Positions 1 through 64,000 of a stretch of 64,000 nucleotides of DNA are shown here, piece after piece. Position numbers and translations under genes: made by a program. Within the stretch, counting starts at the first letter, position 1; each line of letters opens with the position of its first letter. The stretch lies in the IMG/VR virus record IMGVR_UViG_3300028654_000001, positions 1 to 64,000 of that record; one strand, given 5' to 3'. The notes beneath the pieces were generated by a model. That model did not search any database. It had not been told where the DNA came from and was given only the letters and a program-made list of their open reading frames with translations.

Positions 1-330
1 TTCCTTGAGATCCTTGAGTACCTTGAGTTCCAGATCCTACGTTTCCTTGAGCTCCTTGATTACCCTGAGTTCCAGATCCTACGTTCCCTTGAGCTCCTTG
101 ATTACCCTGAGTTCCAGATCCTACGTTCCCTTGAGCTCCTTGAGCTCCTTGAGTTCCAGATCCTACGTTCCCTTGAGCTCCTTGAGTTCCAGATCCTACG
201 TTCCCTTGGTTACCCTGAGTTCCGGATCCTGTTGACCCTTGAAACCCTTGTTTACCTTGAGGGCCTTGAGTACCGCCGCCACCGCCACCGCCACCGCCTT
301 GAAAGCCTTGGAACCCCTGTGTACCGGCAC
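1..330. repeat. Imperfect tandem coding repeats of the collagen-like gene
   Basis: Recurring units TGAGTTCCAGATCCTACGTT and CCTTGAG encode GTQGAQGNVGS on the minus strand. Confidence 0.9.
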
Positions 331-640
331 CACCGGAGGAGGTTGGGTCTAATCCAACCCTCAATTGTTCAAACAGAGTGTTAATTGCTGATGCAACGGT
401 AGAGTAGTTCGGATCAAGTGAGGGTATCATCGGGTTGGTTGAAAACAACCCACCGACTATTGACTGAAGAAGCTCTGCCTCAGCATCTACATTACTACTA
501 GCTGTGCTAATAGCCCCATAGATTATCCCAGCAATGTGTGCTACGTAGCTACTACTAAGGGATCCGGTGCCCCAGTGATCCTGACTACTACTGATACCAG
601 CCACGATAGCATCGTAGAAGTTTGGGTTACTGTGTGGCAT
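1..640 (-). CDS. Collagen-like (Gly-X-Gln) fibre protein, 3' end beyond window
   Basis: Not in ORF track. ATG at 640 after AGAAGGA; translates MPHSNPNFYDAIVAG...GAGTQGFQGFQGGGGGGGGTQGPQGKQGFQG...(GSGTQGAQGNV)n and stays open to position 2. Confidence 0.85.
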   Translation of the reverse strand, partial: MPHSNPNFYDAIVAGISSSQDHWGTGSLSSSYVAHIAGIIYGAISTASSNVDAEAELLQSIVGGLFSTNPMIPSLDPNYSTVASAINTLFEQLRVGLDPTSSGGAGTQGFQGFQGGGGGGGGGTQGPQGKQGFQGSTGSGTQGNQGNVGSGTQGAQGNVGSGTQGAQGAQGNVGSGTQGNQGAQGNVGSGTQGNQGAQGNVGSGTQGTQGSQG

Positions 641-684
641 AGAGGTAGTTCCTTCTCTATGCTGGGTGTTATAGACAGATAACC

Positions 685-873
685 TCAAGCACCCAAGGAT
701 TCTTGCCCCCATTGGATTTGGTGAGAATCCTCAAACTCAGCCGCTGGGTATTCCAAACGAACCCTATCTTTCAGGGTTTCAATGAACGAACCCTTGTATG
801 TGCGTCCATCTCCGCGAATGAGATATTTCACAACTTGAGTTCCCGATACAACCTCGTGACAAGTAAACAACAT
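685..873 (-). CDS. Hypothetical protein
   Basis: ORF with GGTGTA motif 10 nt upstream of ATG. Confidence 0.55.
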   Translation of the reverse strand: MLFTCHEVVSGTQVVKYLIRGDGRTYKGSFIETLKDRVRLEYPAAEFEDSHQIQWGQESLGA

Positions 874-912
874 AGGTTACCTGTACACCCCCAAGGATAA
901 GGAATAACTCGT

Positions 913-1377
913 TTACACAGATTTACGGTTCTGCGCTAGCTGATACCCCCCACGGAACCCAGACCGGGAGATGAGTACCCCACGGTTGACTTTAGAGTTC
1001 ATTACCTTCCGAACTTGATCTCGAAACACTTCCCAGTGTTCACGCCTAATGACACCCACGGATACGGCCTCCTCTGCAAGGGTAGTAGCATTTACCCAAG
1101 GGAATTCTCCTAGTATCGACTTTCTGACCAAGTCGGATACGGTCTTGCGAGCCTTATCCTCCGCCAGTATTCGCACATCTTTGATGGACATCACTGGGGG
1201 CTCAACCACAAGTGGTTTTGCTTTAGTTACGAATTCTTCTGTTGGGCCGGTTAACAGGTGGTGCTTCCGGATCAGGGTCAGGGCATTGACCGCCGCTGTT
1301 CGGGACTCCTCGGTTCCCGTCTGCTTATCCAGAGCCAAGGACATTAAGTCCAATACCTTGTCAATAGGCGATATCAT
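913..1377 (-). CDS. DUF2786-like N-terminal domain protein with possible C-terminal winged helix
   Basis: KVLDLMSLA...EESRTAAVNALTLIRKHHL fits the DUF2786 pattern; ends SRSGFRGGYQLA (wing-like); CGGTGTA upstream. Confidence 0.55.
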   Translation of the reverse strand: MISPIDKVLDLMSLALDKQTGTEESRTAAVNALTLIRKHHLLTGPTEEFVTKAKPLVVEPPVMSIKDVRILAEDKARKTVSDLVRKSILGEFPWVNATTLAEEAVSVGVIRREHWEVFRDQVRKVMNSKVNRGVLISRSGFRGGYQLAQNRKSV

Positions 1378-1427
1378 TACTTAATCTGGTACACCGTGTC
1401 TAGGGGTTTGGTGTAGCTACCCTAGGA

Positions 1428-1622
1428 ATGGATCGTAAGAGATTATTCGACGAGCACAGAAGCCTCGCTGGAAAGTTGGTCGAAGGTGGGTTGACCCCTA
1501 ATGAGGCTCAACGGCTATCCATGGTAAGAGCTGAAATAGATAAGTTACAGGTTGAGGAGATCAGGCAGGGGCAGGGCTCTCTAGGGAAAGAACTTAGAAA
1601 AAACCCTAGGGTGAAACTTTGA
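1428..1622 (+). CDS. Hypothetical protein
   Basis: GGTGTA at 1410-1415, 12 nt before ATG. Confidence 0.55.
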   Translation: MDRKRLFDEHRSLAGKLVEGGLTPNEAQRLSMVRAEIDKLQVEEIRQGQGSLGKELRKNPRVKL

Positions 1623-1672
1623 GTGGTGTACTTGAACAATGCTGCGCAGCCGAGCAGGGGGTACTTGAGTGC

Positions 1673-2569
1673 ATGAACCTAGTATTTGACTTAGAGACCA
1701 GTGACCCGGACGATATATTCGCCCTGGCCCTTCTTGCCACCCATCCCAGATCGAATCTTGTAGCGGCAACCGTGTACCCAGGAGGAAAGGATCAAGTCGG
1801 CTTAGTCAAGCACGTCCTTGATATGCTTGGGAAGGGTTCAATCCCAGTTGGCTCAGGTCAACCTAAAGGAGAGAAGCTAAGGGTATCGAGGTTCCACACC
1901 GAGTGGCTAGGAGACATCCAACCTCGGGAGGCTGATGGTTCCGCGGTAGAGGTCATCAGAAGTGCCCTGACAGCATTCCCAGACGCTCAGCTTGTCACCG
2001 GGGCTGCCCTGAGTAACATCGCCAAGGCAGCCCTAGAGGTCACACCTTACTTCCAATCCTGGACTTGCCAGGGCGGGTTCGCAGGGGACAATATTGTACC
2101 CCCAGAGCATCGACTCGCTAAGTTTTCAGGTAAGGTTACCTGCCCAACTTTCAACTTAGCTGGGGACAGGCGAGCTGCAGGCGAGCTTCTGTGCAAAAAA
2201 CCCCTTCCAATTCCAGTAGTTAGAATGGTTGCCAAGAATGTGTGCCATGGGATGTTCTACTCACGGGACGTCGATTGGCGAGTACCTTCAGGGGCTCACC
2301 CAGGACTGGATTTCATAAAGAAAGGGATGGGCCACTATTTTCAGAAACATCCCGGAGGTAAGGCTCTTCACGACGTTGTAGCGGCCGTAGTCGCTATGAA
2401 TCCTCATATTGGCACCTGGGCCAGGGTTTTGCCTTATTGCGAGAAAAATGGGGAGTGGGGTTGTCACTCCTATGACGAAGTGTCACACACTGATCAAGAC
2501 CCCGAGAAAACCCCGGTCATCCTAACTTCCATTGATAAAAAAGAATTTGAGCGATATCTAGCAATGTGA
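1673..2569 (+). CDS. Inosine/uridine-preferring nucleoside hydrolase-like protein
   Basis: N-terminal VFDLETSDPDDIFAL Asp cluster, TGAALSN, TFNL and LHDVVAA motifs; start moved to ATG 1673. Confidence 0.75.
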   Translation: MNLVFDLETSDPDDIFALALLATHPRSNLVAATVYPGGKDQVGLVKHVLDMLGKGSIPVGSGQPKGEKLRVSRFHTEWLGDIQPREADGSAVEVIRSALTAFPDAQLVTGAALSNIAKAALEVTPYFQSWTCQGGFAGDNIVPPEHRLAKFSGKVTCPTFNLAGDRRAAGELLCKKPLPIPVVRMVAKNVCHGMFYSRDVDWRVPSGAHPGLDFIKKGMGHYFQKHPGGKALHDVVAAVVAMNPHIGTWARVLPYCEKNGEWGCHSYDEVSHTDQDPEKTPVILTSIDKKEFERYLAM

Positions 2570-2639
2570 AATTCAAGTTGACTCTTGTGTAGAAAGTGAT
2601 TAGGTTTAGCTTACTTATGGTTCCAAGTGGAAGTAAACG

Positions 2640-3455
2640 ATGAGAGTTTCCAGAATTCAGTTCGATGATTCTGAGCCCACCGAAAGTATTGTCAGCCGGA
2701 TAGCTTGTGCGTTCGACCCTGGTAACATCTTGAAAGTACGTGGTAATTTCTTCAAGATGTCCCCTCAACGGGTTATGAATCAGACCATTGCGGACAATGT
2801 AGTAGGGGACAATTATACCCTGATCCTGAACCCAGGTGAGCCTATCCCTGAAGGTCTGGTGAAGGCACCACCACCTCCCCCTCCGGTGGTACAGGATCCA
2901 GAACCTGATGAGGAAGCCGACTGGGATGACGAAGAGCCCGTTGAAGCTGTAGAGGACCCAAATCCGATCATTCAGGAGCCAATCACGGTTCTAGCAGACC
3001 CAGAACCCCTAGCTGTTCCTGAAAGCCCCCAGGGAGATCTTCCTGAATCTTCTGTCTCGGCCCAAGTTAGTATCGATTTCGGCCGCCTTGCCGCATTACC
3101 CCCTGACTTACCCAGTCAGGATCTTGCAGAAGCTGAACCTACTGCAGAGGTACCCGACTCGGTACCGCCACCACCCACTTCCGAAGTGTTCATATCGAAA
3201 CCTTCTCCGTCAATTGACGGGAAACCACTCACCGTTGACGACTCGGATACGCCAACCTCAAAGAGTGGGGAGTACAGGATCGAGATCCCTAGGTCAAGGG
3301 TTAGTGTAGAACCAGGACAAATCTGGCAGAGTAAGGATACTCGAAGAAAAACCCCACCATTTGTTGTAAAGAGTGTAGACAGTGAGTTTGTCTATCAAGA
3401 CAATGGTAGGAAGATTTCCATCGACAGAATGTTTCGTTACAATAGAGTAAGCTGA
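2640..3455 (+). CDS. Pro/Glu-rich protein with small C-terminal SH3/KOW-like beta domain
   Basis: Long acidic Pro-rich linker followed by VEPGQIWQSKDTRR...FVVKSV. Confidence 0.6.
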   Translation: MRVSRIQFDDSEPTESIVSRIACAFDPGNILKVRGNFFKMSPQRVMNQTIADNVVGDNYTLILNPGEPIPEGLVKAPPPPPPVVQDPEPDEEADWDDEEPVEAVEDPNPIIQEPITVLADPEPLAVPESPQGDLPESSVSAQVSIDFGRLAALPPDLPSQDLAEAEPTAEVPDSVPPPPTSEVFISKPSPSIDGKPLTVDDSDTPTSKSGEYRIEIPRSRVSVEPGQIWQSKDTRRKTPPFVVKSVDSEFVYQDNGRKISIDRMFRYNRVS

Positions 3456-3483
3456 CACTAAGCTACTTATAGATCGATCAGAG

Positions 3484-4545
3484 GTGATCGATCCCCTCAT
3501 CCTTCGAGTCGCTGGCCGTTACCGGACAGCTCAAGACGATGACTTTTGGGATAAGGCCGTTGAAGATCTGGCTAGGTTCAACAGCAATTATGCCAAAGTC
3601 CAACGAAAACCGGAGGACACTAAGACCCTACGAAGTACTCTCGTTGGAATAGACAAGTCTATCGGATTCCAAGTCTGGGCTAAGAAGTGCTTGGATTCTA
3701 GGGTATACGACTCAGTGCTTGCAATACTGAGAAGGGTTGTAGCTGCAGTAAAAAGCAAGGTAACCACTGAACCAGAGATGTTAGGTCTCATCAACGAGTT
3801 CAAGGATATAGCTCAAAAAGCGCTATCCACCGCAGCTCCGGGATCCTTTGAGTACAGTGGTTTCAAGGTTCTCAATTCCCAACATATCGATGAGGGTAAG
3901 TGTCTTAGAACACTTGAGGGTATTGATTACCTGAAGGCGCTGTTCAAGAAGCGTTTGGTTGAAGACATCTTGGATCAGAGTCTGTCCAAAGTCATCTTGG
4001 TCTTGGATGCGGGATCCACAGCTTTCCTTCACAGTGGTACTAGAGAACTGACACTATCTGTTGACCAACTGTCTACCGGAAAGAGTGGTAGGTTCATCAA
4101 GTGGGTGAATGAGACACTTCTCCACGAACTTGGGCACTACATCCATAGAAACTACCTCTCGGATGATGCTAGAAGATCTTGGGATACTCCCTGGGATGAT
4201 CAGGGTCTTGAATCTCTTGCCAACCCAAACTATCGAGCTCCAGGTGACAGAGATGAGAAGCTCAAGGATCTCGACATTGTCACCGAATACGGCAAGGTTG
4301 ACAAGTACGAGGACTTTGCTGAAACCTTCCTAGTCTTCATGGTGGCCCCGGAGAAGTTGACTCCAACAGCCAAGTTCAGGATGCAACGAGCCCTGTCTCT
4401 CTCGGGTCTCTACGGTAAACCAGTGATGAGACTTGCGGGAGAAGATCCTATTGTTCGAGCAGTAGTCACTCGCTACTCACTCTCCATCCCTAGCATCATG
4501 TCGAAGGCAGATTCCCCTCCTCTGCGAGATTCCTCTCGCTTGTAA
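3484..4545 (+). CDS. Zincin (HExxH) metallopeptidase-like protein with N-terminal RVAGRY tag
   Basis: LLHELGHYIH plus downstream EYGKVDKYEDFAETF; paralogous to 22318..23595. Confidence 0.75.
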   Translation: MIDPLILRVAGRYRTAQDDDFWDKAVEDLARFNSNYAKVQRKPEDTKTLRSTLVGIDKSIGFQVWAKKCLDSRVYDSVLAILRRVVAAVKSKVTTEPEMLGLINEFKDIAQKALSTAAPGSFEYSGFKVLNSQHIDEGKCLRTLEGIDYLKALFKKRLVEDILDQSLSKVILVLDAGSTAFLHSGTRELTLSVDQLSTGKSGRFIKWVNETLLHELGHYIHRNYLSDDARRSWDTPWDDQGLESLANPNYRAPGDRDEKLKDLDIVTEYGKVDKYEDFAETFLVFMVAPEKLTPTAKFRMQRALSLSGLYGKPVMRLAGEDPIVRAVVTRYSLSIPSIMSKADSPPLRDSSRL

Positions 4546-5765
4546 GCATTCTCAACCCGATTCTGCAAGATGGATAGGGACTCAGGATCATTCTCAATCC
4601 CAATGCAATCGAAGTCCTCTTCTACGGCAGCTACGAGGGTTGTTCCGGAGCCGGCGAATGGATCGATCAACACACCACCAGACGGGGTCACAAGCTTCAC
4701 GAAGTAGCGCATGAGCTTCAAGGATTTTACGGTTGGGTGCTCATTGACGAGACCGTCATCGAGACCGTCATTCTTCTCTTTCGTGGAGGGTTTAGATTGG
4801 TAGAGAAATGAATCTTCATAGTCTGGTTCGAAGACTTTGAAGAACCTAGAAGCCCCTGGTTCTTGTCTCTCTAGGATCCCTATAGGGCACCTTGGGGCGC
4901 ACTCGTAGATGGGGAGATTCTCGTTCCCATAGACATGGGCATTTGGTTTCCCATCTCCAGCATCAGAGCCAGTGTTGTAAAAACCTCCTGGACGTTTCCC
5001 TCCTGGGTTCCCACGCTGGTCTCCCTTGATCACCTTGAAACCAACTCTCTTGCAACACAAGTTGTGGGAAAGAACAATGTTTGCAGGCCATCTTCCTAAT
5101 GGATGGCACTCAATCCCAGTACCTGGAGGGGCAGCCACTTTAGCCGCTTCGGGCTTAGCCGTATGCCCACTTTTCTTCCAGGACTCTGGTCTGTCCGGCT
5201 CATCCCAATCTGTGTAGACTCTGGCTGAATCAATATTGAGCGCCCCAGTACCGTACTTGAGGAGATTTTCGATCACTCTCCCACTGATTGGCTTTCGAAT
5301 AAGCCACCAGTCCTCTACCGCCGGCTTTAGTCCGGTATGGTGACCTGACCACCTCTCAGCTTCTTCAGGGAAACCTTCCGCTAAGAGGGCCTTTCTGATA
5401 TCCAGTCCCTTCTTGTAACCTTGCGAAAACACGTGAGTTACGCGATCACGTATCTCGAATCCGGATCTTTCAAGGGCCATTCCTGTATGATGACTCGTAC
5501 GGGGAAGCGCCCAGACCAATCCAAAAGCCCCGGGCTTGAGGATTCGGTAGACCTCGACGAACACCTCTACAAGGAAGTTCTGGAAGGCCATGAGTTCAGC
5601 ACGCTCAGCGGCTAACTCATCCTCAGTATCTGGTTTGAAGTGATCCCACTTTCGGCCCATCATCCGAATCCCACTTGGTGGATCAGTAACCAATGAGTCG
5701 ACAGAGGATTCTTGGATTGACTTGAGAACCTCCCGACAATCCCCAGGGATGATCTCGAACTTCAT
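4473..5765 (-). CDS. DNA N6A/N4C methyltransferase, beta class
   Basis: GDCREVL, VTDPPS (motif IV variant), HPTVKS and DPFAGSGTT (motif I). Confidence 0.9.
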   Translation of the reverse strand: MKFEIIPGDCREVLKSIQESSVDSLVTDPPSGIRMMGRKWDHFKPDTEDELAAERAELMAFQNFLVEVFVEVYRILKPGAFGLVWALPRTSHHTGMALERSGFEIRDRVTHVFSQGYKKGLDIRKALLAEGFPEEAERWSGHHTGLKPAVEDWWLIRKPISGRVIENLLKYGTGALNIDSARVYTDWDEPDRPESWKKSGHTAKPEAAKVAAPPGTGIECHPLGRWPANIVLSHNLCCKRVGFKVIKGDQRGNPGGKRPGGFYNTGSDAGDGKPNAHVYGNENLPIYECAPRCPIGILERQEPGASRFFKVFEPDYEDSFLYQSKPSTKEKNDGLDDGLVNEHPTVKSLKLMRYFVKLVTPSGGVLIDPFAGSGTTLVAAVEEDFDCIGIENDPESLSILQNRVENAYKREESRRGGESAFDMMLGMESE

Positions 5766-6022
5766 CAGCCTGCCCGAGGGGGGAGACTCGAGTTCCTCCC
5801 AGTTGGCTCATATTGGGCCAGCAATTCCGGTATTGTGAGTCTCAAGGTATCCCCGAGCCCTATCCTGAGAACCCTCACAATAGTATCCTCTTCTCCATCT
5901 CCATCTTCGATGGACTTCACCCAGTAACCTTTACCTTGGTTTGAGTTTGGTGACCGATCTCTAAGATAGATCCCAGCACGAAGCCAGTTAGGATAGGTGT
6001 AAACTATTGGATCTTCAGACAT
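5765..6022 (-). CDS. Hypothetical protein
   Basis: Coupled to the MTase start; CGGTGTA 13 nt upstream. Confidence 0.65.
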   Translation of the reverse strand: MSEDPIVYTYPNWLRAGIYLRDRSPNSNQGKGYWVKSIEDGDGEEDTIVRVLRIGLGDTLRLTIPELLAQYEPTGRNSSLPPRAG

Positions 6023-6035
6023 ATTGTCACTCTAC

Positions 6036-6061
6036 TACACCGGATACCTAACCCCGGTGTA
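6036..6061. promoter_or_regulatory. Back-to-back CGGTGTA promoter-like elements
   Basis: TACACCG at 6036-6042 and CGGTGTA at 6055-6061 between divergent genes; same arrangement at 1390-1415 and 32619-32645. Confidence 0.65.
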
Positions 6062-6120
6062 GTATAATATGAACTTTTTTGTTGAGATCCAGGTCCCTCA
6101 AACGTAGTAAAGAGAAAGCT

Positions 6121-7338
6121 ATGACGTTTCTGTTATTTCTCATATGTCCGCTAGTAGTAGCTGTAGGGGGTTTTCTACTCTTCAAGGAAATTACATGGAA
6201 GGAGATGGGGCTTCTCGTCTTGGCCGAACTCATCGTAGCAGGAGTTTCAGTGGCCATAGTGTACAACCTGAATACGTCGGATGATGAGGTATGGAACGGT
6301 TGGGTCACCAACAAAAAGCAGGAGTGGACTTCTTGCTCTCACTCCTACTCATGCAACTGCCACCAAGTAGAAACCTGTTCTGGATCTGGAAAGAACAAAA
6401 CCTGCTCTTCTTCGGAACACTGTGATACCTGCTACGAACACAGCAACGATTGGAACTGGGTTATTTACACGTCGAACAAGGAGTCGATCGACATAGACCG
6501 AGTTGACCGACAAGGTGTTAGTACCCCTCCTCGATGGGCCTCAATTAGAATTGGGGACCCTACTGCTCAGATCCACAGCTACACGAGCTACATCAAGGCC
6601 GCCCCTGATACTCTATTCAGGCACCAAGGTATTACCGAAAAGTATGCCAACAAGATTCCAAAGTACCCGGGGAGAGTCTACGACTACTACCACATCAATC
6701 GATTGGTCACGCAGGGACTCTCAGCTACAGATCCTCAAACTTGGAACGAAGGGCTCGAGAAGATCAACTCTGATCTAGGAGCAAAGAAGCAAGCGAACAT
6801 GATCGTGGTCCTAACCACCGAAGCTGATTCCTGGTACTACGCCTTGGAACAATCTTGGGTCGGCGGAAAGAAGAACGACGTTATCCTGGTCATCGGCATG
6901 GATGCCACCACAGGCAAAACCCAATGGGCTCAGGTCATGTGCTGGACAACAGCAAAGATCTTCGAGATCAAGCTCCGGGATGCCGTGATGGATCTTCCAT
7001 CAATCACCCCCGAAGCCACTCTCCGAGTTATGCACGACAATGTGGATCAGTTCTTCAAGCGCAAGCCCATGAAGGACTTCGAGTATCTGCAGGCGAGCAT
7101 TACACCTTCAGGAACCGAGTATACCATCTCCATACTCATCAGCCTCATCATTGCTGGACTTCTCATCTGGCTCTTCGAGGTGAGGGATATCTTCGGAGAT
7201 GAAGGAACTGCTAGTGCATTTGGTAGATCCTCTAAGAACCGGTGGGATGTCCCTCCTTGGTCTGATACCAATGATACCGGTGGTTTCAAGGTCCTATCAT
7301 CGAGAAACCAAACTAACCATTTCAAACATCACTTTTAG
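6121..7338 (+). CDS. Membrane protein with Cys-rich extracytoplasmic domain
   Basis: Two N-terminal TM segments, CSHSYSCNC...CDTCYEH, and a C-terminal TM segment; lies upstream of a LemA-like gene. Confidence 0.75.
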   Translation: MTFLLFLICPLVVAVGGFLLFKEITWKEMGLLVLAELIVAGVSVAIVYNLNTSDDEVWNGWVTNKKQEWTSCSHSYSCNCHQVETCSGSGKNKTCSSSEHCDTCYEHSNDWNWVIYTSNKESIDIDRVDRQGVSTPPRWASIRIGDPTAQIHSYTSYIKAAPDTLFRHQGITEKYANKIPKYPGRVYDYYHINRLVTQGLSATDPQTWNEGLEKINSDLGAKKQANMIVVLTTEADSWYYALEQSWVGGKKNDVILVIGMDATTGKTQWAQVMCWTTAKIFEIKLRDAVMDLPSITPEATLRVMHDNVDQFFKRKPMKDFEYLQASITPSGTEYTISILISLIIAGLLIWLFEVRDIFGDEGTASAFGRSSKNRWDVPPWSDTNDTGGFKVLSSRNQTNHFKHHF

Positions 7339-7377
7339 ACAACTACTACAACAACAAAGGAGTGCAATAGCACCAAC

Positions 7378-7938
7378 ATGAGCACCGCCGTCAAAATCAT
7401 CCTAGCCTGTGTAGGAGCCTTGTTCTTAGTTACCCTCATCAGCATCTTCTCTATCATTGGAATCCACAACGATTGCGTGCATCAGGAGAGCGGACTAAAA
7501 GCTCAGTACTCTCAAGACCAAAATAATTACAGCTCGTACTTCGACAAGATCAAGGAGATGGCCCAAGTTCCTGATATGGCCGCTGACAAGCTGAAGGAAC
7601 TCTATGACGGTGCTATGAAGGGCCGCTACGGGGCTGATGGCTCCAAGGCTATGTTCCAGTTCATTCACGAGCAGAACCCTAACTTCGATCAGTCGATGTA
7701 TACCAAGCTGCAGCAAGCCATCGAAGCGGGCCGTAACTCATTTGAAGCTGATCAGAAGACTCTCCTCGACAAGAAACGCGTCTACGAGAACGTCTTGGGG
7801 TCATTCCCCGGTAGCTTCTTCGCCGGCATGATGGGATTCCCGAAGCTTGACCTAGCAAAGATCGATATTGTTATCAACGACGCTACTGCCGAAGCTTTCA
7901 GAACTAAGCGAGCAGGCCCGATCAATCTGAAGAACTAA
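7378..7938 (+). CDS. LemA-like membrane-anchored helical protein
   Basis: AAGGAG SD; N-terminal TM; helical body ending YENVLGSFPGSFFAGMMGF, like the LemA C-terminal motif. Confidence 0.6.
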   Translation: MSTAVKIILACVGALFLVTLISIFSIIGIHNDCVHQESGLKAQYSQDQNNYSSYFDKIKEMAQVPDMAADKLKELYDGAMKGRYGADGSKAMFQFIHEQNPNFDQSMYTKLQQAIEAGRNSFEADQKTLLDKKRVYENVLGSFPGSFFAGMMGFPKLDLAKIDIVINDATAEAFRTKRAGPINLKN

Positions 7939-7956
7939 GCCCCGTTTGAGCCACTA

Positions 7957-7992
7957 AAGAAGGCCACTCGCTGAAAGGCTGGTGGCCTTCTT
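7957..7992. terminator. Hairpin between convergent genes
   Basis: AAGAAGGCCAC / GTGGCCTTCTT 11-bp inverted repeat. Confidence 0.65.
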
Positions 7993-8144
7993 GGTTACAG
8001 CTCTGGGATCTCGTACACGAAGGTGTTGTTCCCCTTCACCGTGATCTTGAGTGAATAGAGATCGATGATCAAGATCCTAGAAGCGTCGGGTCACTTTACT
8101 TTGAAGGCCACCAACAGATGCATACATAAGTACACTACTGATTA

Positions 8145-8975
8145 TCAAGTAGCGACTCTAACGTCTGCCACGTAAATATCGTCAGCAACTGCTACAAATT
8201 CTTCTGTTGCTAACCAGAATCCTTGATCTCCCCATCTAGTAGTCCAACTATTAGGACCACCGAAGATAGTGCTACCATTTGAGAGGGTATCATACGAGGT
8301 TATGTAAATATAGTGACCACCCAGCAGATTATTTGGATCTGGGGCTCCGAGAGGATTCTTACCATCCCAATTCTCGAAGGCACTATCAACTTGAATAGCA
8401 ATGGCGATGGGAAACCCATTTGCCAGAGCCGTCTTCATGGCAGCAATCCTAGATGTCCCTACACTATCAATGCGGAACGCTCCTGTCAGGATGAGCTCAG
8501 AGGCGCTTTCAACAAGCCCTAGCTTAGGTTCATCATTGGCAGTCGAGTTGCTTGTAGGACGATCCTCGTAAGCTGCAACACCCCATTTGGCGATACCAGT
8601 CCAAGCATCTGAAGGCATCGAACCAGTGTCCTCCAGAGGAGGGAGAGATTGGTTGGGGATCCCCATATTGACCCGAGCACGCTCGATACAGCGAGCTACG
8701 TCGTAGATCCACACAGGAGATCGATGAGAGATTGGGGTACCTGCGATGACTAGCCGAGTCTCACAAGCCCCACCGGCCGAATGGCCAACACAAGAACCTA
8801 CTTGTCCCTGATCCATAATCCCAGGTCCTGCCAAGACTTGCTCTCGGTAGTCCACAGCACTTGGGATAGTCACAAGCTTGAACTTGTGGGATAGCCCTTT
8901 GATGTCTGGCATTCCGTGGTCAGCACGGTCTTTTTTGTATCCGTAATTTGCAAACCCACCAAATTGTCGAGCCAT
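8145..8975 (-). CDS. Papain-like (C1A) cysteine peptidase
   Basis: DQGQVGSCVGH (Gln and catalytic Cys), GGHYI (His), NSWTTRWGDQG (Asn); start moved to ATG 8975 after GGGAGA. Confidence 0.9.
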   Translation of the reverse strand: MARQFGGFANYGYKKDRADHGMPDIKGLSHKFKLVTIPSAVDYREQVLAGPGIMDQGQVGSCVGHSAGGACETRLVIAGTPISHRSPVWIYDVARCIERARVNMGIPNQSLPPLEDTGSMPSDAWTGIAKWGVAAYEDRPTSNSTANDEPKLGLVESASELILTGAFRIDSVGTSRIAAMKTALANGFPIAIAIQVDSAFENWDGKNPLGAPDPNNLLGGHYIYITSYDTLSNGSTIFGGPNSWTTRWGDQGFWLATEEFVAVADDIYVADVRVAT

Positions 8976-8985
8976 AGCTATCTCC

Positions 8986-9312
8986 CTAATTACAAGTAGC
9001 CCCACATTTGTCGGCCGCTTTTTTGGTAGATGCACCTAAGACACAATTGACCGGGAGCCTAATTAGATTTGACTGAATGACTTCCTTGCAAGTCTCCAGA
9101 CACTTCGGATCCGGAGCACAGGGGATACCTGCTAGGTGGTCACAATACTTGATGCAGGTGTCGGCACCGGCATCAATATCAGGAAGAGGAGGGGGACCAG
9201 CATCAACAACCACTAATGGAACTGGAGGGGTAACCGGGGTTGGCTTATTGCAGCTACCCCCAGTGAGAAGTGTGAAGGTGAACGCTACGAGTATGGATTT
9301 GATGATCTTCAT
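8986..9312 (-). CDS. Cys-rich lipoprotein
   Basis: MKIIKSILVAFTFTLLTGGSC signal with lipobox-like Cys, Pro/DAG linker, 8-Cys C-terminal domain. Confidence 0.7.
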   Translation of the reverse strand: MKIIKSILVAFTFTLLTGGSCNKPTPVTPPVPLVVVDAGPPPLPDIDAGADTCIKYCDHLAGIPCAPDPKCLETCKEVIQSNLIRLPVNCVLGASTKKAADKCGATCN

Positions 9313-9345
9313 GGGGCCACTGCTAATGACCAATAAGGAGATCCG

Positions 9346-9567
9346 TCAGAGCTCCCAGTCTTCAGCTAATAAGTCCTCATCGTTTGGGATCCAACGAAAA
9401 CCATCTTCCGCCCCACCTGACTTTAGTATAAACATCGTTGGAATACTGAGATCTGGTTTGGATACTCGAAAACCAGATTGCTCAACAAGCTTCAGCTTGT
9501 AACTCCAAAAAGGACGCTTAATAGATTTCCCAAGCTTCAACAACTTGAGAGCATTTCCAAAGTCCAT
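9346..9567 (-). CDS. DUF2829-family protein
   Basis: MDFGNALKLLKLGKSIKRPFW...WIPNDEDLLAEDWE. Confidence 0.8.
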   Translation of the reverse strand: MDFGNALKLLKLGKSIKRPFWSYKLKLVEQSGFRVSKPDLSIPTMFILKSGGAEDGFRWIPNDEDLLAEDWEL

Positions 9568-9619
9568 ACCCGAGGGGGACCACAAGTAGTAATTCCATTA
9601 TGACTCCTTTATTGTAGGT

Positions 9620-9883
9620 ATGTCCCCTACCAAACAAGGACTCAGCGAGTTCCCAGACGAAGAAGTCTTGACTGGAAAGCAAGAGGTTCTTACCAAGGTT
9701 TTGGTACTTATCTCTGAGCTTGGGTCAGAGTCTGAGAAACTGTTCGCACTTCTTCAGACCGGTGGACTAACCCAAGGTATTAGTGGAAAGGTCACAGATC
9801 ACTTGTTCAACATCAATCAGATCGTCCAGAGCATTGAGGGTTTCTTGGGGGTTTACCACCAAGTCTACTCAAGAGACGAATAG
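9620..9883 (+). CDS. Hypothetical helical protein
   Basis: Plausible ORF; overlaps the 3' end of a convergent gene. Confidence 0.5.
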   Translation: MSPTKQGLSEFPDEEVLTGKQEVLTKVLVLISELGSESEKLFALLQTGGLTQGISGKVTDHLFNINQIVQSIEGFLGVYHQVYSRDE

Positions 9884-10112
9884 GATTCACGCTAAGATCA
9901 ACCTCACCTGTCACTGGATGCTCATACCCGACTATCTCTTTACATGTAGAACATATGAGTGTGCAATAAGGTCTAATCTCTAACCTAAGTAAAGACCACC
10001 TCCACCTCTGAACTTGTCCACGTAAGAATGGGTCAAAAGGAGAGGCACCGCAATGAGGACAGCTCTCGATTGGTGAGGGTTTGTCTAGAAGAACAGCGCA
10101 TTCAATCGGCAT
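9813..10112 (-). CDS. Small Zn-ribbon protein
   Basis: CPHCG...CSTC; ATG 10112 lies inside the tag region of the upstream gene. Confidence 0.55.
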   Translation of the reverse strand: MPIECAVLLDKPSPIESCPHCGASPFDPFLRGQVQRWRWSLLRLEIRPYCTLICSTCKEIVGYEHPVTGEVDLSVNPIRLLSRLGGKPPRNPQCSGRSD

Positions 10113-10578
10113 CGTCAAGAACCCTCTCGAATCGAGTTCGGGGTTCAACAATAATCCCGTCAGCGATCAACTCAGCTTTGAATGGAGATCCATAGGGGGT
10201 ACTGATAAGAAACTCCTTCAAGGCCTTCAAGATCCGTACATCATTGTCGATCAAGTTCCCTCGAACGAACACATCACCATTGCCCCTAAACCTCAATACC
10301 TCAATACCCTCGGTGACACAGAAGATGAGATCACCGGGGGCACTGAAAGCTTCTTGTGACTGAATTAGTAAACCCTCTGGAGCAGCTAGTGCCTCCACTT
10401 CCCAGGTATCTGCCAACAAGGCCTCTGCTGTTGGAAACCACCTCTCATTTCGAGAGGCTGAAGCTTCCCATATGAAGTCAGGAGGTTCACTCCGCGTGAG
10501 GCTTATCCAGAACTTATTCGGATCTTGCCGCATGCGGCGCCCAGCTTTTAGATATCCTAGAGCTTGAGAGAAGTTCAT
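10102..10578 (-). CDS. DUF2829 domain protein with C-terminal TRFERVL tag
   Basis: MNFSQALGYLKAGRRMR...WFPTAEALLADTWE; ends EPRTRFERVLDDAD. Confidence 0.8.
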   Translation of the reverse strand: MNFSQALGYLKAGRRMRQDPNKFWISLTRSEPPDFIWEASASRNERWFPTAEALLADTWEVEALAAPEGLLIQSQEAFSAPGDLIFCVTEGIEVLRFRGNGDVFVRGNLIDNDVRILKALKEFLISTPYGSPFKAELIADGIIVEPRTRFERVLDDAD

Positions 10579-11099
10579 GAAGCTAACCTTGAGTACAATG
10601 CATGAAAGAGAGTCTCTATGTACAACCTCTGGTCTTCTGTTACAGCTGGGTACCCGTGCAAATTAACATGCAACCGTACCGCCCGGACCATCTCTAAATC
10701 GGCCCCCCCATTAGGCAATGGCCCAATTTCATCATTTAGTACATTTAGTAATCTCTCACAACCTTCAAGCATCTCTCTGAAGGTTGCTTTCCCACTCGAG
10801 TACTCTTGCCCATACTCCGAACAAGTTCTGCATCTGTGGGGGACTGGTCCGTAGGGCCCCTGACACTGAGGGGCATCTTTAATACAACCTACCTGCAAGG
10901 TTCGTTGTTCTGAAACCTCCCTTGCCTTTGGACCCTCGATTGGACGTCTCCAAAGAACCGTAACACCTATTGTGGTAAGCGTTATCTTGGACTTGTAGAT
11001 CCTCCAATCACCTCCAAGAGGGGGCTCTAACTTCCCCGTTGCTGAATAATACAGGAGATGGTATTCGTAAATGGGCTCTGGCATGGAATCATCAATCAT
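10575..11099 (-). CDS. Hypothetical protein
   Basis: Overlap-coupled within the minus-strand run. Confidence 0.65.
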   Translation of the reverse strand: MIDDSMPEPIYEYHLLYYSATGKLEPPLGGDWRIYKSKITLTTIGVTVLWRRPIEGPKAREVSEQRTLQVGCIKDAPQCQGPYGPVPHRCRTCSEYGQEYSSGKATFREMLEGCERLLNVLNDEIGPLPNGGADLEMVRAVRLHVNLHGYPAVTEDQRLYIETLFHALYSRLAS

Positions 11100-11847
11100 T
11101 CAGGTCACTTAGGTCAAGTTTCAGATCTTCGTTTAGTGGGTTTGGAGGTGGGGTAGTAGGGCGAGGGACTTCCTCAAATGGGTTCGTTGGGAGTTGCCAA
11201 TCAATTGGGGCGAGGTCTTTCCGAAGCAATGCTTGATTGGTTCTTGAGAAGTGTCTGCAGCCATAGAATCCTTGATAGGCTCCTAGGGGTGATGGGTGGG
11301 ATGATGCTAGCACTACATGGTGTTCTGTACTGATCATCTCGGCTTTTGACTTTGCATCGTTTCCCCACAACAGAAATACGATCCTCTTCTCTCGAGCGGC
11401 CAAGACCTTGATCACCCTACTAGTAAAGGTCTCCCACCCTAACTTGCGATGAGATCCAGGCTCTCCTTGACGGACAGTTAGTACGGTGTTCAACAAGAAC
11501 ACCCCTTGTTTAGCCCAAGCCATCAAGTACCCGTGGTCGACTGGCTTCACTCCGAGGTCGTCTCGAAGCTCCTTGTAGATCCCGCGCAGTGATGGTGGGG
11601 GGTTTACCTTGGGGAGGACTGAGAACGCCAACCCATGAGCTTGACCTGGACCGTGATATGGATCCTGACCCAAGATCACTACAGAAACCTCGTCGAGTGG
11701 AGTCATATCAAAAGCTGTGAACACCTTCCCAACAGGCGGGTAAATGACAGACTTTTCTCGTTCAGCTTTGATGAAGGAAGTCAACTCAATGAAGTATGAC
11801 TTCCTCATCTCATCAGAGAGAGCTTCAATCCAGGACTCGTGCATCAC
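11092..11847 (-). CDS. ung: Uracil-DNA glycosylase, family 1
   Basis: ILGQDPYH, GLAFSV, LLNTVLTV and HPSPL motifs. Confidence 0.97.
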   Translation of the reverse strand: MMHESWIEALSDEMRKSYFIELTSFIKAEREKSVIYPPVGKVFTAFDMTPLDEVSVVILGQDPYHGPGQAHGLAFSVLPKVNPPPSLRGIYKELRDDLGVKPVDHGYLMAWAKQGVFLLNTVLTVRQGEPGSHRKLGWETFTSRVIKVLAAREKRIVFLLWGNDAKSKAEMISTEHHVVLASSHPSPLGAYQGFYGCRHFSRTNQALLRKDLAPIDWQLPTNPFEEVPRPTTPPPNPLNEDLKLDLSDLND

Positions 11848-12125
11848 TAATTCAATCGAGTGTCAGTTGGATTTTCGGGTATGTCAAGAAGCCCTATAGC
11901 GAACTTGTTGAATCGATCACGCTCTTCTTGACCCCTAGTTTGGAGGTGTTGAATGTACTCTTCTTTTATTTTCAGGATGTTTTTGGCAAGACGGGCCTCA
12001 GAGCGGTAGAGCTCTATCTTCTGCCAGATGAACAGTACTGGTACTAATCCGAATAAAACCCCGCATCCTACGAGGAAGACTTGGGCTATACCTGGGGTGA
12101 CCCTCAAGGCCTCATCAAAGTTCAT
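11847..12125 (-). CDS. Small membrane protein
   Basis: Single hydrophobic segment; coupled to ung. Confidence 0.6.
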   Translation of the reverse strand: MNFDEALRVTPGIAQVFLVGCGVLFGLVPVLFIWQKIELYRSEARLAKNILKIKEEYIQHLQTRGQEERDRFNKFAIGLLDIPENPTDTRLN

Positions 12126-12391
12126 CGGTCACCAGCGGCGAAGTCTGAGTAGAGCATTTTGGTGTCAGCCTCGAAAATGTCATAGTAGTCGATATTCGCG
12201 AATCGAGTCTTGCAGGTACCGCCTTCAGTACTCTCTTCCCACACTCGACGAGCAACTTCGTAAGAAACGTTAGCTTCGATGTCGATCCAATTGTTGTCGA
12301 ACCCGTCGTAAAGTCGTACAGTGTAGAGCTTTCCAGGCAAACCAGCAGCACAGGTCTTTGGCTTATTGACTGGCTTCTCAGGTTCAGACAT
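12122..12391 (-). CDS. Hypothetical protein
   Basis: Start moved to ATG 12391; CGGTGTA 15 nt upstream; YTVRLYDGFDNNWIDI...IDYYDIF. Confidence 0.7.
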   Translation of the reverse strand: MSEPEKPVNKPKTCAAGLPGKLYTVRLYDGFDNNWIDIEANVSYEVARRVWEESTEGGTCKTRFANIDYYDIFEADTKMLYSDFAAGDR

Positions 12392-12417
12392 AGCCTGAGT
12401 ATAGACTACACCGGGTA

Positions 12418-12810
12418 CTAACGGCAAATGCTTTCAACAAGCCGAGATCTCAGGAAGTTCTGATACGAAGCACGATCGGTCAGGCGCTCATCAAGTACCC
12501 GCTCTGGATGATCTAAGTGAGCACAATCAAGTACTTCCAGATACAAACCAAACTCCTTAATGAACCTCAAATTGATCTTGGTTAGGGCCCCTCCTACCTC
12601 TAACTCAAGAAACTCGTTGAAGTCACCGGTGTTTTTTGGGTGTTCCTGAAAGGACATCTTTGCTATTACCGGTTTCTCACCTGAAAGCGACTCAACCTCT
12701 CTCAGCGACTGCAGCATAAATTCCCAGGCTTCTTTATGAGTAAGTGAGTCAACTTTAGGCCGGGTAGGTGGTACAGTAAGAGCTCGTAGGGATTGCATCT
12801 GATTGCCCAT
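12418..12810 (-). CDS. Hypothetical protein
   Basis: 130-aa ORF in the co-oriented run. Confidence 0.6.
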   Translation of the reverse strand: MGNQMQSLRALTVPPTRPKVDSLTHKEAWEFMLQSLREVESLSGEKPVIAKMSFQEHPKNTGDFNEFLELEVGGALTKINLRFIKEFGLYLEVLDCAHLDHPERVLDERLTDRASYQNFLRSRLVESICR

Positions 12811-13137
12811 TACGGTCTAACAAGGAATTCCTCCTTTAGTACCAACTTCAAGTATTCGGCAAGTTAGGTTGAAGATCTATGTGGCACTCACACAACACCC
12901 GGATCTATTATGGATGATTCTTAAGGTGTGAGTTCGAACAGGTAGAGGGTACTCCAAACCCTAAACTTGATTTCAGCATAAGTCTCTGGCTCAACGTCGT
13001 ATCGGTTGTGTGGATTTGGGTGCCAATGGCGCAGTTGCCAAACAAGTCTCACACTTTCCTAATAATTAACCGGCTATACTAAAACCCACTAGACCTAATA
13101 CACTTTGAGAAAGACCTTATGAGCCATTCCTAAAAAC

Positions 13138-14634
13138 ATGACGGTCGAGAGATTCTCCAATCAAGCCTCAACCACATTATTTACCTCTGTAGGTACTGGA
13201 GATCTTAGTATCTCAGTTCAGGCTACAACCAACTTCCCAGGCTCACCCGAGTTCAGGATCAGAATCGGTCAAGAACTCATGTTGGTGACCGGAGTCTCTG
13301 GTACCACTTGGACGGTAACCAGGGGGATTGAAGGAACAACCCCAGCTTCACATGCACCAGGTTCGATCGTCGTAGCGGTACTGACCTCGGGTGCACTTAC
13401 TGAGATGAGGGCTGAGATCGAAGCTGAGATCCCTTCGGGTACAATTCAGACCACTGATCCTCGCCTGGCCGATGATCGAACAGCTTCAGGAATCCGAACA
13501 GAAACAACCGTTGTAGCTATCTCTTCAGCAACAGCACCTACTCCTGGACAAGTCCTGACTGCTACGAGTGGAACTGCTGCTGACTGGAAGACCGTACCGA
13601 CACCACCAACCATCACTAGCCATGGTTCTGCAGCAGCCGGTGATGTTGTTCGACTCGTCTCTGCCGAAGTCCTTGCTCAGGCCCTGGCTGACTCTACTAG
13701 TCATGCTTCCTCGCTAATTGGTGTGTGGAATGGTGTTACTCCAGTTTCATTCTCTACTCAGCCTGTTGTAAATTTTGATTCTTCCCCAATCGTTGGAGCC
13801 CCATGTTATGTTTCAGCATCCGTTGCAGGAGCATTAACCTGCACAATCCCTGGCGTAGGCTACGTTAGTGTACCGCAGGACTTGTTGGTACTCGAAGATA
13901 AGTCTGTTGGGACAGCTTACGCAGCCAGGGTTGGGATCAATAAAGCTATGACAGGATCTCTGTCGGCTCGTGATGATTTCAAGCGCTATGCAGCACAACT
14001 AACTGGAATGAACCTAGCCAAGGCTGAGTTTTTTGGAAGTGACTTTACCGCAAGTGAACTACAAGATACTGGTACTGGTCCGATGCTCCCTCTTACATTT
14101 GGAACGTGGACTCAGCCGTGCCTACCCAGTTCTCAATATTCTAGTATTTATACGAACACAGCTGGAACAGTATTGTCCGTCAAAAAAGTTCTACCTGCTG
14201 CAAATCTAGCAACACAGAAGTGGGCAATGAGTGTGCGCTTTAGACAAGATGTTGCTGGCTACGAATTGATCCTTGCTCTTCGCCGAGCGAATGTCGATGG
14301 GGTAACTTTCACGGAGACTGCCCAAGTTGGCTTCAGTGCGTACGTAGGACATTCAACTCAACTCCTCTTTGGTGCTGGTAACTTTGACCCAGCCGACGGG
14401 GTATGGGATGTTAGGACTCCGACTGCTGCATACGGTACAATTGGCGTAACTTGGCATCAAGGCGTGATGTACTCGAAGGGTGATGGCAACATTTATTGTA
14501 ATTTAGATAATGCTGGGGTACTGTCTTTGCCGATAGCTCCATCGGCGGCTACAGGAATGGTGGAGCTCTGGTGCAATACCAACAGCCTGCAAATGGATTG
14601 GCTGTACCTGGTCAACGAGAGAGTGGACTACTAA
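13138..14634 (+). CDS. Tail fibre / receptor-binding protein paralogue 1
   Basis: N-terminal ~97 aa shared with 19699 and 61132 (ERFxNQAST...PEFRIRIGQELML...VTRGxEGTT); Thr/Ser/Gly-rich beta C-terminus. Confidence 0.75.
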   Translation: MTVERFSNQASTTLFTSVGTGDLSISVQATTNFPGSPEFRIRIGQELMLVTGVSGTTWTVTRGIEGTTPASHAPGSIVVAVLTSGALTEMRAEIEAEIPSGTIQTTDPRLADDRTASGIRTETTVVAISSATAPTPGQVLTATSGTAADWKTVPTPPTITSHGSAAAGDVVRLVSAEVLAQALADSTSHASSLIGVWNGVTPVSFSTQPVVNFDSSPIVGAPCYVSASVAGALTCTIPGVGYVSVPQDLLVLEDKSVGTAYAARVGINKAMTGSLSARDDFKRYAAQLTGMNLAKAEFFGSDFTASELQDTGTGPMLPLTFGTWTQPCLPSSQYSSIYTNTAGTVLSVKKVLPAANLATQKWAMSVRFRQDVAGYELILALRRANVDGVTFTETAQVGFSAYVGHSTQLLFGAGNFDPADGVWDVRTPTAAYGTIGVTWHQGVMYSKGDGNIYCNLDNAGVLSLPIAPSAATGMVELWCNTNSLQMDWLYLVNERVDY

Positions 14635-15707
14635 TGCAGGTCCTAGCACCAAATCCATCGCATAGTCGTTGGAACCTGACTAGTTCCCAGTGGGCTGCTG
14701 CACAAGCTGCTTGGGTGACCTATCTATACCCTTCGGGTATACCAGCTACTGGGGTGTCAACAATTACGAATAATTATTTGGTCAACCCTCTACCCATAGG
14801 CTGTGCATCCATTACCCAGTATTCGATTGCAAAACCTGGTGGTCGTGTATGCACAGAACCAGGGTTAGCTTATCTGTTGCACCCAATAACTTCACCAACC
14901 GGAACATGCCTATCATTGCAAGCGGGCCATGGGGGTTGGGTCAACTACACACCAGATGCCGGAGTTGAGACAGTCGATAATAGCATCATCTGTAGAGCTC
15001 TAGCACTTGGCTGGCGTGTTCTTGTAATGCCCATGCCAGATTGTGATTACGGTAATGACCTGCTACCTCAGCACATTACAATTGGTGGGGGACTGACCTC
15101 GATATCGATGCACGCCTATGGGGCCCTAGATACAGATGGTGGTCCACCAGCCGCACGGATGTTCATAGAAAGCTCAATATTAGCTGAGAATCAAGTGCAG
15201 GCTGACTATGCTCCAATACATTGGATTCATGCAGGACATTCGGGTGGGTGCTCAAGTCAGGCGATGAAACTTGCATGTCGTGTGATGGGTACCCTAGCTT
15301 ATCAATTTTGTGGCAAGCTGCCGGACTCTTTAGATACCCAACAAGCGTTGTGGGGACCAGGTGACCTTGATAATTACCCTGGAGCTGCCATGTACCTGCA
15401 CAATCTGCCCTGGGCTGGTGATACTCGTGGTTTTGTAGGTTTGGCTGCAGCTAGACCTGGGTTCAGGTATGGGGTGATGAATTCTCGGTTTGATAATACA
15501 TTCCCGGTCAGTGACCATAATTGGGGAGCATGGTTTGAAGAGTACGCAACATTGGATGCATGTGTGAAGAGTGCTGGTGGAACGGTGTTTGCATTTGAGG
15601 ACCTTACCGGTGGAGACCCTGTATCCCGCACAGGTGGGCATGAATTCACAAAGGTTCGGCTAGACTGGATGTTCAACGACATTAATACCCAGCTGGGGGA
15701 AATCTAG
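14634..15707 (+). CDS. Alpha/beta-hydrolase fold protein (esterase-like)
   Basis: GHSGG nucleophile elbow, candidate Asp in SRFDNTF, C-terminal GGHEF; TAATG-coupled to the fibre gene. Confidence 0.65.
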   Translation: MQVLAPNPSHSRWNLTSSQWAAAQAAWVTYLYPSGIPATGVSTITNNYLVNPLPIGCASITQYSIAKPGGRVCTEPGLAYLLHPITSPTGTCLSLQAGHGGWVNYTPDAGVETVDNSIICRALALGWRVLVMPMPDCDYGNDLLPQHITIGGGLTSISMHAYGALDTDGGPPAARMFIESSILAENQVQADYAPIHWIHAGHSGGCSSQAMKLACRVMGTLAYQFCGKLPDSLDTQQALWGPGDLDNYPGAAMYLHNLPWAGDTRGFVGLAAARPGFRYGVMNSRFDNTFPVSDHNWGAWFEEYATLDACVKSAGGTVFAFEDLTGGDPVSRTGGHEFTKVRLDWMFNDINTQLGEI

Positions 15708-15792
15708 CTGAGTACTAAAAATGATAGTGCAGTCAGTATTTTGAACAAGCACAAGTATTGGATATCTCTAGTCCTGTGAGCTAGAGATATCT

Positions 15793-16077
15793 TCACCCTG
15801 TTAGCTTTGGTGATTCCGCTGGAATCAGTTCGTTGATCCACCCACTCAAGATCGGTAGTAGTGCGGTGACTTCCTCGCGTGTGAGACGCTTGGCATCGGA
15901 GTTCCATGCTTTCCCAAGAGCTGAAACCCCATGCCGGCGAAGAGACAGCTTCGGAGGGCCTTGCTTGTAGCTGTAAAGCCCAGCTTTAATTACACTACTT
16001 CCCCCAGTTGATTGGACCTCTCCTAGCTCTCTTACAAGCTTGTCATCGTTCGGATCATAACCTTTTGGACTTGGCAT
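15793..16077 (-). CDS. PC4/YdbC-like ssDNA-binding protein (tentative)
   Basis: ELGEV...[15 protein letters not shown]...KRLTREEV resembles the PC4-like pattern. Confidence 0.45.
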
Positions 16078-16080
16078 TAT

Positions 16081-16656
16081 TCAACCTCGAAGCTTGAAGG
16101 GTCTCAATTCTACATGGAGCTTACAGATCACCTTAAACGGGGTCTCTGGCTCTATAACTCGTTTTTTGTTGTTCGGGTCTGGCCGCCAATGGATCTCTGG
16201 GATTCGATCACCCTGGTAAAACATCCCAACTGGGATAGCTCGAGACACGTAAATTGGAGCTCGTTCTAGGTAGATTCCAACGAGGCCCATCATTAACTCA
16301 TCCCGCCTAGTGCAGGGGTCAAGAAACTCTCGCCCCATATTACGGATCACCGCAAAGTCCTTTACGCTGATCGTAAATGGCCCATCTCGATATTCCCAAG
16401 AAGCCTTGATCTCCTCGGGGAGAGTCTCAAGAGCGTCAGGGTCCTCCGGACAGAGAGCTTGCCACATCGCGATCTCTTCGTCGGTGGCATCTCTCCTCTC
16501 ATCCTCACAACAATGTGAAACTACTGAGAATGATTGAGGAAAGTACCCTGGGATCTTGTGAGCGAAGCCGTTGGACAAGTGGAAGCCCAGGTGATGCCGA
16601 GCTGCAATTCGTTCGAGGTTAGCCTCGTAGAGACCGTCAAACTCTATTGGTTCCAT
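16081..16656 (-). CDS. Hypothetical protein
   Basis: 191-aa ORF in the co-oriented run. Confidence 0.65.
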   Translation of the reverse strand: MEPIEFDGLYEANLERIAARHHLGFHLSNGFAHKIPGYFPQSFSVVSHCCEDERRDATDEEIAMWQALCPEDPDALETLPEEIKASWEYRDGPFTISVKDFAVIRNMGREFLDPCTRRDELMMGLVGIYLERAPIYVSRAIPVGMFYQGDRIPEIHWRPDPNNKKRVIEPETPFKVICKLHVELRPFKLRG

Positions 16657-16660
16657 GATA

Positions 16661-17533
16661 TTACTCGGTGAGCAGATCTAGTTGGTTGGATCTTACACCG
16701 GGTGTCGGATCCAACCTCTTTTGAGCCAAAGAGATGGCAACCGGGTTCTGGTCAATACCCACCCAATCACGTCCTAGGTTCTGTGCTGCCACCAGTGTTG
16801 TACCAGATCCGCACATTGGATCAAGAATACGCCCGCCAGGATTGGTGCCCAGTCGAACAACCCTATCCAGCAACTTCAAAGGCTTTTGAGTTGGGTATCC
16901 GGTGGACTCCGAGTTCAAGGGAGTGTTGGCCTTCATCGCCGAGCAATCAGTCCAAACACTCCCCATCCGGCGCCCCTTGTCTTCGTAGTACCGATAGGCC
17001 TTCCCATTGATGACTCGTTCCCGGTACCGCCTCCCTGACTCGTCGACGGACTTGAAGTGCATGTTCCGGCTGGTCTCGGCATACGGCTCTCGAACCTCTG
17101 GGTCATCCGAGTTGTAGGTGAACTCATCCCCGCGGGAGTAGACCAGGATCGTTTGGTGGGTGACACTCAGGCCCTTCTTGCCTCGAGCCCCATTCCCGGG
17201 AACCCAAATGATCTCCCCTCGAAAGTTTGGCTTGCCAAAGATATCATCCGCCAGAAGTTTGGCTTCGTGAACCCCCCTGAAGTCCAAGTGGAGCCACAAG
17301 CTACCATTGGGGTTGAGGGCAGAGTGAAGAACCCTCAACCGTGGCTCTAGCATCGAGCAGAAGCCCTCGATACCACCCCAGGAGTCTTGGTACATCACAT
17401 CACCATCCACACGTGCCCCAAAGCCACTACGAGCCGAGTGTGAGTATCCAGTATTGAATGGGGGATCAACGTAAATGAGGTCGAACAGACCCACCTTTGG
17501 AACCAGATCCAGGCAGTCACCATGGTACAACAT
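16661..17533 (-). CDS. DNA adenine methyltransferase, beta class
   Basis: IYVDPPF, YPTQKP and DPMCGSGTT motifs. Confidence 0.93.
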   Translation of the reverse strand: MLYHGDCLDLVPKVGLFDLIYVDPPFNTGYSHSARSGFGARVDGDVMYQDSWGGIEGFCSMLEPRLRVLHSALNPNGSLWLHLDFRGVHEAKLLADDIFGKPNFRGEIIWVPGNGARGKKGLSVTHQTILVYSRGDEFTYNSDDPEVREPYAETSRNMHFKSVDESGRRYRERVINGKAYRYYEDKGRRMGSVWTDCSAMKANTPLNSESTGYPTQKPLKLLDRVVRLGTNPGGRILDPMCGSGTTLVAAQNLGRDWVGIDQNPVAISLAQKRLDPTPGVRSNQLDLLTE

Positions 17534-18024
17534 CAGATCACGTCTTTACGTTCGAATCGAGTCGGGACTTTGGCGTGCACTCGAGCCTCATATTCTTCCT
17601 TGTCATGAATCTGTCTTCGAGTCTGCACAGCTATCGCTGTAGTAGCCCCCTCCTCATCCCATAAGCTCTCGAGCTGGGAAACCTCCTCTTCTGGAGAGAG
17701 ATGGTTTGCACGAATAACTTCTCTATCCCAATCATTGAAGGAAACTGGTGGGGGTTGAGGAGCCCCTTTATTCAGTTCATTCACCAGCTGCATCCTACCC
17801 GCCAAACTTCTGAGTGAGTTCCAAAGTGGGTCATCTTGTTCGATAGTGGCTAGGAGTGATCGAAGGGCTATTACCCAAATTGTTTCAGTATTGGTACAAT
17901 CGGAACAAGCAAATCCAATAGTGCGATCCCTCGGATCATCACAACAGTACACAGAATGCCTGGTCTCCTGCACATGTTGGCGGGCTGCTTGGAACAACTC
18001 AGGGAAGTTTGGATACTCTGGCAC
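17533..18024 (-). CDS. CxxC protein with C-terminal PTRFER tag; paralogue of 18032..18454
   Basis: ARQHVQE..H...DD...IGFACSDC core; ends KVPTRFERKDVI. Confidence 0.75.
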   Translation of the reverse strand: MPEYPNFPELFQAARQHVQETRHSVYCCDDPRDRTIGFACSDCTNTETIWVIALRSLLATIEQDDPLWNSLRSLAGRMQLVNELNKGAPQPPPVSFNDWDREVIRANHLSPEEEVSQLESLWDEEGATTAIAVQTRRQIHDKEEYEARVHAKVPTRFERKDVI

Positions 18025-18031
18025 AGGTCAC

Positions 18032-18454
18032 CTAAAGATGCCCATTTTGAAAGAAAAGTAAAAGGGCTCGTCTACCCACCGGGTCTTTCAGGTAGTTCTT
18101 CAGTATCCCTGTTGCTTTATTGTCTGAATCAGAGGCCCTGGTATCTCTAGCCCTAATCTCCCAAGAAAACTCAGGTACGACCTGGATGTCTTCTCCCAGA
18201 GTGCCGCGCCTCTTGATGGTGCCCATGGTCGATGCATGAGCCTCACAACAAGTCTTGCAAGCGAATCCAAATGCAATCCCTACTACATCATCAGCATAAG
18301 TCAGAGTGTGCTCTGGGTTCTCCCGAACGTGACGGTAAGCACTCCTTGCCATTCTCTCGATATCTGAGTAGGGCTCCTTTAGCACGGGCTGGGGAAGTCG
18401 GTTGGGACGTATGTCAGCCCAGAATTCTTCAAGATCCTCAAGGGGCATAGACAC
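18032..18454 (-). CDS. CxxC protein with N-terminal acidic-Trp tag
   Basis: Begins EDLEEFWADIRP; core AYRHVRE..H...DD...FGFACKTC. Confidence 0.75.
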   Translation of the reverse strand: MSMPLEDLEEFWADIRPNRLPQPVLKEPYSDIERMARSAYRHVRENPEHTLTYADDVVGIAFGFACKTCCEAHASTMGTIKRRGTLGEDIQVVPEFSWEIRARDTRASDSDNKATGILKNYLKDPVGRRALLLFFQNGHL

Positions 18455-18716
18455 TCTCCAACTGGGTGCTCTCGGCTATTTGAGCAAAGATGGCGGCATC
18501 CTCGATTGCACAGATTTCCTCCTTGGCCTTCTTGCAGATGGAGTCTACGATACCCCGCTCGGCCATAGCGAAGAGAAGATTCTGGACCAAGAGTGCCCGC
18601 CGGGCCTCCGCCTTGGAGCCCATTTTAACGAGCTCACCGAATTCGTTCTCACGCCAACCCATCAACCTGAGTCTGGCCTTGACAGCTTTTCGGTTATCTC
18701 GATGTTTGCGACCCAT
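18438..18716 (-). CDS. Hypothetical protein
   Basis: CGGTGTA 9 nt upstream of ATG 18716. Confidence 0.6.
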   Translation of the reverse strand: MGRKHRDNRKAVKARLRLMGWRENEFGELVKMGSKAEARRALLVQNLLFAMAERGIVDSICKKAKEEICAIEDAAIFAQIAESTQLESVYAP

Positions 18717-18943
18717 GACCACTAATACACCGGCGGCTCGGAACCAGAGCGGCCCGAAGCCCGAAACACACTGTTACTACAGTGTTCACGTAGGTGTGTT
18801 GTACAGTGTACTAAGCACACAATTAATCAGAACATTCAATGACTGACTGGTCAATCGGATTGTATGGTCAGTAAATGGTTGCCACTGACGGCATTTCTGG
18901 AGTAGTGTGCTGAGAACCAAACCCCTCACGCGTAATATTGAAC

Positions 18944-19264
18944 ATGGCCGCGAGCAAAGCTATTGAAGAGCAAGCAGAACGCTGGGCCAGAAACTACCCT
19001 GACTCGAGAACCCGAATCGAGAAGGCCTTAAACCTCGTTGATGGTTGTACTTACATTGGGGAGGACACTTGGGAGGTCAAAGGATCTTCAGGGACCATCT
19101 ACTTTGTCGGCGCGGATCCAGTCAGAAGGGTCTCCACCTGCACGTGCCCGGATAGCATGAACGGCAACCGGTGTAAGCATCGAATTGCTTGTGCTCTTCT
19201 CTGGGCCACGCGAGGTGCAAATAAGAACTACCCTTTCACCGACGCGAACGGTGTAAGGTACTGA
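18944..19264 (+). CDS. SWIM zinc-finger protein
   Basis: STCTCPD...RCKHRIA. Confidence 0.85.
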   Translation: MAASKAIEEQAERWARNYPDSRTRIEKALNLVDGCTYIGEDTWEVKGSSGTIYFVGADPVRRVSTCTCPDSMNGNRCKHRIACALLWATRGANKNYPFTDANGVRY

Positions 19265-19268
19265 CATC

Positions 19269-19472
19269 ATGCTTCCTAGGCCAGCCCCACCCTCAGAAAC
19301 TCACCAGCTCCTATCAATAATCCGAACCAAAGGTGATAACCTCTGTGCCGATAATTGCACCAACAAGAGGGGTGGTACTTGCACAGCCAGAGAGGTTCCA
19401 GAGAATCTCAGGTTCAATGGTGAGTTCGAACTCCACCACCGAACCAACTTCTGCAAGCTCAACTCACAGTAA
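19269..19472 (+). CDS. Small Cys-rich protein, paralogue of 23748..23978
   Basis: CxxNC...GxCTxR...G[ED]F...RTx[FY]C pattern in both; CGGTGTA upstream. Confidence 0.65.
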   Translation: MLPRPAPPSETHQLLSIIRTKGDNLCADNCTNKRGGTCTAREVPENLRFNGEFELHHRTNFCKLNSQ

Positions 19473-19698
19473 GACTTTCTCACAAGCATAGAGACGAAGC
19501 AACTGGTCGATTGAAGAATCCTGAGTGGTTCCCTATTGACATCTCTGACGTTTTTCGTCAAGAGCTACATCTTCTTTGATTTAGTTGATCCAAGCATCGA
19601 ATTGAATCCGAGATTTTCTGGTGATCTGAGGGGGTCACCGCGATCAAGTTCTTGGGAACTAAACTGGCCAATAGAGTCTCTATGGGCCTGCTTCGGGT

Positions 19699-22167
19699 GT
19701 GACAACTGAACGCTTCGTCAATCAAGCAAGTACAGCTTTGTCCTCATCGGTTGGAGCTGGTGACCTAACCTTCTCAGTCCAGAGTACTACCCATTTTCCG
19801 ACTCAACCTGAGTTCAGGATTCGAATTGGCCAAGAACTCATGTTGGTAACCGGAGTCTCGGGTACCTCTTGGACAGTGACCCGTGGGATCGAAGGGACTA
19901 CCGCGGTTTCACATGCACCAGGTTCGACCGTTGTAGCTGTTCTCACTGGTGGTGGACTCGATGAGATGCGAACGGAGATCGAAGCTGAGAACAAGACTCT
20001 CAACTATGTAGCCATCGATGGTAGTGTAGATGACATGCCAGCATTTACTGCTAAATTAGCTTCAGCAGCAAGTACTGGGTATCGAGTACAACTGAATGCC
20101 GGGAATACAATTCAGTTCAAGACACCCCCTGATGGTAGTGGTACTTATGCTCCACCAAATTCTACTCCAAACCTGAGTAGTGGGGAGTACATGACGTGTG
20201 CTCCAGGTACAAATCTCAGGTTTGACATGACCTATCGCTTCGGGTTGTATGGGAGAGCTAACCTGTCCCCTGGGAGCACCGTTGCTTCTCCTCCTGCAAC
20301 CAGGGCTGCCAACAACAACATAATTATAGTCAACCCCTGGGGTATAACTCCTGCAGTTGGGTACGTTATCTGGGTTGAGCAGTACATGGGAGTTACCCCG
20401 CAAGTGAGCGGGTGTACATATACTATCAAGGAACTTGGTGTTTCCACCATAGGGATCACTGACGTAACGGCCACCACTCTCTATGGGGGTGGCGGGACTC
20501 TCAACGGACTGACCCTCAAGCTCAACATTGATGGGGCTGGAGAGCAGACACTTACGTTATCCGGAGCTGGGAATACAACAACCCTTATCACTCTCATTGC
20601 AGCGATAGTTGTTAAGTGGCCTTCTTTGCTGCAAGTGGGAACTGGTGGTGCATCAGGGAACAACCTACTCATCTCCTCGAAGTCGATTGTGATCGGAGCT
20701 GGTACCGCAAACACAGCTCTAGGTCTCACCGCTGGTGTTCCAACCTATGTTGCTGTTCTGCTCGACCGATCTATTGTGTGGGAGCATTCAATTGGCGACT
20801 CAGTTACCAGTGCCCCCGACTACCCGAAGGACATCTTACTTGACTTCACAGGAGCTAATGTCAGTGGGTACGCAAACCAGCTTATTGAGTTCACGCAGGC
20901 CCAAAGGGCTACAGTCAATGGACTCAACTATCAACTAACGAATGACCAGATCCCGTTCCTCGGTGGGACTGCTACTCTTGCATTTGATGTAGCAAGTCGC
21001 GAATGCACACTATCGAACTCAACGATTGAATTTCCGAATAACCCCTACTACATAGGGAGCAATGGCTTTTACGGTCAGTCAAATGAAGGAACCTTGCTGT
21101 GGAATAATCGAATCCGCAATGCCAGAGCGCAGGGGTACTCCTTCATGGACTGTTATGCCTGCAACGCCATTGGGAACATAACCTCTGACTGTGATTGGGG
21201 TCAAGTTGCACAAGTATTTGTGGATGGTACTTTTGGTTGTTTAGATTGTGCATTCGTTGCATGTGCTGACATTGGAAGTGAAGTAGGGCAGTGGCTTTGG
21301 GGTTCTAAAAGAACAAAAACCCTTGGGTTATCGAGCACTAAGAACCCCCAGTACGGGCTTCTAGTTGATCGCAATAATGAGACCGCAACATTTACAAATT
21401 GCAGCTATACCAAGGCTCCTATTGGTATTTATATCGACGCTACTGCAACTGGAACCTCATTCACCCAGCTGAATACTGACGAGTGTCTTACTGGAATTGT
21501 TATTGCTGGGGCAGCTACCATATCACAGTGGCATCACCACAGCACTCGAACTGATCCTGGTGCAACAGGGGTGTTTGTATCTGGAGTCGGCACTAACATC
21601 ATCCGCGACATAGATCTGAAGATGAGTGGAAGTGGAATCGCGGTTGATGTTGGTACTACGGGTACTCTACTACTGGATGGTGGGAGAATAGAGACGGGAC
21701 CTACAGGTTATTGTTTGCGTGTACAGACAGCAGCTCGTATCAGACTGTCCAACATAACCTTTGCTGGTGGTGTTGGGATCTCTTGCTCAAGTGGTACTAT
21801 TGAGATAGGGCCAAACTGTGACTTTAGTGCTATAACAGAGAATCAACAATTTCTCGTGATTGCCCCGGGTTTGGTTACATTTCAGCAGACCGGTGGGGTT
21901 CTCTCGTATGCTGGCAGCAATCGATTCATACTACTAAGTGAGTGCTACAATACCACCATAGAGATATCGGCCTCAGCCTCAGCGAGTGGTGTTGGCCTAC
22001 CTGGGATACCTGGACTTCAGTTCACGGTAGTAAATAACAACACAAACCCGATGTTCGTTATCTCTAGGGCGGCAGGTGATACCGGAGTTACGATTGCCGG
22101 AGGCAAGACAGCTATTGTTAGGGTAGACTCGACTAACCACTGTAAGCGGGTAACCGCTGATCTATGA
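19699..22167 (+). CDS. Tail fibre / tailspike paralogue 2 with probable parallel beta-helix
   Basis: Shared N-terminal anchor; DGSVDDMPAF start of a pectin-lyase-like region followed by repetitive beta strands. Confidence 0.8.
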   Translation: MTTERFVNQASTALSSSVGAGDLTFSVQSTTHFPTQPEFRIRIGQELMLVTGVSGTSWTVTRGIEGTTAVSHAPGSTVVAVLTGGGLDEMRTEIEAENKTLNYVAIDGSVDDMPAFTAKLASAASTGYRVQLNAGNTIQFKTPPDGSGTYAPPNSTPNLSSGEYMTCAPGTNLRFDMTYRFGLYGRANLSPGSTVASPPATRAANNNIIIVNPWGITPAVGYVIWVEQYMGVTPQVSGCTYTIKELGVSTIGITDVTATTLYGGGGTLNGLTLKLNIDGAGEQTLTLSGAGNTTTLITLIAAIVVKWPSLLQVGTGGASGNNLLISSKSIVIGAGTANTALGLTAGVPTYVAVLLDRSIVWEHSIGDSVTSAPDYPKDILLDFTGANVSGYANQLIEFTQAQRATVNGLNYQLTNDQIPFLGGTATLAFDVASRECTLSNSTIEFPNNPYYIGSNGFYGQSNEGTLLWNNRIRNARAQGYSFMDCYACNAIGNITSDCDWGQVAQVFVDGTFGCLDCAFVACADIGSEVGQWLWGSKRTKTLGLSSTKNPQYGLLVDRNNETATFTNCSYTKAPIGIYIDATATGTSFTQLNTDECLTGIVIAGAATISQWHHHSTRTDPGATGVFVSGVGTNIIRDIDLKMSGSGIAVDVGTTGTLLLDGGRIETGPTGYCLRVQTAARIRLSNITFAGGVGISCSSGTIEIGPNCDFSAITENQQFLVIAPGLVTFQQTGGVLSYAGSNRFILLSECYNTTIEISASASASGVGLPGIPGLQFTVVNNNTNPMFVISRAAGDTGVTIAGGKTAIVRVDSTNHCKRVTADL

Positions 22168-22316
22168 AATTTATGACACCAGCCCAGAGAGACCTAATCA
22201 AACTGTACATTGCTATGGCAAAGAAACATTCACCAGGACCTTTCGAAGGCATTGATGAAGCAATAGCGGCTCTAGAAGAGCTCGTCAACGAACAAGATGA
22301 AGGTGATCATGACTGA
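22164..22316 (+). CDS. 50-aa protein coupled to the tailspike gene
   Basis: Below the ORF-track cutoff; ATGA overlap with the tailspike stop; MKFMTPAQRDLIKLYIAMAKK... Confidence 0.45.
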   Translation: MKFMTPAQRDLIKLYIAMAKKHSPGPFEGIDEAIAALEELVNEQDEGDHD

Positions 22317-22317
22317 A

Positions 22318-23595
22318 CTAAAGATCTACTACCCGACGGATCTGATAGTGTCCACTACTAGAAACCAAAGGATATTCTTGGTTCCGCTCAGAGGATAGAA
22401 CTGATCGGAAAGACTCAAGTTGGTCTCGAGTGAGACCCCCTCCAGACACATAACCCTCAAACACTTCCGCGAAAGCCTCTTCAATGTTGGAGCTAGCGTA
22501 CTCACCCAATGGTGCAACCGGCTTAGGATTACCCTCTTCATCAGTAGGTCCCTGCGGGTAATCCCTGAATCTGTCTGTAGTCTTGGTTTGAACTAAGGCA
22601 TTGAATCGAGCTCGATTCGCTGGGGTCATGAACTTGAACCAGTATCGGTGCCCAAGCTCATGGATCACGATACGGGTAACGAAACCCTCTGGCTTATTCC
22701 TAATATAGACTTGGTCCAGATCGTGGTTATACTCCCCAGCATCCCCAGAACTACTGTAACCCCACTTCTGAGCAAGCTCAATCTCTTCTTGGGTTTTCTT
22801 GTGATTCTTGGCCTCAACAAACATCACCCCGTACCACAACTTTCCGAAACCATTGTTTTTCAACATCTGTTGTGCTCGGTTGATGTACTTGATGTAATCA
22901 CGAACGTCATTCCGACTCACTGAGTCATCAATGACAACAACCTTGGCGCTGTTGAGATCAAATTCCTTAGGAACCGTAGAGTAGAAGTCATCGATTGGAT
23001 CTTCCCCGTGTTCCTTCTTGTACTCAGCGGTAGCCTTGGCATCAGCGTAGAGGTGCTTCATCAAAGCATCGAAGACTCTGGTAGCCGGAGCCCACACCAC
23101 TTCTGGATGCCACCGATACTGATCAACAGCATCCATGGCCTTAGTCCACTTTGCGTGATATGGCTCGTATTCAGGGTATTTGCGAATGAACTCATCAGAT
23201 CCGTGAAGCTTTCGGATGTTGTCCCCAGTTCGCTCTTCGATCTCATCCAGGAACTTCTCGCGCTTCTCACTTACCTCTCTGTAATTACTGGCTATTTTTT
23301 CGTATTCTGTGTACACCTCGAAAACCTGACCTTTGGTCTTTGCCAAAAGGTTCTCGAACTTGATCCGCTCCCTAGAACCGGTGAACACAATGTTCATGCC
23401 ATGCCTTTGGAAGAGTACCTGATCCCCTAGGTTCCTCAGGAACTCAATGAGAGCCTTGTGCTTGTCATCCATCTCATGCGGGGACTTGATGACGGCAGTC
23501 CAGCCCCTCTTGACCCCCATGAGCCATTGCTTGGTCAAGATGTCTGCTTGAATGAAGCGAGCAGCTACTCGGAGAGTTAAGACGTCTTCGCGCAT
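22318..23595 (-). CDS. Zincin (HExxH) metallopeptidase-like protein with N-terminal RVAARF tag
   Basis: IVIHELGHRYW and EYASSNIEEAFAEVF motifs. Confidence 0.8.
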   Translation of the reverse strand: MREDVLTLRVAARFIQADILTKQWLMGVKRGWTAVIKSPHEMDDKHKALIEFLRNLGDQVLFQRHGMNIVFTGSRERIKFENLLAKTKGQVFEVYTEYEKIASNYREVSEKREKFLDEIEERTGDNIRKLHGSDEFIRKYPEYEPYHAKWTKAMDAVDQYRWHPEVVWAPATRVFDALMKHLYADAKATAEYKKEHGEDPIDDFYSTVPKEFDLNSAKVVVIDDSVSRNDVRDYIKYINRAQQMLKNNGFGKLWYGVMFVEAKNHKKTQEEIELAQKWGYSSSGDAGEYNHDLDQVYIRNKPEGFVTRIVIHELGHRYWFKFMTPANRARFNALVQTKTTDRFRDYPQGPTDEEGNPKPVAPLGEYASSNIEEAFAEVFEGYVSGGGLTRDQLESFRSVLSSERNQEYPLVSSSGHYQIRRVVDL

Positions 23596-23747
23596 CTACG
23601 AAGAAAACCCAACAAGAAGATAACTAAGAGCGAGCCATGCCTACGTTGAGGTCTGTAAGCCTCATGTATCAATGAATGAAGACTTGATTAATCGAAGGTT
23701 GCTTAAATGTCATTGAGTTTTATCATCTTATTGAGTAGAGTAATGGC

Positions 23748-23978
23748 ATGCCAGCTCTAAGAGTAATTATCCCGTTTGATACAAGGTGTTGTTCGATAAA
23801 TTGCGAGTTCAACCGAACGTACACTGGAAAGTGCACTGTTCGAGGAGCCACCCCAGATCTTGCGGAGACGATTGCTAGAGACGGTGACTTCTACCTCAGA
23901 ACAAGGTACTGTATTGAGAAGGCCTCGATCGTGAATGAACCTTCTAGGAAGGTCACCTATTTACCAACAGGTGAGTAG
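23748..23978 (+). CDS. Small Cys-rich protein, paralogue of 19269..19472
   Basis: CSINC...GKCTVR...DGDFYLRTRYC. Confidence 0.65.
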   Translation: MPALRVIIPFDTRCCSINCEFNRTYTGKCTVRGATPDLAETIARDGDFYLRTRYCIEKASIVNEPSRKVTYLPTGE

Positions 23979-24019
23979 GAAGATCTAAGACAAAACGGCG
24001 TATTGAAGGTGAGAGTTCT

Positions 24020-24277
24020 ATGCCCTTAGTTTTGGTGAACCCAAGAAAGCCGGCTCAATTCCGAGCAGAGATCGCTAGCATTTGCCTGAATGAGGCGATG
24101 AATGCAGCTGAGCCTCTCAGAACTGAGCTATTGGATTCAGCTAGGTTACACCTTCGAGAGTTTCGCCGCTTGCTAACAGCTCAATGCCCAGAAGAGGCAT
24201 GGATGACATACAATGAGCTGATCGATCTACTCGAGCTATTTGACAACCCGAATCAGGTTCCAGCAACAGGTCTCTAG
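24020..24277 (+). CDS. Hypothetical helical protein
   Basis: ORF preceded by GGCGTA and GAAGGTGAG. Confidence 0.55.
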   Translation: MPLVLVNPRKPAQFRAEIASICLNEAMNAAEPLRTELLDSARLHLREFRRLLTAQCPEEAWMTYNELIDLLELFDNPNQVPATGL

Positions 24278-24318
24278 AGGGGGAGGACAACTGTTCGTCA
24301 AAGTGGTAGTAATTGGTA

Positions 24319-24412
24319 ATGTCCGGTAAGAAGCTAACGTTGCTGAAGTGGTCCACAGCCCACGGAGTCCATTACCGGACGGCGTTGGCCTGGGTTCGGG
24401 AAGGCAAGAAGG
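24319..24412 (+). pseudogene. IS607-type TnpA (MerR-like HTH) N-terminal remnant
   Basis: LTLLKWSTAHGVHYRTALAWVREGK resembles the IS607 resolvase N-terminus; no catalytic domain follows. Confidence 0.45.
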
Positions 24413-24892
24413 ACGGTCTATGCCGTAGACATTGTGGGAAGGAAAATGTGGTTCCTAGGATCTCCCTGCACACCAAACCCCTCGTTTTTACAGTAACCAA
24501 ACTTTTTAGTCGAGTCAACACCCTTCGTAACCACTGCAATTATACAGTATAGATTGAAAATAATTGTTTTTTCGACGTAATTCGCATGTTCAGTGTTTCA
24601 GGGGCCGCCCTTGAAATTGTTGAAAATCGTAATTCAACCTTAGGGCCTATCGTCTAATATCTGAACACCATCGTCGAGCTGGATATAGAAAGTGACACAC
24701 ATTGCGCCACTTCTAAATTACCTCTCCGGAGGAGTCTAGAACTGCTGGAACACCCAGTAGAAGAAAGACCCTACTCCGTATACAATTAGTACGAATACCG
24801 CCAAGAGGCACCTTACAGCGTTCGAAGGTTCCTGTCGGTGAGCCATGCTTTTATACCATAAGTGTAAGAATAATGGACACGACTCACCGTAC

Positions 24893-24910
24893 AGGCCTCG
24901 GGGGAGGCCT
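24893..24910. terminator. Short GC-rich hairpin downstream of the histone-like gene
   Basis: AGGCCTC-GGGG-GAGGCCT. Confidence 0.4.
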
Positions 24911-24915
24911 AGCTA

Positions 24916-25377
24916 TCAGATGTCTGACTGAAACCCCTCCCTCATACCTTTGACGAGAGCATCCGAGTCGAAGAACACTATGGCCACTGGAGGTCGCATG
25001 GCTACGCTCTGAGCTACCAAGGCCTTTACCGATGTCGGTGCTGCTTGGATTCCGAGTTCGACTGGGGGTTGAGTCTTGCGAGGTTTGGGTCCCCTTACCG
25101 CCGCAACCTTAGCCTTCTTCGATACCTTCTTCTTGACTGGAGCCTCCTTGACCTTGACTGGAGCCTCCTTGACCTTGACTGAAGCTTCAACCTTAGCCTT
25201 CTTCGATACCTTCTTCTTGGGGGCGGCGCCGGCAGCTATTCGATCCTTGCTTCGAATGTTGTAGATGTAGTTTTGAGTGATAACTAAGCCCTTTTTTGAG
25301 GCTTCTTGAATCAACTCATCGGTGCCCAGGTCTGGGTGGTTTCGGATGAACTCTGACAAATTCTTTCTTGAACTCAT
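24916..25377 (-). CDS. Lys/Ala-rich histone-H1-like DNA-binding protein
   Basis: HTH-like N-terminus plus repeated KKKVSKKAKV and KVKEAPV; GGAG SD. Confidence 0.65.
   Translation of the reverse strand: MSSRKNLSEFIRNHPDLGTDELIQEASKKGLVITQNYIYNIRSKDRIAAGAAPKKKVSKKAKVEASVKVKEAPVKVKEAPVKKKVSKKAKVAAVRGPKPRKTQPPVELGIQAAPTSVKALVAQSVAMRPPVAIVFFDSDALVKGMREGFQSDI
25106..25218. repeat. Coding direct repeats
   Basis: AACCTTAGCCTTCTTCGATACCTTCTTCTTG twice, flanking tandem CTTGACTGGAGCCTCCTTGAC units. Confidence 0.85.
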
Positions 25378-25507
25378 ATGTTTTCTCCAGTTAGCTTCAA
25401 TCTGAAGCGATTATTAGAACAATGGGAGTACTATGACTAGTACTCCAGGGAATATCAACACAAAATGTTAGTAGGTGATCCTTTTTTCTAATATAAGACT
25501 CCTTTTC

Positions 25508-26032
25508 TCAGACTCGAATCCATGTGAGAGAAGCTAGGATCTTGCGGAGATCCACGTAAGAATACCCGTCAATGACGAAGCTCAGGCCTTGACCTGGAAC
25601 TAGTCGAATGTGGGAGGAGAAATCTGGGAAGTCCCGTTGAAGGAAGGAGGCCGCCATTACAGGGTACATGAGGGCTGTCTCATTATCGCTGTCATCCTGC
25701 TCGACCCTGGCCAGGTAGTGGTACCGCATGGATAGGATGCTTGCCACCTCTCCAATGGAAGATTCGTTAGTACTTTCAATATGTTGGTGCTCAGATGGAG
25801 GGGCCAACACTTGAGACCTGCTCGAGAGGAGCTCGGGAAACTTGAAGTTCAGACTACCGGGTTGCTCAGCATCAGCCTGGATCTCCAGTACGATGGGCCT
25901 ATACAAACCTACGATGAACTCCAATCCGACTAACCTCTGTGGTGTGGCCTGGAGACTTTGAGCTACTATCCCGCGAGCTAGGCCCAAGATGTCTTTTAGA
26001 ACCTTTTCGGCTACTACTTCTAGGGTTGGCAT
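25508..26032 (-). CDS. Hypothetical protein
   Basis: 174-aa ORF. Confidence 0.65.
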   Translation of the reverse strand: MPTLEVVAEKVLKDILGLARGIVAQSLQATPQRLVGLEFIVGLYRPIVLEIQADAEQPGSLNFKFPELLSSRSQVLAPPSEHQHIESTNESSIGEVASILSMRYHYLARVEQDDSDNETALMYPVMAASFLQRDFPDFSSHIRLVPGQGLSFVIDGYSYVDLRKILASLTWIRV

Positions 26033-26195
26033 GGGCTCTCTTTGCTAGGGTTTATAGGTTACGAACGTTTTTGACTGCTTCGGTACCAGTCATTCCATCG
26101 CGGAAGAGCCACGATTCCCAGCTGTCTTTCCAGCCCGTCATGCCCAATATTACGGATGAGGAACTAGGATCTCAGATCTTTTTCTCAAAATAGAT

Positions 26196-26234
26196 GAAGG
26201 CCCCCGAGAGATTATTATCTACTCGAGGGCCTTC
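26196..26234. terminator. Hairpin downstream of 26262..26738
   Basis: GAAGGCCC...GGGCCTTC stem with inner pairing. Confidence 0.55.
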
Positions 26235-26261
26235 AAGATCTGTAACTGTATAAGATCACTA

Positions 26262-26738
26262 CTAAATTTTTGACTTCTTCTCTCTCACCTCAGGCCTAAT
26301 GAAGAGGGTGCGGAGATCATCCGCCCAGTTCTTGAGCTCCTGTTTCCATCCTGGATCGTGGTACATTTTGTCAAAAGCGAAAGCCCACGTAGCCACCCAA
26401 AGAGGATCCTTGGGCCACACTATCGAGGCCTCCTGATCCTTCGAGGGGGCAGTTTGCAGCCAGGTCTCCTTAGCGGAGATAGCTTGAGCCAGGCTCGAGT
26501 CAGCGCCGGCACAGGTCGTGCTGAGAGCTCTACGAGCTGTTAGAAGGATAAACTGGTGGTAGTTTAGATCCTTCGGGTGCCATCGGACTAGGAGCCAAAG
26601 AAGCCACCCTCCGTGTTCGCAGAGATCCCAGGCCTCCTGAAGAGTTGTAGTCTCGGACAGCTCACGAAGCCAGTCCAAGGCCGCATCACAAGCACCAAGT
26701 TTCTCTAATAGTTCTATGATCTTAGGGTTCATGATCAT
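26262..26738 (-). CDS. Hypothetical phage protein
   Basis: LEKLGACDAALDWL...QEAWDLCEHGGWLLWL; overlap-coupled to the upstream gene. Confidence 0.7.
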   Translation of the reverse strand: MIMNPKIIELLEKLGACDAALDWLRELSETTTLQEAWDLCEHGGWLLWLLVRWHPKDLNYHQFILLTARRALSTTCAGADSSLAQAISAKETWLQTAPSKDQEASIVWPKDPLWVATWAFAFDKMYHDPGWKQELKNWADDLRTLFIRPEVREKKSKI

Positions 26739-27300
26739 CAGCTATGATCGGGTGACCACAGGCTCCATCTGGGAACAACTTCGAATCACACGGAACTCTA
26801 CTTAGGCTGCTCCACTTTTGACCCAAGACCTCAAAAGCTGTTTCTCGAGCCGCCGCGTCGGTATACGCGTAGATCACCACGTATCCGTCCCGTAGGGGGT
26901 GAAGTTGACCGAAGGTAACATAGAAGGGTAGCCGTCCTTGGTAGATACTGTGCTCGCCCGCTGGTACCGCTAGGGACTCTTCTTTAAGCCACCGGAAGAC
27001 AGCACTAACCACATCCATTAACAAGCGGATGTCCCCTGGAGGGGGTAGCCCACCGGGCAAAAAAGGTAGCTCCTCACCTCGCGGGTTACTGAAAAGAAGT
27101 CGGAAGTCAACCCGATCAAGGTAGGCTATTTCAACTCCAGTGGCCCTAGAGATCAACCGTTCCCCACCAGAATCAGAGGTTTCGATGTGGTCTATCTTGT
27201 TGCACCCAAGGTCTCTCAACTTGTCAATGATACGCCTCATGACTTGAAAAGCGATGGTCTGTATCTGGTAACTTCCGTAGTAATTCTCGAGTTCTGCCAT
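26722..27300 (-). CDS. Hypothetical protein
   Basis: 192 aa; C-terminal FYVTFGQ.HPLRDGYV module. Confidence 0.65.
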   Translation of the reverse strand: MAELENYYGSYQIQTIAFQVMRRIIDKLRDLGCNKIDHIETSDSGGERLISRATGVEIAYLDRVDFRLLFSNPRGEELPFLPGGLPPPGDIRLLMDVVSAVFRWLKEESLAVPAGEHSIYQGRLPFYVTFGQLHPLRDGYVVIYAYTDAAARETAFEVLGQKWSSLSRVPCDSKLFPDGACGHPIIADDHEP

Positions 27301-27382
27301 GGTCTTACCTAGTAGTACGTTCTGGGTGGCGGGATCTCAACAAAATAGTTGGGAAACTCTCAAACCGGTGTACTCAAGTGGT

Positions 27383-27892
27383 ATGACTCTAGACTTAATC
27401 TCCCGCGCACGTGAGTTATCTGAAGAGAATCGTAGGAAAACCCAAGAGGAGAGGGACCAGAAGTTGCGTGAACAGAAGGCTTTGGATAACCAACTCAAAG
27501 CCCTCTCCAGTCTAGTTTTGGTTGAGTTGGAGAAGATTAGCGGCCAGGAGACCAAACACGGAGTGATACAACTTACGCCCAACAACTCTCGTTCTCATAT
27601 AGTATTTGCCTATCTGGAAGTTGGGGCCAAGAAAATGGCTTGGTTCAAGGCTTACATTGAGAGCGGGACCTGGGACCCTTCGGATGACATCCGGAACGAA
27701 CCCTATACGGTTGTCAAGATTAAGTGCAGGTTTTACCCACCAAGTCCAACTCGAAACTTCGATGATGTCTGGGACGTTGAGGAAGTGAGGGAGAAGCTCA
27801 ACGGGGGTTGGGAGCTTACCTGCACGAATGAACAAGAACGGGTCACTCAATTCTTCGAGAACCTAGCTAAGTGCCTTTCATCCTGGATTTAG
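27383..27892 (+). CDS. Hypothetical protein
   Basis: Start moved to ATG 27383, 10 nt after CGGTGTA (27366-27372). Confidence 0.7.
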   Translation: MTLDLISRARELSEENRRKTQEERDQKLREQKALDNQLKALSSLVLVELEKISGQETKHGVIQLTPNNSRSHIVFAYLEVGAKKMAWFKAYIESGTWDPSDDIRNEPYTVVKIKCRFYPPSPTRNFDDVWDVEEVREKLNGGWELTCTNEQERVTQFFENLAKCLSSWI

Positions 27893-28497
27893 ACGTTTCC
27901 TGAGAGCTCTTGACCACCTACCCGTTGGTGAGCTCTGGTGATCGCATCAGCCACTTGAGGCAAGTTGGTTCCGTCGTATCGAATGAGATTAGGGTGGGTA
28001 ACACCCTTGTTCCAAGGTTGAGCCACGGCTATGACCAAACCCCGAGGCCTTACCTTCAACCATGCGAGAAAGTATGGGGGGTAGTCATCCACAAGAACCT
28101 TTCCGTACGTTCCCGTCTTATCCTCGGTGAGAGTTAGCTGAGCATCAGGAAGGTTTTCAACACACCACTCAACCTTCTCTGTCCAAACCCTAGGGTTCTT
28201 CTTAGGGCACTTGGTCAGAACATTCAGTCTGAACCCGACGTCCCTCAAGATGGACACTACAGCAAAGCCTCGGTCAATTGTAGGGAGCCCTTTCCAGAAG
28301 CCAGGCTGCCTCTTGATGAGGTCTCGGCGAGCTTTGATGTACGCTGGCACGTCATCATAGTTGTCCCCGTAGTCGGGCTCACCGGGGCCACACAGGGGCT
28401 CCAACCGTCGCTTCATCTCTGAATCGAAGTCAGCTACCGTCCCATCAAGATCAACAAGAGCAATGTTGTCGTCGATTGATGCTTCGTAGTCAAACAT
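27889..28497 (-). CDS. 5'(3')-deoxyribonucleotidase, NT5C-type HAD
   Basis: LVDLDGTVADF, EKVEW, LVDDY and QPWN motifs. Confidence 0.85.
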   Translation of the reverse strand: MFDYEASIDDNIALVDLDGTVADFDSEMKRRLEPLCGPGEPDYGDNYDDVPAYIKARRDLIKRQPGFWKGLPTIDRGFAVVSILRDVGFRLNVLTKCPKKNPRVWTEKVEWCVENLPDAQLTLTEDKTGTYGKVLVDDYPPYFLAWLKVRPRGLVIAVAQPWNKGVTHPNLIRYDGTNLPQVADAITRAHQRVGGQELSGNV

Positions 28498-29108
28498 CAG
28501 AGCTTGATCTCGGGAACCATCTTGTTGGCCGTCCACTGATAAAGACCACTGAGTCGATCAAAGAAGAAGTTGACCAGTCTACGAATCGGACTATCCAGAA
28601 GAGTTCCGACAAGAGACGCTGGCCACCAGAGGCCCCAAGCTACGATCATTGCCTTGTACTCCTTGGCCTGAGGAGTATTCGAGAGATAGCCCCTCTTGTA
28701 ATTAACATTACCTAAGCTTCTGGTTATACTGTCAACAGTCAGGCCATTAGGGTAGTTCTCAGGTCTATCCTCCAGGTTCTTCTTATATTCTGCGATCTTC
28801 TTGTCGCGAGCAGTTCTGAAGTCCCATAGGTAGAACACCCACTTCCCGTATGACCAGACAATGGTTCCGGCCAAGTAGTACCCAACATACCGAAGAACCA
28901 TCCAAAAGTTATCTCGACTGAACAACTCACTGACTTTAGGCCACTTGAAGAAGTGTCCCAATATAGAGTAGCTGATTACGCTAAGGATCACCAAAGTGGT
29001 AGAGTACCCGAACTTTTCCAACTGAATCAAAAAGATCAGGGTTACGAACAAACCAACTTCGGCGGTCAACACCCACGGTAATAGCCAGAACATAAACGGC
29101 TCATACAC
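28497..29108 (-). CDS. Membrane protein
   Basis: Three to four hydrophobic segments; coupled to the NT5C gene. Confidence 0.7.
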   Translation of the reverse strand: MYEPFMFWLLPWVLTAEVGLFVTLIFLIQLEKFGYSTTLVILSVISYSILGHFFKWPKVSELFSRDNFWMVLRYVGYYLAGTIVWSYGKWVFYLWDFRTARDKKIAEYKKNLEDRPENYPNGLTVDSITRSLGNVNYKRGYLSNTPQAKEYKAMIVAWGLWWPASLVGTLLDSPIRRLVNFFFDRLSGLYQWTANKMVPEIKL

Positions 29109-29179
29109 CAGGATTCGAATTACTGGAAGTAAAAAAGAGACCGTCTGTCAAAAGTCATATAACTGTGGTACTAGGTGGC

Positions 29180-29545
29180 ATGGTCTGGGAAATCCCTCCT
29201 CGTATGGATCCTGAGTGCATCAAGATTTGCACCGCCCTCAATGAACTCCCTGGGATTCGAACTTTCGAGTCCTGCTGCGGTCACGGTGAGCATGGGTTCT
29301 GGATTTGGTTCGAGGTTACCGCTCCTATCGAGAAAGGACTGTTAACCCTTTCCCGATGCCTCTACAACAAGCAGGGTAGAGTACCAACTGACCTTACTCA
29401 AGGGTGGAGAGCAGTACTCTATCACTTGGATCGATGTACTAAGATTTGCTTCTTACTTGAGGGCCCAGTTGGTGATTACGCGGGGGCAGATGAGTTGGCA
29501 GAAGAGATCTTCAACCACATTGGTAATCGTAAGCTTGCAAGGTAG
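29180..29545 (+). CDS. Hypothetical protein with TxxSCxGH motif
   Basis: ALNELPGIRTFESCCGHG. Confidence 0.65.
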   Translation: MVWEIPPRMDPECIKICTALNELPGIRTFESCCGHGEHGFWIWFEVTAPIEKGLLTLSRCLYNKQGRVPTDLTQGWRAVLYHLDRCTKICFLLEGPVGDYAGADELAEEIFNHIGNRKLAR

Positions 29546-29553
29546 GGTTAGAA

Positions 29554-30003
29554 GTGCTCCTTCGCATCTATCAACTCCAAGATGACACGGAACCTTGGTT
29601 CCAGAAATCTGCAAAGGTTCCTCTCATAATCATAGCCAAAACCATGAGTGGTACTTTCAGTATTTCGTTACCTGAGCGTGCCAAAGTCCCACGAGACTCT
29701 ATAGGAGTGACTCCCGGGGAGCCCCCTTATGAAACCGCCAAGAGATCTATTCTTGAAAAAGCTCGAGAGATTTGGTCTTGTGTCAAAAAGAAGGGGTATT
29801 CGGATACTGGGTACTTCTATGGTACCTTCAATCCAACACATCAGTTGTCAACTCAAAGTAAGGGTATTGTTGGTAGCATAGGAATTTGCTACTGCCCACA
29901 GGAAGCAACACCTGGCTTCACCAGTGTATCCATAGAGGATATCGAATTTGAGGAGGAACCAAAGTTAGTCCCTACCAGGTTCGAACGTGAGGACGTGATC
30001 TGA
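29554..30003 (+). CDS. Hypothetical protein with C-terminal tag
   Basis: Ends LVPTRFEREDVI. Confidence 0.7.
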   Translation: MLLRIYQLQDDTEPWFQKSAKVPLIIIAKTMSGTFSISLPERAKVPRDSIGVTPGEPPYETAKRSILEKAREIWSCVKKKGYSDTGYFYGTFNPTHQLSTQSKGIVGSIGICYCPQEATPGFTSVSIEDIEFEEEPKLVPTRFEREDVI

Positions 30004-30516
30004 GTGCCCGATGAAGAACTTCCCCAGGCGTACGTCAAAGAGGTCGACGGTCAACTTGTCTTGATTGACCCAGTTGCAGCCGGAGTCCTCCAAGCTATCA
30101 ATCAGTACAACGGTAGTAACTGCAGGCATACCCTAGAGATTCAGTTAGAACGGGTGGTTCACTTCACTCGCAGGATTAGAGAACTTAGGAAGAACCCTGC
30201 CGAGGTTACCATTGTACTCCTCAACGTGAATGACCCCTGGGGAGGCGCCATGGCAGAGATTCTGATGCCTGGCCATGACTGGAAACCCTATCGAGACCGA
30301 GGGGAGGTGCCCTTCGCTCGAGGGTTAGCCGGTCGCGAGGGGTTGCAGGGTGTCTTAGACGAAATAGACCCGAAAGAGGGAGCCAAGCTCCGTGAAGCGG
30401 GTCCAGTGGTTACCGTGGTCGTAATGGATCACGGAGTAGTAGAAGTCTTCAAGAAAGGTGACTGGGAGGACGACTACATTCCAACTCGTTTAGAGAGGGT
30501 TGCTGACTCAGAGTAA
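30004..30516 (+). CDS. Hypothetical protein with C-terminal tag
   Basis: Ends YIPTRLERVADSE. Confidence 0.75.
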   Translation: MPDEELPQAYVKEVDGQLVLIDPVAAGVLQAINQYNGSNCRHTLEIQLERVVHFTRRIRELRKNPAEVTIVLLNVNDPWGGAMAEILMPGHDWKPYRDRGEVPFARGLAGREGLQGVLDEIDPKEGAKLREAGPVVTVVVMDHGVVEVFKKGDWEDDYIPTRLERVADSE

Positions 30517-30528
30517 CTTGAGGTCTCA

Positions 30529-30747
30529 ATGAGAGTATTCTGTAACAACTGCGCGTGTTCCCCACCAATAGGACTATACACTTGCCTTAAGGAGCACCCT
30601 ATTGTCTACGCAGGGTTAATGGATCCGGAGACCAAGAAGTTCAATAGACTAATGATTAGTGCGGATAGTAATGAGTGCCCTGACTTCGTGGACATGGTGA
30701 ATAGGCCAACCAGGTTTGAGAGAATCCTCGACGATGACATCCTGTAA
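30529..30747 (+). CDS. Cys/His Zn-binding family member with tag
   Basis: CNNC...CLKEH...CPD...PTRFERILDDDIL. Confidence 0.75.
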   Translation: MRVFCNNCACSPPIGLYTCLKEHPIVYAGLMDPETKKFNRLMISADSNECPDFVDMVNRPTRFERILDDDIL

Positions 30748-30955
30748 CTACTGCGCCAACATCACTGGAAGAGGGGGAAAACCTAAGTGCCTCAAGGGTC
30801 ATCTCCTAAGGTCCACCCCAGTGTTTGTAGGGGAGTTAAGAACTGAGTTCCTGAACGTGCTAAGGTATGAGCCTGAGCCCTGTCCAGATATGGAATTCCG
30901 CCGTCTCTATCGACCAACACGCTTCGAAAAGATCCTCTATGACCCCGTCTTGTGA
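30734..30955 (+). CDS. Cys/His Zn-binding family member with tag
   Basis: MTSCNYC...CLKGH...CPD...PTRFEKIL; start moved to 30734. Confidence 0.75.
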   Translation: MTSCNYCANITGRGGKPKCLKGHLLRSTPVFVGELRTEFLNVLRYEPEPCPDMEFRRLYRPTRFEKILYDPVL

Positions 30956-31169
30956 TCGATGTACCAAGAAACCTGCACATCCATCGGCAAGAAAACTGGC
31001 AGTTCAGTTCAGGGTACCTACGGTTTGTTCTAGGGGGCACGCGTTAGTGACCAGTAAGTTTACTCATACCTTCCTTCGAGTCATTGGAGAAGATATTGCT
31101 CCCTGTCCAGATTTCGAATTTGATGCCCCAAGACTAACTAGGTTTGAACGAATACTTAGAGAAGAATGA
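30939..31169 (+). CDS. Cys/His Zn-binding family member with tag
   Basis: MTPSCDRC...CSRGH...CPD...LTRFERIL; start moved to 30939. Confidence 0.75.
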   Translation: MTPSCDRCTKKPAHPSARKLAVQFRVPTVCSRGHALVTSKFTHTFLRVIGEDIAPCPDFEFDAPRLTRFERILREE

Positions 31170-31411
31170 GCACCATCTGCAACGATTGTGAGTACTTCCA
31201 TAAGTTAGGATCTGACGTCCTTGGGAGACTAGCACCACGAAAGTGGATCTGCGTGATGGTCCATCCAATAACACCCCTTCAAAAAGTCAGTAGGTCCTCT
31301 GAGGATCCACCGAAGTTCACCTACAAGAACGGTGATACTTGCAAGGAATATCGGTACGGTGGCCCGAGGCCGTCTCGACTCGAGAGGGTGGTTAGGGTTG
31401 ATATTCTGTGA
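31166..31411 (+). CDS. Cys/His Zn-binding family member with tag
   Basis: CNDC...CVMVH...CKE...PSRLERVV. Confidence 0.75.
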   Translation: MSTICNDCEYFHKLGSDVLGRLAPRKWICVMVHPITPLQKVSRSSEDPPKFTYKNGDTCKEYRYGGPRPSRLERVVRVDIL

Positions 31412-31691
31412 TGATTGCCAGCACCACCCGCGCGTGTGGGGAGACTTCAACCCAGAGACAAGGGAGTGGTCTGGGATCTGTATGTGCGGGTGGAGAGTGC
31501 TAACCATCCTGTATATGGGCTCGGAACCCATCAAGAGAACTATAGCAAAGGGGAAGTTCACTAGTCCGACGGTGCGCCAAGACTATGATGACTGCAAGGA
31601 CTATGAGTTTGAGGGCCAGCGACTAACTCGGTTTGAAAGGATTCTGCTCCATAACTCATGCTTTCAAAAGTTCAGTGATTCGAACCACTGA
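31398..31691 (+). CDS. Cys Zn-binding family member with tag
   Basis: Probable TTG start; IFCDDC...CMCG...CKD...LTRFERIL. Confidence 0.7.
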   Translation: MIFCDDCQHHPRVWGDFNPETREWSGICMCGWRVLTILYMGSEPIKRTIAKGKFTSPTVRQDYDDCKDYEFEGQRLTRFERILLHNSCFQKFSDSNH

Positions 31692-31692
31692 A

Positions 31693-31734
31693 TAAGCTTG
31701 TACTTACTACAAGTTAGTAGTAAGTACAAGCTTA
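31693..31734. terminator. Perfect 18-bp inverted repeat between convergent arrays
   Basis: TAAGCTTGTACTTACTAC-AAGTTA-GTAGTAAGTACAAGCTTA. Confidence 0.7.
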
Positions 31735-31792
31735 AATGTAGCATAAAGTTCAAGAAAAAGTTGGTGTTACAGAGTCCGGTCAGTCGGTATTA

Positions 31793-31993
31793 CTAGATCT
31801 CTCGATCAGGACAATCGTCACAGTCCTTGCGAATCAAACCAGGATGCTTTAATTGAGGGACAGATCTCCCGTTCATCCTAAGAGCCCGTACCGAGTGGCC
31901 CTTGTCGCAAGTAATGACTAACTCGTTTCGATAGACTGGTTCAGCATTCTCTTGCGGTGGGAGGTTCTTGCATTCATCACAAAGTTTCAGCAT
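31793..31993 (-). CDS. Cys/His Zn-binding family member lacking the tag
   Basis: MLKLCDEC...CDKGH...CPDREI. Confidence 0.7.
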   Translation of the reverse strand: MLKLCDECKNLPPQENAEPVYRNELVITCDKGHSVRALRMNGRSVPQLKHPGLIRKDCDDCPDREI

Positions 31994-32204
31994 TGAGGAT
32001 CCTCTCAAATCTAGTTGGATGTTCCGTGATATCCCTCTCCAAGCAAACTGAGGCATTTCGAACCAGACGAAGCTTAACTTTATGTCCTCCCGGGTTGATG
32101 TTGGTATACTTTATGAGGTGCCCACGTGAGCACATAGCTTCCCAGTCGCCCACGGTAACATCAGGAGGAGTGGGGCGCCACTTGCAGTTAGAGCAAAAGA
32201 TCAT
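31977..32204 (-). CDS. Cys/His Zn-binding family member with tag
   Basis: CSNC...CSRGH...CLE...PTRFERIL. Confidence 0.75.
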   Translation of the reverse strand: MIFCSNCKWRPTPPDVTVGDWEAMCSRGHLIKYTNINPGGHKVKLRLVRNASVCLERDITEHPTRFERILNAETL

Positions 32205-32607
32205 TCAAAACCCTCTCGAATCTGGTTGGGTGTGTCCCGTTATCATAGTCTGAACAGAAGTCTGAATTCTCGCGAATCAAACTTTTTAGAGGAGCATCAT
32301 AGAAGTAGTCTTGGGCTGCCAATAACTGATGCCCTTTATCACAGGCTAGAGAACGATTTCTGTGGAGTCTTTCAGTCAAAGGCGGCGGGGCCCACTTACA
32401 ATCGGTACAGAGGATCATTCTTGCACCACCCCCTTCAATATCTGGGCAAGGTGCTTGCCCAACAGGGTGTAGCCCAACACCAGAGGAGTTCTTACTAGCC
32501 CAAATTCTATGACGTTTTGCACAATCACCACGCCACTGATCTATATCGTAATCATCTAACCTAGGCCTACATAGAACGTGTTTGCACCCATTACAGATGG
32601 TATACAT
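32188..32607 (-). CDS. Tandem fusion of two Cys/His units with tag
   Basis: MYTICNGC...CAKRH...CPD then MILCTDC...CDKGH...CSD...PTRFERVL; GGTGTA 11 nt before ATG 32607. Confidence 0.75.
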   Translation of the reverse strand: MYTICNGCKHVLCRPRLDDYDIDQWRGDCAKRHRIWASKNSSGVGLHPVGQAPCPDIEGGGARMILCTDCKWAPPPLTERLHRNRSLACDKGHQLLAAQDYFYDAPLKSLIRENSDFCSDYDNGTHPTRFERVLNDLLL

Positions 32608-32688
32608 CAATTTTAGGATACACCAGAACAATGCGAATCGGTGTAACTTACTGATGAACCTGACAATTCAACTAAGAAGTGCAGCCTA

Positions 32689-33177
32689 ATGCCCCCTGAA
32701 GATACCGATAGTATTGAAGAATCTTGGAAGATCTCCCGCCCCGATCGGAACACTGACTACCGTCAAACCGAGGACTCTGCAGAGTCGGAGAAGGTCATGG
32801 ACGAAGAAAGCATGGGCGTCACCAACCTTCTTCCAACCGAACCTTACGAGAGAAGTGTCATCTGGGTTGGTTTTCTATGGCGCGGACAAGAAATCCCTGG
32901 TGGTCGAACTCGAGTTCAGCTTCCAAATCTAACGGTGAGTAACTCAGAGGACCATCCAGAGGGGGAGTTTCAAGTTGAAGGTACCTTCAGACCCCCTCGA
33001 GATTGCTTCATTGACGCTATGAACCTCTACCTATGTGAAATGGGCGGCCCCTCTGTCGACAGGAATCGAAACGCAAACATCGTATTCCAGGTTTCACATG
33101 AGAGGGGGCTTGCATTCTCCTTCATGCTACGTAGAAACATGAGTGCCTCTAACTTAAGAATCTCGGTACTTGGGTAA
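32689..33177 (+). CDS. Hypothetical protein with degenerate N-terminal acidic-Trp tag
   Basis: Begins MPPEDTDSIEESWKISRP. Confidence 0.7.
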   Translation: MPPEDTDSIEESWKISRPDRNTDYRQTEDSAESEKVMDEESMGVTNLLPTEPYERSVIWVGFLWRGQEIPGGRTRVQLPNLTVSNSEDHPEGEFQVEGTFRPPRDCFIDAMNLYLCEMGGPSVDRNRNANIVFQVSHERGLAFSFMLRRNMSASNLRISVLG

Positions 33178-33178
33178 T

Positions 33179-33484
33179 CTACAAGCTAAATCGGTTGGCG
33201 TACCACGCGTCAACAATACTTCTGGATGCTATACCCCAGTAGCCTAGTCTAACAACTTTGCCTTTTTGAGTGATCTCAAAATCTTTGAAGTTTAGACTAC
33301 CATTACCCCCAATCTTCTTTTCGAACCACTCACGGGATACTGGTACTGGCTCACAACCAAGTCGATAAAGAACAACGCCCCCATCTTGATCAACTGTTCC
33401 ACAGAAAAACCGATCTGAGGAGCTCTCCAAACAGGAAAGCTCTTGGATCTCTTCAAGGGTAAGAGCCGAAAATGATTCAATCAT
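33179..33484 (-). CDS. Hypothetical protein
   Basis: ATGA-coupled to the upstream gene. Confidence 0.6.
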   Translation of the reverse strand: MIESFSALTLEEIQELSCLESSSDRFFCGTVDQDGGVVLYRLGCEPVPVSREWFEKKIGGNGSLNFKDFEITQKGKVVRLGYWGIASRSIVDAWYANRFSL

Positions 33485-33819
33485 TTAGAGTCTATGCCCT
33501 TAAAACTCTCGAGGTAAGGTTTCATACTCTGTACACCCTTTTCAGAAGATTCGTCGGCCCAGGCAAGGATCTTAGCCAAATCCCTGAGTGTTACGTCGTC
33601 TTCGTTGACCTCGGTCAGAAGCGAGGGGTGAGACTTGAGCAAACTAGCGAGCAAACTTCGAGCATCCGCCCCTGTGATGAATAAACCCCTAGGACTGAAC
33701 TCAAACTTCATAGGCCCCGTGAACTCAAGTTTCTGGGGCTTCGGTGGGGGTCGTTTACTCGAAGACTTCCTAGGTGGAGGCGGATGGGTTACCTTTGACA
33801 TCATAGAACTATAGCTCAT
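33481..33819 (-). CDS. Hypothetical protein
   Basis: Basic Pro-rich N-terminus; coupled pair with 33179..33484. Confidence 0.55.
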   Translation of the reverse strand: MSYSSMMSKVTHPPPPRKSSSKRPPPKPQKLEFTGPMKFEFSPRGLFITGADARSLLASLLKSHPSLLTEVNEDDVTLRDLAKILAWADESSEKGVQSMKPYLESFKGIDSK

Positions 33820-33974
33820 AGACCTAACCCACGGTAGGTGTTAGTTAACAAGGGTTATGCTCCGTGTATTATGAGCAGGAGCTAGGATGGAAGATCTGTA
33901 CGTTTCCGAGTACTTGCCTAAGAATGAGGTTAAACCCGTTATCCGGTGTACAGTACCGCCGTAGGGACGTACAA

Positions 33975-34169
33975 ATGTATGAATGCAATCGGTGTGGTGA
34001 GAAGTATCAATCAGGTTCCAGATACTCTACTATCGAGTATTGTGGTACCTGCATATTTATCAACGGTAACCCAGATGAGGAAAAGGGTGCCCCTCCAACT
34101 ACCAGAAGCTCATTGACATATCAATCTGAGAGTGTCGATCAAACTGACGTTGGTGAGGTTACCGACTAA
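33975..34169 (+). CDS. Small Zn-ribbon protein
   Basis: MYECNRCG...YCGTC; CGGTGTA at 33944 and AGGGA SD. Confidence 0.55.
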   Translation: MYECNRCGEKYQSGSRYSTIEYCGTCIFINGNPDEEKGAPPTTRSSLTYQSESVDQTDVGEVTD

Positions 34170-34438
34170 CTGCAAGCGGATAGCGCAGCAAGTTCACTAA
34201 ACTCGAGATGCCTACGGGCCTCAGTTAGTTCGGCCATCAACTTGTCGATCTGACCCTTAGTCAGGTTGGTTTGTAACATGCGCAGACTCAGATCCCGAAC
34301 CGTAATCCCAGCAATCCCATTGCCATACCCTACCGATACGGAACCCCTAGCCTGATCTAATTCACGGGTATAGGAGGCTTTCTTCTCAACTTCTTCTCTA
34401 TGAATACGAGCTTGGTAGGTGTCCATGAGATCCCTCAA
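34166..34438 (-). CDS. Hypothetical protein
   Basis: 90-aa ORF; start uncertain. Confidence 0.5.
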   Translation of the reverse strand: MRDLMDTYQARIHREEVEKKASYTRELDQARGSVSVGYGNGIAGITVRDLSLRMLQTNLTKGQIDKLMAELTEARRHLEFSELAALSACS

Positions 34439-34551
34439 TTCATAGATTATTACACGTGAGGGGTTTCAATCTCACCAATAAATCGACATTAGTACTGTTT
34501 TTTGGCCAATGGTTTTGTACTGATTCGGCCAGTTATGGTGTACATTCCACT

Positions 34552-34812
34552 ATGGTCACCAACTGCCTCCATTGTATCCATTGTCCTCAGGTCGATGATT
34601 CTGAGGACTTACGCGGGGGTTGGGCTGTCTGCAAGAAAGGGTTTGATGTTCAATATTGGACTAGACCCAAAATACCATCCGGGGGATCTGGGTTAAAACA
34701 CATGTCTGTCGTAAGGGATGGATCCGACTGCCCACTTTATGATACTGGGGAGTATGAAGGCCCAAGACCCTCCCGCCTCGATAAAATCCTGCAAGATGGC
34801 TACCCTCTGTGA
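34552..34812 (+). CDS. Cys Zn-binding family member with tag
   Basis: MVTNCLHC...CKKG...CPLY...PSRLDKILQDGYPL; GGTGTA 9 nt upstream. Confidence 0.75.
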   Translation: MVTNCLHCIHCPQVDDSEDLRGGWAVCKKGFDVQYWTRPKIPSGGSGLKHMSVVRDGSDCPLYDTGEYEGPRPSRLDKILQDGYPL

Positions 34813-35018
34813 CCAGTGTCCCCCACAGGCCCCCCTTGATCGACGGTAGAGATCGATGCAATAAAGGTCATCCAGTTGTAGTGGTTAGAGTATACGAACC
34901 TGAAGGCTCAAAGTTTTCCAAGAGAGTTCTGCACCGAGATGACACAGATGAGGTCTGTTCTGATTTCCCACACGCGACAAGGTTTGAGAGAATCCTCCGA
35001 GATGGCTACCCTTTGTAG
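34809..35018 (+). CDS. Family member lacking the first CxxC, with tag
   Basis: CNKGH...CSD...ATRFERILRDGYPL. Confidence 0.7.
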   Translation: MTSVPHRPPLIDGRDRCNKGHPVVVVRVYEPEGSKFSKRVLHRDDTDEVCSDFPHATRFERILRDGYPL

Positions 35019-35042
35019 CATTCCGGTGTACTAGAGTATCCC

Positions 35043-35414
35043 ATGTTAATCGGCGGCTACGACCTTACTTTTCCAACACACCTCTCTGCCCAGGCTACCC
35101 TAGAGGCTGCGACTAATACCATCCTGGGGTTCTGGAAAGAGGGTCTGATCGAGGTCGAAATAGGGAAGAACGCCAAGGAATCTTCACTACTAGAACCCTA
35201 TGAGGGGAAACTTCCCGAGGGCTCCACGCACATCTTCATCTACCAAAACAAGAACTCCTACCAATCGTGGGAGGATGAGGGCTGGAGTGAAACTTGGGCT
35301 CACAGCATGATCTACCTATCCATGTATACAGAGGGGCTCAATTGTGTTCTGGAAAATCCAGAAGATCCTAAGCTAAAGCCAATTGTGGAGGCTATTCAAA
35401 AGTGTCTGGAATGA
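35043..35414 (+). CDS. Hypothetical protein
   Basis: CGGTGTA 12 nt upstream. Confidence 0.7.
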   Translation: MLIGGYDLTFPTHLSAQATLEAATNTILGFWKEGLIEVEIGKNAKESSLLEPYEGKLPEGSTHIFIYQNKNSYQSWEDEGWSETWAHSMIYLSMYTEGLNCVLENPEDPKLKPIVEAIQKCLE

Positions 35415-35764
35415 GAAGCAAGAAATTCAAGGAATTGAAAGGTTGGGAGCTATCAGAGCTACTGGAGTTTCTCAGTAAGATCCGACCTTCTCTTAGTAGA
35501 GCTGGGTTCGAGATAGGGGTTACTGGTTCAGTTCTATTTGAGGGTAAGTCAGAACATGATGGGGATGTCATATTATACCCCCGGGATGCCAGCTCATTTG
35601 ATCTAAGCCTCCTCTACACGGTCTTAGGGCAACTTGGCTTGAACCCAGAGTTTTCTCATGCTGACTTACTCAAGATATGGAGGACGCAGAAGTCCAACGA
35701 TGTTAAGCACGTAGAAATATGGTCATATCAAGGTAAGAGGCTAGACCTCTTCATTCTAAGGTAA
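35411..35764 (+). CDS. Minimal Pol-beta-superfamily nucleotidyltransferase-like protein
   Basis: GVTGSVL...HDGDVILY...RLDLF (GS, DxD and third Asp). Confidence 0.55.
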   Translation: MRSKKFKELKGWELSELLEFLSKIRPSLSRAGFEIGVTGSVLFEGKSEHDGDVILYPRDASSFDLSLLYTVLGQLGLNPEFSHADLLKIWRTQKSNDVKHVEIWSYQGKRLDLFILR

Positions 35765-35771
35765 GAAATAG

Positions 35772-36074
35772 ATGCCCTCCAACTTCCCTGAAGTCCTCGT
35801 AGTTCCAGAGTCCACGACTCCCGATCAACTGGCTGATTACGTCACGGGAGGCTCATTCCCTGTTGGTGCAACAATCATGACCCTCGACGAGCTCATGGCA
35901 CGGGAGCGAGTAGAGGACTGCAACTGCGGACTCATTCAATGCATTTGTCAACAAGCACGGCAGCATAAAGAGGATTGCCTGCTGCGGCTTTCAATGACTT
36001 GTGCTATCCCTATTGAGTGTGCCGAACATGACCGAGACGTCTGCCCCATCTGCACCCCCTGCACCTGTACTTGA
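35772..36074 (+). CDS. Cys-rich protein
   Basis: CNCGLIQCIC...HDRDVCPICTPCTC. Confidence 0.6.
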   Translation: MPSNFPEVLVVPESTTPDQLADYVTGGSFPVGATIMTLDELMARERVEDCNCGLIQCICQQARQHKEDCLLRLSMTCAIPIECAEHDRDVCPICTPCTCT

Positions 36075-36242
36075 CCACTGTTGCGCGTGTGGCAAGGAAC
36101 TCTGGGTGCACCCAGAGATTGCTGGGCTCGAACTCTATTGCGATGACTGCCCATTTCCAAAGCCCCCTTGTGAGACCTGTGGCAAGGATGATTGTAACGG
36201 AGAGTGCTGTAACTGCGAAGGTTGTGTGGAGAGACGAGCTAC

Positions 36243-36740
36243 TCAGGGAGCAGGGTGAACTACCCTAAATCCTACATTCTCGCTGTAGTAACCGTTTGAT
36301 TCCCCAAACCATCGAACGGTTACCGTACCACGAACCGTAGAAAATCGGTAGAAAGTCCAAGTATAGCTTTCAGGTTGGTAGTCAAGATATGGATCTGGCT
36401 CAGAAGACAGTTCTTCAGCTTCGACTATCGGGTACCCGATTAGATCACTCAAGTCACCAATGATGTCTTCGATCTTCACGCTCTCACAGCAATCCTGCTG
36501 ATGATAGAGCTCGAAGCGAGTCCCATTTGTGGTAACGAACACCAGGGCCTCCTCACCAACACTTCCGATCACCTCCCTCAGGGTGATCCCAACCATGTCG
36601 CTAAGCTCCTCTGGGAGTCGATCTGGAGTTTGAAGATAGGAAGGGAGTTGAGCTCGCGGTGACTGCGGTTCAGATTCAATCTCTCTCTTAGGTCGCAAAC
36701 CCTCCCAGAATGATTCGATGTCGTCCAGGTCATTTGGCAT
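36243..36740 (-). CDS. Common phage domain (HxQDCCESV, DUF7448-like) with N-terminal acidic-Trp tag
   Basis: MPNDLDDIESFWEGLRP, then HQQDCCESVKIEDIIGDL...TWTFY...WFGESNGYYSE. Confidence 0.8.
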   Translation of the reverse strand: MPNDLDDIESFWEGLRPKREIESEPQSPRAQLPSYLQTPDRLPEELSDMVGITLREVIGSVGEEALVFVTTNGTRFELYHQQDCCESVKIEDIIGDLSDLIGYPIVEAEELSSEPDPYLDYQPESYTWTFYRFSTVRGTVTVRWFGESNGYYSENVGFRVVHPAP

Positions 36741-36774
36741 AACCTGACGAGTACACCGAAATCATTATGAGACA

Positions 36775-37173
36775 TCAGCTCTGAGCTGAGCACAGCTCCT
36801 GAGAATAAGGCCCACTAGTAGCAAAGTAGCTGCAGGCAAAGTTCTGAGGCAGGCAAAAAAAGGCCGCAGATTTTCCATTGCAATCGACTATATCAAAGAC
36901 ACTATCCCCATCAACACAGGAGATACTGGACCTAGATACTCCATTGCCTGCTTGGTAGATACTCAAGGATTCGAAAGTACCGTCTGACATGAGGGCCGTA
37001 CCCGACGGTATCTGCCGAGTATCACAATCGAGCGAGATTGACGCATTGACAATGGTTGGCGGAGGTGTTGGATCGTCTTTAGGTTGTGGGTCTTTAGTGC
37101 CACCACCACTACAGCAAACCAGAAGGGGAAATAGGAGGTAGATCTTTTTCATTATCAGAGGTCGGTATCGCAT
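36775..37173 (-). CDS. Putative lipoprotein
   Basis: MKKIYLLFPLLVCC signal, Pro linker and Cys-containing domain; start may be the second Met. Confidence 0.6.
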   Translation of the reverse strand: MRYRPLIMKKIYLLFPLLVCCSGGGTKDPQPKDDPTPPPTIVNASISLDCDTRQIPSGTALMSDGTFESLSIYQAGNGVSRSSISCVDGDSVFDIVDCNGKSAAFFCLPQNFACSYFATSGPYSQELCSAQS

Positions 37174-37232
37174 GATCCATACTACGCTTCAGTTAGGTAA
37201 ATCTCGCGCAAATAAGTAGTACCCCCTACTAC

Positions 37233-37493
37233 TTACAGCACCAACCGAGGATTGTCCCCAGTTCCATTACAGATAGGGCATACCGCCGAGTACTCGTCGA
37301 AGTAGTACCCCAGTGCTGGCATAGGGAACCCCTTGTAACCCCAGCGGGGACGTACCCTTACTACATACCGCTTACCATCCCGAACAACCTCTGGTTGGAA
37401 TACAACGCCCCACCCCAAGCAATAGGAGCAAGCGATACTAGACCGAAGAAGCTGAAGAAGTTGCTGTCTAGGATTTACCCTGGAACCCATCAT
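37233..37493 (-). CDS. DnaJ-type CxxCxGxG zinc-finger protein
   Basis: CSYCLGWG and CPICNGTG. Confidence 0.6.
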   Translation of the reverse strand: MMGSRVNPRQQLLQLLRSSIACSYCLGWGVVFQPEVVRDGKRYVVRVRPRWGYKGFPMPALGYYFDEYSAVCPICNGTGDNPRLVL

Positions 37494-37729
37494 GCTGGGC
37501 CACCAGCATCCTCGCTCATCTCAGGGGTCTTGAGTAGCGTATTGAAGTCCTCCCTCGTGAGTTGAGCTCGAACCACATCCCCTGACGAGAGTCTAAGTTT
37601 GAGGAAGTACCTTTCGCTGCCGGGCCATGGTTTCAAGTCGGATAGGAATCCAGGCCTATTCGGATCTGGGATATGGTCAATATCCCTTGTTTCCTCATAG
37701 CTAACAACAGTGACTGGGAACTCTTGCAT
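37490..37729 (-). CDS. Hypothetical protein
   Basis: GGTGTA upstream; ATGA-coupled to the next gene. Confidence 0.6.
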   Translation of the reverse strand: MQEFPVTVVSYEETRDIDHIPDPNRPGFLSDLKPWPGSERYFLKLRLSSGDVVRAQLTREDFNTLLKTPEMSEDAGGPA

Positions 37730-38072
37730 GGTCGGTACCTATTAAATCTCTACACCTCCTAATGGGTTGCACCCTCTTCAGTCATTGGTCGGTGTACACC
37801 AAAGGGTAGGTTCACTTTTTTGTTAGCAAGACAACGATGGTTGAAGTCATCAATAGCGACAACATTACGTAGAGGAATTTCAGTGTTGACCGAAGTTTTC
37901 TGTCAACCTCTGCATCTTCTGACGGGCCAGTCACTCGTTTCACCATGTGGGTATACTACACCATTGCTGAGTACTGAACAATCAATCGATCTATTGGATA
38001 CCAATTGACAAAAGTACTGAACCTGAAGTAACCAGAGAATTTCGCTACTGAATGCATGAGGATTAGATTTAG

Positions 38073-38924
38073 ATGGCTATCCATTTTTACCCGAAAGTCG
38101 GCGGACGCGTAGACTTTGACACCCCAGAAGAAGCAGCCAGGTTTTTTGAGATAACAGGTGGAGGTACCATCGAGGCCCCTAAGCCTGAAGCTCAAGTAGC
38201 CACGGTTAGCGCCCAAGCATCTGATATTGTTCCTCTAACCCCGAAGGTAAGGGCTAAGAGGAAGACCTCAAACCTCAAGCAGCGGTTGGAGGATTCGATA
38301 CAGATTGTCATGGGTAATCAGGAAGTTACTTCCCCTCAACTATACGGTAAGCTCAGTGAAAAAGGGTGGTTACCTGATAACAGCAAAGACCCTCTGAATT
38401 ACATTCGGTCTATTCTGTCCTCCAACAAAGGCATTTTCAAAAGCGAGAAACGGGGCTACTACCACTTAGACCCTAGCAACCCCTATACCAGTGGTGACCA
38501 TGAGGCGCCTATCGAGGGTCATGTGAACCCAAAGACAGCCAAGGCTCCTAAGGCCGAGCCTGTCGAGGCCCCTCCTGTAGTTGAAGAAGTGATCGAACCT
38601 CCAGAGTTCGTCGAAACCCCTGAACTTGAAGGGGTGACTACCCAGCCAGTGATTCAGCCTTCTATCGTCGAGCCCCCACCGGAGGTCGTCGAAACCCCTG
38701 TGTCAGATGACACCGAAACCTTGGTGGCTCAGCTCTCGCAAGATCCCGTTGAACCTCCACCGGTTGTCAAAGCCCCTCCTGTGGTTGTCAAACCTCCACC
38801 AGTGATTGTGGCAGCCCCACCCCAACCATCGGTCAAGATCGTGACCGAGTTCCCGAGAGTTCCTGAATCAGATGACCCAGTACTTGATATCCTGAATGAA
38901 TTTGCAGAAGTATTGGACGTCTGA
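38073..38924 (+). CDS. Winged-helix DNA-binding protein with Pro-rich tail
   Basis: IQIVMG...LYGKLSEKGW...YIRSILS...KRGYYHL. Confidence 0.6.
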   Translation: MAIHFYPKVGGRVDFDTPEEAARFFEITGGGTIEAPKPEAQVATVSAQASDIVPLTPKVRAKRKTSNLKQRLEDSIQIVMGNQEVTSPQLYGKLSEKGWLPDNSKDPLNYIRSILSSNKGIFKSEKRGYYHLDPSNPYTSGDHEAPIEGHVNPKTAKAPKAEPVEAPPVVEEVIEPPEFVETPELEGVTTQPVIQPSIVEPPPEVVETPVSDDTETLVAQLSQDPVEPPPVVKAPPVVVKPPPVIVAAPPQPSVKIVTEFPRVPESDDPVLDILNEFAEVLDV

Positions 38925-38926
38925 CC

Positions 38927-39139
38927 TCATACAAGGTCGTCTTTGAGAACTCTCTCTAATCGGGTAAGTCTCTGCCCAGTATCATGATCTGGGCAGGACT
39001 CATCATCGGCTCTCGCCGCTATCCCTTTCTCACCGGTCTTACGATTCACCGGTTGAATAAGAGTGTACCCACGATTACAGGCTAATCCAAGCTTGGTGTG
39101 CTCGGAGCTCCACTTGCACTCGCTACACGATAATCTCAC
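38927..39139 (-). CDS. Cys Zn-binding family member with tag
   Basis: GTG 39139; SCSEC...CNRG...CPD...LTRLERVL. Confidence 0.7.
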   Translation of the reverse strand: MRLSCSECKWSSEHTKLGLACNRGYTLIQPVNRKTGEKGIAARADDESCPDHDTGQRLTRLERVLKDDLV

Positions 39140-39500
39140 CCTGAAGGATCCTTTCAAATCGAGTTGGATACAGGGTCTCAGCCTCTTCCTCGCGCTCAAC
39201 AAAACCTGGACGGCAGTAGGATAACTGAAGGAAGCCACCCTCTGGCGTAGTATATATGATCTTCCAATCATACAAGTTAAGGTGATCTATATTTACAATC
39301 CACTCAAGGCAGTACTTCATCAGGAAGTAGGGATCTTCTCTGACCCAAGCCAACCTAGGCCACTTAACAACGGCGCTCGTAAGCTCATTCTTCAGAGCAT
39401 GAACGAACTCAGAGATCCCAGCCCCAAGCCCGTTAACCTTGAATAGAGGGTGACCCGAATCGTCTTCCGAGACTGCTACGAGAAGTTCCTTGTAACTCAC
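39123..39500 (-). CDS. Hypothetical protein with C-terminal tag
   Basis: Ends LYPTRFERILQGEIIV. Confidence 0.7.
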   Translation of the reverse strand: MSYKELLVAVSEDDSGHPLFKVNGLGAGISEFVHALKNELTSAVVKWPRLAWVREDPYFLMKYCLEWIVNIDHLNLYDWKIIYTTPEGGFLQLSYCRPGFVEREEEAETLYPTRFERILQGEIIV

Positions 39501-39745
39501 AGGACAACCCCACTCAAGATCCTATCAAACCTCGTGGGCCTAATATCTAGTTTGTCACCACAAATCTCGCTGTGGGTCATGCTGAGCACCCTTGGAACCT
39601 CTTGTGTTGCCTTATCGGGAATCCATATGTAGAACACATAATGCCCCTTGCAACAGGGGGCATACCCGGAGTAGTAAGTTGGGTCATCCTCCACGTGAAA
39701 CTTATGTGAACAATCCATGCAGTTGGTCAGAGCCATAGGCATCAC
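39497..39745 (-). CDS. Cys/His Zn-binding family member with tag
   Basis: CMDC...CCKGH...CGD...PTRFDRIL. Confidence 0.75.
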   Translation of the reverse strand: MMPMALTNCMDCSHKFHVEDDPTYYSGYAPCCKGHYVFYIWIPDKATQEVPRVLSMTHSEICGDKLDIRPTRFDRILSGVVL

Positions 39746-39795
39746 TCATGCACGAGATTATCACGAACCATGCTGATCCGGTGTATGGATCAACA

Positions 39796-40284
39796 ATGGC
39801 CGACGAGATCGAAGACTACTGGGAGGGGATTAGGCCCCAGAGACCAAATGACACCGTTCCAGCTCCGAAGATCGAGGAGTATCAAGAGCCATTTAGTTAC
39901 ACCCATGAAGACTTAGGAATTGGGCTCCGAGCTATTAGTCGTCTTCGAACGGAGTTGTCAACACGAGAAGATGCGGAACAGTTAGAAAGAACCCTGCGTC
40001 TGGGCCTTGGAATACCCGATAGTATCCCCTCTCTGACCCCCCTCAACTCTCTTCAATCTTGGATGGACACTTCTGAAGTCAGAGCGGCGCTTGGTCTACA
40101 ACAGTCACAGAATCAAGCCATAACGAACCTCATTAGGGCTTTCGAAGCCCTAGGGTATCGCTGTGAAGCGTCATTTAGCAACTTCAGGCTCTACGTGGCC
40201 CTACCTGCCATCACCCCAGATAATTGGTCAGCTCATCAATTAACTGAGGGTGGGGTTCAGTTGATCTTGAATTTACCAAGATAG
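39796..40284 (+). CDS. N-tagged protein with ALGYxCE domain
   Basis: MADEIEDYWEGIRP; CGGTGTA 10 nt upstream of ATG 39796. Confidence 0.75.
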   Translation: MADEIEDYWEGIRPQRPNDTVPAPKIEEYQEPFSYTHEDLGIGLRAISRLRTELSTREDAEQLERTLRLGLGIPDSIPSLTPLNSLQSWMDTSEVRAALGLQQSQNQAITNLIRAFEALGYRCEASFSNFRLYVALPAITPDNWSAHQLTEGGVQLILNLPR

Positions 40285-40548
40285 GGGTTTCTTGGTATAG
40301 GCCACCTTTCTGGTTTTGATACTCCTAAAACCAGAACACACCCCATGAAACCCCATGACAGGGCATGGCGAGTCTGGAAAGTATACCACAAGAACCATCG
40401 GTTCTTAGATTGACCGACCATGTGGATTACTTAGTCAAAACACCACACAAACTGTCTTGACACCCCACTCCACCCCATGAATAACTAGGTACCTGGGTGT
40501 AACCATTTATTTTCGCGAGATTCCCCTAGTTGAAACGTAATCTAGGTC

Positions 40549-40791
40549 ATGAGACATCAACCACTGACAACTGCTCTGTTCTTTGCCGAGCTTTCACTTC
40601 GGATGTACCTGAACAACCAGATGAACGGGATTCGACACAGCGAGCAGGTTCTGAGTAGGGTTGGCCCAGGGGACAGATACCGCCATAATGGCCGGTGTTG
40701 CCGCTTGGACTCGAGAGTTCAACGTTCTATCTCAAACCGGAAGCAGAAGGTTGCCGTGGCTGAGATGAGATTGAACGCTCTTCTTGCATAG
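40549..40791 (+). CDS. Hypothetical protein
   Basis: AACGTA 9 nt before ATG; first gene of a plus-strand run. Confidence 0.55.
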   Translation: MRHQPLTTALFFAELSLRMYLNNQMNGIRHSEQVLSRVGPGDRYRHNGRCCRLDSRVQRSISNRKQKVAVAEMRLNALLA

Positions 40792-40799
40792 GTTAGGTC

Positions 40800-41066
40800 A
40801 TGTCAAAACTAACTATTGAGCCTTCCCAGTACTCTAGAAGTGACGGCATTATCATGAACAAACTCCCTTCCGGGAGCTGGGTTATCTGTCGTGGAGGAGG
40901 TTGCTTCTTCTTCGACAAGACCAAGATGGATGTAGATCCTTGGGTATTCAAGGCAGCCAATAGCATTCAGGAGCTCGAAGTGTTAGGGATGTCATTTGGG
41001 GAGGCTTACCGATTCCTCGAAGTGATCCCACCTAAAGAACAAGTAAAGAGAGTGCCTAACTCATGA
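40800..41066 (+). CDS. Hypothetical protein
   Basis: ATGA-coupled to the next gene. Confidence 0.6.
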   Translation: MSKLTIEPSQYSRSDGIIMNKLPSGSWVICRGGGCFFFDKTKMDVDPWVFKAANSIQELEVLGMSFGEAYRFLEVIPPKEQVKRVPNS

Positions 41067-41647
41067 AGCGGTCACCCTGGGGAAAAGTTGAACTCGAGCA
41101 CAAGATTCGTGAAGGGATGACTTCCGTCAGCACAGCGGGTCATGGTGGGATCAAACTCAGTGCAACCCTCAATGCCAAAATTCCAAAGATCTTCCGCTGC
41201 AAGGGCGGGTGGTACGAGGAAGATTGTGAGTGGGCTATAGTTGCCCTCATCTTCCCGGAAGCCTTCCCAGGTCAGGAGGGGCAAGTTCTCACCATCATCA
41301 AGAACAACTGGCCAGAAAGCTACACGATCTGGTCTGGAAAACCAGTAACCCTTGACGAAAGCTATGAGCTGCGTCGACAGCACTTCCGAGCGGTCACAGC
41401 ATCAAAGTTTGTGGTTAGGGCAGCCTGGGGAGACTGGCACCCCAACGTCCCTTCCGGAATGGTAGGGGTTCTTGCCCGTAAGTTTGAACCAGAAGAGGAG
41501 GCTTACTTCCTCATTAAAGTCGACGAATACGGGGATGCGGACAAGCCGTTCGGATTCGTAATCGACCCCAAACGTCACGCACCATGGGGCGGCCCCAACA
41601 ATAAGTCAACCACCAAGGAGAGTGCCTTAGGGACGCCGACTCGATAG
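41063..41647 (+). CDS. DUF7007-like protein
   Basis: SPWG...STAGHGGIKLS...WYEEDCEWAIV. Confidence 0.7.
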   Translation: MKRSPWGKVELEHKIREGMTSVSTAGHGGIKLSATLNAKIPKIFRCKGGWYEEDCEWAIVALIFPEAFPGQEGQVLTIIKNNWPESYTIWSGKPVTLDESYELRRQHFRAVTASKFVVRAAWGDWHPNVPSGMVGVLARKFEPEEEAYFLIKVDEYGDADKPFGFVIDPKRHAPWGGPNNKSTTKESALGTPTR

Positions 41648-41762
41648 CTGTCAGCTCTGCTCTACAAGCAGCAACTACGATCCTCGCAAGTATAGACGAC
41701 AAGAAGCTTAGCTGATTGGCCGAAGTTAATGTACTTGAAAACAAGCTCAATTTGGAATAATA

Positions 41763-42218
41763 TTGAACCGGATGTTACCTCTAACCCAGTCTCAACTTGA
41801 AGCTTGTGCTCATGCAGGCCATGAAGCTGTAAGAACCTTTTGTGCTCACAACTACAATCACCAGATTTGGCCTTGGAGTAGGGTTCCTATGGTTCTCCGG
41901 CGTGAGGTTATGATTGATGCTGGTAGCTTCATCACCGGCAGATCACCCGAGGAGGTACACAAGGCGTTCTTTGAAAGACTTTCTGCAGACGGATGGACCT
42001 TTGCACCAGAGATCAATCGAGAAAGTAAGAAGCACCCGAGAATGCTACCCTGGAGCAGGCTGTCAGCTCAACAGAGAGCTCGAGAAGTTGTCTTCGCGGG
42101 AGTTGTTAGGGTCATGGCTAAGGCTTTCGAAGTTGACTCGAAGAAAATTACTTTGAAACCAGGGGAGGAACCTCCTAGGGTTAGCGTATTAGATCACCTC
42201 GAGTGGATGGACTTATAG
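41763..42218 (+). CDS. Phage RyR-domain-like protein
   Basis: PEEVH...DGWTF...KKHPRMLPWSRLSAQQR. Confidence 0.7.
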   Translation: MNRMLPLTQSQLEACAHAGHEAVRTFCAHNYNHQIWPWSRVPMVLRREVMIDAGSFITGRSPEEVHKAFFERLSADGWTFAPEINRESKKHPRMLPWSRLSAQQRAREVVFAGVVRVMAKAFEVDSKKITLKPGEEPPRVSVLDHLEWMDL

Positions 42219-42242
42219 AACTCTGGCTCGGGCAACTCTCTT

Positions 42243-42716
42243 TTAATCCTCTGGGAATTCCACTACAATTCCCACTCCACCGTTCTGGGTAACCCGAGTT
42301 CCAATCCTGAAGTGGGGCAGTTCATTGGGGACTGGCTCTATAAGGAACCACACTGCTCGGTTCCCATTTGAGAGTCGCTCTTGTCCAACAGAGCCGGTGA
42401 TCCCAAGAGCCGCAAGAGATGACATGAGACGGTTGAGAGGGCTGTTTCCATTAGGCTCTTCCCTATTACTAAGACCATCCATGTAGGCGTGATTTCTAAT
42501 CCTCTGCTCCCTCGTAGATAGGGGTTCGAACTCAGCCCAAGTGTCAGGAGGCCTCCTCCGAAGAGAGCTGATCGTTCTGAGCCCAGTATCTGGATTATGC
42601 TGGTCAATGAGCCCATGCGGCGGACCAGGTCTCTCAGCAGGCTCAGTAGGGGACCTGGGAGACTCTCTACGAGGTCTGATCCCTTCCCAATAGGAGTCAA
42701 TGTCATCGTCAGGCAT
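42243..42716 (-). CDS. N-tagged hypothetical protein
   Basis: Begins MPDDDIDSYWEGIRP. Confidence 0.75.
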   Translation of the reverse strand: MPDDDIDSYWEGIRPRRESPRSPTEPAERPGPPHGLIDQHNPDTGLRTISSLRRRPPDTWAEFEPLSTREQRIRNHAYMDGLSNREEPNGNSPLNRLMSSLAALGITGSVGQERLSNGNRAVWFLIEPVPNELPHFRIGTRVTQNGGVGIVVEFPED

Positions 42717-43248
42717 GACGATTCCTAATGGTTAGGCGGAGCTCACCACCCACGCAAGGAGAGGCCCAGCTTGGTTCAGTGAGCCCATGGAACTGTATGC
42801 ACAGATTCTCCTCTTCAGTGACCCAGGTCTCGCACGAGTAACCCAGTGTCTGAAGGGCCAGCTGGAGATCCCGCAAGGGGACAGCGTCCTCAAGGTTGTG
42901 AAATGACTGTGGGTTTCTGTTATTTAGGATTCCATCTGCCAAAGCATGACCACCCTCGATGGAGTCAAGATCTGGAACGTGCATAGCACGAAAGTCATCG
43001 TAGGTCTGCTGATTCATGATCAGAGGCCTAACTGCAGGATGGGACTGGAATGCCTCCGAGGAGCGAAAAGTTCGTGCGGTTCTGGCGGTAGAGGCCGGGT
43101 AGAGGCCGAGCTCTTGAGCCCTCCTGAACTGTTCTTCTATTGTGGTTGGACTGACATCGTCCCCACTCAAGATCACCTCGAGAGGTTCACTAACCTCTCT
43201 ACGAGGTCGGCTCACATCCCAATAGGATTCGATGTCTTCAGCCATCAC
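42709..43248 (-). CDS. N-tagged protein with LGYxCE domain
   Basis: MAEDIESYWDVSRP...LQTLGYSCE. Confidence 0.75.
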   Translation of the reverse strand: MMAEDIESYWDVSRPRREVSEPLEVILSGDDVSPTTIEEQFRRAQELGLYPASTARTARTFRSSEAFQSHPAVRPLIMNQQTYDDFRAMHVPDLDSIEGGHALADGILNNRNPQSFHNLEDAVPLRDLQLALQTLGYSCETWVTEEENLCIQFHGLTEPSWASPCVGGELRLTIRNRHA

Positions 43249-43484
43249 GACCTCTTCGGTGGTAGAAACGCGAAGTGGACCGTACCATCAGAGAGGTTGG
43301 CTCCATACCAACTATCCATATGGGGAATATGAAAAACCAGATTCAGCTGGTTGTCCGAATCAAAGTTTACCTCACACTTGTACCCGAAGGCTGCAAAGGC
43401 CTTCTCGAGGTTTCGACTACGGACATTCCACCACTCTACAGGCGGACTTTCTTGCTCCCCCTCGAACGGATCTTCTTTGGCCAC
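43245..43484 (-). CDS. Stand-alone FGYxCE domain protein
   Basis: NLEKAFAAFGYKCE; CGGTGTA 9 nt upstream of GTG. Confidence 0.7.
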   Translation of the reverse strand: MAKEDPFEGEQESPPVEWWNVRSRNLEKAFAAFGYKCEVNFDSDNQLNLVFHIPHMDSWYGANLSDGTVHFAFLPPKRS

Positions 43485-43718
43485 AAGGTAGTATACACCG
43501 ATTAGCGCTGAGTAAACAGCCTAGTGTCAACGAAGAGGACGATATCACCAGGCTCCGAACTTTTTGTAATCATTACATTTAGCCCGAACTCAAACAGCTT
43601 CCAAGCAATGTACTGAGCAGTTCCAGAGGTGCCCTCGACCACCTGCTTATGCTGGTACGGAGCGTCCTTGAGTTGGGAGCCCCCATCCAATCAATGATCA
43701 TAATTTTCATAGAAACCC

Positions 43719-44099
43719 TCAATAAGTTCGTTGCTTTGGCGAAGGGGATCGTTGGCTCGTTCCAAAAAGGTAGAAACTTCTTTCATCGAACGGACTTACT
43801 TTAAACCCGAGCTTACTCACCAACCTCACCGCAAATCTAGGCTCTAGAACGCATTCCACGTAGATCCCCATCTCGGGATACTGAGCTCGTAGCCTTGCCA
43901 CTAGGCGGGTGAAGGTGCCTTTCCCTGGATGCCTAGCAGTGAGATTTGACAGGTCAATCATCAACCGTAGACCCCCTTCAAGAGATCTCTTGGAAAGGCG
44001 GACGTAGAGTTTGGTGAACCCGGGCTCCTTTACCCAGGAGTTCTTAGGCCATGCTTTCTCCCCTTGAACGAGGAACTCATCAAGGGTTGGTTCCTTCAT
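43719..44099 (-). CDS. GNAT-like acetyltransferase (tentative)
   Basis: IDLSNL...PGKGTFTRLV...IYVECV...KLGF. Confidence 0.5.
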   Translation of the reverse strand: MKEPTLDEFLVQGEKAWPKNSWVKEPGFTKLYVRLSKRSLEGGLRLMIDLSNLTARHPGKGTFTRLVARLRAQYPEMGIYVECVLEPRFAVRLVSKLGFKVSPFDERSFYLFGTSQRSPSPKQRTY

Positions 44100-44167
44100 A
44101 GCCTTCGGGTATTTTTAGGGGCATTGATCTTGAACTTACTATTTCTCATGTAATACTACGTTTCAGG

Positions 44168-44422
44168 TCAGGTAATTTCACCAAGCCCAAGATCTAAACA
44201 GAAAGTCGTTGCACTGGCCTCCCTAGTCTCCAGGATCTCCAACTGCTCTTGGGTCAGGGATACCGCCCGGAGATCAACCTTGACGCCAAACGGCGCCAAA
44301 GCATTCTGGGCCGTCCAGATAGCATCCTGTTCGGTACTGTCCCAGCCATGGACAGCCCATCGCTTACCCAAGATCATGTTACCGTCGATGTGGAGGATCT
44401 CTCTGCCGATTGCTGCGAACAT
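44168..44422 (-). CDS. Hypothetical protein
   Basis: AGGA before ATG. Confidence 0.55.
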   Translation of the reverse strand: MFAAIGREILHIDGNMILGKRWAVHGWDSTEQDAIWTAQNALAPFGVKVDLRAVSLTQEQLEILETREASATTFCLDLGLGEIT

Positions 44423-44573
44423 TACATCCTATTGTACTACATATTGGGGGATCTACTCAACTAAGTTAGTCAATCACCAGAGAATAGTCTATCGAGCCGA
44501 GTTTGATCACAGCACCACTGAATATTCTCCTGGTTCTTATTGGACACGGAGCCTGGAAGTATCTAGTTTAGGA

Positions 44574-44972
44574 CTACTCCATGGCCTTATCAATCCACGA
44601 GTAGTCCTCTTCTTGCTTAGGTTCAGGCCCTTCAAGAGTCAACAAGAGGTCTGACTCTACATCTTCTATCGACTTTGGCTTAAGGGACTCTTCAATCCAC
44701 GAGTAGTCATCATACTCATCCTCTGGAAGATCCTTTATGGTTAGGACCTGGATGGCTAACTTAACAGCTATATCAATAGGACTCAGGCCCTCAACTTCTG
44801 CCACTACACGAATATAGTCGAAAAAGTCGAAGTAGAACTCGCTACCCCACCTAAAGCCAGGTTTGTGACCAGCACTTGCTAACCTAACCAGAAGTCGACT
44901 AATCCACTTGGTAACGGTCTCGTTTCCGAACCTCTTAGCAAGTTGAGTCCTTGAAGTTCCTGGTCTAGTCAT
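44574..44972 (-). CDS. Hypothetical protein with duplicated DYSWI motif
   Basis: DDYSWIEES and EDYSWIDKA. Confidence 0.65.
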   Translation of the reverse strand: MTRPGTSRTQLAKRFGNETVTKWISRLLVRLASAGHKPGFRWGSEFYFDFFDYIRVVAEVEGLSPIDIAVKLAIQVLTIKDLPEDEYDDYSWIEESLKPKSIEDVESDLLLTLEGPEPKQEEDYSWIDKAME

Positions 44973-45165
44973 GTAGGATCCGTTCGAATCGAGTCAAGTG
45001 CACAAGTGGTCGGTACCGGGCACACTTGAAAACCTCAGCCGTGGAGGTCCAATGACGAAGACCCTCCAAGCAAACTAATTCCCACCACGGGCGATCCCCC
45101 GAGGGGAATGGCGACGGTGGGTTCACATTACTCAGGCATGATTCGCAGAGGTTGGAGTCAGTCAC
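44965..45165 (-). CDS. Cys Zn-binding family member with tag
   Basis: GTG 45165; CESC...CLEG...C...LTRFERILHD. Confidence 0.7.
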   Translation of the reverse strand: MTDSNLCESCLSNVNPPSPFPSGDRPWWELVCLEGLRHWTSTAEVFKCARYRPLVHLTRFERILHD

Positions 45166-45475
45166 CGGAGAGAATTCGTTCGAATCGAGTTGGGTAGGTC
45201 TCTTCGACTTTAGAGTATTCGTCCCGAAAGTCAACGCAGCGGCCATTCTCTACCGGAACTAAGTGGGCTCGCATCTCATGGTTGCCAACCCTCAGTGTGA
45301 TCTTGGCCACATGGTTAGCCTTGCAGGTAACTCGGTACATCTCAACCGCTGTCTTTGGGCGATGAGTTCTGAGAGTCGGATCAAGTGGCACCATAAACTC
45401 AGTTGATCTAGGAAAAACCCTATCCTTGTACAGATAGTCATCCGGGCAATGGTTGCAGTAGTTACAGATTGGCAT
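45158..45475 (-). CDS. Cys/His Zn-binding family member with tag
   Basis: CNYC...CKANH...CVD...PTRFERILSGD. Confidence 0.75.
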   Translation of the reverse strand: MPICNYCNHCPDDYLYKDRVFPRSTEFMVPLDPTLRTHRPKTAVEMYRVTCKANHVAKITLRVGNHEMRAHLVPVENGRCVDFRDEYSKVEETYPTRFERILSGD

Positions 45476-45748
45476 TCAGATCCAAGATTCAATTGCTGGC
45501 AGATCCTGGGTACTTGGCTCAGCCAGGCATACCCGCCCTGGAGGGATAAGCTTCCTCGCTTCCTCCAAGGTATTAGTCAGTTGGTAGTCTACATGCATAT
45601 ATACCTTCTCATTCAACGCTGTTGACTCACGCACTACATAGTTCTCAGGGAAGTCGAATGGGTGCTTGTAGATCGTGAGGACACTAAGACCTTTAGACAT
45701 ATCCAAGTCTTGAATTATATTGGTGCTTTCTAGAACTACTCTAGTCAT
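45476..45748 (-). CDS. Hypothetical phage protein
   Basis: TIYKHPFDFPENYVVR...TLEEARKLIP...IESWI. Confidence 0.7.
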   Translation of the reverse strand: MTRVVLESTNIIQDLDMSKGLSVLTIYKHPFDFPENYVVRESTALNEKVYMHVDYQLTNTLEEARKLIPPGRVCLAEPSTQDLPAIESWI

Positions 45749-46257
45749 TATGTCCTAGAGGAATCGTCATCGAGAACCCTCTCGAACCGAGTTGGCCGTG
45801 GTCCTCTGTAGGACGCTGGCTTGGCATCAACACCTATCGGACCATGTTCTCGAACCAACTCACCTTCCAAATCAACCTCTCGAATGACCACATATGGTAG
45901 AAGTCGACTCAGGTCCCCCAGACTATTCCTTGCAAGCTCACGAACGTTTTCCGTGAGAAGTGGACTATCAGGACTGAGCAGAGCGAACTCAATCGTGGGG
46001 TTTACCTGGCCGGCACTGGCCTCAATTCGTAAATCTTGAATAAGACTTACTTGGTTTCCATTCGAGTAGACCTTAGTATTCTGAACCGACAAGGGTCTAT
46101 CGCCCTCATCACTCTCGGGGTGTGTCCTTTCAGATGTAATCACCAATGCGTCTTCACTTAGAATGACCACTTGATGAAGTCGGTTTGGCCACGAGGCATC
46201 TGTTCTACGCTGTATAATGAATACCCTATCGAACTCCCCCACTTCGATCGTTGGCAT
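45748..46257 (-). CDS. Hypothetical protein with C-terminal tag
   Basis: Ends GPRPTRFERVLDDDSSRT. Confidence 0.7.
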   Translation of the reverse strand: MPTIEVGEFDRVFIIQRRTDASWPNRLHQVVILSEDALVITSERTHPESDEGDRPLSVQNTKVYSNGNQVSLIQDLRIEASAGQVNPTIEFALLSPDSPLLTENVRELARNSLGDLSRLLPYVVIREVDLEGELVREHGPIGVDAKPASYRGPRPTRFERVLDDDSSRT

Positions 46258-46264
46258 ATACCCC

Positions 46265-46540
46265 TCAACTTAGTCGGCAGATGACTTCATCACAAAAGTC
46301 CTTCCCGAAGGTATCACTAATTGCCTCACTGAGCTTAGATAAAACTCGACCCCTGTCCATTCCAGACTTTACCATCTGGTCACAAAGCAATGTCCAAGCT
46401 GGAATCCACCCTTTTCTAAGGCAAACCTCGAAAATGACATCGAACGGCAAGCCAAAGGTCTCGAAGCATTTCCAGATGCCGTCGACTACCAGCCTACCGT
46501 CCGTTGTCCTTCCAACCACCGTGATTAGAGTTGGCTTCAC
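46265..46540 (-). CDS. Small protein resembling an AlaRS helical subdomain
   Basis: DGIWKCFETFGLPFDV compared with AlaRS G..AFxLYDTYGFPxDL. Confidence 0.45.
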   Translation of the reverse strand: MKPTLITVVGRTTDGRLVVDGIWKCFETFGLPFDVIFEVCLRKGWIPAWTLLCDQMVKSGMDRGRVLSKLSEAISDTFGKDFCDEVICRLS

Positions 46541-46728
46541 TTGTCCTTGGGAGGATCTTTGGGAGGGTCCTTCGGTGCTGTCTTGTGAAGCCAGTACCCA
46601 GTGACAGCCCCAGCAACCAAACCAAGTGGGATTAGAATGGGCACAGCAGCACAGGCTACTGCCCCGACCACAGACCCAACCACGCCTGCTGGTACCGACT
46701 TCTCGTCAACGTCAACGTCAATTTTCAT
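46537..46728 (-). CDS. Small glycine-zipper membrane protein
   Basis: GVVGSVVGAV...GLVAGAVTGYW. Confidence 0.6.
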   Translation of the reverse strand: MKIDVDVDEKSVPAGVVGSVVGAVACAAVPILIPLGLVAGAVTGYWLHKTAPKDPPKDPPKDK

Positions 46729-46740
46729 GGTGACCCCAAT

Positions 46741-47553
46741 CTATGACATGTAATCTTCGATCTCCCGCACACACCTGACGAACTCAGGGCTCCGTTTCAT
46801 AGTCTTGTCACGTACTAGTGGCAGCGGTGAGGTGAAGTCCTTCGTGATATTACCAGGGTTGCGTCCCATCACATAGATGGTATCCCCAAGGTACACCGCC
46901 TCCGGGATGTCATGAGTTACCAAGATGATGGTAGGCTCAACGCTAACCCAGATCTTTGCAATCAATTCCTGCATCTCATTTCGAGTCTGAAGATCCAAGG
47001 CTCCAAAAGGTTCATCCATCAGAAGGACCTTGCTATCGTAAGCCAAGCTTCGAGCAAGAGCCACCCGTTGGAGCTGCCCACCAGAAAGGTTAGGGGCCTT
47101 AGCCCACTTTCGTTCCTGCCCCTCGAGGCCAACCTTGACGATCATCTCCATCGCCCTGGCATCCCGCTCTTTCTTTGACACACCACGGTATCTCAAGCCC
47201 AAACCAACGTTGTCCAACACCGTGTAATGATCGAGAGAGGAGTATGCTTGAAAGATCATTCCAATACGATCAGTGGGGAGCCGAGGGCGGCCACCAATCA
47301 AAACCTGCCCTTCCGTAGGGACCTGCAGCCCGCTGATAAAGCGTAGAATGGTTGATTTACCGCACCCAGAGGCGCCAAGGATTACAACGAACTCACCCTT
47401 CCCTGGCTTGTCTTCAATTAAGAGGTTCACATCCTCAAGGACAACGTGCTCCCCACCATCATCGTCCTTGTAGACTTGCTTGACACTTCGCAGCTCCAGG
47501 ATGTCCGGGAGCTCAGTGTTGATCATCTTCACGGCTTGAACAGCAGCAGGCAT
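46741..47553 (-). CDS. ABC transporter ATPase, NitT/TauT family
   Basis: GASGCGKS, LSGGQLQR, LMDEPFGALD and VTHD motifs. Confidence 0.95.
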   Translation of the reverse strand: MPAAVQAVKMINTELPDILELRSVKQVYKDDDGGEHVVLEDVNLLIEDKPGKGEFVVILGASGCGKSTILRFISGLQVPTEGQVLIGGRPRLPTDRIGMIFQAYSSLDHYTVLDNVGLGLRYRGVSKKERDARAMEMIVKVGLEGQERKWAKAPNLSGGQLQRVALARSLAYDSKVLLMDEPFGALDLQTRNEMQELIAKIWVSVEPTIILVTHDIPEAVYLGDTIYVMGRNPGNITKDFTSPLPLVRDKTMKRSPEFVRCVREIEDYMS

Positions 47554-47556
47554 ATA

Positions 47557-48426
47557 TCACGCGTACTTGTGGGGATTGGCGAGCCAATCGAGTCCAATAA
47601 ACAGCTTGTCTTGGATGAACCCTACCATAAGGATCACAGTCAATATAGCAAAGGTCTTATCAACCATTCCTTGCTTAGCGGTCGAGACCGCCATGGCCCC
47701 GATCCCTCCTGTGTCATGCTGCATCTCAGCAATGGTCACGTAAGTCCAAGATATTGCTACTAGAACCTTGATGTCTAGGATGACTTTGCTCTTAACATAG
47801 GGGAAGAACACCGTAGTGAACATATCCCACTTTGAGGCCCCGAGAGTGAATGCCGTCTGTTGATAGATTACTGGGGTTTCCCGAACCCTCATCACAACCA
47901 CGGGGAGCAGGTAAACTATGATGCCAGCTGCCAAGAACTGGACCTTCATCATATCATCAATCCCGAACCAAACCATGAAGAGCCCGGTTAGAGCCGTCAA
48001 TGGCAGGTATCGGATCGCGTCTACTTGTTTGGAGAACATCCCATCGAACAGAGGGAACATCCCTATTATGAATCCGAGGGGAAGACATACTGCTATGGCT
48101 TCTAGGTACCCCATCCCGTTCAGGTAGCAGGAGTAACCAAGGTTCCTAACCAACGCAAACTGGAAGTGTAGGACCGGATAGGCCTGAAGAACCTTCAGGG
48201 GCGGTGGAAGAAGGTAAGGTGTAACCCACCCAGTCCAACAGATGATTTGCCACAAGAGTAGTAGAAAGAGAATCCCACTCACTTGAAGAATGAGCGAGGC
48301 TCTCCTTCCTATCGACCCACGAATCTCAAGTAGATCAGTGTACCTGGCCAACGCGGCCATCAATGCTGTAGAAACGAATATGGAGATAATTAGGGTTACT
48401 ACTATCGAGATAAGATGTCCCTGCAT
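47557..48426 (-). CDS. ABC transporter permease, NitT/TauT family
   Basis: Multiple TM segments; LLPPP and TAFTLGAS (EAA-like loop); start moved to ATG 48426. Confidence 0.9.
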   Translation of the reverse strand: MQGHLISIVVTLIISIFVSTALMAALARYTDLLEIRGSIGRRASLILQVSGILFLLLLWQIICWTGWVTPYLLPPPLKVLQAYPVLHFQFALVRNLGYSCYLNGMGYLEAIAVCLPLGFIIGMFPLFDGMFSKQVDAIRYLPLTALTGLFMVWFGIDDMMKVQFLAAGIIVYLLPVVVMRVRETPVIYQQTAFTLGASKWDMFTTVFFPYVKSKVILDIKVLVAISWTYVTIAEMQHDTGGIGAMAVSTAKQGMVDKTFAILTVILMVGFIQDKLFIGLDWLANPHKYA

Positions 48427-48427
48427 G

Positions 48428-48706
48428 TTATTTCTCTGATGGCTTTTTCCGGATCCCATGCTTAGTGGCTAGATCATAGAAGTGCTTTCGATCCATCCTA
48501 AGAGCCTTAGCCGCTGCTGAGAGATTACCCGAGTACTTCCCAAGAGCAATCTTGATCAGCTGGGTTTCGAAGGAGGATACAACTTCCTCCTTCAACTCTC
48601 CAAAACTTTTAACTGGATCGACTTGAACTTGAACCTCAATGACTTCGAACTTAAAGTCCCTAGAACCTCTGAGTTTTTGGCTGTGAACAAGGTCGATTTC
48701 ATTCAT
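48428..48706 (-). CDS. Stand-alone Fis-type HTH protein
   Basis: FGELKEEVVSSFETQLIKIALGKYSGNLSAAAKALRMDRKHFYDLATKHGI; ATG 48706 fits between the SBP stop and the permease start. Confidence 0.75.
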   Translation of the reverse strand: MNEIDLVHSQKLRGSRDFKFEVIEVQVQVDPVKSFGELKEEVVSSFETQLIKIALGKYSGNLSAAAKALRMDRKHFYDLATKHGIRKKPSEK

Positions 48707-48707
48707 G

Positions 48708-50285
48708 TCATTTATCCAATAGTACGAAGTCCGTTCGGCGGTTCTTGGCTCGACAGGGTTCAATATCCTCTGAGCAGAGCGGATTATCAGGACCCGCACC
48801 CTCAGGCAGGAACTGGTTGTGATCAAACCCAAGAGTCGCCAGGTAAGAAACCACAGACGTGGCTCGAGCCTGACTGATCCTCTTGTTAGTAGCAGCGTTG
48901 CCAGTGTTGTCGGTATTACCAATGATCTTGAAGTGTTGCCCGGGGAACGCTTTGGCTTGCTCCACGAACATCATATCAATGATCCCCTTGGCATTCTCAT
49001 CCAAAGCAGTGCTGTTGGTAGCAAAGCTCACTCGAATGGCTTTGCTTGCTACCGCCGCCGCTTGTTGGACTTGAGTAGTAGGAGCCGTAAACACAGTCTT
49101 TGGGGCAGCCGCTTGTGCCTTGTCATTATCAAGTTTGAGATCCTTGATGAAGTCCAGATCAACGATTTGGCTATAGGGTAGTGTATTCTGGGCTAGGTTC
49201 AACTTCCCATATACTGTGGTCATCTTCTCGTAGAGCTCTTTTGCAGTCACACCCTTGTAAGCTGGGTCGAGCCCAAAAAATTGAAGGTTGTCCCCATAGG
49301 TAGTGAGTCGAACGTTGTTGATAGCCTTCAGACAGAACTCAGGTTGATACAGAGGACAACCCTCATGTAGGATGTTTGCTGCTTTCGACTTGGCTGCAGA
49401 GGACCCATTGATCTCAGCTGCGCCCTTCAACCAACCCCGGACCAACTTGAGTAAGTCATCCCGACGCCGATCAAATGTCGCTTGCTTAACGAAAAAGCCA
49501 TCAGCGATAATATGACTGGCCTGCTTTGTGCTGATCAAGACATGGGCTCCGGCTACCGCTGTAACAGCCTCGTCATCACCCGGGGACCAGACTACAGCTG
49601 CATCAACATTCCCAGACTTGAAGGTCTCGACAGCCGTAGCCGCGTCCTTCTGTTTGACAATAGTGACATCCATTGGAGAGACCCCAGCCGAGTCCAACAT
49701 CCACAGAAGGAGAGTATGAGAGGGGGTACCCTCTGCAACGGCAATCTTCTTACCTAACAAGTCAGCTGTAGTCTTGATCTTGGCGGTCACTACAATGGCA
49801 TCGCCGCCTTGTGACCAGTCCGTCTGGAAGAACATCTTGACAGTACCACCGTAGTTACCGCTCTCTGTCGGGAATGAGTCAAAGGTTCCCCACATGAGAT
49901 CCATGGCACCATTCCGGAACGCAGCCCTAGAGGCATCGTAGTCGTCCATGACTTCGAAGTTCACGCAGATCCCATCTGTGTGGTACCGGCTGCTCGGGTT
50001 ATCCTTAAACCCACCGTTCCAGTACTCACCGCCGACGTAACCACCCCAGGTCACGACTCCGATCTCAATGCACTTGTGAGGGCCGGCTGCAGCCACGGTA
50101 GCTGCATTCGGAGTGGGGGTGTCGGAAACGGATCCTTCCTTCCCACCAGCCATGAGGCCCTTCACATCCCCCTCTTTCTTACCCTCGGGAGCGACATACT
50201 TTCTAGCGGACCAGAGTCCGGTTAGGACCAACCCTGAGGCTATTATGAATAGACCGGCTTTACCGGCACCTGTGAGCTTTGCCAT
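48708..50285 (-). CDS. NMT1/SsuA-type substrate-binding protein fused to an OmpA-C peptidoglycan-binding domain
   Basis: N-terminal TM; DWSQGGDAIV and KIAVAEGTPSH; C-terminal GNTDNTG...N..ISQARA...KNRRTDF. Confidence 0.88.
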   Translation of the reverse strand: MAKLTGAGKAGLFIIASGLVLTGLWSARKYVAPEGKKEGDVKGLMAGGKEGSVSDTPTPNAATVAAAGPHKCIEIGVVTWGGYVGGEYWNGGFKDNPSSRYHTDGICVNFEVMDDYDASRAAFRNGAMDLMWGTFDSFPTESGNYGGTVKMFFQTDWSQGGDAIVVTAKIKTTADLLGKKIAVAEGTPSHTLLLWMLDSAGVSPMDVTIVKQKDAATAVETFKSGNVDAAVVWSPGDDEAVTAVAGAHVLISTKQASHIIADGFFVKQATFDRRRDDLLKLVRGWLKGAAEINGSSAAKSKAANILHEGCPLYQPEFCLKAINNVRLTTYGDNLQFFGLDPAYKGVTAKELYEKMTTVYGKLNLAQNTLPYSQIVDLDFIKDLKLDNDKAQAAAPKTVFTAPTTQVQQAAAVASKAIRVSFATNSTALDENAKGIIDMMFVEQAKAFPGQHFKIIGNTDNTGNAATNKRISQARATSVVSYLATLGFDHNQFLPEGAGPDNPLCSEDIEPCRAKNRRTDFVLLDK

Positions 50286-50311
50286 TTTTTAGTTCCTGTT
50301 GTGGTTAGTTA

Positions 50312-51349
50312 CTACTTACGTTCGAAAATCTTGGAGAAAGAACTTGGCCGATCCCCGTTTAGGTTTGCTTGTTGTTGCATCTCAGCCAACTCGAGCTCAT
50401 CGGTACCAGGTCGGTCACTGATGCGAACCTTGGTGCTTGGCTTAAGTGACCTACTATTCTCGTAGCTCAGGATTCCGTTCTTCTCCCAAGAGGATAGAAG
50501 TGCAAGGCCATCCTTGTTGAAAATGTCGTTCTGGAGATCCATGTTCGAGAATGTTGAGTGTGAGGCTTCGAAGAACCGATCCATCTCACCTAGCTTGTTG
50601 CCGATATCCGAAGCGATGTACTCACAATCCTGCTCGAAGATCGCCTTCTTGCGGTCACCTTCGATGAGTTCCTTAGCTCCACGCATCGCCTTGTAAGCCG
50701 CCTTAATAGATTCATACTTGGAAATTAGGAGGTCTACTCGATGTTCGGTATCATCTTTGAGTAGGTCGAGATTCCGCTTCATATGCTTGAGGATGGCAGA
50801 TGTTTGCTGCATCTGATCCAAGGTCTCAGCCATCTCCTCAACCCACTCCTTCTCACGTTGAGCCTTGTTCGCATTCAGAGTGGTATTGTCGAGATCCCCG
50901 TTTTTCTGAGCGGCTGCAGCATACTTCAGGAAGGTCTCAACATTCTTCCTCCTAGTGGCAATCTTCTGACTAAGACCTGTGATCTGCCCAGCTAGTTGCT
51001 CGAGATAACCTTCAATCTTCTTGAGCTTCTCTATCATATCGAGGATGTAGTTTCTCAAGATTCCGATAGGATCAATGGTAATCCAGATCCCAGTGAATTT
51101 GCGCATGGCGCTCTGGAACCCTGACTTGATCATCCAACGAAAGTTGTCATTCAACAGAAGTGCTACGACAGCAATTAGAGAACCTGCTAGGAATCCAGCG
51201 TAGAGTACATTCTGTAGAAGCTTGATGATTGCTTCTATGTTGTAGAGGATGACACCCCCAGCGACACAACCGAGTATACTGAGGATAGCAAGGCCCATAG
51301 TGCCTTCTGGCCTCTCGAGAAAACCTTTGATCTTTTGCTGTGTGTCCAT
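50312..51349 (-). CDS. Membrane-anchored coiled-coil protein (PspA-like, tentative)
   Basis: Two TM segments, IDPIGIL, then a long heptad region. Confidence 0.7.
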   Translation of the reverse strand: MDTQQKIKGFLERPEGTMGLAILSILGCVAGGVILYNIEAIIKLLQNVLYAGFLAGSLIAVVALLLNDNFRWMIKSGFQSAMRKFTGIWITIDPIGILRNYILDMIEKLKKIEGYLEQLAGQITGLSQKIATRRKNVETFLKYAAAAQKNGDLDNTTLNANKAQREKEWVEEMAETLDQMQQTSAILKHMKRNLDLLKDDTEHRVDLLISKYESIKAAYKAMRGAKELIEGDRKKAIFEQDCEYIASDIGNKLGEMDRFFEASHSTFSNMDLQNDIFNKDGLALLSSWEKNGILSYENSRSLKPSTKVRISDRPGTDELELAEMQQQANLNGDRPSSFSKIFERK

Positions 51350-51384
51350 TTTCGTCTTTTAGTTGACAGTCAGTGTTCGTCATT

Positions 51385-51432
51385 CATACTAGACAAGTTC
51401 AGTGGTTTGAATCACTGAACTTGTCTAGTATG
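51385..51432. repeat. Perfect 20-bp inverted repeat inside the operon
   Basis: CATACTAGACAAGTTCAGTG-8 nt-CACTGAACTTGTCTAGTATG. Confidence 0.85.
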
Positions 51433-51433
51433 G

Positions 51434-52072
51434 TTAGTGGAGCAGGTATGTTTCGATCTTGGTTCGGTCAGAGGTGAGGTTGTTTGCAATAGCCGCTCGA
51501 GTTGCCTCGAAAGCAGACCTCTTGTTTTGGATATCTTGTTTCGCTTGGACGATCTCCAAGTTGATAGCATCCTGTTGTTTCCGATGTTCTTGGATGGATA
51601 TGGTGAGTCGATTGATCTCTGCAGCCTCACCCTCGATGGTGGTAGTCAGGTCAGCAACAGATTTCTCTTTAGCAGTTACCTGTTGAGTTTCGACTCCACT
51701 CACGAAGGATTCAAACTCTGCAGCCTTACCATCAACCACTTTGAGATAATGATCAACAGCATCAAGTAGGATCTGCTTTGTCACCCCCATCGACTGAGCT
51801 GTAGCAAAAACAGCCTGGAACTTCTGCTCCTCGGTCATAGGAACCCCAGCCATACGCACCAAGGAATCTCGGAACTCGATGTAGTCGAACCCAGGGAGGT
51901 TACTAGCTTCGATGGCATCTTGGATGATCTTGGCCATCTCCTGATCCGGTTGCCCAGGGATGATTGTAACCACTGGCTTTGAAGTAACCGACGGAGGTTC
52001 AGAAGCCTTTGAAGCCGCCTTTGGTTTATCAGACTCTGTATCCACAAATATGCTTGCGAGTTTTCCAAACAC
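51434..52072 (-). CDS. Coiled-coil protein, first gene of the ABC operon
   Basis: GAAGGAG SD; NLPGFDYIEF motif and C-terminal coiled coil. Confidence 0.75.
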   Translation of the reverse strand: MFGKLASIFVDTESDKPKAASKASEPPSVTSKPVVTIIPGQPDQEMAKIIQDAIEASNLPGFDYIEFRDSLVRMAGVPMTEEQKFQAVFATAQSMGVTKQILLDAVDHYLKVVDGKAAEFESFVSGVETQQVTAKEKSVADLTTTIEGEAAEINRLTISIQEHRKQQDAINLEIVQAKQDIQNKRSAFEATRAAIANNLTSDRTKIETYLLH

Positions 52073-52176
52073 AGGCAGTCTCCTTCGAGGTTAGCGCCGT
52101 CCGATGTACTCAAATCTTAGATGAATGTCAATAAATCTTGGTCTTAGTACACCGGAAGACAACTTTTAGTTAAGAT

Positions 52177-52410
52177 TCATAACGGCTCATTGTTCGGATT
52201 CAATTCTGGAACCCTTTCAACTACCCCACGACTCACCATCTCCCTCTTACCCTCTTCGGATAAATACCATGTGTTAGTGATTCGATGAAACATCTCTGGA
52301 CTTGCCTGTAGAAGGAGATTCTGCGCCAACATCTGGTCACATACTGGTAGGAACCCTCTAGTGACAATGCAATACTCAAAGGTTTTTTTACCATCCTCAA
52401 TCCGAAACAC
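52177..52410 (-). CDS. Hypothetical protein
   Basis: Overlaps the 3' end of the MoeB-like gene. Confidence 0.45.
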   Translation of the reverse strand: MFRIEDGKKTFEYCIVTRGFLPVCDQMLAQNLLLQASPEMFHRITNTWYLSEEGKREMVSRGVVERVPELNPNNEPL

Positions 52411-53152
52411 ATTGAGAGCAGACAGGGCAACTCGAATCCCTCGTTACGGGTAGTTCCTGGAACCTCATTTCTAAAGCATTGAAAACTAAGAGCCTTCCTA
52501 CCAAAGGCTCCCCAATCTCGAGGGTGACTTTGAGAGCCTCTGTCGCTTGAAGCATCCCGATGGTGCCAGGCACAACCCCAAGGACGCCTCCGGGGCGGTT
52601 GGGCTTATCCACAGCCACGGACACGTTTGGGTACAGACATTGGTAGCAGGGCCCCTTGCCACGAACAAGGGTCGTCACCTGCCCCTCGAAGCTGGACACA
52701 CTCCCATGAATCAACGGAATCTTGTAGTACATGCAGGCTCGATTCAGAAGATACCGAGTCCTCGCGTTATCACAACAATCCACGACAATATCCCACCCAT
52801 AGGTGAAAATTTCCTCAATATTATCACAGGTTAGCCTCTGAGGTAGGGAGATGACCCTCACATCAGAGTTCAGTTGAGTGATGACTTTCTCGGCACTCTG
52901 GGTCTTGAGGAGCCCAACCTTAGAATGGATAACCTGCCTCTGAAGATTCGACAAGGATACCTTGTCATTATCCAAAATCCCAAGGGTACCGAACCCGGCT
53001 GCAGCCAGGTAGAGAGCCACCGGAGAACCTAACCCTCCCAACCCAACAATCAGGGCTCGACTTTCAAAGAGCCTAGCCTGCCCCTCCTCCCCAACTTCTG
53101 GTAGAAGGAAGTGCCTCCCATACCGTTCTCTATGGTCATCGCTAATGATCAT
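52397..53152 (-). CDS. MoeB/ThiF-family E1-like adenylyltransferase
   Basis: RYGRH, VGLGGLG, DNDKVSLSNLQRQ, CYQCL and CPVC motifs. Confidence 0.92.
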   Translation of the reverse strand: MIISDDHRERYGRHFLLPEVGEEGQARLFESRALIVGLGGLGSPVALYLAAAGFGTLGILDNDKVSLSNLQRQVIHSKVGLLKTQSAEKVITQLNSDVRVISLPQRLTCDNIEEIFTYGWDIVVDCCDNARTRYLLNRACMYYKIPLIHGSVSSFEGQVTTLVRGKGPCYQCLYPNVSVAVDKPNRPGGVLGVVPGTIGMLQATEALKVTLEIGEPLVGRLLVFNALEMRFQELPVTRDSSCPVCSQCVSD

Positions 53153-53391
53153 AGAACATACCCAGCAGCGTGAAACAGCCTATTAATCATGGCTCTTCCC
53201 TCTGGGGTAACCTCAACCCGCTTCCAAGGTCCACCTTCGTCAGTGATCTTAACCCACCCGACAGCTGCTAACCTATCATAGATGTCACCGGGGTCATCTG
53301 AAGAACCACTCTTGTAATCGAGGTGGCCGGGATCCATCCTATCTAGGTTAAACAAGACTGGCAAGTCTTCTACGAACTCTTCTCGATTCAT
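53149..53391 (-). CDS. Hypothetical protein (winged-helix-like)
   Basis: LAAVGWV...VEVTPEGR; ATGA-coupled to the MoeB-like gene. Confidence 0.55.
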   Translation of the reverse strand: MNREEFVEDLPVLFNLDRMDPGHLDYKSGSSDDPGDIYDRLAAVGWVKITDEGGPWKRVEVTPEGRAMINRLFHAAGYVL

Positions 53392-53547
53392 AGCTATAAG
53401 TCTAGCATGGATCTAGCTATGGATTCAAGAAGTAGCTTCATACACGTCTGATTGAAACATCCCATTTTGCTCAGGAGCCTATCACATGAGAGCCAACCTT
53501 GTGCATAACTAATTGCTAAATTGGCCAAGTTTTAGTATAGTAAACCC

Positions 53548-54411
53548 ATGGCCGACAATGAGGACATCGAATCCTACTGGGAAGGACTTCGCCCACCTCG
53601 AGAGCCTGACCCTCCAATGACTGAGGAGCGGAGGCGAGCCATTATGGCGGGCCGCCAACTTGCCCGAACTCAATACTCCGAAGATGAGTTCAATGCCCTC
53701 TTCCGGGACTACGTTGATCCAGGCCGCGGACAATCAACTCTGACCATTGAAGAGCAACAGCAGCTTGAAAGGCACTCGATTCTTAGTTCCCCAGAGGCGT
53801 TGTCCCAAGAGGTGCTTGGTGAGAGTGCTCTCCGGATCCAACGAGAGGTTGAGCATCGACGTGAAAGGGGCCTCTCCCCCATTCCACTCGCTGTGGACGG
53901 GTATTCAATTCAACCGCATGAAACACTTGAACAATTCGCCAACAGAGCTCACCTAGTCTATGAGGTAGATCCTGACGAGGACCCTGATGAATTACGTACC
54001 CGAGCCTGGGAGGATACTCACGTACTCAACTCCCCCTTTGGCACTATGACCAGTGAGCAAATCCAGTTCGTTCAGTGGCTCTTTCAACACTGGGAGGGTA
54101 TGACGGAACCACAGCAAAACTGGTTCCAAGATCAGGTCACCTTAGCTCGAGGGAACCAATCTATCGATCTAACAGCACTGGGGATTGGAACCGAAGTCCA
54201 CAGACGGATTGAAAACTCGGTCAGTAGAGCTATCCAAGGGTATGTAGGGCAACCCAGCGATAGAACTCAACTAAGGCATACCGTTGAAAGAGCTGTGATG
54301 GAAGATCCCGAGTTGTTCAATAACCGAAGAATAGTAAGGGAAGCCTTTGAGCGAATGGCGGATCAAATAGATCTTGGGGAAGCCATTATGGCGGGCCTTC
54401 CCAGAAGATGA
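53548..54411 (+). CDS. N-tagged hypothetical protein
   Basis: Begins MADNEDIESYWEGLRP. Confidence 0.75.
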   Translation: MADNEDIESYWEGLRPPREPDPPMTEERRRAIMAGRQLARTQYSEDEFNALFRDYVDPGRGQSTLTIEEQQQLERHSILSSPEALSQEVLGESALRIQREVEHRRERGLSPIPLAVDGYSIQPHETLEQFANRAHLVYEVDPDEDPDELRTRAWEDTHVLNSPFGTMTSEQIQFVQWLFQHWEGMTEPQQNWFQDQVTLARGNQSIDLTALGIGTEVHRRIENSVSRAIQGYVGQPSDRTQLRHTVERAVMEDPELFNNRRIVREAFERMADQIDLGEAIMAGLPRR

Positions 54412-54420
54412 ATCTATTGA

Positions 54421-54747
54421 CTAGATCACCACTCGGGTCATACAGACCCGGCTCCGGAACTCCTGAGATACCAGATGCTCACCATGAAAGTAGCACCCAT
54501 CGTCCGTGCTGGTTGCTTCGCAGACTTCCTTCCGATAGTGGAGCCGAAACTTACCCTTGGTCACGGAGAAATCTCTACTAATACTCGTTACGTCCCTCAG
54601 GTTAGCAACCTTCTCGCGGGTTGGACTTCGTCCTCTAAAGTTAGTAGGGTTGTGGTTCAGGTGATCATCGTGCCAGTAGATGATCACCTCACCGTCGACA
54701 ACCTTGACTCTGGCCTCCAATGAAGCTGGTTGCTTGAACCTACTCAT
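54421..54747 (-). CDS. Hypothetical protein
   Basis: ATGA-coupled to the upstream gene. Confidence 0.6.
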   Translation of the reverse strand: MSRFKQPASLEARVKVVDGEVIIYWHDDHLNHNPTNFRGRSPTREKVANLRDVTSISRDFSVTKGKFRLHYRKEVCEATSTDDGCYFHGEHLVSQEFRSRVCMTRVVI

Positions 54748-55715
54748 GACTTCGTCTTCTTCTTTGGGGACTTTTTAGACTGTTGAGGTGCTTCATTCTT
54801 CTTGGCACCTCGAACAGAGAGCTTCAACTTATCTAGGGCAGCGGACAACTGAGACTTGATGTTGTCCCCGATGTTAGCCTCATCTTGTTCGAAGTGGCTC
54901 AAGAGCGAGACTGCCGCGTCACTGTCACCAAACCTGACTTGCTCCTCTACGCGCCTGGATACCTCATCAAGAGCAGCAGATCGGTCAATGTGGGACTTGA
55001 TGACCTCCACCACAGCGTCCGAAAGACCGGGGAGCCCAGAATACAATCGCTTGGAGATGATCTCCTCGAGTTCTGAACCTTCACGACCAAGCTCAGCAAG
55101 TTTGGTCAGTAGCTGCTTTCGCTTGGTATCCCTCTCCTTCACCAAAGCCCTGAACTCCCCAATGGACATGCTCTGATCAAGTTCAGCCATCAGAATTGGT
55201 TCAGAGATGGTCTCAACCTCATCTCGAATCTTGTCCCCTTGAACCAGAATGACTTCCTTACGATCGATCATCCTCGCTGTTTCCGGATCGATGATCTGCA
55301 CTGCAGCCTTCAGTGCAGGCAACTCATCGAGAACAGCCTTTGCTCTCTGCTCGGCTATATCATTTAGGGCACTTGGGTCGCGCCCACCTACACTAGGGTT
55401 AGGATAATCGTATTGCCCACTCTCAGTCTTCGCATAGAATCGATGGGGGTTGAAGTCCAAACCATTCCCATATCGACGAGTATCATTGTCATAGAGCTTA
55501 CGAAGATGTTTCTGGCTGATGAACTTCCGACTCTCAGCTGTACGGGAAATTTCATAAGCCGTCTTTTCTAGAAGGTATCGAGCCGCAATGACTCGATTAT
55601 GGAATAACTCAACAAACTCAATCTTCTTCCCCTCCCCCCAGTTCACTATATTTGAGTTCTGTACAGAGGATAGAAAGTCACCTGTCGGGGTATCCAGTAG
55701 CTGGTTGTCGTCCAT
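54744..55715 (-). CDS. Coiled-coil hypothetical protein
   Basis: 323-aa helical ORF. Confidence 0.75.
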   Translation of the reverse strand: MDDNQLLDTPTGDFLSSVQNSNIVNWGEGKKIEFVELFHNRVIAARYLLEKTAYEISRTAESRKFISQKHLRKLYDNDTRRYGNGLDFNPHRFYAKTESGQYDYPNPSVGGRDPSALNDIAEQRAKAVLDELPALKAAVQIIDPETARMIDRKEVILVQGDKIRDEVETISEPILMAELDQSMSIGEFRALVKERDTKRKQLLTKLAELGREGSELEEIISKRLYSGLPGLSDAVVEVIKSHIDRSAALDEVSRRVEEQVRFGDSDAAVSLLSHFEQDEANIGDNIKSQLSAALDKLKLSVRGAKKNEAPQQSKKSPKKKTKS

Positions 55716-55767
55716 GGGCGGGTACCGTATACCTAAAACTGCCTGACTGTAAACAGATAACGGATAC

Positions 55768-56202
55768 TTACGGATAGACCCAATTGGCTTCTACGTTGGC
55801 CCCACGCTTCTTAGCTAGGTGAATTCCACGACTTAGGTGATCTTGTAGCTTACCACTCTGACACAGGCTATCGACAATTTTAGCGATTATCTCTGGAGTT
55901 TGCTCGCCATAGGTGATCGGGTCGAAGTCCAAGTCCTGACTGATATCCACCAACATTCGTAGCTTCACGAGGATATCGTAGGGTTGGGACTCGAGCAGCC
56001 GCCTCAATTGAGTCGAGGTGCGTCCCGTATCCTTGCAACCTGAGTTCTTCAAGATACGATCCACGTCCGCCCACTCCTCATCAGTTCCCTGCAGCACATC
56101 CTCTGCCTCAGCCAACTCAGCAAGTCCAACAATCTTTCTGACTACATCTGAGAAACTGTTAGGGATACATGCTCGTTGTACAACTACTTCAAGGGTTTTC
56201 AT
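55768..56202 (-). CDS. Hypothetical protein (possibly DUF3775-like)
   Basis: AGGAGG SD; helical; ends KLQDHLSRG. Confidence 0.6.
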   Translation of the reverse strand: MKTLEVVVQRACIPNSFSDVVRKIVGLAELAEAEDVLQGTDEEWADVDRILKNSGCKDTGRTSTQLRRLLESQPYDILVKLRMLVDISQDLDFDPITYGEQTPEIIAKIVDSLCQSGKLQDHLSRGIHLAKKRGANVEANWVYP

Positions 56203-56370
56203 AGAACCTCCTAACAGGAGGCTATCCTAACCATGAGCTAATATCAAGGAGATCCTAAGTGGTATAACTTAAGTACCCCTGTACAACCCAGTAACTTCAA
56301 TGATAACAGGATCTTGGTTGAGTTGAAGGGAAATGTAGATCATTCGTCAAGCCCAACCCTGGACTATCAA

Positions 56371-56643
56371 TCACGTGCCTGGGGGCAGATACCCCAGGAA
56401 AGGATCAGGAGCCTTCGGTTCTAGATCCACTTCGGTCATCTCGATCTCAGAAAATTCTTTATTTAGGACATCTTGAATGATCTTTATCAAGTTTTCTCTG
56501 GCCTCTTCAGGAGTATTACCTTCAGTCCGAAAGGGTTCCGTGTTAGACCAAGGAAAAGATCTACATGCAGCAATGTATAGGTTTTTCGACGAATAGGGTG
56601 GCCATTGCTTGGTCCTCCGGTAGGTAATAATCTGAAACTTCAT
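56371..56643 (-). CDS. HicB-like N-terminal domain protein
   Basis: YIAAC...TEGNTPEEARENLIKII; GGTGTA 9 nt upstream. Confidence 0.6.
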   Translation of the reverse strand: MKFQIITYRRTKQWPPYSSKNLYIAACRSFPWSNTEPFRTEGNTPEEARENLIKIIQDVLNKEFSEIEMTEVDLEPKAPDPFLGYLPPGT

Positions 56644-56666
56644 AGAATAAATTACACCAGACTTTA

Positions 56667-57005
56667 GTGAGATCGGAGTTCCTCGTGCGTAGTACTAGTA
56701 TGTCCAGGAAGAATTCCAAGGTTCTCAGTGACCTACTCAGCAAGTTGAACCAAGAACTACTAACTGTAGGCTTGAAGAATGATACTGGAATATCAGGGTG
56801 TTTTCGCTTCCGGCTCCCCTTGGGTCAGTACCCGCTCATCGGTGTACTTCGGGACACTGGGCTCTACCTATGCCGTCAAAGCGTTGACTTCATTGAAGTT
56901 CTAGGTTCCGAGATTATTCCCCTGGACACCCATGTCCAGGACATGGTTTCCAAGATCAAGGATCGATACAACACCCTAGTTCGCTGTTACAGCCCAGAGA
57001 GTTGA
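56667..57005 (+). CDS. Hypothetical protein
   Basis: Directly precedes infA; start may be ATG 56700. Confidence 0.55.
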   Translation: MRSEFLVRSTSMSRKNSKVLSDLLSKLNQELLTVGLKNDTGISGCFRFRLPLGQYPLIGVLRDTGLYLCRQSVDFIEVLGSEIIPLDTHVQDMVSKIKDRYNTLVRCYSPES

Positions 57006-57006
57006 A

Positions 57007-57231
57007 ATGCCAAGAGAAGACCTAATTCAAATTGAAGGAACTGTAACCTCTGCCCTCGGAGGCGGTCAGTATGAGATCAAGCCACTCGACGGATCAGAAA
57101 GTATCAGAGCTCAACTCTGCGGAAAGATGAAGAAACATAACATCCGTCTGATCCTAGGGGACAAGGTGAGGGTCGGGGTACCCCCCTATGATACGAGCCA
57201 CGGCATCGTCACTTGGAAGCTCAGGAGTTAA
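57007..57231 (+). CDS. infA: Translation initiation factor IF-1
   Basis: MPREDLIQIEGTV...AQLCGKMKKHNIRLILGDKVRV...PYD...GIVTW. Confidence 0.92.
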   Translation: MPREDLIQIEGTVTSALGGGQYEIKPLDGSESIRAQLCGKMKKHNIRLILGDKVRVGVPPYDTSHGIVTWKLRS

Positions 57232-57517
57232 CCTTCCGCTCGATACTTGCAACCGCCTGCAGCATCCGGGCTCGAGCTACCGTGTTGGCCGTATGTATTA
57301 GGATCTCCGGAGCTTTGAACTCTGGGTTCCGATAAACCTCAGCCTCGAGATAGGTCAGGACATCATACCCTGTCCCGGCATTTTCGCCCAGGTCGTGGTC
57401 GAGTGAGATCACCTCACAGGGAGCTCTACGAAGCTCCCTGAGTGCGTCCAAAGCAGTCCTGACCCAAACCCATTCACTTGAGGGTGGGAACCTCTCATCA
57501 TCAAGCCAGAGCTTCAC
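57221..57517 (-). CDS. Cyclic-phosphate-processing receiver-domain protein
   Basis: KLWLDDER...ISLDHDLG...TGYD...IHTAN. Confidence 0.8.
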   Translation of the reverse strand: MKLWLDDERFPPSSEWVWVRTALDALRELRRAPCEVISLDHDLGENAGTGYDVLTYLEAEVYRNPEFKAPEILIHTANTVARARMLQAVASIERKVNS

Positions 57518-57771
57518 CTATTAAGAGCCTCATACTCAGCTATCTGCTCCTTACGCTTTCCTCGAGCGGCAAGACTCATCATCTCCAAGATCAGATTCTC
57601 AGTAGCCTCCTGCTCGGTTTCTCCCCAGGACCCAATACTTCCGAACACGGCAATGAACCCATCAGGGGCATTCGGATAAAGCTCCCTCTCCCGCTTGGCA
57701 CCCTTCGAGTCCAAGACATCCATCATGGGCTTCTTCGCAGGGTAGGTATGAAAGTTGTTTTTCGTAGGCAT
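57514..57771 (-). CDS. HicB-like domain protein
   Basis: FIAVF...SWGETEQEATENL; AAGGAG before MPTKNN. Confidence 0.5.
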   Translation of the reverse strand: MPTKNNFHTYPAKKPMMDVLDSKGAKRERELYPNAPDGFIAVFGSIGSWGETEQEATENLILEMMSLAARGKRKEQIAEYEALNR

Positions 57772-57811
57772 CGGTGCAGCTCCTTGAGGGAAAGATACAC
57801 CGATGCTACTC

Positions 57812-58189
57812 TTAGAGAATCTCGAGTGGCCCCCACCAAGCAATGCTGCCAGACTTTGAATTAAGATAAAAACAACTAATTCCAGTTATAACATATAGCC
57901 CATTTGGTTCATTCCTGACAATGGCCAACTCAGGTTCTTGTACGCCACGCTGGACTATATACATCCCGGGCACCGTTGGCGTGCCACAATGGGGAATTGA
58001 GGTCACCACTTCCAGATCGGACACTGGTGCCCCAGAAATTGTTACATCTTTTCCCACGGTTGGAAACTCATCCCACTTCACCGTGGCTATCCTATCCGAA
58101 TCAGAACCCATCAAGGTTCCTTTCCGTCCTTGGTGGACACCCTCTCGTTTAGGCCCGATGTATCGTACTCGTATCGCTTCTTTTGTCAT
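57812..58189 (-). CDS. Hypothetical protein
   Basis: CGCGTA 10 nt upstream; PTVPGMY...WWGPL module. Confidence 0.6.
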   Translation of the reverse strand: MTKEAIRVRYIGPKREGVHQGRKGTLMGSDSDRIATVKWDEFPTVGKDVTISGAPVSDLEVVTSIPHCGTPTVPGMYIVQRGVQEPELAIVRNEPNGLYVITGISCFYLNSKSGSIAWWGPLEIL

Positions 58190-58475
58190 AATATAGGAGT
58201 ACGCGCCAGCTGGGTGAATCTCACCAAATTAAACCAACGAGACTTTGAACCACTGAGGCAAGGCCATTGGTCAGGTTATCCCAACTGATGTTCGTAATAA
58301 CTGTCATCAAACTCCATACACCAGGCGCCTAAAAGTTTGTGTGAACCCGTGATCCAACCTAGGGGTTTGTACTTGTACTCAAATACGTGATAATCATTAC
58401 AAGATAGCACCAATTACTTAAATAGTTGACTAACTTTGTTGAGATCTGAGACCCTCAAACGTAATATGTAACATC

Positions 58476-58703
58476 ATGCCATACAGCAATAAGGAAAAGG
58501 CTTCTGAAGCTGAGGCTAAAGCGAGGGCAACCGCTCATCAACTTTACACTCAGGGGATGAGGCCATTGATAGGAATCAGCCCTGAGGGGAAATACAAGGG
58601 GCACTATCAGGTCAAGAGCAACAACTCCACCAATCTAACTCTGACTGTTGTAGAGACAGCCAATGGGAAACTCACAACACTTTGGGATATTCCGAGGGTA
58701 TGA
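58476..58703 (+). CDS. Hypothetical protein
   Basis: AACGTA 12 nt upstream. Confidence 0.55.
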   Translation: MPYSNKEKASEAEAKARATAHQLYTQGMRPLIGISPEGKYKGHYQVKSNNSTNLTLTVVETANGKLTTLWDIPRV

Positions 58704-59107
58704 TGGAACTCTCAACTCAACCTATTATTAGCACTTGCCTCAGTCACCTACCCAAGGACATCTGGGAAGCTCGCCTTAGTTTGTTCAGTAATTCTTTGGC
58801 TCATGAGTGTGTGGAGCGCCGCGGGTGTCAGTGGTTCATCAGTACGTCTTTTGTGGACTACTCAAATGCCTACCCTAGTGAGGAGCTTGCTTTTGAGGCT
58901 CTTAAGGAGATCATTAGCACTGAGTCACGCATCAGGGCTCTAAAAAACATCAAGGACCTTGCCAGGGCGTCCACTGTCAGTGTTCTCACCAAACGACTAC
59001 CAAACATGACTACAGCTCCCTGTCCACCACCCTGGAAAGAGGAATCCGATCTCAACCCAAAACTCCACAACCTATGGAACTTATACTTCAATGGAATCGG
59101 AAAATAG
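58700..59107 (+). CDS. Hypothetical protein
   Basis: ATGA overlap with the previous stop. Confidence 0.55.
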   Translation: MMELSTQPIISTCLSHLPKDIWEARLSLFSNSLAHECVERRGCQWFISTSFVDYSNAYPSEELAFEALKEIISTESRIRALKNIKDLARASTVSVLTKRLPNMTTAPCPPPWKEESDLNPKLHNLWNLYFNGIGK

Positions 59108-59109
59108 AC

Positions 59110-59295
59110 ATGGACAAGAACACTAAAGACCGGAGTGAGTTAGGATACCTATTAGCTGGGGACTTCATCCTCAACAGCAAAGGGCAAGCTTCTTGGAAAA
59201 CTAACTACCCAGTACTGAAGGAGATCAGAGAGGAGGCGCGTAGGCTAGGGTCATCCCGAATCTTCTACGACTCGATAACTGTCACGATGGCCTAA
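59110..59295 (+). CDS. Hypothetical protein
   Basis: ATG immediately after the previous stop. Confidence 0.5.
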   Translation: MDKNTKDRSELGYLLAGDFILNSKGQASWKTNYPVLKEIREEARRLGSSRIFYDSITVTMA

Positions 59296-59325
59296 GTGAA
59301 CTTCCTTTGATAGCCCTGAGTAGAC

Positions 59326-60663
59326 ATGGTCACCGACATTGTCATAACCCATCGGGTTGCTGAAAGATTCATCCAAGCTTCCTCCCCAATAGTGGTCAAG
59401 GAAGTGCAGGACAGGATTGAAGTTTCGGGACCTTACGACAAGATGAAGGACTTGATCCCGTACTTGAGGGGTAAGTTTGAGTATCGCGGCCAGGATCATA
59501 CTTGGTGGACACCAAGTACCAAGATGACCAACCTTAAGATGAAGAACCTTAAGAAGAAGGTTGATGAGGTCAATGGGAAGTTTGGTCCTGACCCTGTGAA
59601 GGTAGAGGAGTCCGCGGAAGCTAAGGCGGAAAGGCTTGAGGAAGCTAAGAAACTTCTCAGCAAAGCTGTTCACATGCGGGTGCCCGGACTCACCTTCAGT
59701 CCTATCGGGGTCGATGGAGCTCAGTTGACAGGGGCTCTCACTGACTTGAGGGTGGATATTAACAAGTCTGGCGGGAATTACGGACCTGAGTTCTCAAAGT
59801 TTCAAGCTCACCTAATCAAGCCGACGGAATTCGAAAATCTTTTGGAGGCGGTCGCGGATCAAGGGCGGCTTGTGGCCAAAGCCCAAGCTGACTTATCTAG
59901 CCTACTTCCACGCAAGTTCCCGAGTTTGAAGATTGATGTTGGAACCAACAATGGGAGTTACCTGCTAATAGTCTCAGGGAAAACCTACGACTTCAAGGAT
60001 GAAATCAAGAAGCGAGTACCAGTGACCTTCAATGGTCAGGGGAGCTTCTGGTGGGCTCCAATCCATCAAGTAAAGGAGGCTCAAGTAAAGGAATTAATTG
60101 AGTATCTTGAGGGTGAGGAACGGAAACTAGCCGAGAAGTGGAAGGCGGATCGGGAGCCAGCAGTTGAGAGAAAGAGGCCTAACCAAAGGGGTGAACATTG
60201 CATTAATTGTGGTGGTTGGGTAGACGCTGGTGAGGGTTATCTAGTCAACCACTACGATTCTGAAGAGGGTGACTTTGTTTGGAAGGTCAAGCACAAGGAT
60301 CCAGATGACTGCGCTAGGATTCGAAATGAGGTGAAGATTCGAAGTGAGGCAGCTAGGACTAAAGGCCAAGCTCGAAGGAACCTCATGCTCATGTGTGAGA
60401 AGTCCGAGTACTATGTGCAGGGTACTGGCCTCAAACCGCCTGGGGAGCAAGTCTGGATTGACAAGCATTCGCTTGGGTACGGCGGTGGGACCTGGGTAGT
60501 CATTGAACCCGGTGAGAGTTACTTCTGGTACGTCAACAACAATGGTGCCGACGGTGATGATTGGTCACGCAATAACGTCACTACGGGCGGAGCTGGTGCC
60601 ATTGGGTATCGACTCCCCTATACGGATGAAGCCAAAGTCTTGATTGAAGTGGCCAAAGAGTGA
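59326..60663 (+). CDS. Multi-domain protein with N-terminal RVAERF tag
   Basis: THRVAERFIQAS; two VSGxxYDxKD..W repeats; CINCG...H...C zinc site. Confidence 0.75.
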   Translation: MVTDIVITHRVAERFIQASSPIVVKEVQDRIEVSGPYDKMKDLIPYLRGKFEYRGQDHTWWTPSTKMTNLKMKNLKKKVDEVNGKFGPDPVKVEESAEAKAERLEEAKKLLSKAVHMRVPGLTFSPIGVDGAQLTGALTDLRVDINKSGGNYGPEFSKFQAHLIKPTEFENLLEAVADQGRLVAKAQADLSSLLPRKFPSLKIDVGTNNGSYLLIVSGKTYDFKDEIKKRVPVTFNGQGSFWWAPIHQVKEAQVKELIEYLEGEERKLAEKWKADREPAVERKRPNQRGEHCINCGGWVDAGEGYLVNHYDSEEGDFVWKVKHKDPDDCARIRNEVKIRSEAARTKGQARRNLMLMCEKSEYYVQGTGLKPPGEQVWIDKHSLGYGGGTWVVIEPGESYFWYVNNNGADGDDWSRNNVTTGGAGAIGYRLPYTDEAKVLIEVAKE

Positions 60664-60670
60664 GCCCTGC

Positions 60671-61015
60671 TCACTCCCAGTGTACCCCATCTGGGCTCTC
60701 AATTCGAGAAACAGTCAACCTCCCGCACTTACCACAGGGTACAGGCTCAACCTCGACCCCCTCTCGAACCGAGGTTAGGGGTATGTCGGGTACGGGTACC
60801 AATTCGTCAGTCAAGGTCACCGATCCTACACTATTCCGTTCCAAGTGACGAACATGGTGTTTGTTGAGGAGCAACCTTGATAGTTGTACACTAAGGCTAT
60901 TAGGTTGGAATGGGGTTGGAATGGTTGACCAATTAGGAGCAACCTTTGGTTTCTCCGGCTTCCATCCAGGACGAATGGTTTCCCAGTATCCTTCTAGATC
61001 GTATGTATCAGCCAT
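60671..61015 (-). CDS. N-tagged hypothetical protein
   Basis: Begins MADTYDLEGYWETIRP. Confidence 0.7.
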   Translation of the reverse strand: MADTYDLEGYWETIRPGWKPEKPKVAPNWSTIPTPFQPNSLSVQLSRLLLNKHHVRHLERNSVGSVTLTDELVPVPDIPLTSVREGVEVEPVPCGKCGRLTVSRIESPDGVHWE

Positions 61016-61131
61016 CGATCACAAGCTCTTGTGGTAGTTGGTTGGATTCACAATGACTGTGATCGTGTTCTTCATAACTAAAAGCTACACCGAGGGACCA
61101 TCCGAGGATGCACTTATAAGTCCTCTTCAAC

Positions 61132-64000
61132 ATGACGACAGAGCGGTTCTCGAATCAAGCTTCAACCATCCTAGCATCCTCAGTTGGCCCTGGTGATCTG
61201 AGTATTACGGTTCAATGTACTGCTCATTTTCCGACTCAACCTGAGTTCAGGATCCGAATTGGTCAGGAATTGATGTTGATTACCGGGGTTGCCGGAACTA
61301 CTTGGACAGTAACCAGAGGGTTTGAGGGTACCACCGCACTTCACCATGCAACGGGATCCTTAGTAGTGGCAGTTCTTACAGCAGGGGCACTTGATGAACT
61401 GAGAGCTGAGATCGAAGCTGAGATCCCCCAGGGTACCGTTCAAACAAATGACCCACGCCTATCCGATGATAGGACGGCTTCTGGAGTTAGGACAGCCACA
61501 ACTGTAGTCTCACTAGCAGGGTCCTCTGCACCACAAGTCGGTCAAGTCCCTACTGCATTGAGTAGCACCTCAGCTCACTGGGGGAATGCAGACTCCCAAT
61601 CCTATGCCAGTGCAGGGTCAGATATTGACATGTTCGTCTACATCGACGGACTTAACGGTAATGATAACAACCCAGGAACTCAAGCTCAACCGTTCAAGTC
61701 CTACACTGGGTACATGCGGCGTAATCCGTTGTTAGGTGGTAGGACCTATGGGGCACCTTCCATTGTAGCAACCAACGAATTGAGTATCCCAGTATGCCTT
61801 CAGTCAGCCTCAGAGACACTAAGGCTCATCCCAAGCGGGTTCAGTGTCAACGGTGGCAACTATGCTCCTGTAGTCTTGCGAGGTACCGCTATCACTACAC
61901 CGCATGGTCAGGCAAGTTGGCTCAACGGTCCCGCTGCAACCAGTTGGATACTCAGCAATGGAACTGAAGTATGGTCTCATCTCGATGACCCGGAGTCCTT
62001 CCTCATCTGGCAATACCGAGACTTCGTTGCTAACGCCTCTCTTACTGACACAGGCACAACAGGATCCCAACCTGATCACAAGCTCACACTGAGTGTACTC
62101 GGAATTGATAGGAAGTTTGCCCCTTATGTGGAAGGTAAACTCGAGCTAGGAGCACGGGAACCAATCGGGACAGCGTATGTTCACCCATATTTCTGGGTTG
62201 CATGTCACCAAGACGCAACTCTGATAGCGATCAATCCGGTAACTATGAAAATTGAGAAGACAGTCAATATTGACTATCTTCCAACGCGTATCCAGGTTGG
62301 TGATGACGGGTTGTTATACATCATAGCAAGTGACACACCATCTGAAGTTGCTAGTAATGTTATTGATGTAGTAAATCCGGCGACTGGTGTAATTGTGCAT
62401 CGATTCATTGGGTATCGAGCAATTGATGTATTCGTGCATGGGGGGTACATGTACCTATCCACCGATGTGAGCAGCAATCTAGCTAAGCTCAACTCTACTA
62501 CCGGAGCGTTAGTAGCTACTGTTGATATTGGTGAGGGGGCGGGTCAATTTGCTTACGCGCCTGGAGGTCCGCTGTACATATCTACTCATACGGGTTGGGA
62601 AACACAATCATCCGTTCGGATTTATGATCTCGCGACTGATACCGTAACTCATGTGATCCCCAATGTTGGACTGACCACTTACGGCATTGCCATTTGGAAC
62701 ACTACCCTACTCACTGGTAATTATGGTGACGCTGGTGGGAAAGATGTGACCTTTATTGATCTAACTACAAACACCATCAAGAAGGCAGTAGCTATAGGGA
62801 TTGGAGCCAATGTATTCGGGATTACTCCGAATAACCTTGCATTTGTTGGTTGCGCTGACTCATCTGAGGTGGTGGTTCTAGATTGCGTGGAAGAGAGAGC
62901 AGTAGCTCGTTTTGCAGTAGGAACTTACATGATTGGTGGCGTGGCTTATGGTGGGGGTTACATTCTTGCCGTTGCTGATGGGAACTACCCTCCACCAGCA
63001 GGAGCCTATGCTGGTGGTAGAGCGACTGCGATCAAAGTAGCTTCCCGAGAGGATGTTACCATCACTTGGTCTGATCCAACCTACTGGGGGGCGGCTGATG
63101 CTGCTCCAACTACTAGCAATGGTGTGAAAGCTCTCCCCAAGTCAACACTAGGTGATCTACCTTCAGATCTTGTCTTCAATGCAACTGCTCAACACATGGT
63201 TGTAGCCTACCCTCAACGCGAGGGTTTAGTTGTACTATCCCAACCAGTAACAAGAACCTCAGTTGATGTGACCAATGCCAATGGAGTAGTTGAGTCCTAC
63301 GAGGTTTGTGACACTGGAGTTGTCACAGCTTCATTCGGGATTCAACATGTGTTCACGTACATCAGGGACTACGCAGATCTACAAGGCCTACTAGTTGATA
63401 TCGACCCTACAGCATTTAATAGACTGACTGTTGCTGCATCTGGGGGTGTTGCAGGAAGAGTGCAAGGTATCTTGGCAAGGCCAGGCACACTCTCTGGAGC
63501 TGTGTCCTACTCCTATGGTCCTATACTAAAAACCGGAGGTCTTGGAGGGCTACCTTACTTTGAATGCGGGCTTAGTGCAAACCCATTCAACGCTATGAAT
63601 ATCGGCACTTCCTGGGGGGATAACCCGATCTCGACCATAACAGCAGGGTGGGCTATCTTCGTCGGACAGATGAATACCGATCCTCCAACAGCTGGTAATG
63701 GTGCCTTGATGAAAATCGGTGGCGCTCAGGGTAATTGTTCATTCGTTCCGATTAGTACTGAATACGGTGGGCCAGGTATCTTTGATGGTTTTGGCACCAC
63801 AGTCTTTAAGAATACTGGGTATCTTACAGCTGGTGCTTCTGCACAACCGTTTGAGTATCAGGTTATGAGCAAGACAAATTCATGGCAATCACGATACAAC
63901 GACACTGTTACCCATGCTGCATTCACCCCAAACGTAGTGGACTTTGCGAGTACACCCCCGACAATCTTAGGGGATAACGCCAACATCTCTGCGTTTTTCT
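61132..64000 (+). CDS. Tail fibre / RBP paralogue 3 with YVTN-like beta-propeller, 3' end beyond window
   Basis: Not in ORF track. MTTERFSNQAST...PEFRIRIGQELML; VYIDGLNGNDNNPGTQAQPFKS; propeller-like repeats (INPVTMKIEKTV, VNPATGVIV, YDLATDTVT, IDLTTNTIKKAV). Read codon by codon without a stop to about 63060; absence from the track is consistent with no stop before 64000. Confidence 0.85.
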   Translation, partial: MTTERFSNQASTILASSVGPGDLSITVQCTAHFPTQPEFRIRIGQELMLITGVAGTTWTVTRGFEGTTALHHATGSLVVAVLTAGALDELRAEIEAEIPQGTVQTNDPRLSDDRTASGVRTATTVVSLAGSSAPQVGQVPTALSSTSAHWGNADSQSYASAGSDIDMFVYIDGLNGNDNNPGTQAQPFKSYTGYMRRNPLLGGRTYGAPSIVATNELSIPVCLQSASETLRLIPSGFSVNGGNYAPVVLRGTAITTPHGQASWLNGPAATSWILSNGTEVWSHLDDPESFLIWQYRDFVANASLTDTGTTGSQPDHKLTLSVLGIDRKFAPYVEGKLELGAREPIGTAYVHPYFWVACHQDATLIAINPVTMKIEKTVNIDYLPTRIQVGDDGLLYIIASDTPSEVASNVIDVVNPATGVIVHRFIGYRAIDVFVHGGYMYLSTDVSSNLAKLNSTTGALVATVDIGEGAGQFAYAPGGPLYISTHTGWETQSSVRIYDLATDTVTHVIPNVGLTTYGIAIWNTTLLTGNYGDAGGKDVTFIDLTTNTIKKAVAIGIGANVFGITPNNLAFVGCADSSEVVVLDCVEERAVARFAVGTYMIGGVAYGGGYILAVADGNYPPPAGAYAGGRATAIKVASREDVTITWSDPTYWGAADAAPTTSNGVKALPKSTLGDLPSDLVFNATAQHMVVAYPQREGLVVLSQPVTRTSVDVTNANGVVESYEVCDTGVVTASFGIQHVFTYIRDYADLQGLLVDIDPTAFNRLTVAASGGVAGRVQGILARPGTLSGAVSYSYGPILKTGGLGGLPYFECGLSANPFNAMNIGTSWGDNPISTITAGWAIFVGQMNTDPPTAGNGALMKIGGAQGNCSFVPISTEYGGPGIFDGFGTTVFKNTGYLTAGASAQPFEYQVMSKTNSWQSRYNDTVTHAAFTPNVVDFASTPPTILGDNANISAFF

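What the first reader, a model, noticed from the sequence alone, without database searches (positions are those of the whole stretch)
884..61092. Recurrent (C)GGTGTA element 9-15 nt before start codons: phage-specific promoter giving near-leaderless mRNAs
Seen, with gap to start in brackets. Minus strand: 884 (10), 1390 (12), 6036 (13), 12407 (15), 18726 (9), 32619 (11), 36752 (11), 43494 (9), 56653 (9), 61086 (10). Plus strand: 1410 (12), 19249 (13), 27366 (10), 34537 (9), 35024 (12), 39779 (10). CGTA variants: 18929 (9), 37183 (9), 40534 (9), 58200 (10), 58458 (12). It is always oriented toward the gene, sometimes back-to-back at divergent junctions, and usually has no SD in the gap. Inference: if the TA begins a -10-like element, transcription starts at or a few nt before the ATG. 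It is not the canonical TGn extended -10, so a phage sigma factor or RNAP may read it. It also corrects several ORF starts.
Basis: partly seen in the sequence, partly recalled or inferred. Interest (0 to 1): 0.6.

Follow-up and report, generated by a model that had tools for sequence, protein, structure and literature searches.

The report
Start-codon-hugging promoter motifs in megaphage
A 512-kb phage places a strict GGTGTA box, or a longer two-part box, 9-12 bases before about 130-155 start codons that lack ribosome-binding sites, so these are most likely phage-specific promoters making leaderless mRNAs, though no transcript ends could be mapped.

Summary
All 21 listed sites exist. In the window, 17 of 45 GGTGTA copies have an ATG/GTG 8-15 nt downstream that opens a real ORF. 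Permuted hexamers do so 5.7% of the time (P=1.7e-10).

The window is the start of a complete 512,571-bp phage genome. Genome-wide, GTGTA is the most enriched 5-mer before starts, with about 100-120 sites. The consensus is YYGGTGTAnT, there is no -35 box, and the gaps are mostly 9, 10 or 12 nt.

The GAGAT-N15-GTA spacing is fixed, and 31-37 sites have a start codon.

Genes of both classes lack Shine-Dalgarno sequences, while other genes, including the 275-445 kb block, show them at 5-6 nt. The motifs favour divergent junctions and operon heads. They are conserved at orthologous genes in related huge-phage contigs while the flanks diverge.

The phage encodes three sigma-like proteins, and no RNA polymerase catalytic subunit was detected.

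Best reading (about 0.7): these are promoters whose geometry places the transcription start on or 1-2 nt before the ATG. No RNA data exist, so transcription starts and the sigma assignment are inferred.

The parts
884..889 (-). Class I box GGTGTA, gap 10, ATG at 873 (ORF 685-873, 62 aa)
1390..1395 (-). Class I box, gap 12, ATG at 1377 (154 aa). Back-to-back with the box at 1410(+), 14 nt apart
1410..1415 (+). Class I box, gap 12, ATG at 1428 (64 aa)
6036..6041 (-). Class I box, gap 13, ATG at 6022 (85 aa). Back-to-back with an orphan box at 6056-6061(+)
6084..6106 (+). Class II element (GAGAT-N15-GTA), gap 14, ATG at 6121 (405 aa). A class I box lies 28 nt upstream at 6056
12407..12412 (-). 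Class I box, gap 15, ATG at 12391 (89 aa). Shortens the TTG-started ORF 12122-12427
18726..18731 (-). Class I box, gap 9, ATG at 18716 (92 aa)
18912..18934 (+). Class II variant (GAGAA-N15-GTA), gap 9, ATG at 18944 (106 aa).
19250..19255 (+). Class I box, gap 13, ATG at 19269 (67 aa)
26151..26173 (-). Class II element, gap 9, ATG at 26141 (29-aa ORF). The same ATGACGGGCTGGA start follows a class II element in relative L005
27316..27338 (-). Class II element, gap 15, ATG at 27300 (192 aa)
27367..27372 (+). Class I box, gap 10, ATG at 27383 (169 aa). Shortens ORF 27299-27892
29104..29109 (-).
32619..32624 (-). Class I box, gap 11, ATG at 32607 (139 aa). Back-to-back with the box at 32640(+)
32640..32645 (+). 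Class I box, gap 8, ATG opening an 11-codon ORF whose stop overlaps (TAATG) the ATG at 32689 of a 162-aa gene
34451..34473 (-). Class II element with TGTA core, gap 12, TTG at 34438 (90 aa)
34537..34542 (+). Class I box, gap 9, ATG at 34552 (86 aa). Shortens the GTG-started ORF 34456-34812
35025..35030 (+). Class I box, gap 12, ATG at 35043 (123 aa)
36752..36757 (-). Class I box, gap 11, ATG at 36740 (165 aa)
37183..37205 (-). Class II element, gap 9, ATG at 37173 (132 aa).
37957..37962 (-). Class I box, gap 10, ATG at 37946 (44-aa ORF; uncertain gene)
39780..39785 (+). Class I box, gap 10, ATG at 39796 (162 aa). Shortens ORF 39748-40284
40517..40539 (+). Class II element, gap 9, ATG at 40549 (80 aa).
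43494..43499 (-). Class I box, gap 9, GTG at 43484 (79 aa)
56653..56658 (-). Class I box, gap 9, ATG at 56643 (90 aa). Back-to-back with the class II element at 56669(+)
56669..56691 (+). Class II element, gap 8, ATG at 56700 (101 aa)
58200..58222 (-). Class II element, gap 10, ATG at 58189 (125 aa).
58441..58463 (+). Class II element, gap 12, ATG at 58476 (75 aa).
61086..61091 (-). Class I box, gap 10, ATG at 61075 opening an 18-codon ORF that ends 3 nt before ATG 61015 of a 114-aa gene

Best explanation
Both motif classes are most likely phage-specific promoter elements read by a sigma-containing bacterial-type RNA polymerase. They sit so close to the start codon that transcription begins on the A/G of the start codon or 1-2 nt before it, producing leaderless or near-leaderless mRNAs translated without a Shine-Dalgarno sequence.

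Class I (YYGGTGTAnT) has only a -10-like region and no -35 box. With TA as -12/-11, gaps of 9-10 nt put the ATG 6-7 nt after the hexamer.

Class II has two parts: a GTGAGA(TC) box, a 17-bp spacer, TArTAy, a 5-nt TGAGC discriminator, then ATG. Both classes share the GTAnT core in the same register relative to the ATG.

The host polymerase is probably redirected by one or more of the three phage sigma-like proteins. Class II could instead be read by the host primary sigma as an early class. Class I drives non-structural genes such as nucleotide metabolism, methylases and ClpX. The mostly one-strand 275-445 kb block has few of these elements.

Shown here: the motifs, their spacing, the Shine-Dalgarno exclusivity, their conservation and the sigma genes. 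Inferred: the transcription start position, which sigma reads which class, and the temporal order.
For: 1. Strict coupling to starts. Class I gaps are 10 nt (37 sites), 9 (30), 12 (16) and 11 (10). Class II gaps are 9 nt at 20 of 37 sites.

2. Class II has a second conserved block at a fixed distance. GAGAT-N15-GTA occurs 65 times, against 16-26 for N13, N14 and N16. Its logo spans about 40 bp with a variable spacer. Two blocks at a fixed spacing is the layout of a -35/-10 promoter.

3. Hybrid sites carry GAGAT-N15/16 in front of GGTGTA in the same register (L009 position 5307; own genome 259226).

4. Shine-Dalgarno 5-mers occur in the gap at 2% of class I and 0% of class II sites. The rate is 4% at random positions and 13% for other genes. 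Other genes show a Shine-Dalgarno peak at 5-6 nt spacing.

5. The first base of the start codon is A or G in 97% of class I sites, and the base before it is C or T in 68% (87% in class II). This fits the usual pyrimidine-purine preference at transcription starts.

6. Of class I genes, 43% have a divergent upstream neighbour, against 28% of other genes. Only 17% of co-directional class I genes lie within 10 nt of the upstream gene, against 56%.

7. Some divergent start codons are only 18-36 nt apart and that space is filled by the two boxes, leaving no room for other promoters.

8. Conservation in relatives. GGTGTA-N9-12-ATG occurs 23, 41 and 21 times in three related contigs, against 4, 6 and 1 for the reversed-pattern control. 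In the syntenic 473-kb relative L008, the box is kept at orthologous genes while flanks diverge.

9. A few conserved boxes have no adjacent start. GGTGTA lies 35 nt upstream of an ortholog pair with a Shine-Dalgarno-like GGAAAGGA in between. A class II element at 76659 has no adjacent ORF upstream of the 269-aa sigma gene.

10. There are three Sigma70_r2 proteins: a 188-aa r2+r4 protein named FliA-like by its source, a 269-aa protein and a 384-aa protein. No Rpb2_6, Rpb1_2 or T7-type polymerase domains were found.

11. A distant phage contig whose sigma is 35% identical has ordinary Shine-Dalgarno sequences and no GGTGTA before any of its 34 called starts.
Against: - No transcript 5' ends are available, because no RNA run was listed.
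- Almost all of the excess GGTGTA copies are next to a start. If this is a general promoter element, the near absence of copies with a longer leader is unusual and would also fit a translation signal.
- About 16% of class I starts are GTG and a few are TTG. These are generally weaker on leaderless mRNAs (my knowledge).
- Two sites in relative G003 carry a perfect GAGGTGAT between the box and the ATG.
- No class I or II box was found at the right distance before the tRNAs, the tmRNA or the CRISPR arrays, so there is no independent non-coding test case.
- The host and its own promoters are unknown.
- Divergent phage polymerases could escape the Pfam models, and the T7-type model did not ring in any control genome.
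Confidence: 0.7

Rival explanations
1. The box is an RNA-level translation signal: a non-Shine-Dalgarno ribosome-binding element, or the binding site of a phage translation factor, lying in a 5' UTR made from promoters further upstream.
For: Spacing to the start codon is tight and Shine-Dalgarno sequences are absent. Almost all excess copies are start-adjacent.
Against: - GGTGAA and TGGTGA, which would pair with the anti-Shine-Dalgarno sequence as well or better, show little or no enrichment at this spacing.
- The invariant T and A of the box cannot pair with the 16S 3' tail (my knowledge of that sequence).
- A gap of 9-12 nt is longer than the 5-6 nt Shine-Dalgarno spacing this phage uses elsewhere.
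- Class II has an upstream block at fixed N15 spacing, typical of a -35/-10 pair.
- At divergent junctions of 18-36 nt there is no room for separate promoters.
- No S21 or S1 gene was found in the phage.
Confidence: 0.12
2. The boxes are promoters, but they are read by an unrecognised phage-encoded RNA polymerase rather than by host polymerase with a phage or host sigma.
For: - The motifs are short and very strict, like the promoters of phage polymerases. AR9 uses AACA-N6-TA/G and phiKZ uses TATG (PMC5312081).
- Most proteins of this 512-kb genome have no family assignment.
- The T7-type model could not be validated on controls.
Against: - No multisubunit polymerase domains were detected, although the same models ring in all 14 control genomes.
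- Three sigma-like genes are present.
- Class II resembles a sigma70-type layout: GTGAGA-N17-TArTAy matches 4 of 6 positions in each hexamer (my counting).
- AR9 transcripts have 26-491 nt leaders and phiKZ has no leaderless transcripts.
Confidence: 0.12
3. The box is an operator for a phage transcription regulator, or an endoribonuclease processing site that trims mRNAs to leaderless form.
For: Several divergent junctions carry inverted TACACC...GGTGTA pairs. A fixed sequence near the start would suit either a repressor or a cleavage site.
Against: - Only 12 inverted pairs exist genome-wide and their spacing ranges from 0 to 59 nt, so most sites are single half-sites.
- The strict orientation towards the gene, and the register shared with the two-part class II element, are not expected of an operator.
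- A processing model still needs promoters, for which tight divergent junctions leave no room.
Confidence: 0.05

Closest known systems
Thermus phage P23-45 middle/late promoters (Berdygulova et al. 2011)
   Same: They are phage promoters of the extended -10 class that do not depend on a -35 box (PMC7403470). From memory, many of their transcripts are leaderless. A phage that mixes leaderless genes with other genes is the same strategy.
   Different: The P23-45 promoters are read by host sigma-A holoenzyme modified by small phage proteins, not by a phage sigma. The sequence here (GGTGTA, with TG directly abutting TA) is different. The phage here is about six times larger and has a second, two-part class. 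I could not read the primary paper.
Phage T4 late promoters (TATAAATA, read by gp55 sigma)
   Same: A short, strict, -10-only element with no -35 box, read through a small phage-encoded sigma-family protein, and scattered before many genes (my knowledge).
   Different: T4 late mRNAs carry leaders and Shine-Dalgarno sequences. The sequence is unrelated. Class I here drives non-structural genes rather than virion genes.
Bacterial leaderless genes with a -10 box about 10 nt before the start codon (Actinobacteria, Deinococcus-Thermus)
   Same: A -10-like box at a fixed short distance upstream of ATG/GTG, no Shine-Dalgarno sequence, and a purine as first base (my knowledge; Cortes 2013 and Shell 2015 appear only as citations in the reference lists returned).
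   Different: Those boxes are the host's generic TAnnnT. Here the element is a high-information GGTGTA, or a 40-bp two-part motif, confined to one phage clade and absent in a more distant sigma-bearing phage.
ECF / sigma-28 type promoters (e.g. B. subtilis sigma-W TGAAAC-N16-CGTA; sigma-28 TAAA-N15-GCCGATAA)
   Same: A CGTA-type -10 core with a -35 block at fixed spacing. The 188-aa phage sigma has only regions 2 and 4 and is labelled FliA-like. The consensus sequences are quoted from memory.
   Different: The -35 block (GTGAGATC) lacks the AAC or TAAA motifs. No experiment links any sigma to either class.
Jumbo-phage polymerase promoters (AR9 AACA-N6-TA/G; phiKZ TATG)
   Same: Very short, strict phage-specific promoter words in giant phages (PMC5312081).
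   Different: Those are read by phage multisubunit polymerases and give 26-491 nt leaders in AR9. No leaderless transcripts were seen in phiKZ. No such polymerase was detected here.

Membership tests
Promoter producing leaderless mRNA | Promoter -10 element at a fixed distance such that +1 falls on the start codon | tested here: met
   Gaps of 9-10 nt dominate, putting the ATG 6-7 nt after a TAnnnn hexamer. Class II has a 5-nt discriminator.
Promoter producing leaderless mRNA | No Shine-Dalgarno sequence between promoter and start; start codon begins with a purine | tested here: met
   Shine-Dalgarno 5-mers at 2% (class I) and 0% (class II) against 13% of other genes. The first base is A or G in 97% of class I starts.
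Promoter producing leaderless mRNA | Mapped primary 5' end at the start codon | not testable with these tools
   No RNA sequencing run was listed for this sequence.
Sigma70-family two-part (-35/-10) promoter | Two conserved blocks with a fixed spacer of about 17 bp | tested here: met
   This applies to class II only. GAGAT-N15-GTA occurs 65 times against 16-26 at other spacings, equivalent to GTGAGA-N17-TArTAy. Class I has no -35 block.
Canonical extended -10 (TGnTATAAT) promoter | TG at -15/-14 separated by one base from a TATAAT-like hexamer | tested here: not met
   In GGTGTA the TG abuts TA directly, and the hexamer after TA is only nTna.
Shine-Dalgarno ribosome-binding site | Complementarity to the 16S 3' tail, with the core 5-9 nt from the start | tested here: not met
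   Only GGTG could pair. GGTGAA and TGGTGA are not comparably enriched at this spacing. The gap is 9-12 nt, against this phage's own Shine-Dalgarno peak at 5-6 nt.
T4-late-type promoter (-10 only, phage sigma) | Single strict -10 word, no -35 box, phage-encoded sigma-family protein present | tested here: inconclusive
   The word and the absence of a -35 box are met and sigma genes are present. No link between a sigma and the motif could be tested.
Dimeric regulator operator | Inverted repeat with fixed spacing at most sites | tested here: not met
   Only 12 inverted pairs out of about 119 sites, with spacing from 0 to 59 nt.

The most novel reading that the evidence does not exclude
A clade of roughly 0.5-Mb CRISPR-bearing phages may run a sigma cascade. 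In it, a phage sigma would read a -10-only GGTGTA word, and a second 40-bp two-part promoter class would operate alongside. Together they would create a regulon of about 130-155 leaderless genes, roughly a fifth of the genome. Early and middle expression would then be independent of Shine-Dalgarno pairing, while the 275-445 kb block would rely mostly on other signals, including Shine-Dalgarno sequences. If so, this would be a programmed split of one phage's translation between two initiation modes.
Probability: 0.35. Interest if true: 0.7.

Novelty: new variant of a known kind. Interest (0 to 1): 0.55.

Why it matters
Gene expression in uncultivated huge phages is almost unknown.

- The motif gives single-base predictions of about 130-155 transcription and translation starts. 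It corrects gene starts that standard callers place wrongly.
- It offers a concrete pairing problem: three sigma-like proteins against two promoter classes, which can be tested in vitro without the unknown host.
- If the leaderless reading holds, it would be one of the largest leaderless regulons predicted for a phage. It would also show that a single virus can split its genes between Shine-Dalgarno-led and leaderless initiation.
- The motifs are also a practical marker for recognising fragments of this phage clade in metagenomes. A pattern search recovered two further related contigs.

Tried and rejected
- RNA evidence: no RNA run was listed for window 30000-39999.
- Rfam and tRNA scans of the window found nothing.
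- A near-identity search of the INPHARED phage collection found no match.
- A single-protein scan of viral contigs with the 188-aa sigma found no relatives. Relatives came instead from the 956-aa protein fragment (window 61132-63999), a class II DNA pattern and the protein word search.
- A promoter test on non-coding genes failed. No correctly spaced class I or II box precedes the tRNAs, the tmRNA (a GTGTA lies 15 nt upstream but is not GGTGTA) or either CRISPR array.
- A search for a third, late promoter consensus in the 275-445 kb region by eye and by k-mers gave nothing clear.
- PWM iteration from GTGTA seeds did not broaden the motif. Single-mismatch variants are barely enriched (GCGTA 17 against 6.5), so the word is truly strict.
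- Short upstream ORFs after the box are not enriched: 17 observed against about 21 expected.
- Host identification failed.
- Literature searches for the motif, or for leaderless huge phages, found nothing relevant. The P23-45 primary paper is not held.
- A chance or compositional artefact is rejected.

Full report
**Context**

The window is the first 64 kb of a complete 512,571-bp IMG/VR virus record with direct terminal repeats. GC content is 49%. ARAGORN predicts 42 tRNA genes plus a tmRNA-like gene, most of them clustered at 458-480 kb. The genome also carries two CRISPR-like arrays. It is an uncultivated huge phage. No near-identical phage is in INPHARED, and the host is unknown.

- The window holds 45 GGTGTA copies against 26.6 expected; no shuffle out of 100 reaches 45.
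- Seventeen of the 45 are followed at 8-15 nt by an ATG/GTG opening an ORF of at least 40 aa. The rate for 59 permutations of the hexamer is 5.7% (P=1.7e-10).
- Genome-wide, 73 of 297 copies have an ATG opening an ORF of at least 60 aa at gaps 9-12. Control words give mostly 0-3 per gap position.
- GTGTA is by far the most enriched 5-mer before first ATGs (82 against 10.6), while AGGAG reaches only 42 against 19.5.
- GGTGTA is the most enriched intergenic hexamer.
- Aligned sites give YYGGTGTAnT. No information lies further upstream or downstream, so this is a signal and not a repeated gene family.
- The word is strict: one-mismatch variants are barely enriched.
The site at 61086(-) opens only an 18-codon ORF that abuts the next gene.

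**A second class**

The "CGTA variants" share a long upstream block. The consensus is aaTTGGTGAGATC-naaa-CCCCTCA-aaY-GTA-rTAyTGAGC-ATG.

- GAGAT-N15-GTA occurs 65 times, against 16-26 for N13, N14 and N16.
- 31-37 copies have a start codon, usually exactly 9 nt after the GTA.
- They are concentrated in the first 160 kb, before small ORFs.
- Read as a sigma70-type layout, this is GTGAGA-N17-TArTAy, then a 5-nt discriminator, then ATG (my counting).
- Class I and class II share GTAnT in the same register relative to the ATG. Hybrid sites carry both GAGAT-N15/16 and GGTGTA.

Two conserved blocks separated by a fixed spacer is the layout of a -35/-10 promoter, not of a ribosome-binding site. This is the main reason I favour a promoter.

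**Other tests that separate a promoter from a translation signal**

- *Shine-Dalgarno exclusivity.* Shine-Dalgarno 5-mers occur in the gap of 2% of class I and 0% of class II genes. The rate is 4% at random positions and 13% for other genes. Other genes show a clear peak 5-6 nt before the start, so ordinary Shine-Dalgarno sequences are used elsewhere in this genome. Some genes in the 275-445 kb block, which runs mostly on one strand, carry obvious ones.
- *No anti-Shine-Dalgarno logic.* GGTGAA and TGGTGA would pair at least as well, yet show little or no enrichment at this spacing.
- *Start base.* The first base is A or G in 97% of class I starts. The base before it is C or T in 68% of class I and 87% of class II sites, as expected at a transcription start.
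- *Gene context.* 43% of class I genes follow a divergent neighbour, against 28% of other genes. Only 17% of co-directional class I genes sit within 10 nt of the upstream gene, against 56%. My gene calls are home-made, and starts of non-motif genes are taken as the longest ORF, which exaggerates this contrast somewhat.
- *Tight divergent junctions.* Some divergent ATGs are only 18-36 nt apart, and that space is filled by the two boxes. No separate promoters would fit.
- *Not an operator.* Only 12 inverted pairs exist, with spacing from 0 to 59 nt.

**Conservation**

- Three related IMG/VR contigs show GGTGTA-N9-12-ATG 23, 41 and 21 times, against 4, 6 and 1 for the reversed control.
- A 473-kb ENA contig (L008) is syntenic with 247-267 kb of this genome at 50-90% protein identity. 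At orthologous genes the box is retained while flanking bases diverge. The gap drifts (12 against 11, 10 against 15).
- Three of four motif-predicted starts in L008 equal the pipeline's independent gene calls. The fourth has a conserved in-frame extension with synonymous changes.
- One conserved box lies 35 nt upstream of an ortholog pair, with a Shine-Dalgarno-like GGAAAGGA in between. A class II element upstream of the 269-aa sigma gene has no adjacent ORF. So the elements are not strictly tied to a start codon.
- A distant phage contig whose sigma is only 35% identical uses plain Shine-Dalgarno sequences and has no GGTGTA before any of its 34 called starts.

**Who reads the boxes**

The genome has three Sigma70_r2 proteins:

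- a 188-aa protein with only regions 2 and 4, labelled FliA-like by JGI, with 60-87% identical orthologs in related huge-phage contigs and then a drop to below 40%;
- a 269-aa protein;
- a 384-aa protein.

Further region-4 hits lie near 424 kb and 272 kb. No Rpb2_6 or Rpb1_2 domain was found, although these models ring in all control genomes. The T7-type model found nothing, but it did not ring in any control either. Host polymerase redirected by phage sigma(s) is therefore the most economical reading. A cryptic phage polymerase cannot be excluded.

Class II could be read by the host primary sigma, since it matches 4 of 6 positions in each hexamer. Class I looks like a -10-only promoter of the T4-late type. 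The CGTA core also recalls ECF and sigma-28 -10 elements. Both comparisons are from memory and are leads, not tests.

Class I genes that could be named are non-structural: OMP decarboxylase, a GNAT acetyltransferase, dNMP kinase, a nucleoside deoxyribosyltransferase-like protein, a transglycosylase, ClpX with an intein, two DNA methylases, an ADP-ribosylglycohydrolase and a Cas12f-like protein. Both classes are rare at 280-440 kb.

**What is not shown**

- No RNA run was listed, so transcription starts are inferred from geometry alone.
- Nearly all excess copies are start-adjacent, which would also suit a translation element.
- 16% of class I starts are GTG.
- Two sites in a relative carry a perfect GAGGTGAT inside the gap.
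- No non-coding gene provides an independent test.

**Comparison with known systems**

- AR9 and phiKZ have short phage-specific promoter words, but with 26-491 nt leaders in AR9 and no leaderless transcripts in phiKZ (PMC5312081, PMC8244752).
- Thermus phage P23-45 uses extended -10 middle/late promoters read by modified host holoenzyme (PMC7403470). From memory, many of its transcripts are leaderless. I could not read the primary paper.
- Leaderless genes with a -10 box about 10 nt before the start are common in some bacterial phyla (my knowledge).
- The kind is therefore known. New here are the sequence, the two-class arrangement, the scale (about 130-155 genes) and the setting in a sigma-encoding megaphage clade. 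Literature searches found no description of it.

**Verdict**

It needs the correction that two promoter classes exist. Confidence is about 0.7 that these are promoters giving leaderless or near-leaderless mRNAs. Confidence in any specific sigma assignment is much lower.

Noticed in passing
own genome G000:C1 113,700-115,860 (+) and 124,310-126,260 (-), outside the window: Two CRISPR-like arrays of about 31 and 28 repeats at a roughly 72-nt period. The repeats share the start GTTTCAATGAACGGGGA. Degenerate repeat copies flank both arrays.
   Followed up: partly
L004 4,840-6,290 (+) (IMGVR_UViG_3300037067_010056): A related huge-phage contig carries its own CRISPR-like array of about 20 repeats (GCCTCAGTGGTTCWTTGAGTGTATGGGGATTGGAG), with a repeat unlike those of the window's phage.
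   Followed up: no
own genome 285,339-286,967 (-): A 542-aa protein driven by a class I box has a weak, below-cut-off Cas12f1-like TNB domain hit. It may be a compact Cas12/TnpB-type nuclease belonging with the arrays.
   Followed up: no
own genome 277,071-279,446 (-): A ClpX-like AAA+ protein (zinc finger, AAA_2, ClpB_D2-small) is interrupted by a Hint/homing-endonuclease domain, i.e. an intein. It is preceded by a class I box.
   Followed up: no
own genome 457,935-498,674: ARAGORN predicts 42 tRNA genes and a tmRNA-like gene with an unusual tag (VADLPRDSLGSG), most of them in one minus-strand cluster, plus a lone tRNA with a CTA anticodon at 498,602-498,674 that would read TAG.
   Followed up: no
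window 17534-17556 (-) and 29980-30002 (+): The same 23-nt word, TTCGAACGTnArGACGTGATCTG, ends two different genes (17533-18024 and 29554-30003). It suggests paralogues with a shared C-terminus whose stop overlaps the next start.
   Followed up: partly
window 32640-32691 (+), 61015-61091 (-), 6056-6110 (+): Three class I boxes are followed at the usual gap by very short ORFs (11, 18 and 12 codons) that end at or just before the start of a longer gene. They could be leaderless upstream ORFs, but such cases are not enriched genome-wide.
   Followed up: partly
own genome 256,144-256,190 (-) and L008 9,950-10,000: The 188-aa sigma gene has neither class I nor class II upstream. It has a conserved GGTG(T/C)TATGAT, which looks like an ordinary extended -10 box, followed by a leader of about 20-25 nt and a TTG start.
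   Followed up: no
window 48708-50285 (-): A 525-aa protein combines a periplasmic substrate-binding fold (NMT1/phosphonate-binding) with a C-terminal OmpA domain. This is a weak hint that the host is Gram-negative.
   Followed up: no
G003 55,649-55,687 (IMGVR_UViG_3300037088_000682): A back-to-back pair of class I boxes each has a perfect GAGGTGAT Shine-Dalgarno sequence between the box and the ATG. This is unlike almost all other sites and is unexplained by the leaderless model.
   Followed up: no

What the first reader, a model, noticed from the sequence alone, without database searches (positions are those of the whole stretch)
3484..60663. Third tag, RVAxR[FY]xxA, at the N-terminus of three large putative late proteins
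Seen: MIDPLILRVAGRYRTA (3484+), MREDVLTLRVAARFIQA (23595-) and MVTDIVITHRVAERFIQA (59326+). The 3484 protein has a degenerate second copy near its C-terminus (DPIVRAVVTRY). All three genes have the CTTAT-like upstream element shared with the fibre genes, not GGTGTA. Established analogy: T4 internal proteins carry a short N-terminal capsid-targeting sequence removed by the prohead protease. Inference: a capsid-targeting or maturation-cleavage signal for head-packaged, injected proteins.
Basis: partly seen in the sequence, partly recalled or inferred. Interest (0 to 1): 0.65.

Follow-up and report, generated by a model that had tools for sequence, protein, structure and literature searches.

The report
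Shared docking tag on huge-phage proteins
A 512-kb soil phage puts the same ~17-residue peptide on the ends of about two dozen unrelated proteins, and this address label is read either by the phage's own ClpX unfoldase or by the assembling capsid; neither system has been described before.

Summary
The three N-termini are real, but they are a small part of a genome-wide system. In this complete 512,571-bp phage, 12 ORFs (non-circular profile) to about 24 ORFs (iterated profile) carry M-x-(D/S)-(D/P)-L-x-(L/I)-x-R-V-(A/V)-x-R-(F/Y)-x-x-A, with the Arg 6-9 residues after the start codon. Reversed and shuffled translations give 0 hits. Codons vary synonymously, so the peptide is what is selected. 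The tagged proteins are unrelated: at least 4 zincin-like peptidases, a topoisomerase IB, a DRAT-like ADP-ribosyltransferase, a J-domain protein, a conserved 130-aa protein beside TerL, and many of unknown function. The tag also occurs at C-termini and in tandem. AlphaFold2 models it as a free helix. It is conserved across a family-level clade of huge phages and absent from six other huge phages that encode ClpX. Tagged genes cluster at two places, beside terL and beside a phage clpX. That ClpX has its own zinc-finger N-domain subtype. The tag core (P-x-L-R-V-[AV]) resembles the SspB XB peptide (PALRVVK), which tethers proteins to the ClpX N-domain from any position. I rate "modular docking tag" at about 0.9. 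No cleavage motif follows the tag.

The parts
3484..3534 (+). N-terminal tag (residues 1-17) of a 353-aa zincin-like metallopeptidase (gene 3484-4545, GTG start, HELGH at residue 214)
4441..4476 (+). Degenerate second copy of the tag (EDPIVRAVVTRY, residues 320-331) in the C-terminal tail of the same protein
   Evidence: 3.5 bits; C-terminal copies in the homolog family
3466..3472 (+). CTTATAG upstream element, 11 nt before the GTG start; no Shine-Dalgarno sequence
23545..23595 (-). N-terminal tag (residues 1-17) of a 425-aa zincin-like metallopeptidase (gene 22318-23595, HELGH at residue 312). Tag and C-tail are disordered in AlphaFold2; the body has pLDDT above 90
59326..59379 (+). N-terminal tag (residues 1-18) of a 445-aa protein of unknown function (gene 59326-60663) with a CxxC zinc-ribbon-like motif
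59307..59313 (+). TTGATAG upstream element, 12 nt before the ATG of the 59326 gene
61113..61119 (+). CTTATAA upstream element, 12 nt before the fibre-like gene 61132+. It is the same class of element as on the tagged genes; this gene is untagged and serves for comparison

Best explanation
The motif is a modular, position-independent docking peptide. It is a roughly 17-residue amphipathic, basic-hydrophobic helix: M-x-(D/S)-(D/P)-L-x-(L/I)-x-R-V-(A/V)-x-R-(F/Y)-x-x-A. This clade of huge phages attaches it to the N-terminus of about two dozen otherwise unrelated accessory proteins, less often to the C-terminus or in tandem, so that one common receptor can recognise them all. I put that part at about 0.9.

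The most likely receptor is the zinc-finger N-domain of the phage's own ClpX AAA+ unfoldase (G000 277071-279446, outside the window). On this view the tag works like the XB tail of the bacterial adaptor SspB (RGGRPALRVVK). It tethers the tagged protein to the ClpX hexamer, which has three N-domain dimers, so tandem or double-ended tags would add avidity. ClpX then unfolds, remodels or, with host ClpP, degrades the tagged protein or whatever that protein holds. The phage has no ClpP, but its ClpX keeps an IGF-like loop.

Shown here: the tag itself, its modularity, its clade distribution, the phage ClpX, the gene clustering, the sequence resemblance to XB, and the clade-specific N-domain subtype. 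Inferred: physical binding to ClpX and what happens after binding.
For: Reality and modularity of the tag.

A ClpX homolog sits inside a minus-strand operon in which 6 of about 9 genes are tagged. It has a ClpX C4 zinc finger, a GYVG pore loop, an 'SMGFGA' IGF-like loop and a D2-small domain, and is split by an intein.

All 17 related records with a ClpX zinc finger have at least 1 tag hit. The two well-covered outgroup records without ClpX (G004, G016) have none.

A tagged gene lies within 3-5 kb of clpX in 6-8 of 16 genomes, against 1.1-1.9 expected. These genes sit in the variable slot flanking clpX, inside an otherwise conserved neighbourhood.

XB is RGGRPALRVVK (PMC3983244) and binds the ClpX zinc-binding domain regardless of its position in a polypeptide (PMC12373786). 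The phage-tag profile picks the XB tail as its best window in 115-117 of about 118 SspB proteins. It aligns in register, and the per-window chance rate is 3e-4 to 3e-3.

N-domain recognition sequences can be N-terminal and transplantable (PMC8808172).

A J-domain co-chaperone family carries 1-3 tandem tags and lies beside clpX in three genomes.

The ClpX N-domain of all 19 tag-clade genomes is a distinct subtype (C-x-FC-x-RPRNEVK). ClpX from tag-less huge phages looks like E. coli ClpX.
Against: Six other huge phages that encode ClpX have no tag, so ClpX is not sufficient. The co-occurrence inside one clade (TerL at least 57% identical) is not phylogenetically independent.

Tagged genes are equally enriched beside terL (8 of 16 genomes), and about 70% lie near neither landmark.

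The XB resemblance covers only half the tag and is modest (about 0 bits, p around 1e-3). The most conserved R-(F/Y) half has no counterpart in XB.

The E. coli N-domain positions that bind XB and MqsA (L12, L13, H23) are not conserved in the phage N-domain.

The one complex prediction gave no answer and counts neither way.

It is not obvious why a core 130-aa protein in the packaging operon and enzymes with a fibre-type upstream element should be ClpX clients.
Confidence: 0.4

Rival explanations
1. Capsid-targeting (cargo-loading) peptide. The tag docks cargo onto a procapsid component (scaffold, inner face of the HK97-type major capsid protein, portal or protease) during head assembly. The tagged enzymes are thereby packaged and later ejected into the host, like T4 internal proteins and Alt, or like encapsulin cargo.
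For: T4 internal proteins and the Alt ADP-ribosyltransferase enter the prohead through 10-20-residue N-terminal capsid-targeting sequences (PMC5694885). Encapsulin targeting peptides are usually C-terminal but sometimes N-terminal (PMC8346489).

The tagged set looks like an injected-effector repertoire: an ADP-ribosyltransferase, at least 4 zincin peptidases, a topoisomerase IB, and a K/E-rich protein with a hydrophobic hairpin and a tag at both ends.

The tagged topoisomerase IB lies between TerL and portal. A tagged, highly conserved, hydrophilic 130-aa protein lies just upstream of TerL. Tagged genes lie within 3 kb of terL in 8 of 16 related genomes against about 1 expected.

About half the tagged genes share an upstream element with fibre-like genes.
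Against: No conserved protease cleavage motif follows the tag. In the P0002 family the tag is only 3-4 residues from the folded domain. C-terminal and tandem copies do not fit a T4-type propeptide. No recognised structural protein, nor the protease, nor the acidic 479-aa scaffold candidate carries the tag, and the neighbours of the capsid gene are untagged. This model does not explain the clustering around clpX or the XB-like core. A tagged J-domain co-chaperone is an odd head cargo. There is no virion proteome for any tag-bearing phage; the Atu_ph07 proteome is unusable because that phage has no tag.
Confidence: 0.3
2. Self-association or another hub. The amphipathic helices bind one another or an unidentified phage or host hub (for example DnaK/Hsp70, DNA, or a membrane or assembly site). 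This gathers the tagged proteins into one body or compartment that involves neither ClpX nor the capsid shell directly.
For: The pattern of conserved hydrophobic positions (-3/-2, +1/+2, +5, +8) is heptad-like. Double-ended and tandem tags would allow cross-linking. A hydrophobic core flanked by basic residues resembles generic Hsp70-binding motifs (my own knowledge), and a J-domain protein belongs to the tagged set.
Against: AlphaFold2 does not pair the N- and C-terminal tags of P0005 with any confidence. The invariant Val and near-invariant Arg argue for a specific partner rather than a degenerate chaperone motif. There is no positive evidence for any particular hub.
Confidence: 0.2
3. Not a protein tag at all: chance, the remnant of a shared ancestral N-terminal domain (paralogy), or a nucleotide-level element for translation initiation on short-leader mRNAs.
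For: P0001 and P0002 are distant paralogs. The genes lack Shine-Dalgarno sequences and have a fixed-distance upstream element.
Against: There are 0 hits in reversed or shuffled translations and in 2.9 Mb of other huge phages. The protein bodies are unrelated (Topoisom_I, DRAT, DnaJ, zincins). Arg uses all six codons and Val all four within the motif. The same peptide occurs at C-termini.
Confidence: 0.02

Closest known systems
SspB XB peptide and other ClpX N-domain (zinc-binding-domain) recognition sequences (UmuD, lambda O, MuA, MqsA 1-34)
   Same: A short linear peptide, functional at any position in a polypeptide, that tethers a protein to the ClpX N-domain. The core L-R-V-V-K resembles the tag core L-R-V-(A/V)-x-R. 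A ClpX with a zinc-finger N-domain is encoded by the same genome and flanked by tagged genes.
   Different: The tag is longer, with an invariant downstream R-(F/Y)-x-x-A, and is predicted to be helical. It is carried by about two dozen viral proteins rather than a single adaptor. The phage N-domain is a distinct subtype that lacks the E. coli contact residues L12, L13 and H23. Binding is untested.
T4 capsid-targeting sequence (CTS) of the internal proteins IPI-III and Alt
   Same: A short (10-20 residue) N-terminal peptide shared by unrelated, non-structural, effector-like proteins, including an ADP-ribosyltransferase. Some of the genes lie in the head-morphogenesis operon (PMC5694885).
   Different: The T4 CTS is strictly N-terminal and is removed by the prohead protease at a consensus site. 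Here no cleavage consensus follows the tag, and C-terminal and tandem copies exist. There is no sequence similarity. Virion location is unknown.
Encapsulin cargo-loading (targeting) peptides, and the encapsulation peptides of bacterial microcompartments
   Same: Short terminal peptides at either end that load unrelated cargo into a protein shell, which in encapsulins is HK97-fold. Microcompartment peptides are amphipathic helices on flexible linkers (PMC8346489 for encapsulins; microcompartments from my own knowledge).
   Different: The consensus differs (encapsulin TVGSL/GSL-type, extended conformation). Encapsulin cargo genes sit next to the shell gene, whereas here the capsid gene's neighbours are untagged. 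Cargo in those systems is never released.
Polyvalent proteins of phages and conjugative elements (Iyer et al. 2017, cited in PMC7824862)
   Same: The same kinds of effector domains (zincin-like metallopeptidase, ADP-ribosyltransferase) that are proposed to be delivered with the DNA.
   Different: There the domains are fused into one giant polypeptide anchored to a head protein. Here they are separate genes, each with its own short tag.

Membership tests
T4-type capsid-targeting sequence | A short N-terminal peptide shared by otherwise unrelated proteins | tested here: met
T4-type capsid-targeting sequence | Followed by a conserved prohead-protease cleavage site and removed on maturation | tested here: not met
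   No conserved residue pattern follows position +8 across the tagged proteins. In the P0002 family the folded domain starts 3-4 residues after the tag. Actual cleavage cannot be tested here.
T4-type capsid-targeting sequence | Strictly N-terminal | tested here: not met
   C-terminal, domain-boundary and tandem copies exist
T4-type capsid-targeting sequence | Bearers are present inside proheads or virions | not testable with these tools
   No cultured clade member and no proteome. Atu_ph07, which has a proteome, lacks the tag.
ClpX N-domain tethering peptide (XB-like) | A ClpX with a C4 zinc-finger N-domain is available in the same system | tested here: met
   PF06689 at residues 5-41 of the 791-aa ClpX; present in 17 of 22 related records
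ClpX N-domain tethering peptide (XB-like) | Sequence resemblance to the XB core (P-A-L-R-V-V-K) | tested here: inconclusive
   It aligns in register and is the best window in about 98% of the SspB proteins tested. However, the score is about 0 bits, the chance rate is 3e-4 to 3e-3 per window, and only half of the tag is covered.
ClpX N-domain tethering peptide (XB-like) | Works irrespective of its position in the polypeptide | tested here: met
   The same motif, in the same orientation, occurs at N-termini, at C-termini, at domain boundaries and in tandem. The property of XB is stated in PMC12373786.
ClpX N-domain tethering peptide (XB-like) | The N-domain keeps the residues that bind XB and MqsA in E. 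coli (L12, L13, H23) | tested here: not met
   The tag-clade N-domains have a short leader and RPRNEVK in place of KSQHEVR. This fits a co-evolved pocket, but it is not the E. coli one.
ClpX N-domain tethering peptide (XB-like) | Physical binding of the peptide to the N-domain | tested here: inconclusive
   The complex prediction returned 'no answer' (score 0.02). This is not evidence either way.
Encapsulin cargo-loading peptide | Cargo gene adjacent to the HK97-fold shell gene, with a conserved GSL/TVGSL-type motif | tested here: not met
   The neighbours of the capsid gene are untagged, and the motif is unrelated.
Paralogous N-terminal domain (common descent) | Bearers share homology beyond the motif | tested here: not met
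   The bodies are Topoisom_I, DRAT, DnaJ, zincin or have no family. Only the zincins are related to each other.

The most novel reading that the evidence does not exclude
The two hotspots are two ends of one pathway. The tag would be a ticket for an ATP-driven protein-loading route in which the phage ClpX binds tagged cargo through its N-domain, unfolds it and hands or threads it into the assembling procapsid. That would be a protein-packaging motor working alongside the DNA terminase. Iyer et al. [quoted passage not shown] Here there would be, for the first time, a defined cargo signal. It would also explain why tagged genes cluster at both clpX and terL, and why clpX lies next to the portal gene in one relative (G002).
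Probability: 0.1. Interest if true: 0.92.

Novelty: new variant of a known kind. Interest (0 to 1): 0.72.

Why it matters
Huge phages carry hundreds of genes of unknown function. A sequence tag that sorts about two dozen of them into one functional class, clients of a single receptor, gives a direct handle on that unknown fraction. If the receptor is the phage ClpX, this would be the first virus-encoded AAA+ unfoldase with its own substrate or adaptor code. That would amount to a viral system for timed proteolysis or remodelling, and a portable tag/receptor pair orthogonal to the E. coli N-domain. If the receptor is the procapsid, it would be the first capsid-targeting signal defined outside T4-like phages. 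It would predict the injected-effector repertoire of an uncultured phage family from sequence alone, and it would offer a cargo-loading tag for very large capsids. Either reading can be tested with a peptide, one small domain and a GFP fusion.

Tried and rejected
(1) Complex prediction of two copies of the ClpX zinc-finger domain (residues 1-62) with a 36-residue tag segment: 'no answer', score 0.02. This is not evidence for or against binding.

(3) RNA evidence for timing or transcription starts: the phage is found only in rhizosphere and soil DNA runs, and no RNA run holds it.

(4) N- and C-terminal tags pairing with each other: AlphaFold2 of P0005 shows two isolated low-confidence helices, so there is no support.

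(5) G010 as a co-loss of ClpX and tags: rejected. It has weak tags (E=0.012) and is only 68% complete.

(6) ClpX/tag co-occurrence as independent evidence: downgraded, because all tag-bearing records form one clade by TerL.

(7) PHROGs, Pfam and PDB sequence searches gave nothing for P0003, the 738-aa, 447-aa, 289-aa, 256-aa, 227-aa and 130-aa tagged proteins, or for the 460-475 kb tagged island.

(8) The exact heptamer CTTATAG as a genome-wide promoter: it is not over-represented (47 against about 66 expected). Only a looser element at a fixed 11-15 nt from start codons holds up.

(9) A search for a ClpP partner in the genome found none, and no T4-type S77 protease.

(10) Literature: no paper in the searchable library describes this motif. 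The UmuD XB-like tether (Neher et al. 2003) could not be read and is cited from memory only.

Full report
**1. What the window is**

The window is the first 64 kb of a single-contig, 512,571-bp virus record (GC 0.49). IMG/VR classes it as complete with direct terminal repeats. It holds an HK97-type major capsid protein, a portal, a head-maturation protease and a large terminase in one long minus-strand operon at 403-420 kb. Near-identical DNA occurs only in rhizosphere and soil metagenomes. By DNA similarity it has no close relative among deposited phage genomes. Its relatives are 200-530-kb IMG/VR contigs that share TerL at 57-78% identity.

**2. The observation**

The three N-termini are exactly as described. 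They are part of something much larger.

- The strict pattern RVAxR[FY]xxA occurs 8 times in the six-frame translation, and 6 of these lie 7-9 residues after a start codon.
- Iterating a 20-column profile gives about 24 ORFs in which the anchor Arg lies 6-9 residues (rarely 10-12) after an ATG, GTG or TTG. The reading frame is usually closed shortly upstream, so these are true N-termini.
- To avoid circularity I built a profile only from proteins of other genomes (133 tag windows from homologs of two families). It finds 12 hits of at least 8 bits in this genome, against 0 in the reversed and 0 in the shuffled translation. Ten of the 12 are N-terminal, and ten lie in proteins unrelated to the training families.
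- The same tag profile gives 0 hits in six other huge phages (2.9 Mb). In the 485-kb phage LR745208 the iterated G000 profile gives only 4 hits of at least 7 bits, and the clade-wide tag profile gives one weak hit.

Within the motif, Arg is encoded by all six codons and Val by all four. Selection therefore acts on the peptide and not on an RNA or DNA element.

The consensus is M-x-(D/S)-(D/P)-L-x-(L/I)-x-R-V-(A/V)-x-R-(F/Y)-x-x-A. Val is invariant and the second Arg is nearly so.

**3. The tag is modular**

The tagged proteins are unrelated to one another:

- four or five zincin-like metallopeptidases with HExxH, including the window genes at 3484 and 23595;
- a type IB topoisomerase, in which the tag replaces the usual N-terminal domain;
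- a DRAT-like ADP-ribosyltransferase;
- a J-domain protein;
- a 447-aa K/E-rich protein with a hydrophobic hairpin;
- a 130-aa hydrophilic protein;
- many proteins with no recognisable family, including the window gene at 59326.

Homologs of the 23595 protein on other huge-phage contigs keep the tag down to 30% identity. In 107 homologs, 47 profile hits are N-terminal and 7 are within 35 residues of the C-terminus. Four more lie at the end of the peptidase domain, before a further extension. Shuffled and reversed controls give none. The C-terminal copy follows the conserved domain end (SFRSVLSS...).

Tandem tags also occur, with two or three in a row before the J-domain in some relatives.

AlphaFold2 with family alignments models the peptidase body confidently (pLDDT above 90 from residue 21). 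The N-terminal tag and the C-terminal tail have pLDDT below 50 and appear as isolated helices that pack against nothing.

Together these results show a free, transplantable terminal peptide, that is, a docking or recognition signal. I put this at about 0.9.

**4. Where the tagged genes lie**

In this genome the tagged genes are scattered, with three concentrations.

*The packaging and head operon.* A tagged 130-aa gene lies just upstream of TerL, and the tagged topoisomerase IB lies directly downstream of TerL, before the portal. The 130-aa protein is a core gene of the clade, with more than 360 homologs at 55-80% identity. Its tag columns (LRVAARF) are 79-100% conserved.

*An island at 460-481 kb.* It consists of small genes of unknown function plus the ADP-ribosyltransferase.

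*A minus-strand operon at 273-282 kb.* Six of about nine genes there are tagged. The large untagged gene in the middle is a ClpX homolog with a ClpX C4 zinc finger, an AAA+ module with a GYVG pore loop, an IGF-like 'SMGFGA' loop and a D2-small domain. It is interrupted in its Walker A motif by a Hint/LAGLIDADG intein. The genome has no ClpP.

**5. Comparative tests**

Among 22 IMG/VR records that hold a homolog of the 23595 peptidase, 17 encode a ClpX zinc finger, and all 17 have tag hits (1-7 at E<=0.01). The two well-covered records with neither (G004, G016) are outgroups by TerL (48% and 37% identity). Three fragmentary in-clade records lack a detectable ClpX: G021 keeps two tags, G010 keeps only weak ones, and G022 has no hit at all.

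Because the tag-bearing records form one clade, this co-occurrence is a clade trait and not independent evidence. ClpX alone does not imply tags either.

Gene order is more telling. clpX lies in a conserved neighbourhood (a nitrilase-like gene upstream, a 'PYSLSRWTD' family downstream), and the variable slots on either side of clpX are where tagged families accumulate. A tag hit lies within 3 kb (5 kb) of clpX in 6 (8) of 16 genomes, against 1.1 (1.9) expected. For terL the figures are 8 (8) of 16 against about 1 (1.5). For the portal there is no enrichment. So there are two conserved hotspots, and about 70% of tags lie elsewhere.

**6. The link to ClpX biology**

The adaptor SspB tethers itself to the ClpX N-domain through its C-terminal XB peptide, RGGRPALRVVK (PMC3983244). 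[quoted passage not shown] The N-domain also binds some substrates directly, and an N-terminal recognition sequence (MqsA 1-34) is transplantable (PMC8808172).

The tag core, (D)P-L-x-L-R-V-(A/V)-x-R, resembles P-A-L-R-V-V-K. In homologs it reads, for example, M-R-M-D-P-L-A-L-R-V-V-R-R-F.

Quantitatively, the phage-tag profiles choose the XB tail as their best window in 115-117 of about 118 SspB proteins and align it in register. The score is only about 0 bits, because XB covers half of the tag. A window that good occurs at 3e-4 to 3e-3 per residue in unrelated sequence. The SspB set is also nearly one evolutionary sample. I treat this as a real but modest resemblance.

Finally, the N-domains of ClpX from all 19 tag-clade genomes form their own subtype: a short leader, C-x-FC-x-RPRNEVK, and an insertion before the second Cys pair. 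ClpX from tag-less huge phages (Atu_ph07, G, Phosso) looks like E. coli ClpX and keeps the L12/L13/H23-type positions that bind XB and MqsA. This is what a co-evolved receptor-ligand pair would look like, but it also means the E. coli contacts are not conserved.

**7. Weighing the explanations**

*ClpX N-domain docking (about 0.4).* This model explains the position independence, the tandem and double-ended tags (avidity for three N-domain dimers), the clustering at clpX, the XB-like core, the special N-domain subtype and the tagged J-domain protein. It does not readily explain the terL hotspot or why packaging-operon proteins should be ClpX clients. What follows binding (degradation with host ClpP, remodelling, or adaptor-like delivery of other proteins) is open.

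*Capsid targeting (about 0.3).* This model explains the terL hotspot, the effector-like cargo (T4 Alt is an ADP-ribosyltransferase loaded by a capsid-targeting sequence; PMC5694885), the fibre-type upstream element and the ejection-protein-like 447-aa protein. It lacks a cleavage site, does not predict C-terminal or tandem tags in the T4 sense, and leaves the clpX linkage and XB resemblance as coincidences.

*A combined pathway (about 0.1).* ClpX would feed tagged cargo to the procapsid, an idea anticipated in general terms by Iyer et al. 2021 (PMC7824862). It would explain both hotspots, but no such pathway has been observed.

*Self-association or another hub.* This takes most of the remainder.

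*Chance, paralogy or an RNA-level signal.* These are excluded.

**8. The upstream element**

CTTATAG (3466-3472) and TTGATAG (59307-59313) lie 11-12 nt before two of the three window genes. Similar heptamers lie 12-15 nt before the fibre-like genes at 61132 and 13138, and before about half of all tagged genes. None is evident before 23595, and Shine-Dalgarno sequences are absent. The fixed short distance suggests a -10-like promoter element giving nearly leaderless mRNAs. That is inference only, and 'late' timing is untested.

**9. Novelty**

The papers I could search describe neither this motif nor any proteome-wide terminal tag in huge phages. Both candidate mechanisms have well-studied prototypes (XB tethering, T4 CTS), so I class it as a new variant of a known kind. 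No sequence was altered and no alternative genetic code was used. No step had to be referred.

Noticed in passing
G000 277071-279446 (-), outside the window (L007:5071-7446): The phage ClpX is split in its Walker A motif (GPSG | TGKT) by an intein of about 350 aa with Hint and LAGLIDADG domains. Relatives have ClpX either with the intein (775-791 aa) or without it (402-493 aa).
   Followed up: partly
Relatives G009, G012, G019, G021 (TerL frames 1120-1131 aa); G003, G004, G008, G018 (portal frames 1092-1584 aa): The TerL and portal matches come as two pieces inside over-long open frames, which suggests inteins in the packaging genes of several clade members.
   Followed up: no
window 3466-3472, 13116-13122, 59307-59313, 61113-61119: A (C/T)T(T/G)AT(A/G)(G/A)-like heptamer sits at a fixed 11-15 nt before start codons, and there is no Shine-Dalgarno sequence. 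This may be a -10-like element giving nearly leaderless mRNAs. The exact CTTATAG is under-represented genome-wide (47 against about 66 expected).
   Followed up: partly
window 13138-14634 (+), 19699-22167 (+), 61132-63999+ (+): Three fibre-like proteins share the same N-terminal domain of about 100 aa (phrog_6427 / 1101 / 8469, tail or tail-fibre protein) with different C-terminal parts. They look like a set of exchangeable receptor-binding fibres.
   Followed up: no
window 4473-5765 (-) and 3484-4545 (+): A DNA methyltransferase gene (phrog_67, 4e-50) converges on the tagged peptidase gene, and the two overlap by 73 nt at their 3' ends. The overlap covers the last few bases of the degenerate C-terminal tag copy and the residues after it.
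   Followed up: no
G000 390170-390800 (-), within or upstream of the 761-aa GNQGxQG collagen-like gene 389275-391560: There are five tandem copies, 126 bp apart, of CTTATAG followed by an ORF start reading VMRSSDGINW... This repeated module lies inside a collagen-like fibre gene region.
   Followed up: no
G000 400110-403485 (-), next to the major capsid gene 403571-404440: Two LAGLIDADG/HNH homing-endonuclease-like genes, one fused to a DNA methyltransferase domain, sit directly downstream of the capsid gene. An Endonuclease VII gene lies between the portal and the protease.
   Followed up: no
G000 413273-414905 (-): Three tandem paralogs of 172-193 aa (…SRDC…KGDAY…GW.GGQGV.WVD…) lie between the tagged topoisomerase IB and the portal. 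Their function is unknown.
   Followed up: no
L044:11311-12666 (+), L100:9066-10307 (+), L042:19957-21159 (+): J-domain proteins beside clpX in relatives carry two or three tandem copies of the tag before the J-domain. The G000 ortholog (249558-250865) has one weak copy.
   Followed up: partly
LR745208.1 near 462990 (+) and 64739 (+): This distant 485-kb phage, which has no ClpX zinc finger, has a variant N-terminal motif (M…LVDRY(L/I)…(R/K)VA.R(Y/F)L.A, 13 residues after the ATG) on two proteins, one of them a zincin homolog. It may be a diverged form of the tag.
   Followed up: no

What the first reader, a model, noticed from the sequence alone, without database searches (positions are those of the whole stretch)
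10102..46257. A C-terminal PTRFERIL peptide tag on 19 otherwise unrelated proteins: candidate addressing/docking system
Seen: 19 ORFs have [PLRA]-[TS]-R-[FL]-[ED]-[RK]-[IV]-[LVA] (two copies read PTRFER[KE]DVI) at or very near the C-terminus. Their left coordinates are 10102, 17533, 29554, 30004, 30529, 30734, 30939, 31166, 31398, 31977, 32188, 34552, 34809, 38927, 39123, 39497, 44965, 45158 and 45748. The bodies differ: a DUF2829 domain (the second DUF2829 gene at 9346 has no tag), a Cys/His zinc family and several unrelated folds. The DNA varies synonymously (CCA ACC AGG TTT GAG AGA ATC; CCA ACA CGC TTC GAA AAG ATC; CTA ACT CGG TTT GAA AGG ATT; CCT ACC AGG TTC GAA CGT), so selection acts on the peptide and this is not a DNA repeat. 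Inference: a portable amphipathic short linear motif that docks many phage proteins on one hub, such as a phage or host AAA+ ATPase/protease adaptor, polymerase, or compartment-import or packaging factor. I do not recognise it as a described motif.
Basis: partly seen in the sequence, partly recalled or inferred. Interest (0 to 1): 0.92.

Follow-up and report, generated by a model that had tools for sequence, protein, structure and literature searches.

The report
Shared C-terminal address tag, huge phage
About one gene in six in this stretch of a 512-kb phage genome ends in the same short peptide (PTRFERIL or PTRFEREDVI) on otherwise unrelated proteins; this looks like an undescribed protein address or docking tag whose receptor is still unknown.

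Summary
All 19 ORFs carry the motif 9-15 residues before the stop (one has 21). Shuffled proteins give 0.04 such C-terminal hits, and no called gene has an internal copy. The window is the first 64 kb of a 512,571-bp IMG/VR phage contig.

In about 60 fetched loci from this huge-phage group I found 162 distinct tagged ORFs, forming 93 BLAST clusters of bodies. At least 53 lie in this genome. Seven more lie in small mobile-element-like islands of a deltaproteobacterial MAG.

There are two tag forms:
- A: PTRFER[IV]L plus a short acidic tail.
- B: PTRFER[ED][DP]V[IV], always exactly at the C-terminus.

Homologous bodies can carry either form.

Selection acts on the peptide. Homologous pairs are 49% identical in the body and 90% in PTRFER. 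Tag codons show 280 synonymous and 60 non-synonymous differences.

Thirteen of the 19 window genes are paralogues of one small zinc-binding family, so independent bodies in the window number about seven, not 19. One body has a Tad2 (anti-Thoeris) fold. Some tagged proteins are membrane-anchored with the tag predicted to face the cytoplasm.

Best reading: a portable C-terminal docking peptide for one cytoplasmic receptor. The receptor was not identified. No Pfam, NCBIfam or literature match exists.

The parts
10102..10578 (-). Tagged gene, 158 aa. N-terminal Tad2-like domain, an extra domain, then tag RTRFERVLDDAD (type A).
   Evidence: Pfam Tad2-like, E 1.7e-4, below the curated cut-off; eight orthologues keep the tag unchanged apart from one V[LI] and one [DE] position. 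Foldseek top 24 hits are Tad2/AcrIIA7.
17533..18024 (-). Tagged gene, 163 aa, type B tag PTRFERKDVI at the exact C-terminus.
   Evidence: cluster 1: homologues in other contigs end in PTRFER[DE]DVI.
29554..30003 (+). Tagged gene, 149 aa, type B tag PTRFEREDVI at the exact C-terminus.
   Evidence: the L005 orthologue keeps it. cluster 0.
30004..30516 (+). Tagged gene, 170 aa, non-zinc body, tag PTRLERVADSE.
   Evidence: the L005 orthologue has the same tag; no similarity to the other bodies.
30529..30747 (+). Zinc-family member, 72 aa, tag PTRFERILDDDIL.
   Evidence: AF2 mean pLDDT 59, tag modelled as helix 62-69.
30734..30955 (+). Zinc-family member (longest ORF starts at 30716), tag PTRFEKILYDPVL.
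   Evidence: orthologues P0012 and P0018.
30939..31169 (+). Zinc-family member (longest ORF starts at 30867), tag LTRFERILREE.
31166..31411 (+). Zinc-family member, 81 aa, tag PSRLERVVRVDIL.
   Evidence: P0005 and P0009.
31398..31691 (+). Zinc-family member (longest ORF starts at 31332), tag LTRFERIL followed by an unusual 14-aa extension.
   Evidence: orthologues P0003 and P0008 stop 3 residues after IL.
31977..32204 (-). Zinc-family member, 75 aa, tag PTRFERILNAETL.
32188..32631 (-). Protein with two tandem zinc modules, 147 aa, tag PTRFERVLNDLLL.
34552..34812 (+). Zinc-family member (longest ORF starts at 34456), tag PSRLDKILQDGYPL.
   Evidence: P0007 and P0010.
34809..35018 (+). Zinc-family relative that lacks the N-terminal CxxC, 69 aa, tag ATRFERILRDGYPL.
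38927..39271 (-). Zinc-family member, tag LTRLERVLKDDLV. The longest ORF overlaps the upstream gene, so the true start is probably further in.
39123..39500 (-). Tagged gene, 125 aa, non-zinc body, tag PTRFERILQGEIIV.
   Evidence: singleton cluster.
39497..39745 (-). Zinc-family member, 82 aa, tag PTRFDRILSGVVL.
44965..45246 (-). Zinc-family-like gene, tag LTRFERILHD. The longest ORF overlaps the upstream gene.
   Evidence: cluster 10 (L010 homologues).
45158..45475 (-). Zinc-family member, 105 aa, tag PTRFERILSGD.
   Evidence: P0013, P0015, P0016 and P0017, some from contigs of 303 and 510 kb.
45748..46257 (-). Tagged gene, 169 aa, non-zinc body, tag PTRFERVLDDDSSRT.
   Evidence: homologue L058:4432-4881 has the body but no tag.
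44473..44505 (-). Possible decayed twentieth tag (QTRLDRLFSGD, then a stop) in a 30-codon ORF downstream of, and out of frame with, gene 44574..44972.
   Evidence: Not verified further.

Best explanation
The peptide is a modular C-terminal docking tag, a short linear motif.

Anatomy:
- A Pro- and Glu-rich linker (Lys-rich as well before form B) comes first.
- The invariant core Pro-Thr-Arg-Phe-Glu-Arg follows.
- Form A continues with Ile/Val-Leu and a 3-8 residue acidic tail.
- Form B continues with two acidic or Pro residues and Val-Ile as the very last residues.

Proposed mechanism (inferred): the core forms a short helix, with Thr as N-cap and Phe plus the Ile/Leu pair as the hydrophobic face. 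This helix plugs into one common receptor in the cytoplasm of the infected cell. It thereby brings dozens of otherwise unrelated phage proteins, soluble and membrane-anchored, to the same place or machine.

Among the sub-variants I favour recruitment of clients to a common assembly hub or factory (about 0.35). Next come hand-over to an AAA+ unfoldase or protease (about 0.2), docking on a host machine (about 0.15), and loading into the capsid (about 0.12).

Shown here: terminal position, modularity, peptide-level selection, spread across a phage clade, and predicted cytoplasmic orientation. Inferred only: the helix, the existence of a single receptor, and its identity.
For: - Position: 131 of 139 distinct [TS]RFER hits in six-frame translations of about 459 kb of related phage DNA lie within 25 residues of a stop, and 67 lie exactly 9 residues from it. 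The window has 19 C-terminal hits against 0.044 expected, and none internal.
- Modularity: 162 tagged ORFs of 48-386 aa form 93 BLAST clusters. Of 46 bodies scanned against Pfam, 36 of them also against PHROGs, only one weak RecA/KaiC-like hit and one DUF6794 hit appeared. One body has a Tad2 fold.
- Interchangeable forms: one body family carries either tag form (cluster 2). A homologue of window gene 45748 lacks the tag. One MAG protein carries both forms in tandem.
- Selection: across 98 homologous pairs, bodies are 49% identical and PTRFER is 90% identical, with 280 synonymous and 60 non-synonymous codon differences. The tag is the most conserved stretch of the Tad2-like protein in 9 orthologues.
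- Linker and tail composition fit an exposed motif. AF2 models the tag as a short helix detached from the fold, at low confidence.
- Predicted cytoplasmic orientation: tagged membrane proteins have an uncharged N-terminus, a transmembrane segment, and then a Lys/Arg-rich stretch.
- Shared use: tags also occur in small islands of a bacterial MAG, one with a VapE primase-helicase and one with an integrase. Only the tag and linker resemble the phage proteins there.
Against: - No receptor was found.
- AF2 confidence for the tag is low (pLDDT about 30 and 67), so the helix is not established.
- No binding, localisation or stability data exist.
- The only candidate noticed is a classic-clade AAA ATPase conserved next to tagged genes. 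It also occurs in huge phages with no tags in 21 kb around it, and its pore loop lacks the usual aromatic residue.
- Thirteen of the 19 window examples share descent, so the window alone gives only about seven independent bodies.
- The sub-variant probabilities are judgement, not measurement.
Confidence: 0.7

Rival explanations
1. Capsid-loading signal. The tag binds the inside of the procapsid or its scaffold, so tagged proteins are packaged and ejected into the next host. This would resemble encapsulin cargo-loading peptides or the T4 capsid targeting sequence.
For: - Many small ORFan proteins occur in tandem arrays.
- Giant phage heads are known to hold more than 50 gene products, including ejected proteins (PMC10052503, found).
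- Two tagged bodies hit head-decoration, virion-structural or major-head PHROGs weakly (E 4e-6 and 4e-8 over 57-100 residues).
- Tags occur in satellite-like islands with a VapE primase-helicase. Such elements could exploit a helper phage's capsid.
Against: - Several tagged proteins are integral membrane proteins whose tag is predicted to face the cytoplasm.
- About 16% of window genes are tagged, among methylase, nucleotide-metabolism and tRNA-repair genes rather than in a visible head module.
- A Tad2-type sponge works stoichiometrically, so it gains little from a few packaged copies (inference).
- No capsid, scaffold or protease gene was seen next to tags.
Confidence: 0.12
2. Degron or adaptor tether. 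The tag hands its bearer to an AAA+ unfoldase or protease, phage- or host-encoded, either to clear early proteins on schedule or to deliver bound host targets.
For: - Form B needs the free C-terminus, as ssrA-type and similar tags do.
- A classic-clade AAA ATPase of about 400 aa (best PDB matches Cdc48/p97) is conserved in synteny with tagged genes in five loci.
- Both membrane and soluble clients exist, as for FtsH-type proteases (established knowledge of FtsH).
- The diversified paralogous zinc family fits a variable binder with a constant tether.
Against: - The AAA has no protease domain, and it has Leu where pore-loop aromatics normally sit.
- Homologues occur in phages without nearby tags.
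- The tag matches no known degron consensus.
- Tandem double tags are not expected for a degron.
Confidence: 0.2
3. Mimic of a host hub ligand. The tag docks on a conserved host protein such as a replisome, transcription, division or chaperone component, and different mobile elements of that host have converged on it or exchanged it.
For: - The same tag occurs in huge phages and in small chromosomal islands of a deltaproteobacterial MAG, on bodies that are otherwise unrelated.
- An acidic tail plus terminal hydrophobic residues recalls the C-terminal tip of bacterial SSB (own knowledge; a lead only).
Against: - No ordinary chromosomal protein with the tag was seen in the 24 kb of MAG DNA read.
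- A scan of 185,579 species' genomes with the form-B pattern gave C-terminal hits only in that one MAG.
- It is hard to see why about one gene in six should bind the same host protein.
Confidence: 0.15
4. Common descent. All tagged proteins are diverged members of one family, and the motif is simply its conserved C-terminal element.
For: - Thirteen of the 19 window genes do belong to one zinc-binding family.
- 61 of the 162 tagged ORFs have CxxC and at least four Cys.
Against: - Bodies range from 48 to 386 aa in 93 BLAST clusters.
- They include a Tad2 fold, a P-loop ATPase, DUF6794 and multi-pass membrane proteins.
- Similarity between MAG and phage proteins is confined to the tag and linker.
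Confidence: 0.03
5. Nucleic-acid element. The conserved stretch is a DNA or RNA signal at gene ends (repeat, terminator, recombination site) that happens to be translated.
For: It recurs at the 3' ends of genes on both strands.
Against: - All six Arg codons and all synonymous Phe, Glu and Thr codons are used.
- 48% of tag codons differ synonymously between homologues while the peptide stays 90% identical.
- There is no Rfam match in the window.
- The frame and the distance to the stop are fixed.
Confidence: 0.01

Closest known systems
Encapsulin cargo-loading (targeting) peptides
   Same: A short conserved peptide at the extreme C-terminus, behind a flexible linker, on unrelated cargo proteins. 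It docks on one receptor. That receptor, the encapsulin shell, shares the HK97 fold with tailed-phage capsids (own knowledge).
   Different: The consensus is different: there is no Gly-Ser-Leu type motif. No shell gene was seen next to the tagged genes. Some tagged proteins are membrane proteins. The number of clients is far larger.
Phage T4 capsid targeting sequence of internal proteins
   Same: It is a phage-encoded address peptide shared by several unrelated proteins (own knowledge; giant-phage context in PMC5694885 and PMC10052503).
   Different: The T4 signal is N-terminal, about 10 residues long, sits on a handful of proteins and is removed by the prohead protease. This tag is C-terminal, and more than 50 tagged proteins were seen in one genome.
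Tethering and degradation tags of AAA+ machines (ssrA tag with SspB and ClpX, the SspB C-terminal ClpX-binding peptide, ESCRT-III MIM helices binding the Vps4 MIT domain)
   Same: C-terminal peptides or helices on many clients or adaptors bind one AAA+ N-domain. Form B depends on the free C-terminus. An AAA ATPase gene lies among the tagged genes.
   Different: The tag matches none of these consensus sequences. The neighbouring AAA is not specific to tag-bearing phages. No protease partner was seen.
Hub-binding peptides of the replisome (beta-clamp-binding motif, PIP box, SSB C-terminal tip, T4 gp45-binding tails)
   Same: A short terminal motif on many unrelated proteins converges on one hub. 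The acidic tail with terminal hydrophobic residues recalls the SSB tip.
   Different: There is no Gln-Leu-x-Leu-Phe type pattern. Few of the tagged bodies look like DNA enzymes, and the recognisable DNA enzymes in the window (two methylases and a UDG) are untagged.
Organelle and compartment address signals read at the C-terminus (PTS1 with Pex5, bacterial microcompartment encapsulation helices, Hsp70/Hsp90 EEVD with TPR domains)
   Same: The code is terminal and portable, and is read by one receptor domain. Form B (Glu-Asp-Val-Ile at the free end) resembles these in depending on the free end.
   Different: No compartment, TPR receptor or shell is known or seen for this phage. The conserved core PTRFER has no counterpart in those signals.

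Membership tests
Encapsulin cargo-loading peptide | Conserved peptide at the extreme C-terminus behind a flexible linker | tested here: met
   the motif lies 9-15 residues from the stop, and the linker is enriched in Pro and Glu.
Encapsulin cargo-loading peptide | Gly/Ser/Leu-rich consensus of known targeting peptides | tested here: not met
   the position-by-position counts give P-T-R-F-E-R and nothing resembling that consensus. The consensus itself is recalled from my own knowledge.
Encapsulin cargo-loading peptide | Shell (encapsulin) gene in the same operon or genome | tested here: inconclusive
   None appeared among about 70 proteins scanned, but only about a third of the 512-kb genome was seen.
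T4-type capsid targeting sequence | N-terminal position, removed by the prohead protease | tested here: not met
   The tag is C-terminal in every case. Cleavage cannot be tested with these tools.
Sortase/exosortase-type C-terminal sorting signals (LPXTG, PEP-CTERM and similar) | Motif followed by a hydrophobic transmembrane helix and a basic cluster | tested here: not met
   the tails after the motif are mostly 3-8 residues long and acidic; no hydrophobic segment at any C-terminus.
ssrA-like ClpX degron | Non-polar last three residues (Leu-Ala-Ala type) with a free carboxylate | tested here: inconclusive
   Form B always ends in Val-Ile/Val. Form A ends variably, often in acidic residues.
Bacterial beta-clamp-binding motif | Gln-Leu-[Ser/Asp]-Leu-Phe type pentapeptide | tested here: not met
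   no Gln is conserved and the hydrophobic pattern differs.
Tad2 (anti-Thoeris sponge) family, for gene 10102..10578 only | Tad2 / DUF2829 fold | tested here: met
   N-domain pLDDT is 71-85. The top 24 PDB matches are Tad2 or AcrIIA7 (probability 1.0, TM 0.5-0.74 relative to the target). The Pfam hit is below the curated cut-off (22.5 against 25 bits), but three orthologues carry PF11195.
Tad2 (anti-Thoeris sponge) family, for gene 10102..10578 only | Ligand-binding residues and tetramer formation | not tested
   I made no residue-level comparison.
Single homologous protein family (tag as a family signature) | All bodies alignable to one profile or fold | tested here: not met

The most novel reading that the evidence does not exclude
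A clade of huge phages runs a proteome-scale addressing system. A C-terminal code in two interchangeable forms, on roughly one protein in six, sorts soluble and membrane-anchored phage proteins to a phage-built assembly or compartment in the infected cell. Small mobile elements of the same host carry the code as well, so they can plug into it.
Probability: 0.3. Interest if true: 0.95.

Novelty: new variant of a known kind. Interest (0 to 1): 0.86.

Why it matters
Portable terminal address peptides are known: signal peptides, encapsulin and microcompartment targeting peptides, degrons, and the T4 capsid targeting sequence. I know of none in a phage that marks dozens of unrelated proteins per genome, and the searched literature holds none.

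If one receptor reads this tag, three things follow:
- It would expose how a 0.5-Mb phage organises or times a large part of its proteome.
- It would give a sequence handle that groups more than 90 families of function-unknown proteins into one pathway.
- It would provide a ready-made tag for directing foreign proteins to that pathway.

The presence of the tag in chromosomal islands of a deltaproteobacterial MAG also gives a candidate host. It hints at satellite-helper or host-hub relations that can be tested.

Tried and rejected
- DNA similarity to GenBank phages: none.
- Literature search for the peptide strings: nothing relevant. Concept searches returned only general giant-phage papers.
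- NCBIfam and Pfam on tagged proteins: no family covers the tag.
- PHROGs and Pfam on 36 further tagged bodies: one DUF6794 hit only.
- Alignment-driven locus searches failed until the alignment was reduced to sequences with invariant PTRFERIL.
- Profile search of the form-B tail against 1.84 billion proteins: only 7 hits at E up to 0.001, all already known or close relatives. A profile with about 11 informative columns lacks power at that database size.
- AAA ATPase as receptor: it is syntenic with tags in five loci. However, homologues in L083 and L084 have no tags nearby, so it is not supported as a specific partner.
- T4-type late promoter: TATAAATA is nearly absent and no clear intergenic motif emerged, so expression timing could not be inferred.
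- AF2 of a zinc-family member was too poor (pLDDT 59) for a fold search.
- tRNA and Rfam scans of the window: nothing.
- Rejected readings: secretion or sorting signal (acidic tail, no transmembrane segment after the motif), DNA repeat, and single family.

Full report
**1. Observation**

The motif starts 9-15 residues before the stop in 18 of them. In 31398..31691 a 14-residue extension follows the tag, and orthologues lack that extension. In a set of 118 called genes there are 19 C-terminal hits and no internal ones. In 2000 per-protein shuffles the means were 0.044 C-terminal and 0.215 internal hits. All six Arg codons and both Phe and Glu codons are used at the conserved positions. The signal is therefore in the peptide.

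**2. Correction to the count**

Thirteen of the 19 are paralogues of one small zinc-binding family: CxxC, then CxxGH, then CxD[FY], then about 6-10 residues, then the tag. Gene 32188 holds two such modules. The other six bodies (10102, 17533, 29554, 30004, 39123, 45748) show no significant similarity to each other or to the zinc family once the tag is removed. On its own the window gives about seven independent bodies.

**3. Origin and spread**

The window is the first 64 kb of IMGVR_UViG_3300028654_000001, also recorded as Ga0265322_10000002, a 512,571-bp contig. It has no DNA match among GenBank phages. It carries phage genes: a tail-fibre-like N-terminus, methyltransferases, and a protein shared with T4-like and jumbo phages.

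Degenerate DNA patterns for the tag, scanned over IMG/VR, hit almost only this contig and a few others from samples 3300037067, 3300037088, 3300037089 and 3300035208. Those contigs measure 228,619, 145,487, 71,488, 39,619 and 33,933 bp, plus shorter ones. All 31 hits of the form-B pattern fall in this group. A JGI metagenome scan added contigs from Ga0172379-81 that are syntenic with window positions 29.5-35 kb and keep the tags. Protein searches found orthologues on ENA/Logan contigs of 510,324 and 303,644 bp.

The loci fetched hold 162 distinct tagged ORFs. At least 53 are in the 512-kb genome and 38 in the 228-kb contig. Four lie just past the window end, at about 64.1-65.1 kb (L027).

**4. 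Anatomy of the tag**

There are two forms:
- Form A (97 cases): usually Arg/Pro/Tyr/His, then Pro-Thr-Arg-Phe-Glu-Arg-[Ile/Val]-Leu-x-[Asp/Glu]-[Asp/Glu]. The stop usually comes 10-13 residues after the Thr. The tail often ends in two hydrophobic residues.
- Form B (62 cases): Pro-Thr-Arg-Phe-Glu-Arg-[Glu/Asp]-[Asp/Pro/Glu]-Val-[Ile/Val], always the last residues of the protein.

Of 139 distinct [TS]RFER hits in all six frames of about 459 kb of these loci, 131 lie within 25 residues of a stop and 67 lie exactly 9 residues from it. The 20 residues before the tag are enriched in Pro and Glu, and also Lys before form B. One body family carries either form (cluster 2), so the forms are interchangeable. 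A more distant huge phage (L082, a 454-kb NCBI contig) has variants such as PTRFERPELV, PTRFEREYLL and KTRFKRTPLV.

**5. Bodies**

With tags removed, the 162 ORFs (48-386 aa, median 127) form 93 BLAST clusters.
- Pfam on the ten largest gave only one weak RecA/KaiC/DnaB-like P-loop hit.
- For 36 further representatives, PHROGs gave nothing and Pfam gave one DUF6794 hit.
- Window gene 10102 has an N-terminal Tad2 fold. The AF2 N-domain has pLDDT 71-85, and the top 24 PDB matches are Tad2 or AcrIIA7. An extra domain and the tag follow. Eight orthologues at 65-83% identity keep the tag almost unchanged.
- Recognisable enzymes near tagged genes are untagged: methylases, UDG, CCA-adding enzyme, a Thg1-like enzyme, a kinase-like P-loop protein and an RNA ligase.
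- Several tagged proteins are membrane proteins, for example L061:3211-3960, L061:3960-5006 and their L037 and L039 homologues. They have an uncharged N-terminus, a transmembrane segment and then a Lys/Arg-rich stretch. By the positive-inside rule this places the C-terminal domain and the tag in the cytoplasm.

**6. Selection**

In 98 homologous pairs with 20-90% body identity, bodies are 49% identical and the PTRFER core is 90% identical. Of 588 tag codons compared, 280 differ synonymously and 60 non-synonymously. Homologues that lack a tag are rare. One clean case exists: L058:4432-4881, a relative of window gene 45748. A few others carry decayed tags such as PIRFTRIL and PTRFEHLF. The tag is therefore modular and under strong purifying selection.

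**7. Tags outside phages**

A scan of one genome from each of 185,579 species with the form-B pattern gave 18 stretches, about the chance level. Three of them are contigs of one MAG, "uncultured delta proteobacterium MFD01476.bin.3.99". These hold seven C-terminal tags.

The context is a bacterial chromosome (HflX, YebC, ArgJ, sulfatase) with small islands. One island has a VapE-like primase-helicase downstream of three tagged genes. Another has an integrase next to a 377-aa protein that carries a form-A-like copy and, 25 residues later, a terminal form-B copy. Only the tag and linker resemble the phage proteins. This points to a candidate host lineage. It also shows that unrelated mobile elements share the code, either as satellites of the huge phages or because the receptor belongs to the host.

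**8. Receptor search**

A classic-clade AAA ATPase of about 400 aa (best PDB matches Cdc48/p97) lies inside a conserved block of tagged genes in L035, L021, L023 and L048. A 45%-identical copy lies near tagged genes in L036. It has a poly-acidic tail, no protease domain, and Leu where the pore-loop aromatic residue normally sits. Homologues are common on huge-phage contigs of 200-510 kb. Of three more distant ones read, L082 has tags nearby, but L083 and L084 have none in 21 kb each. At this window's tag density about 12 would be expected across those two loci. The ATPase is therefore not a specific marker of the tag system, and the receptor remains unidentified.

**9. Structure**

AF2 models the tag as a short helix: residues 62-69 in the 72-aa zinc protein and residues 150-155 in the Tad2-like protein. 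It is not packed on the body, but confidence is low. The sequence fits a helix with Thr as N-cap and Phe, Ile/Val and Leu on one face. This is inference, not a result.

**10. Interpretation**

The data fit a portable C-terminal docking peptide read by one cytoplasmic receptor (confidence about 0.7).
- Recruitment to a common hub or factory is my preferred sub-variant. It explains soluble plus membrane-anchored clients, tandem tags and use by other mobile elements.
- An AAA+/protease tether, a host-hub mimic and capsid loading remain open. Capsid loading is weakened by the membrane-anchored clients and by the genomic setting.
- Common descent and a nucleic-acid element are effectively excluded.

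**11. Novelty**

No Pfam, NCBIfam or PHROG family covers the tag, and no paper in the searchable library contains the peptide strings. In kind it belongs with terminal address or docking peptides. In sequence, scale (about 16% of window genes, more than 50 per genome) and setting (huge phages plus host islands) it is new.

Noticed in passing
window 46741-50285 (-): The phage carries an ABC importer-like operon: an ATPase (46741-47553), a BPD_transp_1 permease (47557-48459) and a 525-aa protein that joins an NMT1/phosphonate-type substrate-binding domain to a C-terminal OmpA domain.
   Followed up: partly
window 52397-53152 (-), with small ORFs at 52177-52410 and 53149-53391: There is a ThiF/E1-like adenylyltransferase (Pfam E 1e-72) flanked by ORFs of 77 and 80 aa. 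This could be a ubiquitin-like or sulfur-carrier system. I did not examine the small ORFs.
   Followed up: no
window 50312-51349 (-): This 345-aa protein has a weak PspA/IM30 (bacterial ESCRT-III-like) match, E 3e-4 and below the curated cut-off.
   Followed up: no
window 3-261: A 42-bp tandem repeat (about 4-6 copies, 93% matches) lies at the very start of the contig. It could be a coding repeat or an assembly-end feature.
   Followed up: no
window 4473-5765 (-), 16661-17533 (-), 11092-11847 (-), 27889-28536 (-): These are two N6/N4 DNA methyltransferases, a UDG-superfamily protein and an NT5C-like nucleotidase, all untagged. Methylase 16661-17533 abuts tagged gene 17533-18024.
   Followed up: partly
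window 13138-14634 (+) and 19699-22167 (+): One protein has a tail-fibre-like N-terminus, and an 822-aa protein has a right-handed beta-helix of the tailspike or depolymerase kind. Both lie among the accessory genes.
   Followed up: no
window 31398-31691 (+): This tag is followed by a 14-residue extension that orthologues P0003 and P0008 lack. This looks like a shifted stop codon in this genome.
   Followed up: partly
L035:7122-8321 (+), L036:6367-7557 (+), and homologues in L021, L023, L048: This classic-clade AAA ATPase has an unknown N-domain of about 190 residues and, in L035, a poly-Asp/Glu tail. It is widespread on huge-phage contigs of 200-510 kb.
   Followed up: partly
L061:1847-5009 and L037:1651-5416: A conserved block holds a CCA-adding enzyme followed by two or three membrane proteins, all ending in form-B tags.
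   Followed up: partly
L080 (MAG contig CAWEUH010000027, 141584-161844): This is a chromosomal island of roughly 9 kb. It holds three tagged small genes, an untagged Cys-rich protein, a 387-aa protein and a VapE-like primase-helicase. FRG and Hypoth_Ymh genes typical of defence islands lie next to it.
   Followed up: partly
L056:3612-4376, L056:4705-5172, L036:11471-12412: Thg1-like tRNA-His guanylyltransferase, a kinase-like P-loop protein and an Rnl2-type RNA ligase form a tRNA or RNA repair set. They are interleaved with tagged genes.
   Followed up: no
window 36243-36740 (-): This protein carries DUF7448 (E 2e-25). It is untagged and lies between tagged clusters.
   Followed up: no
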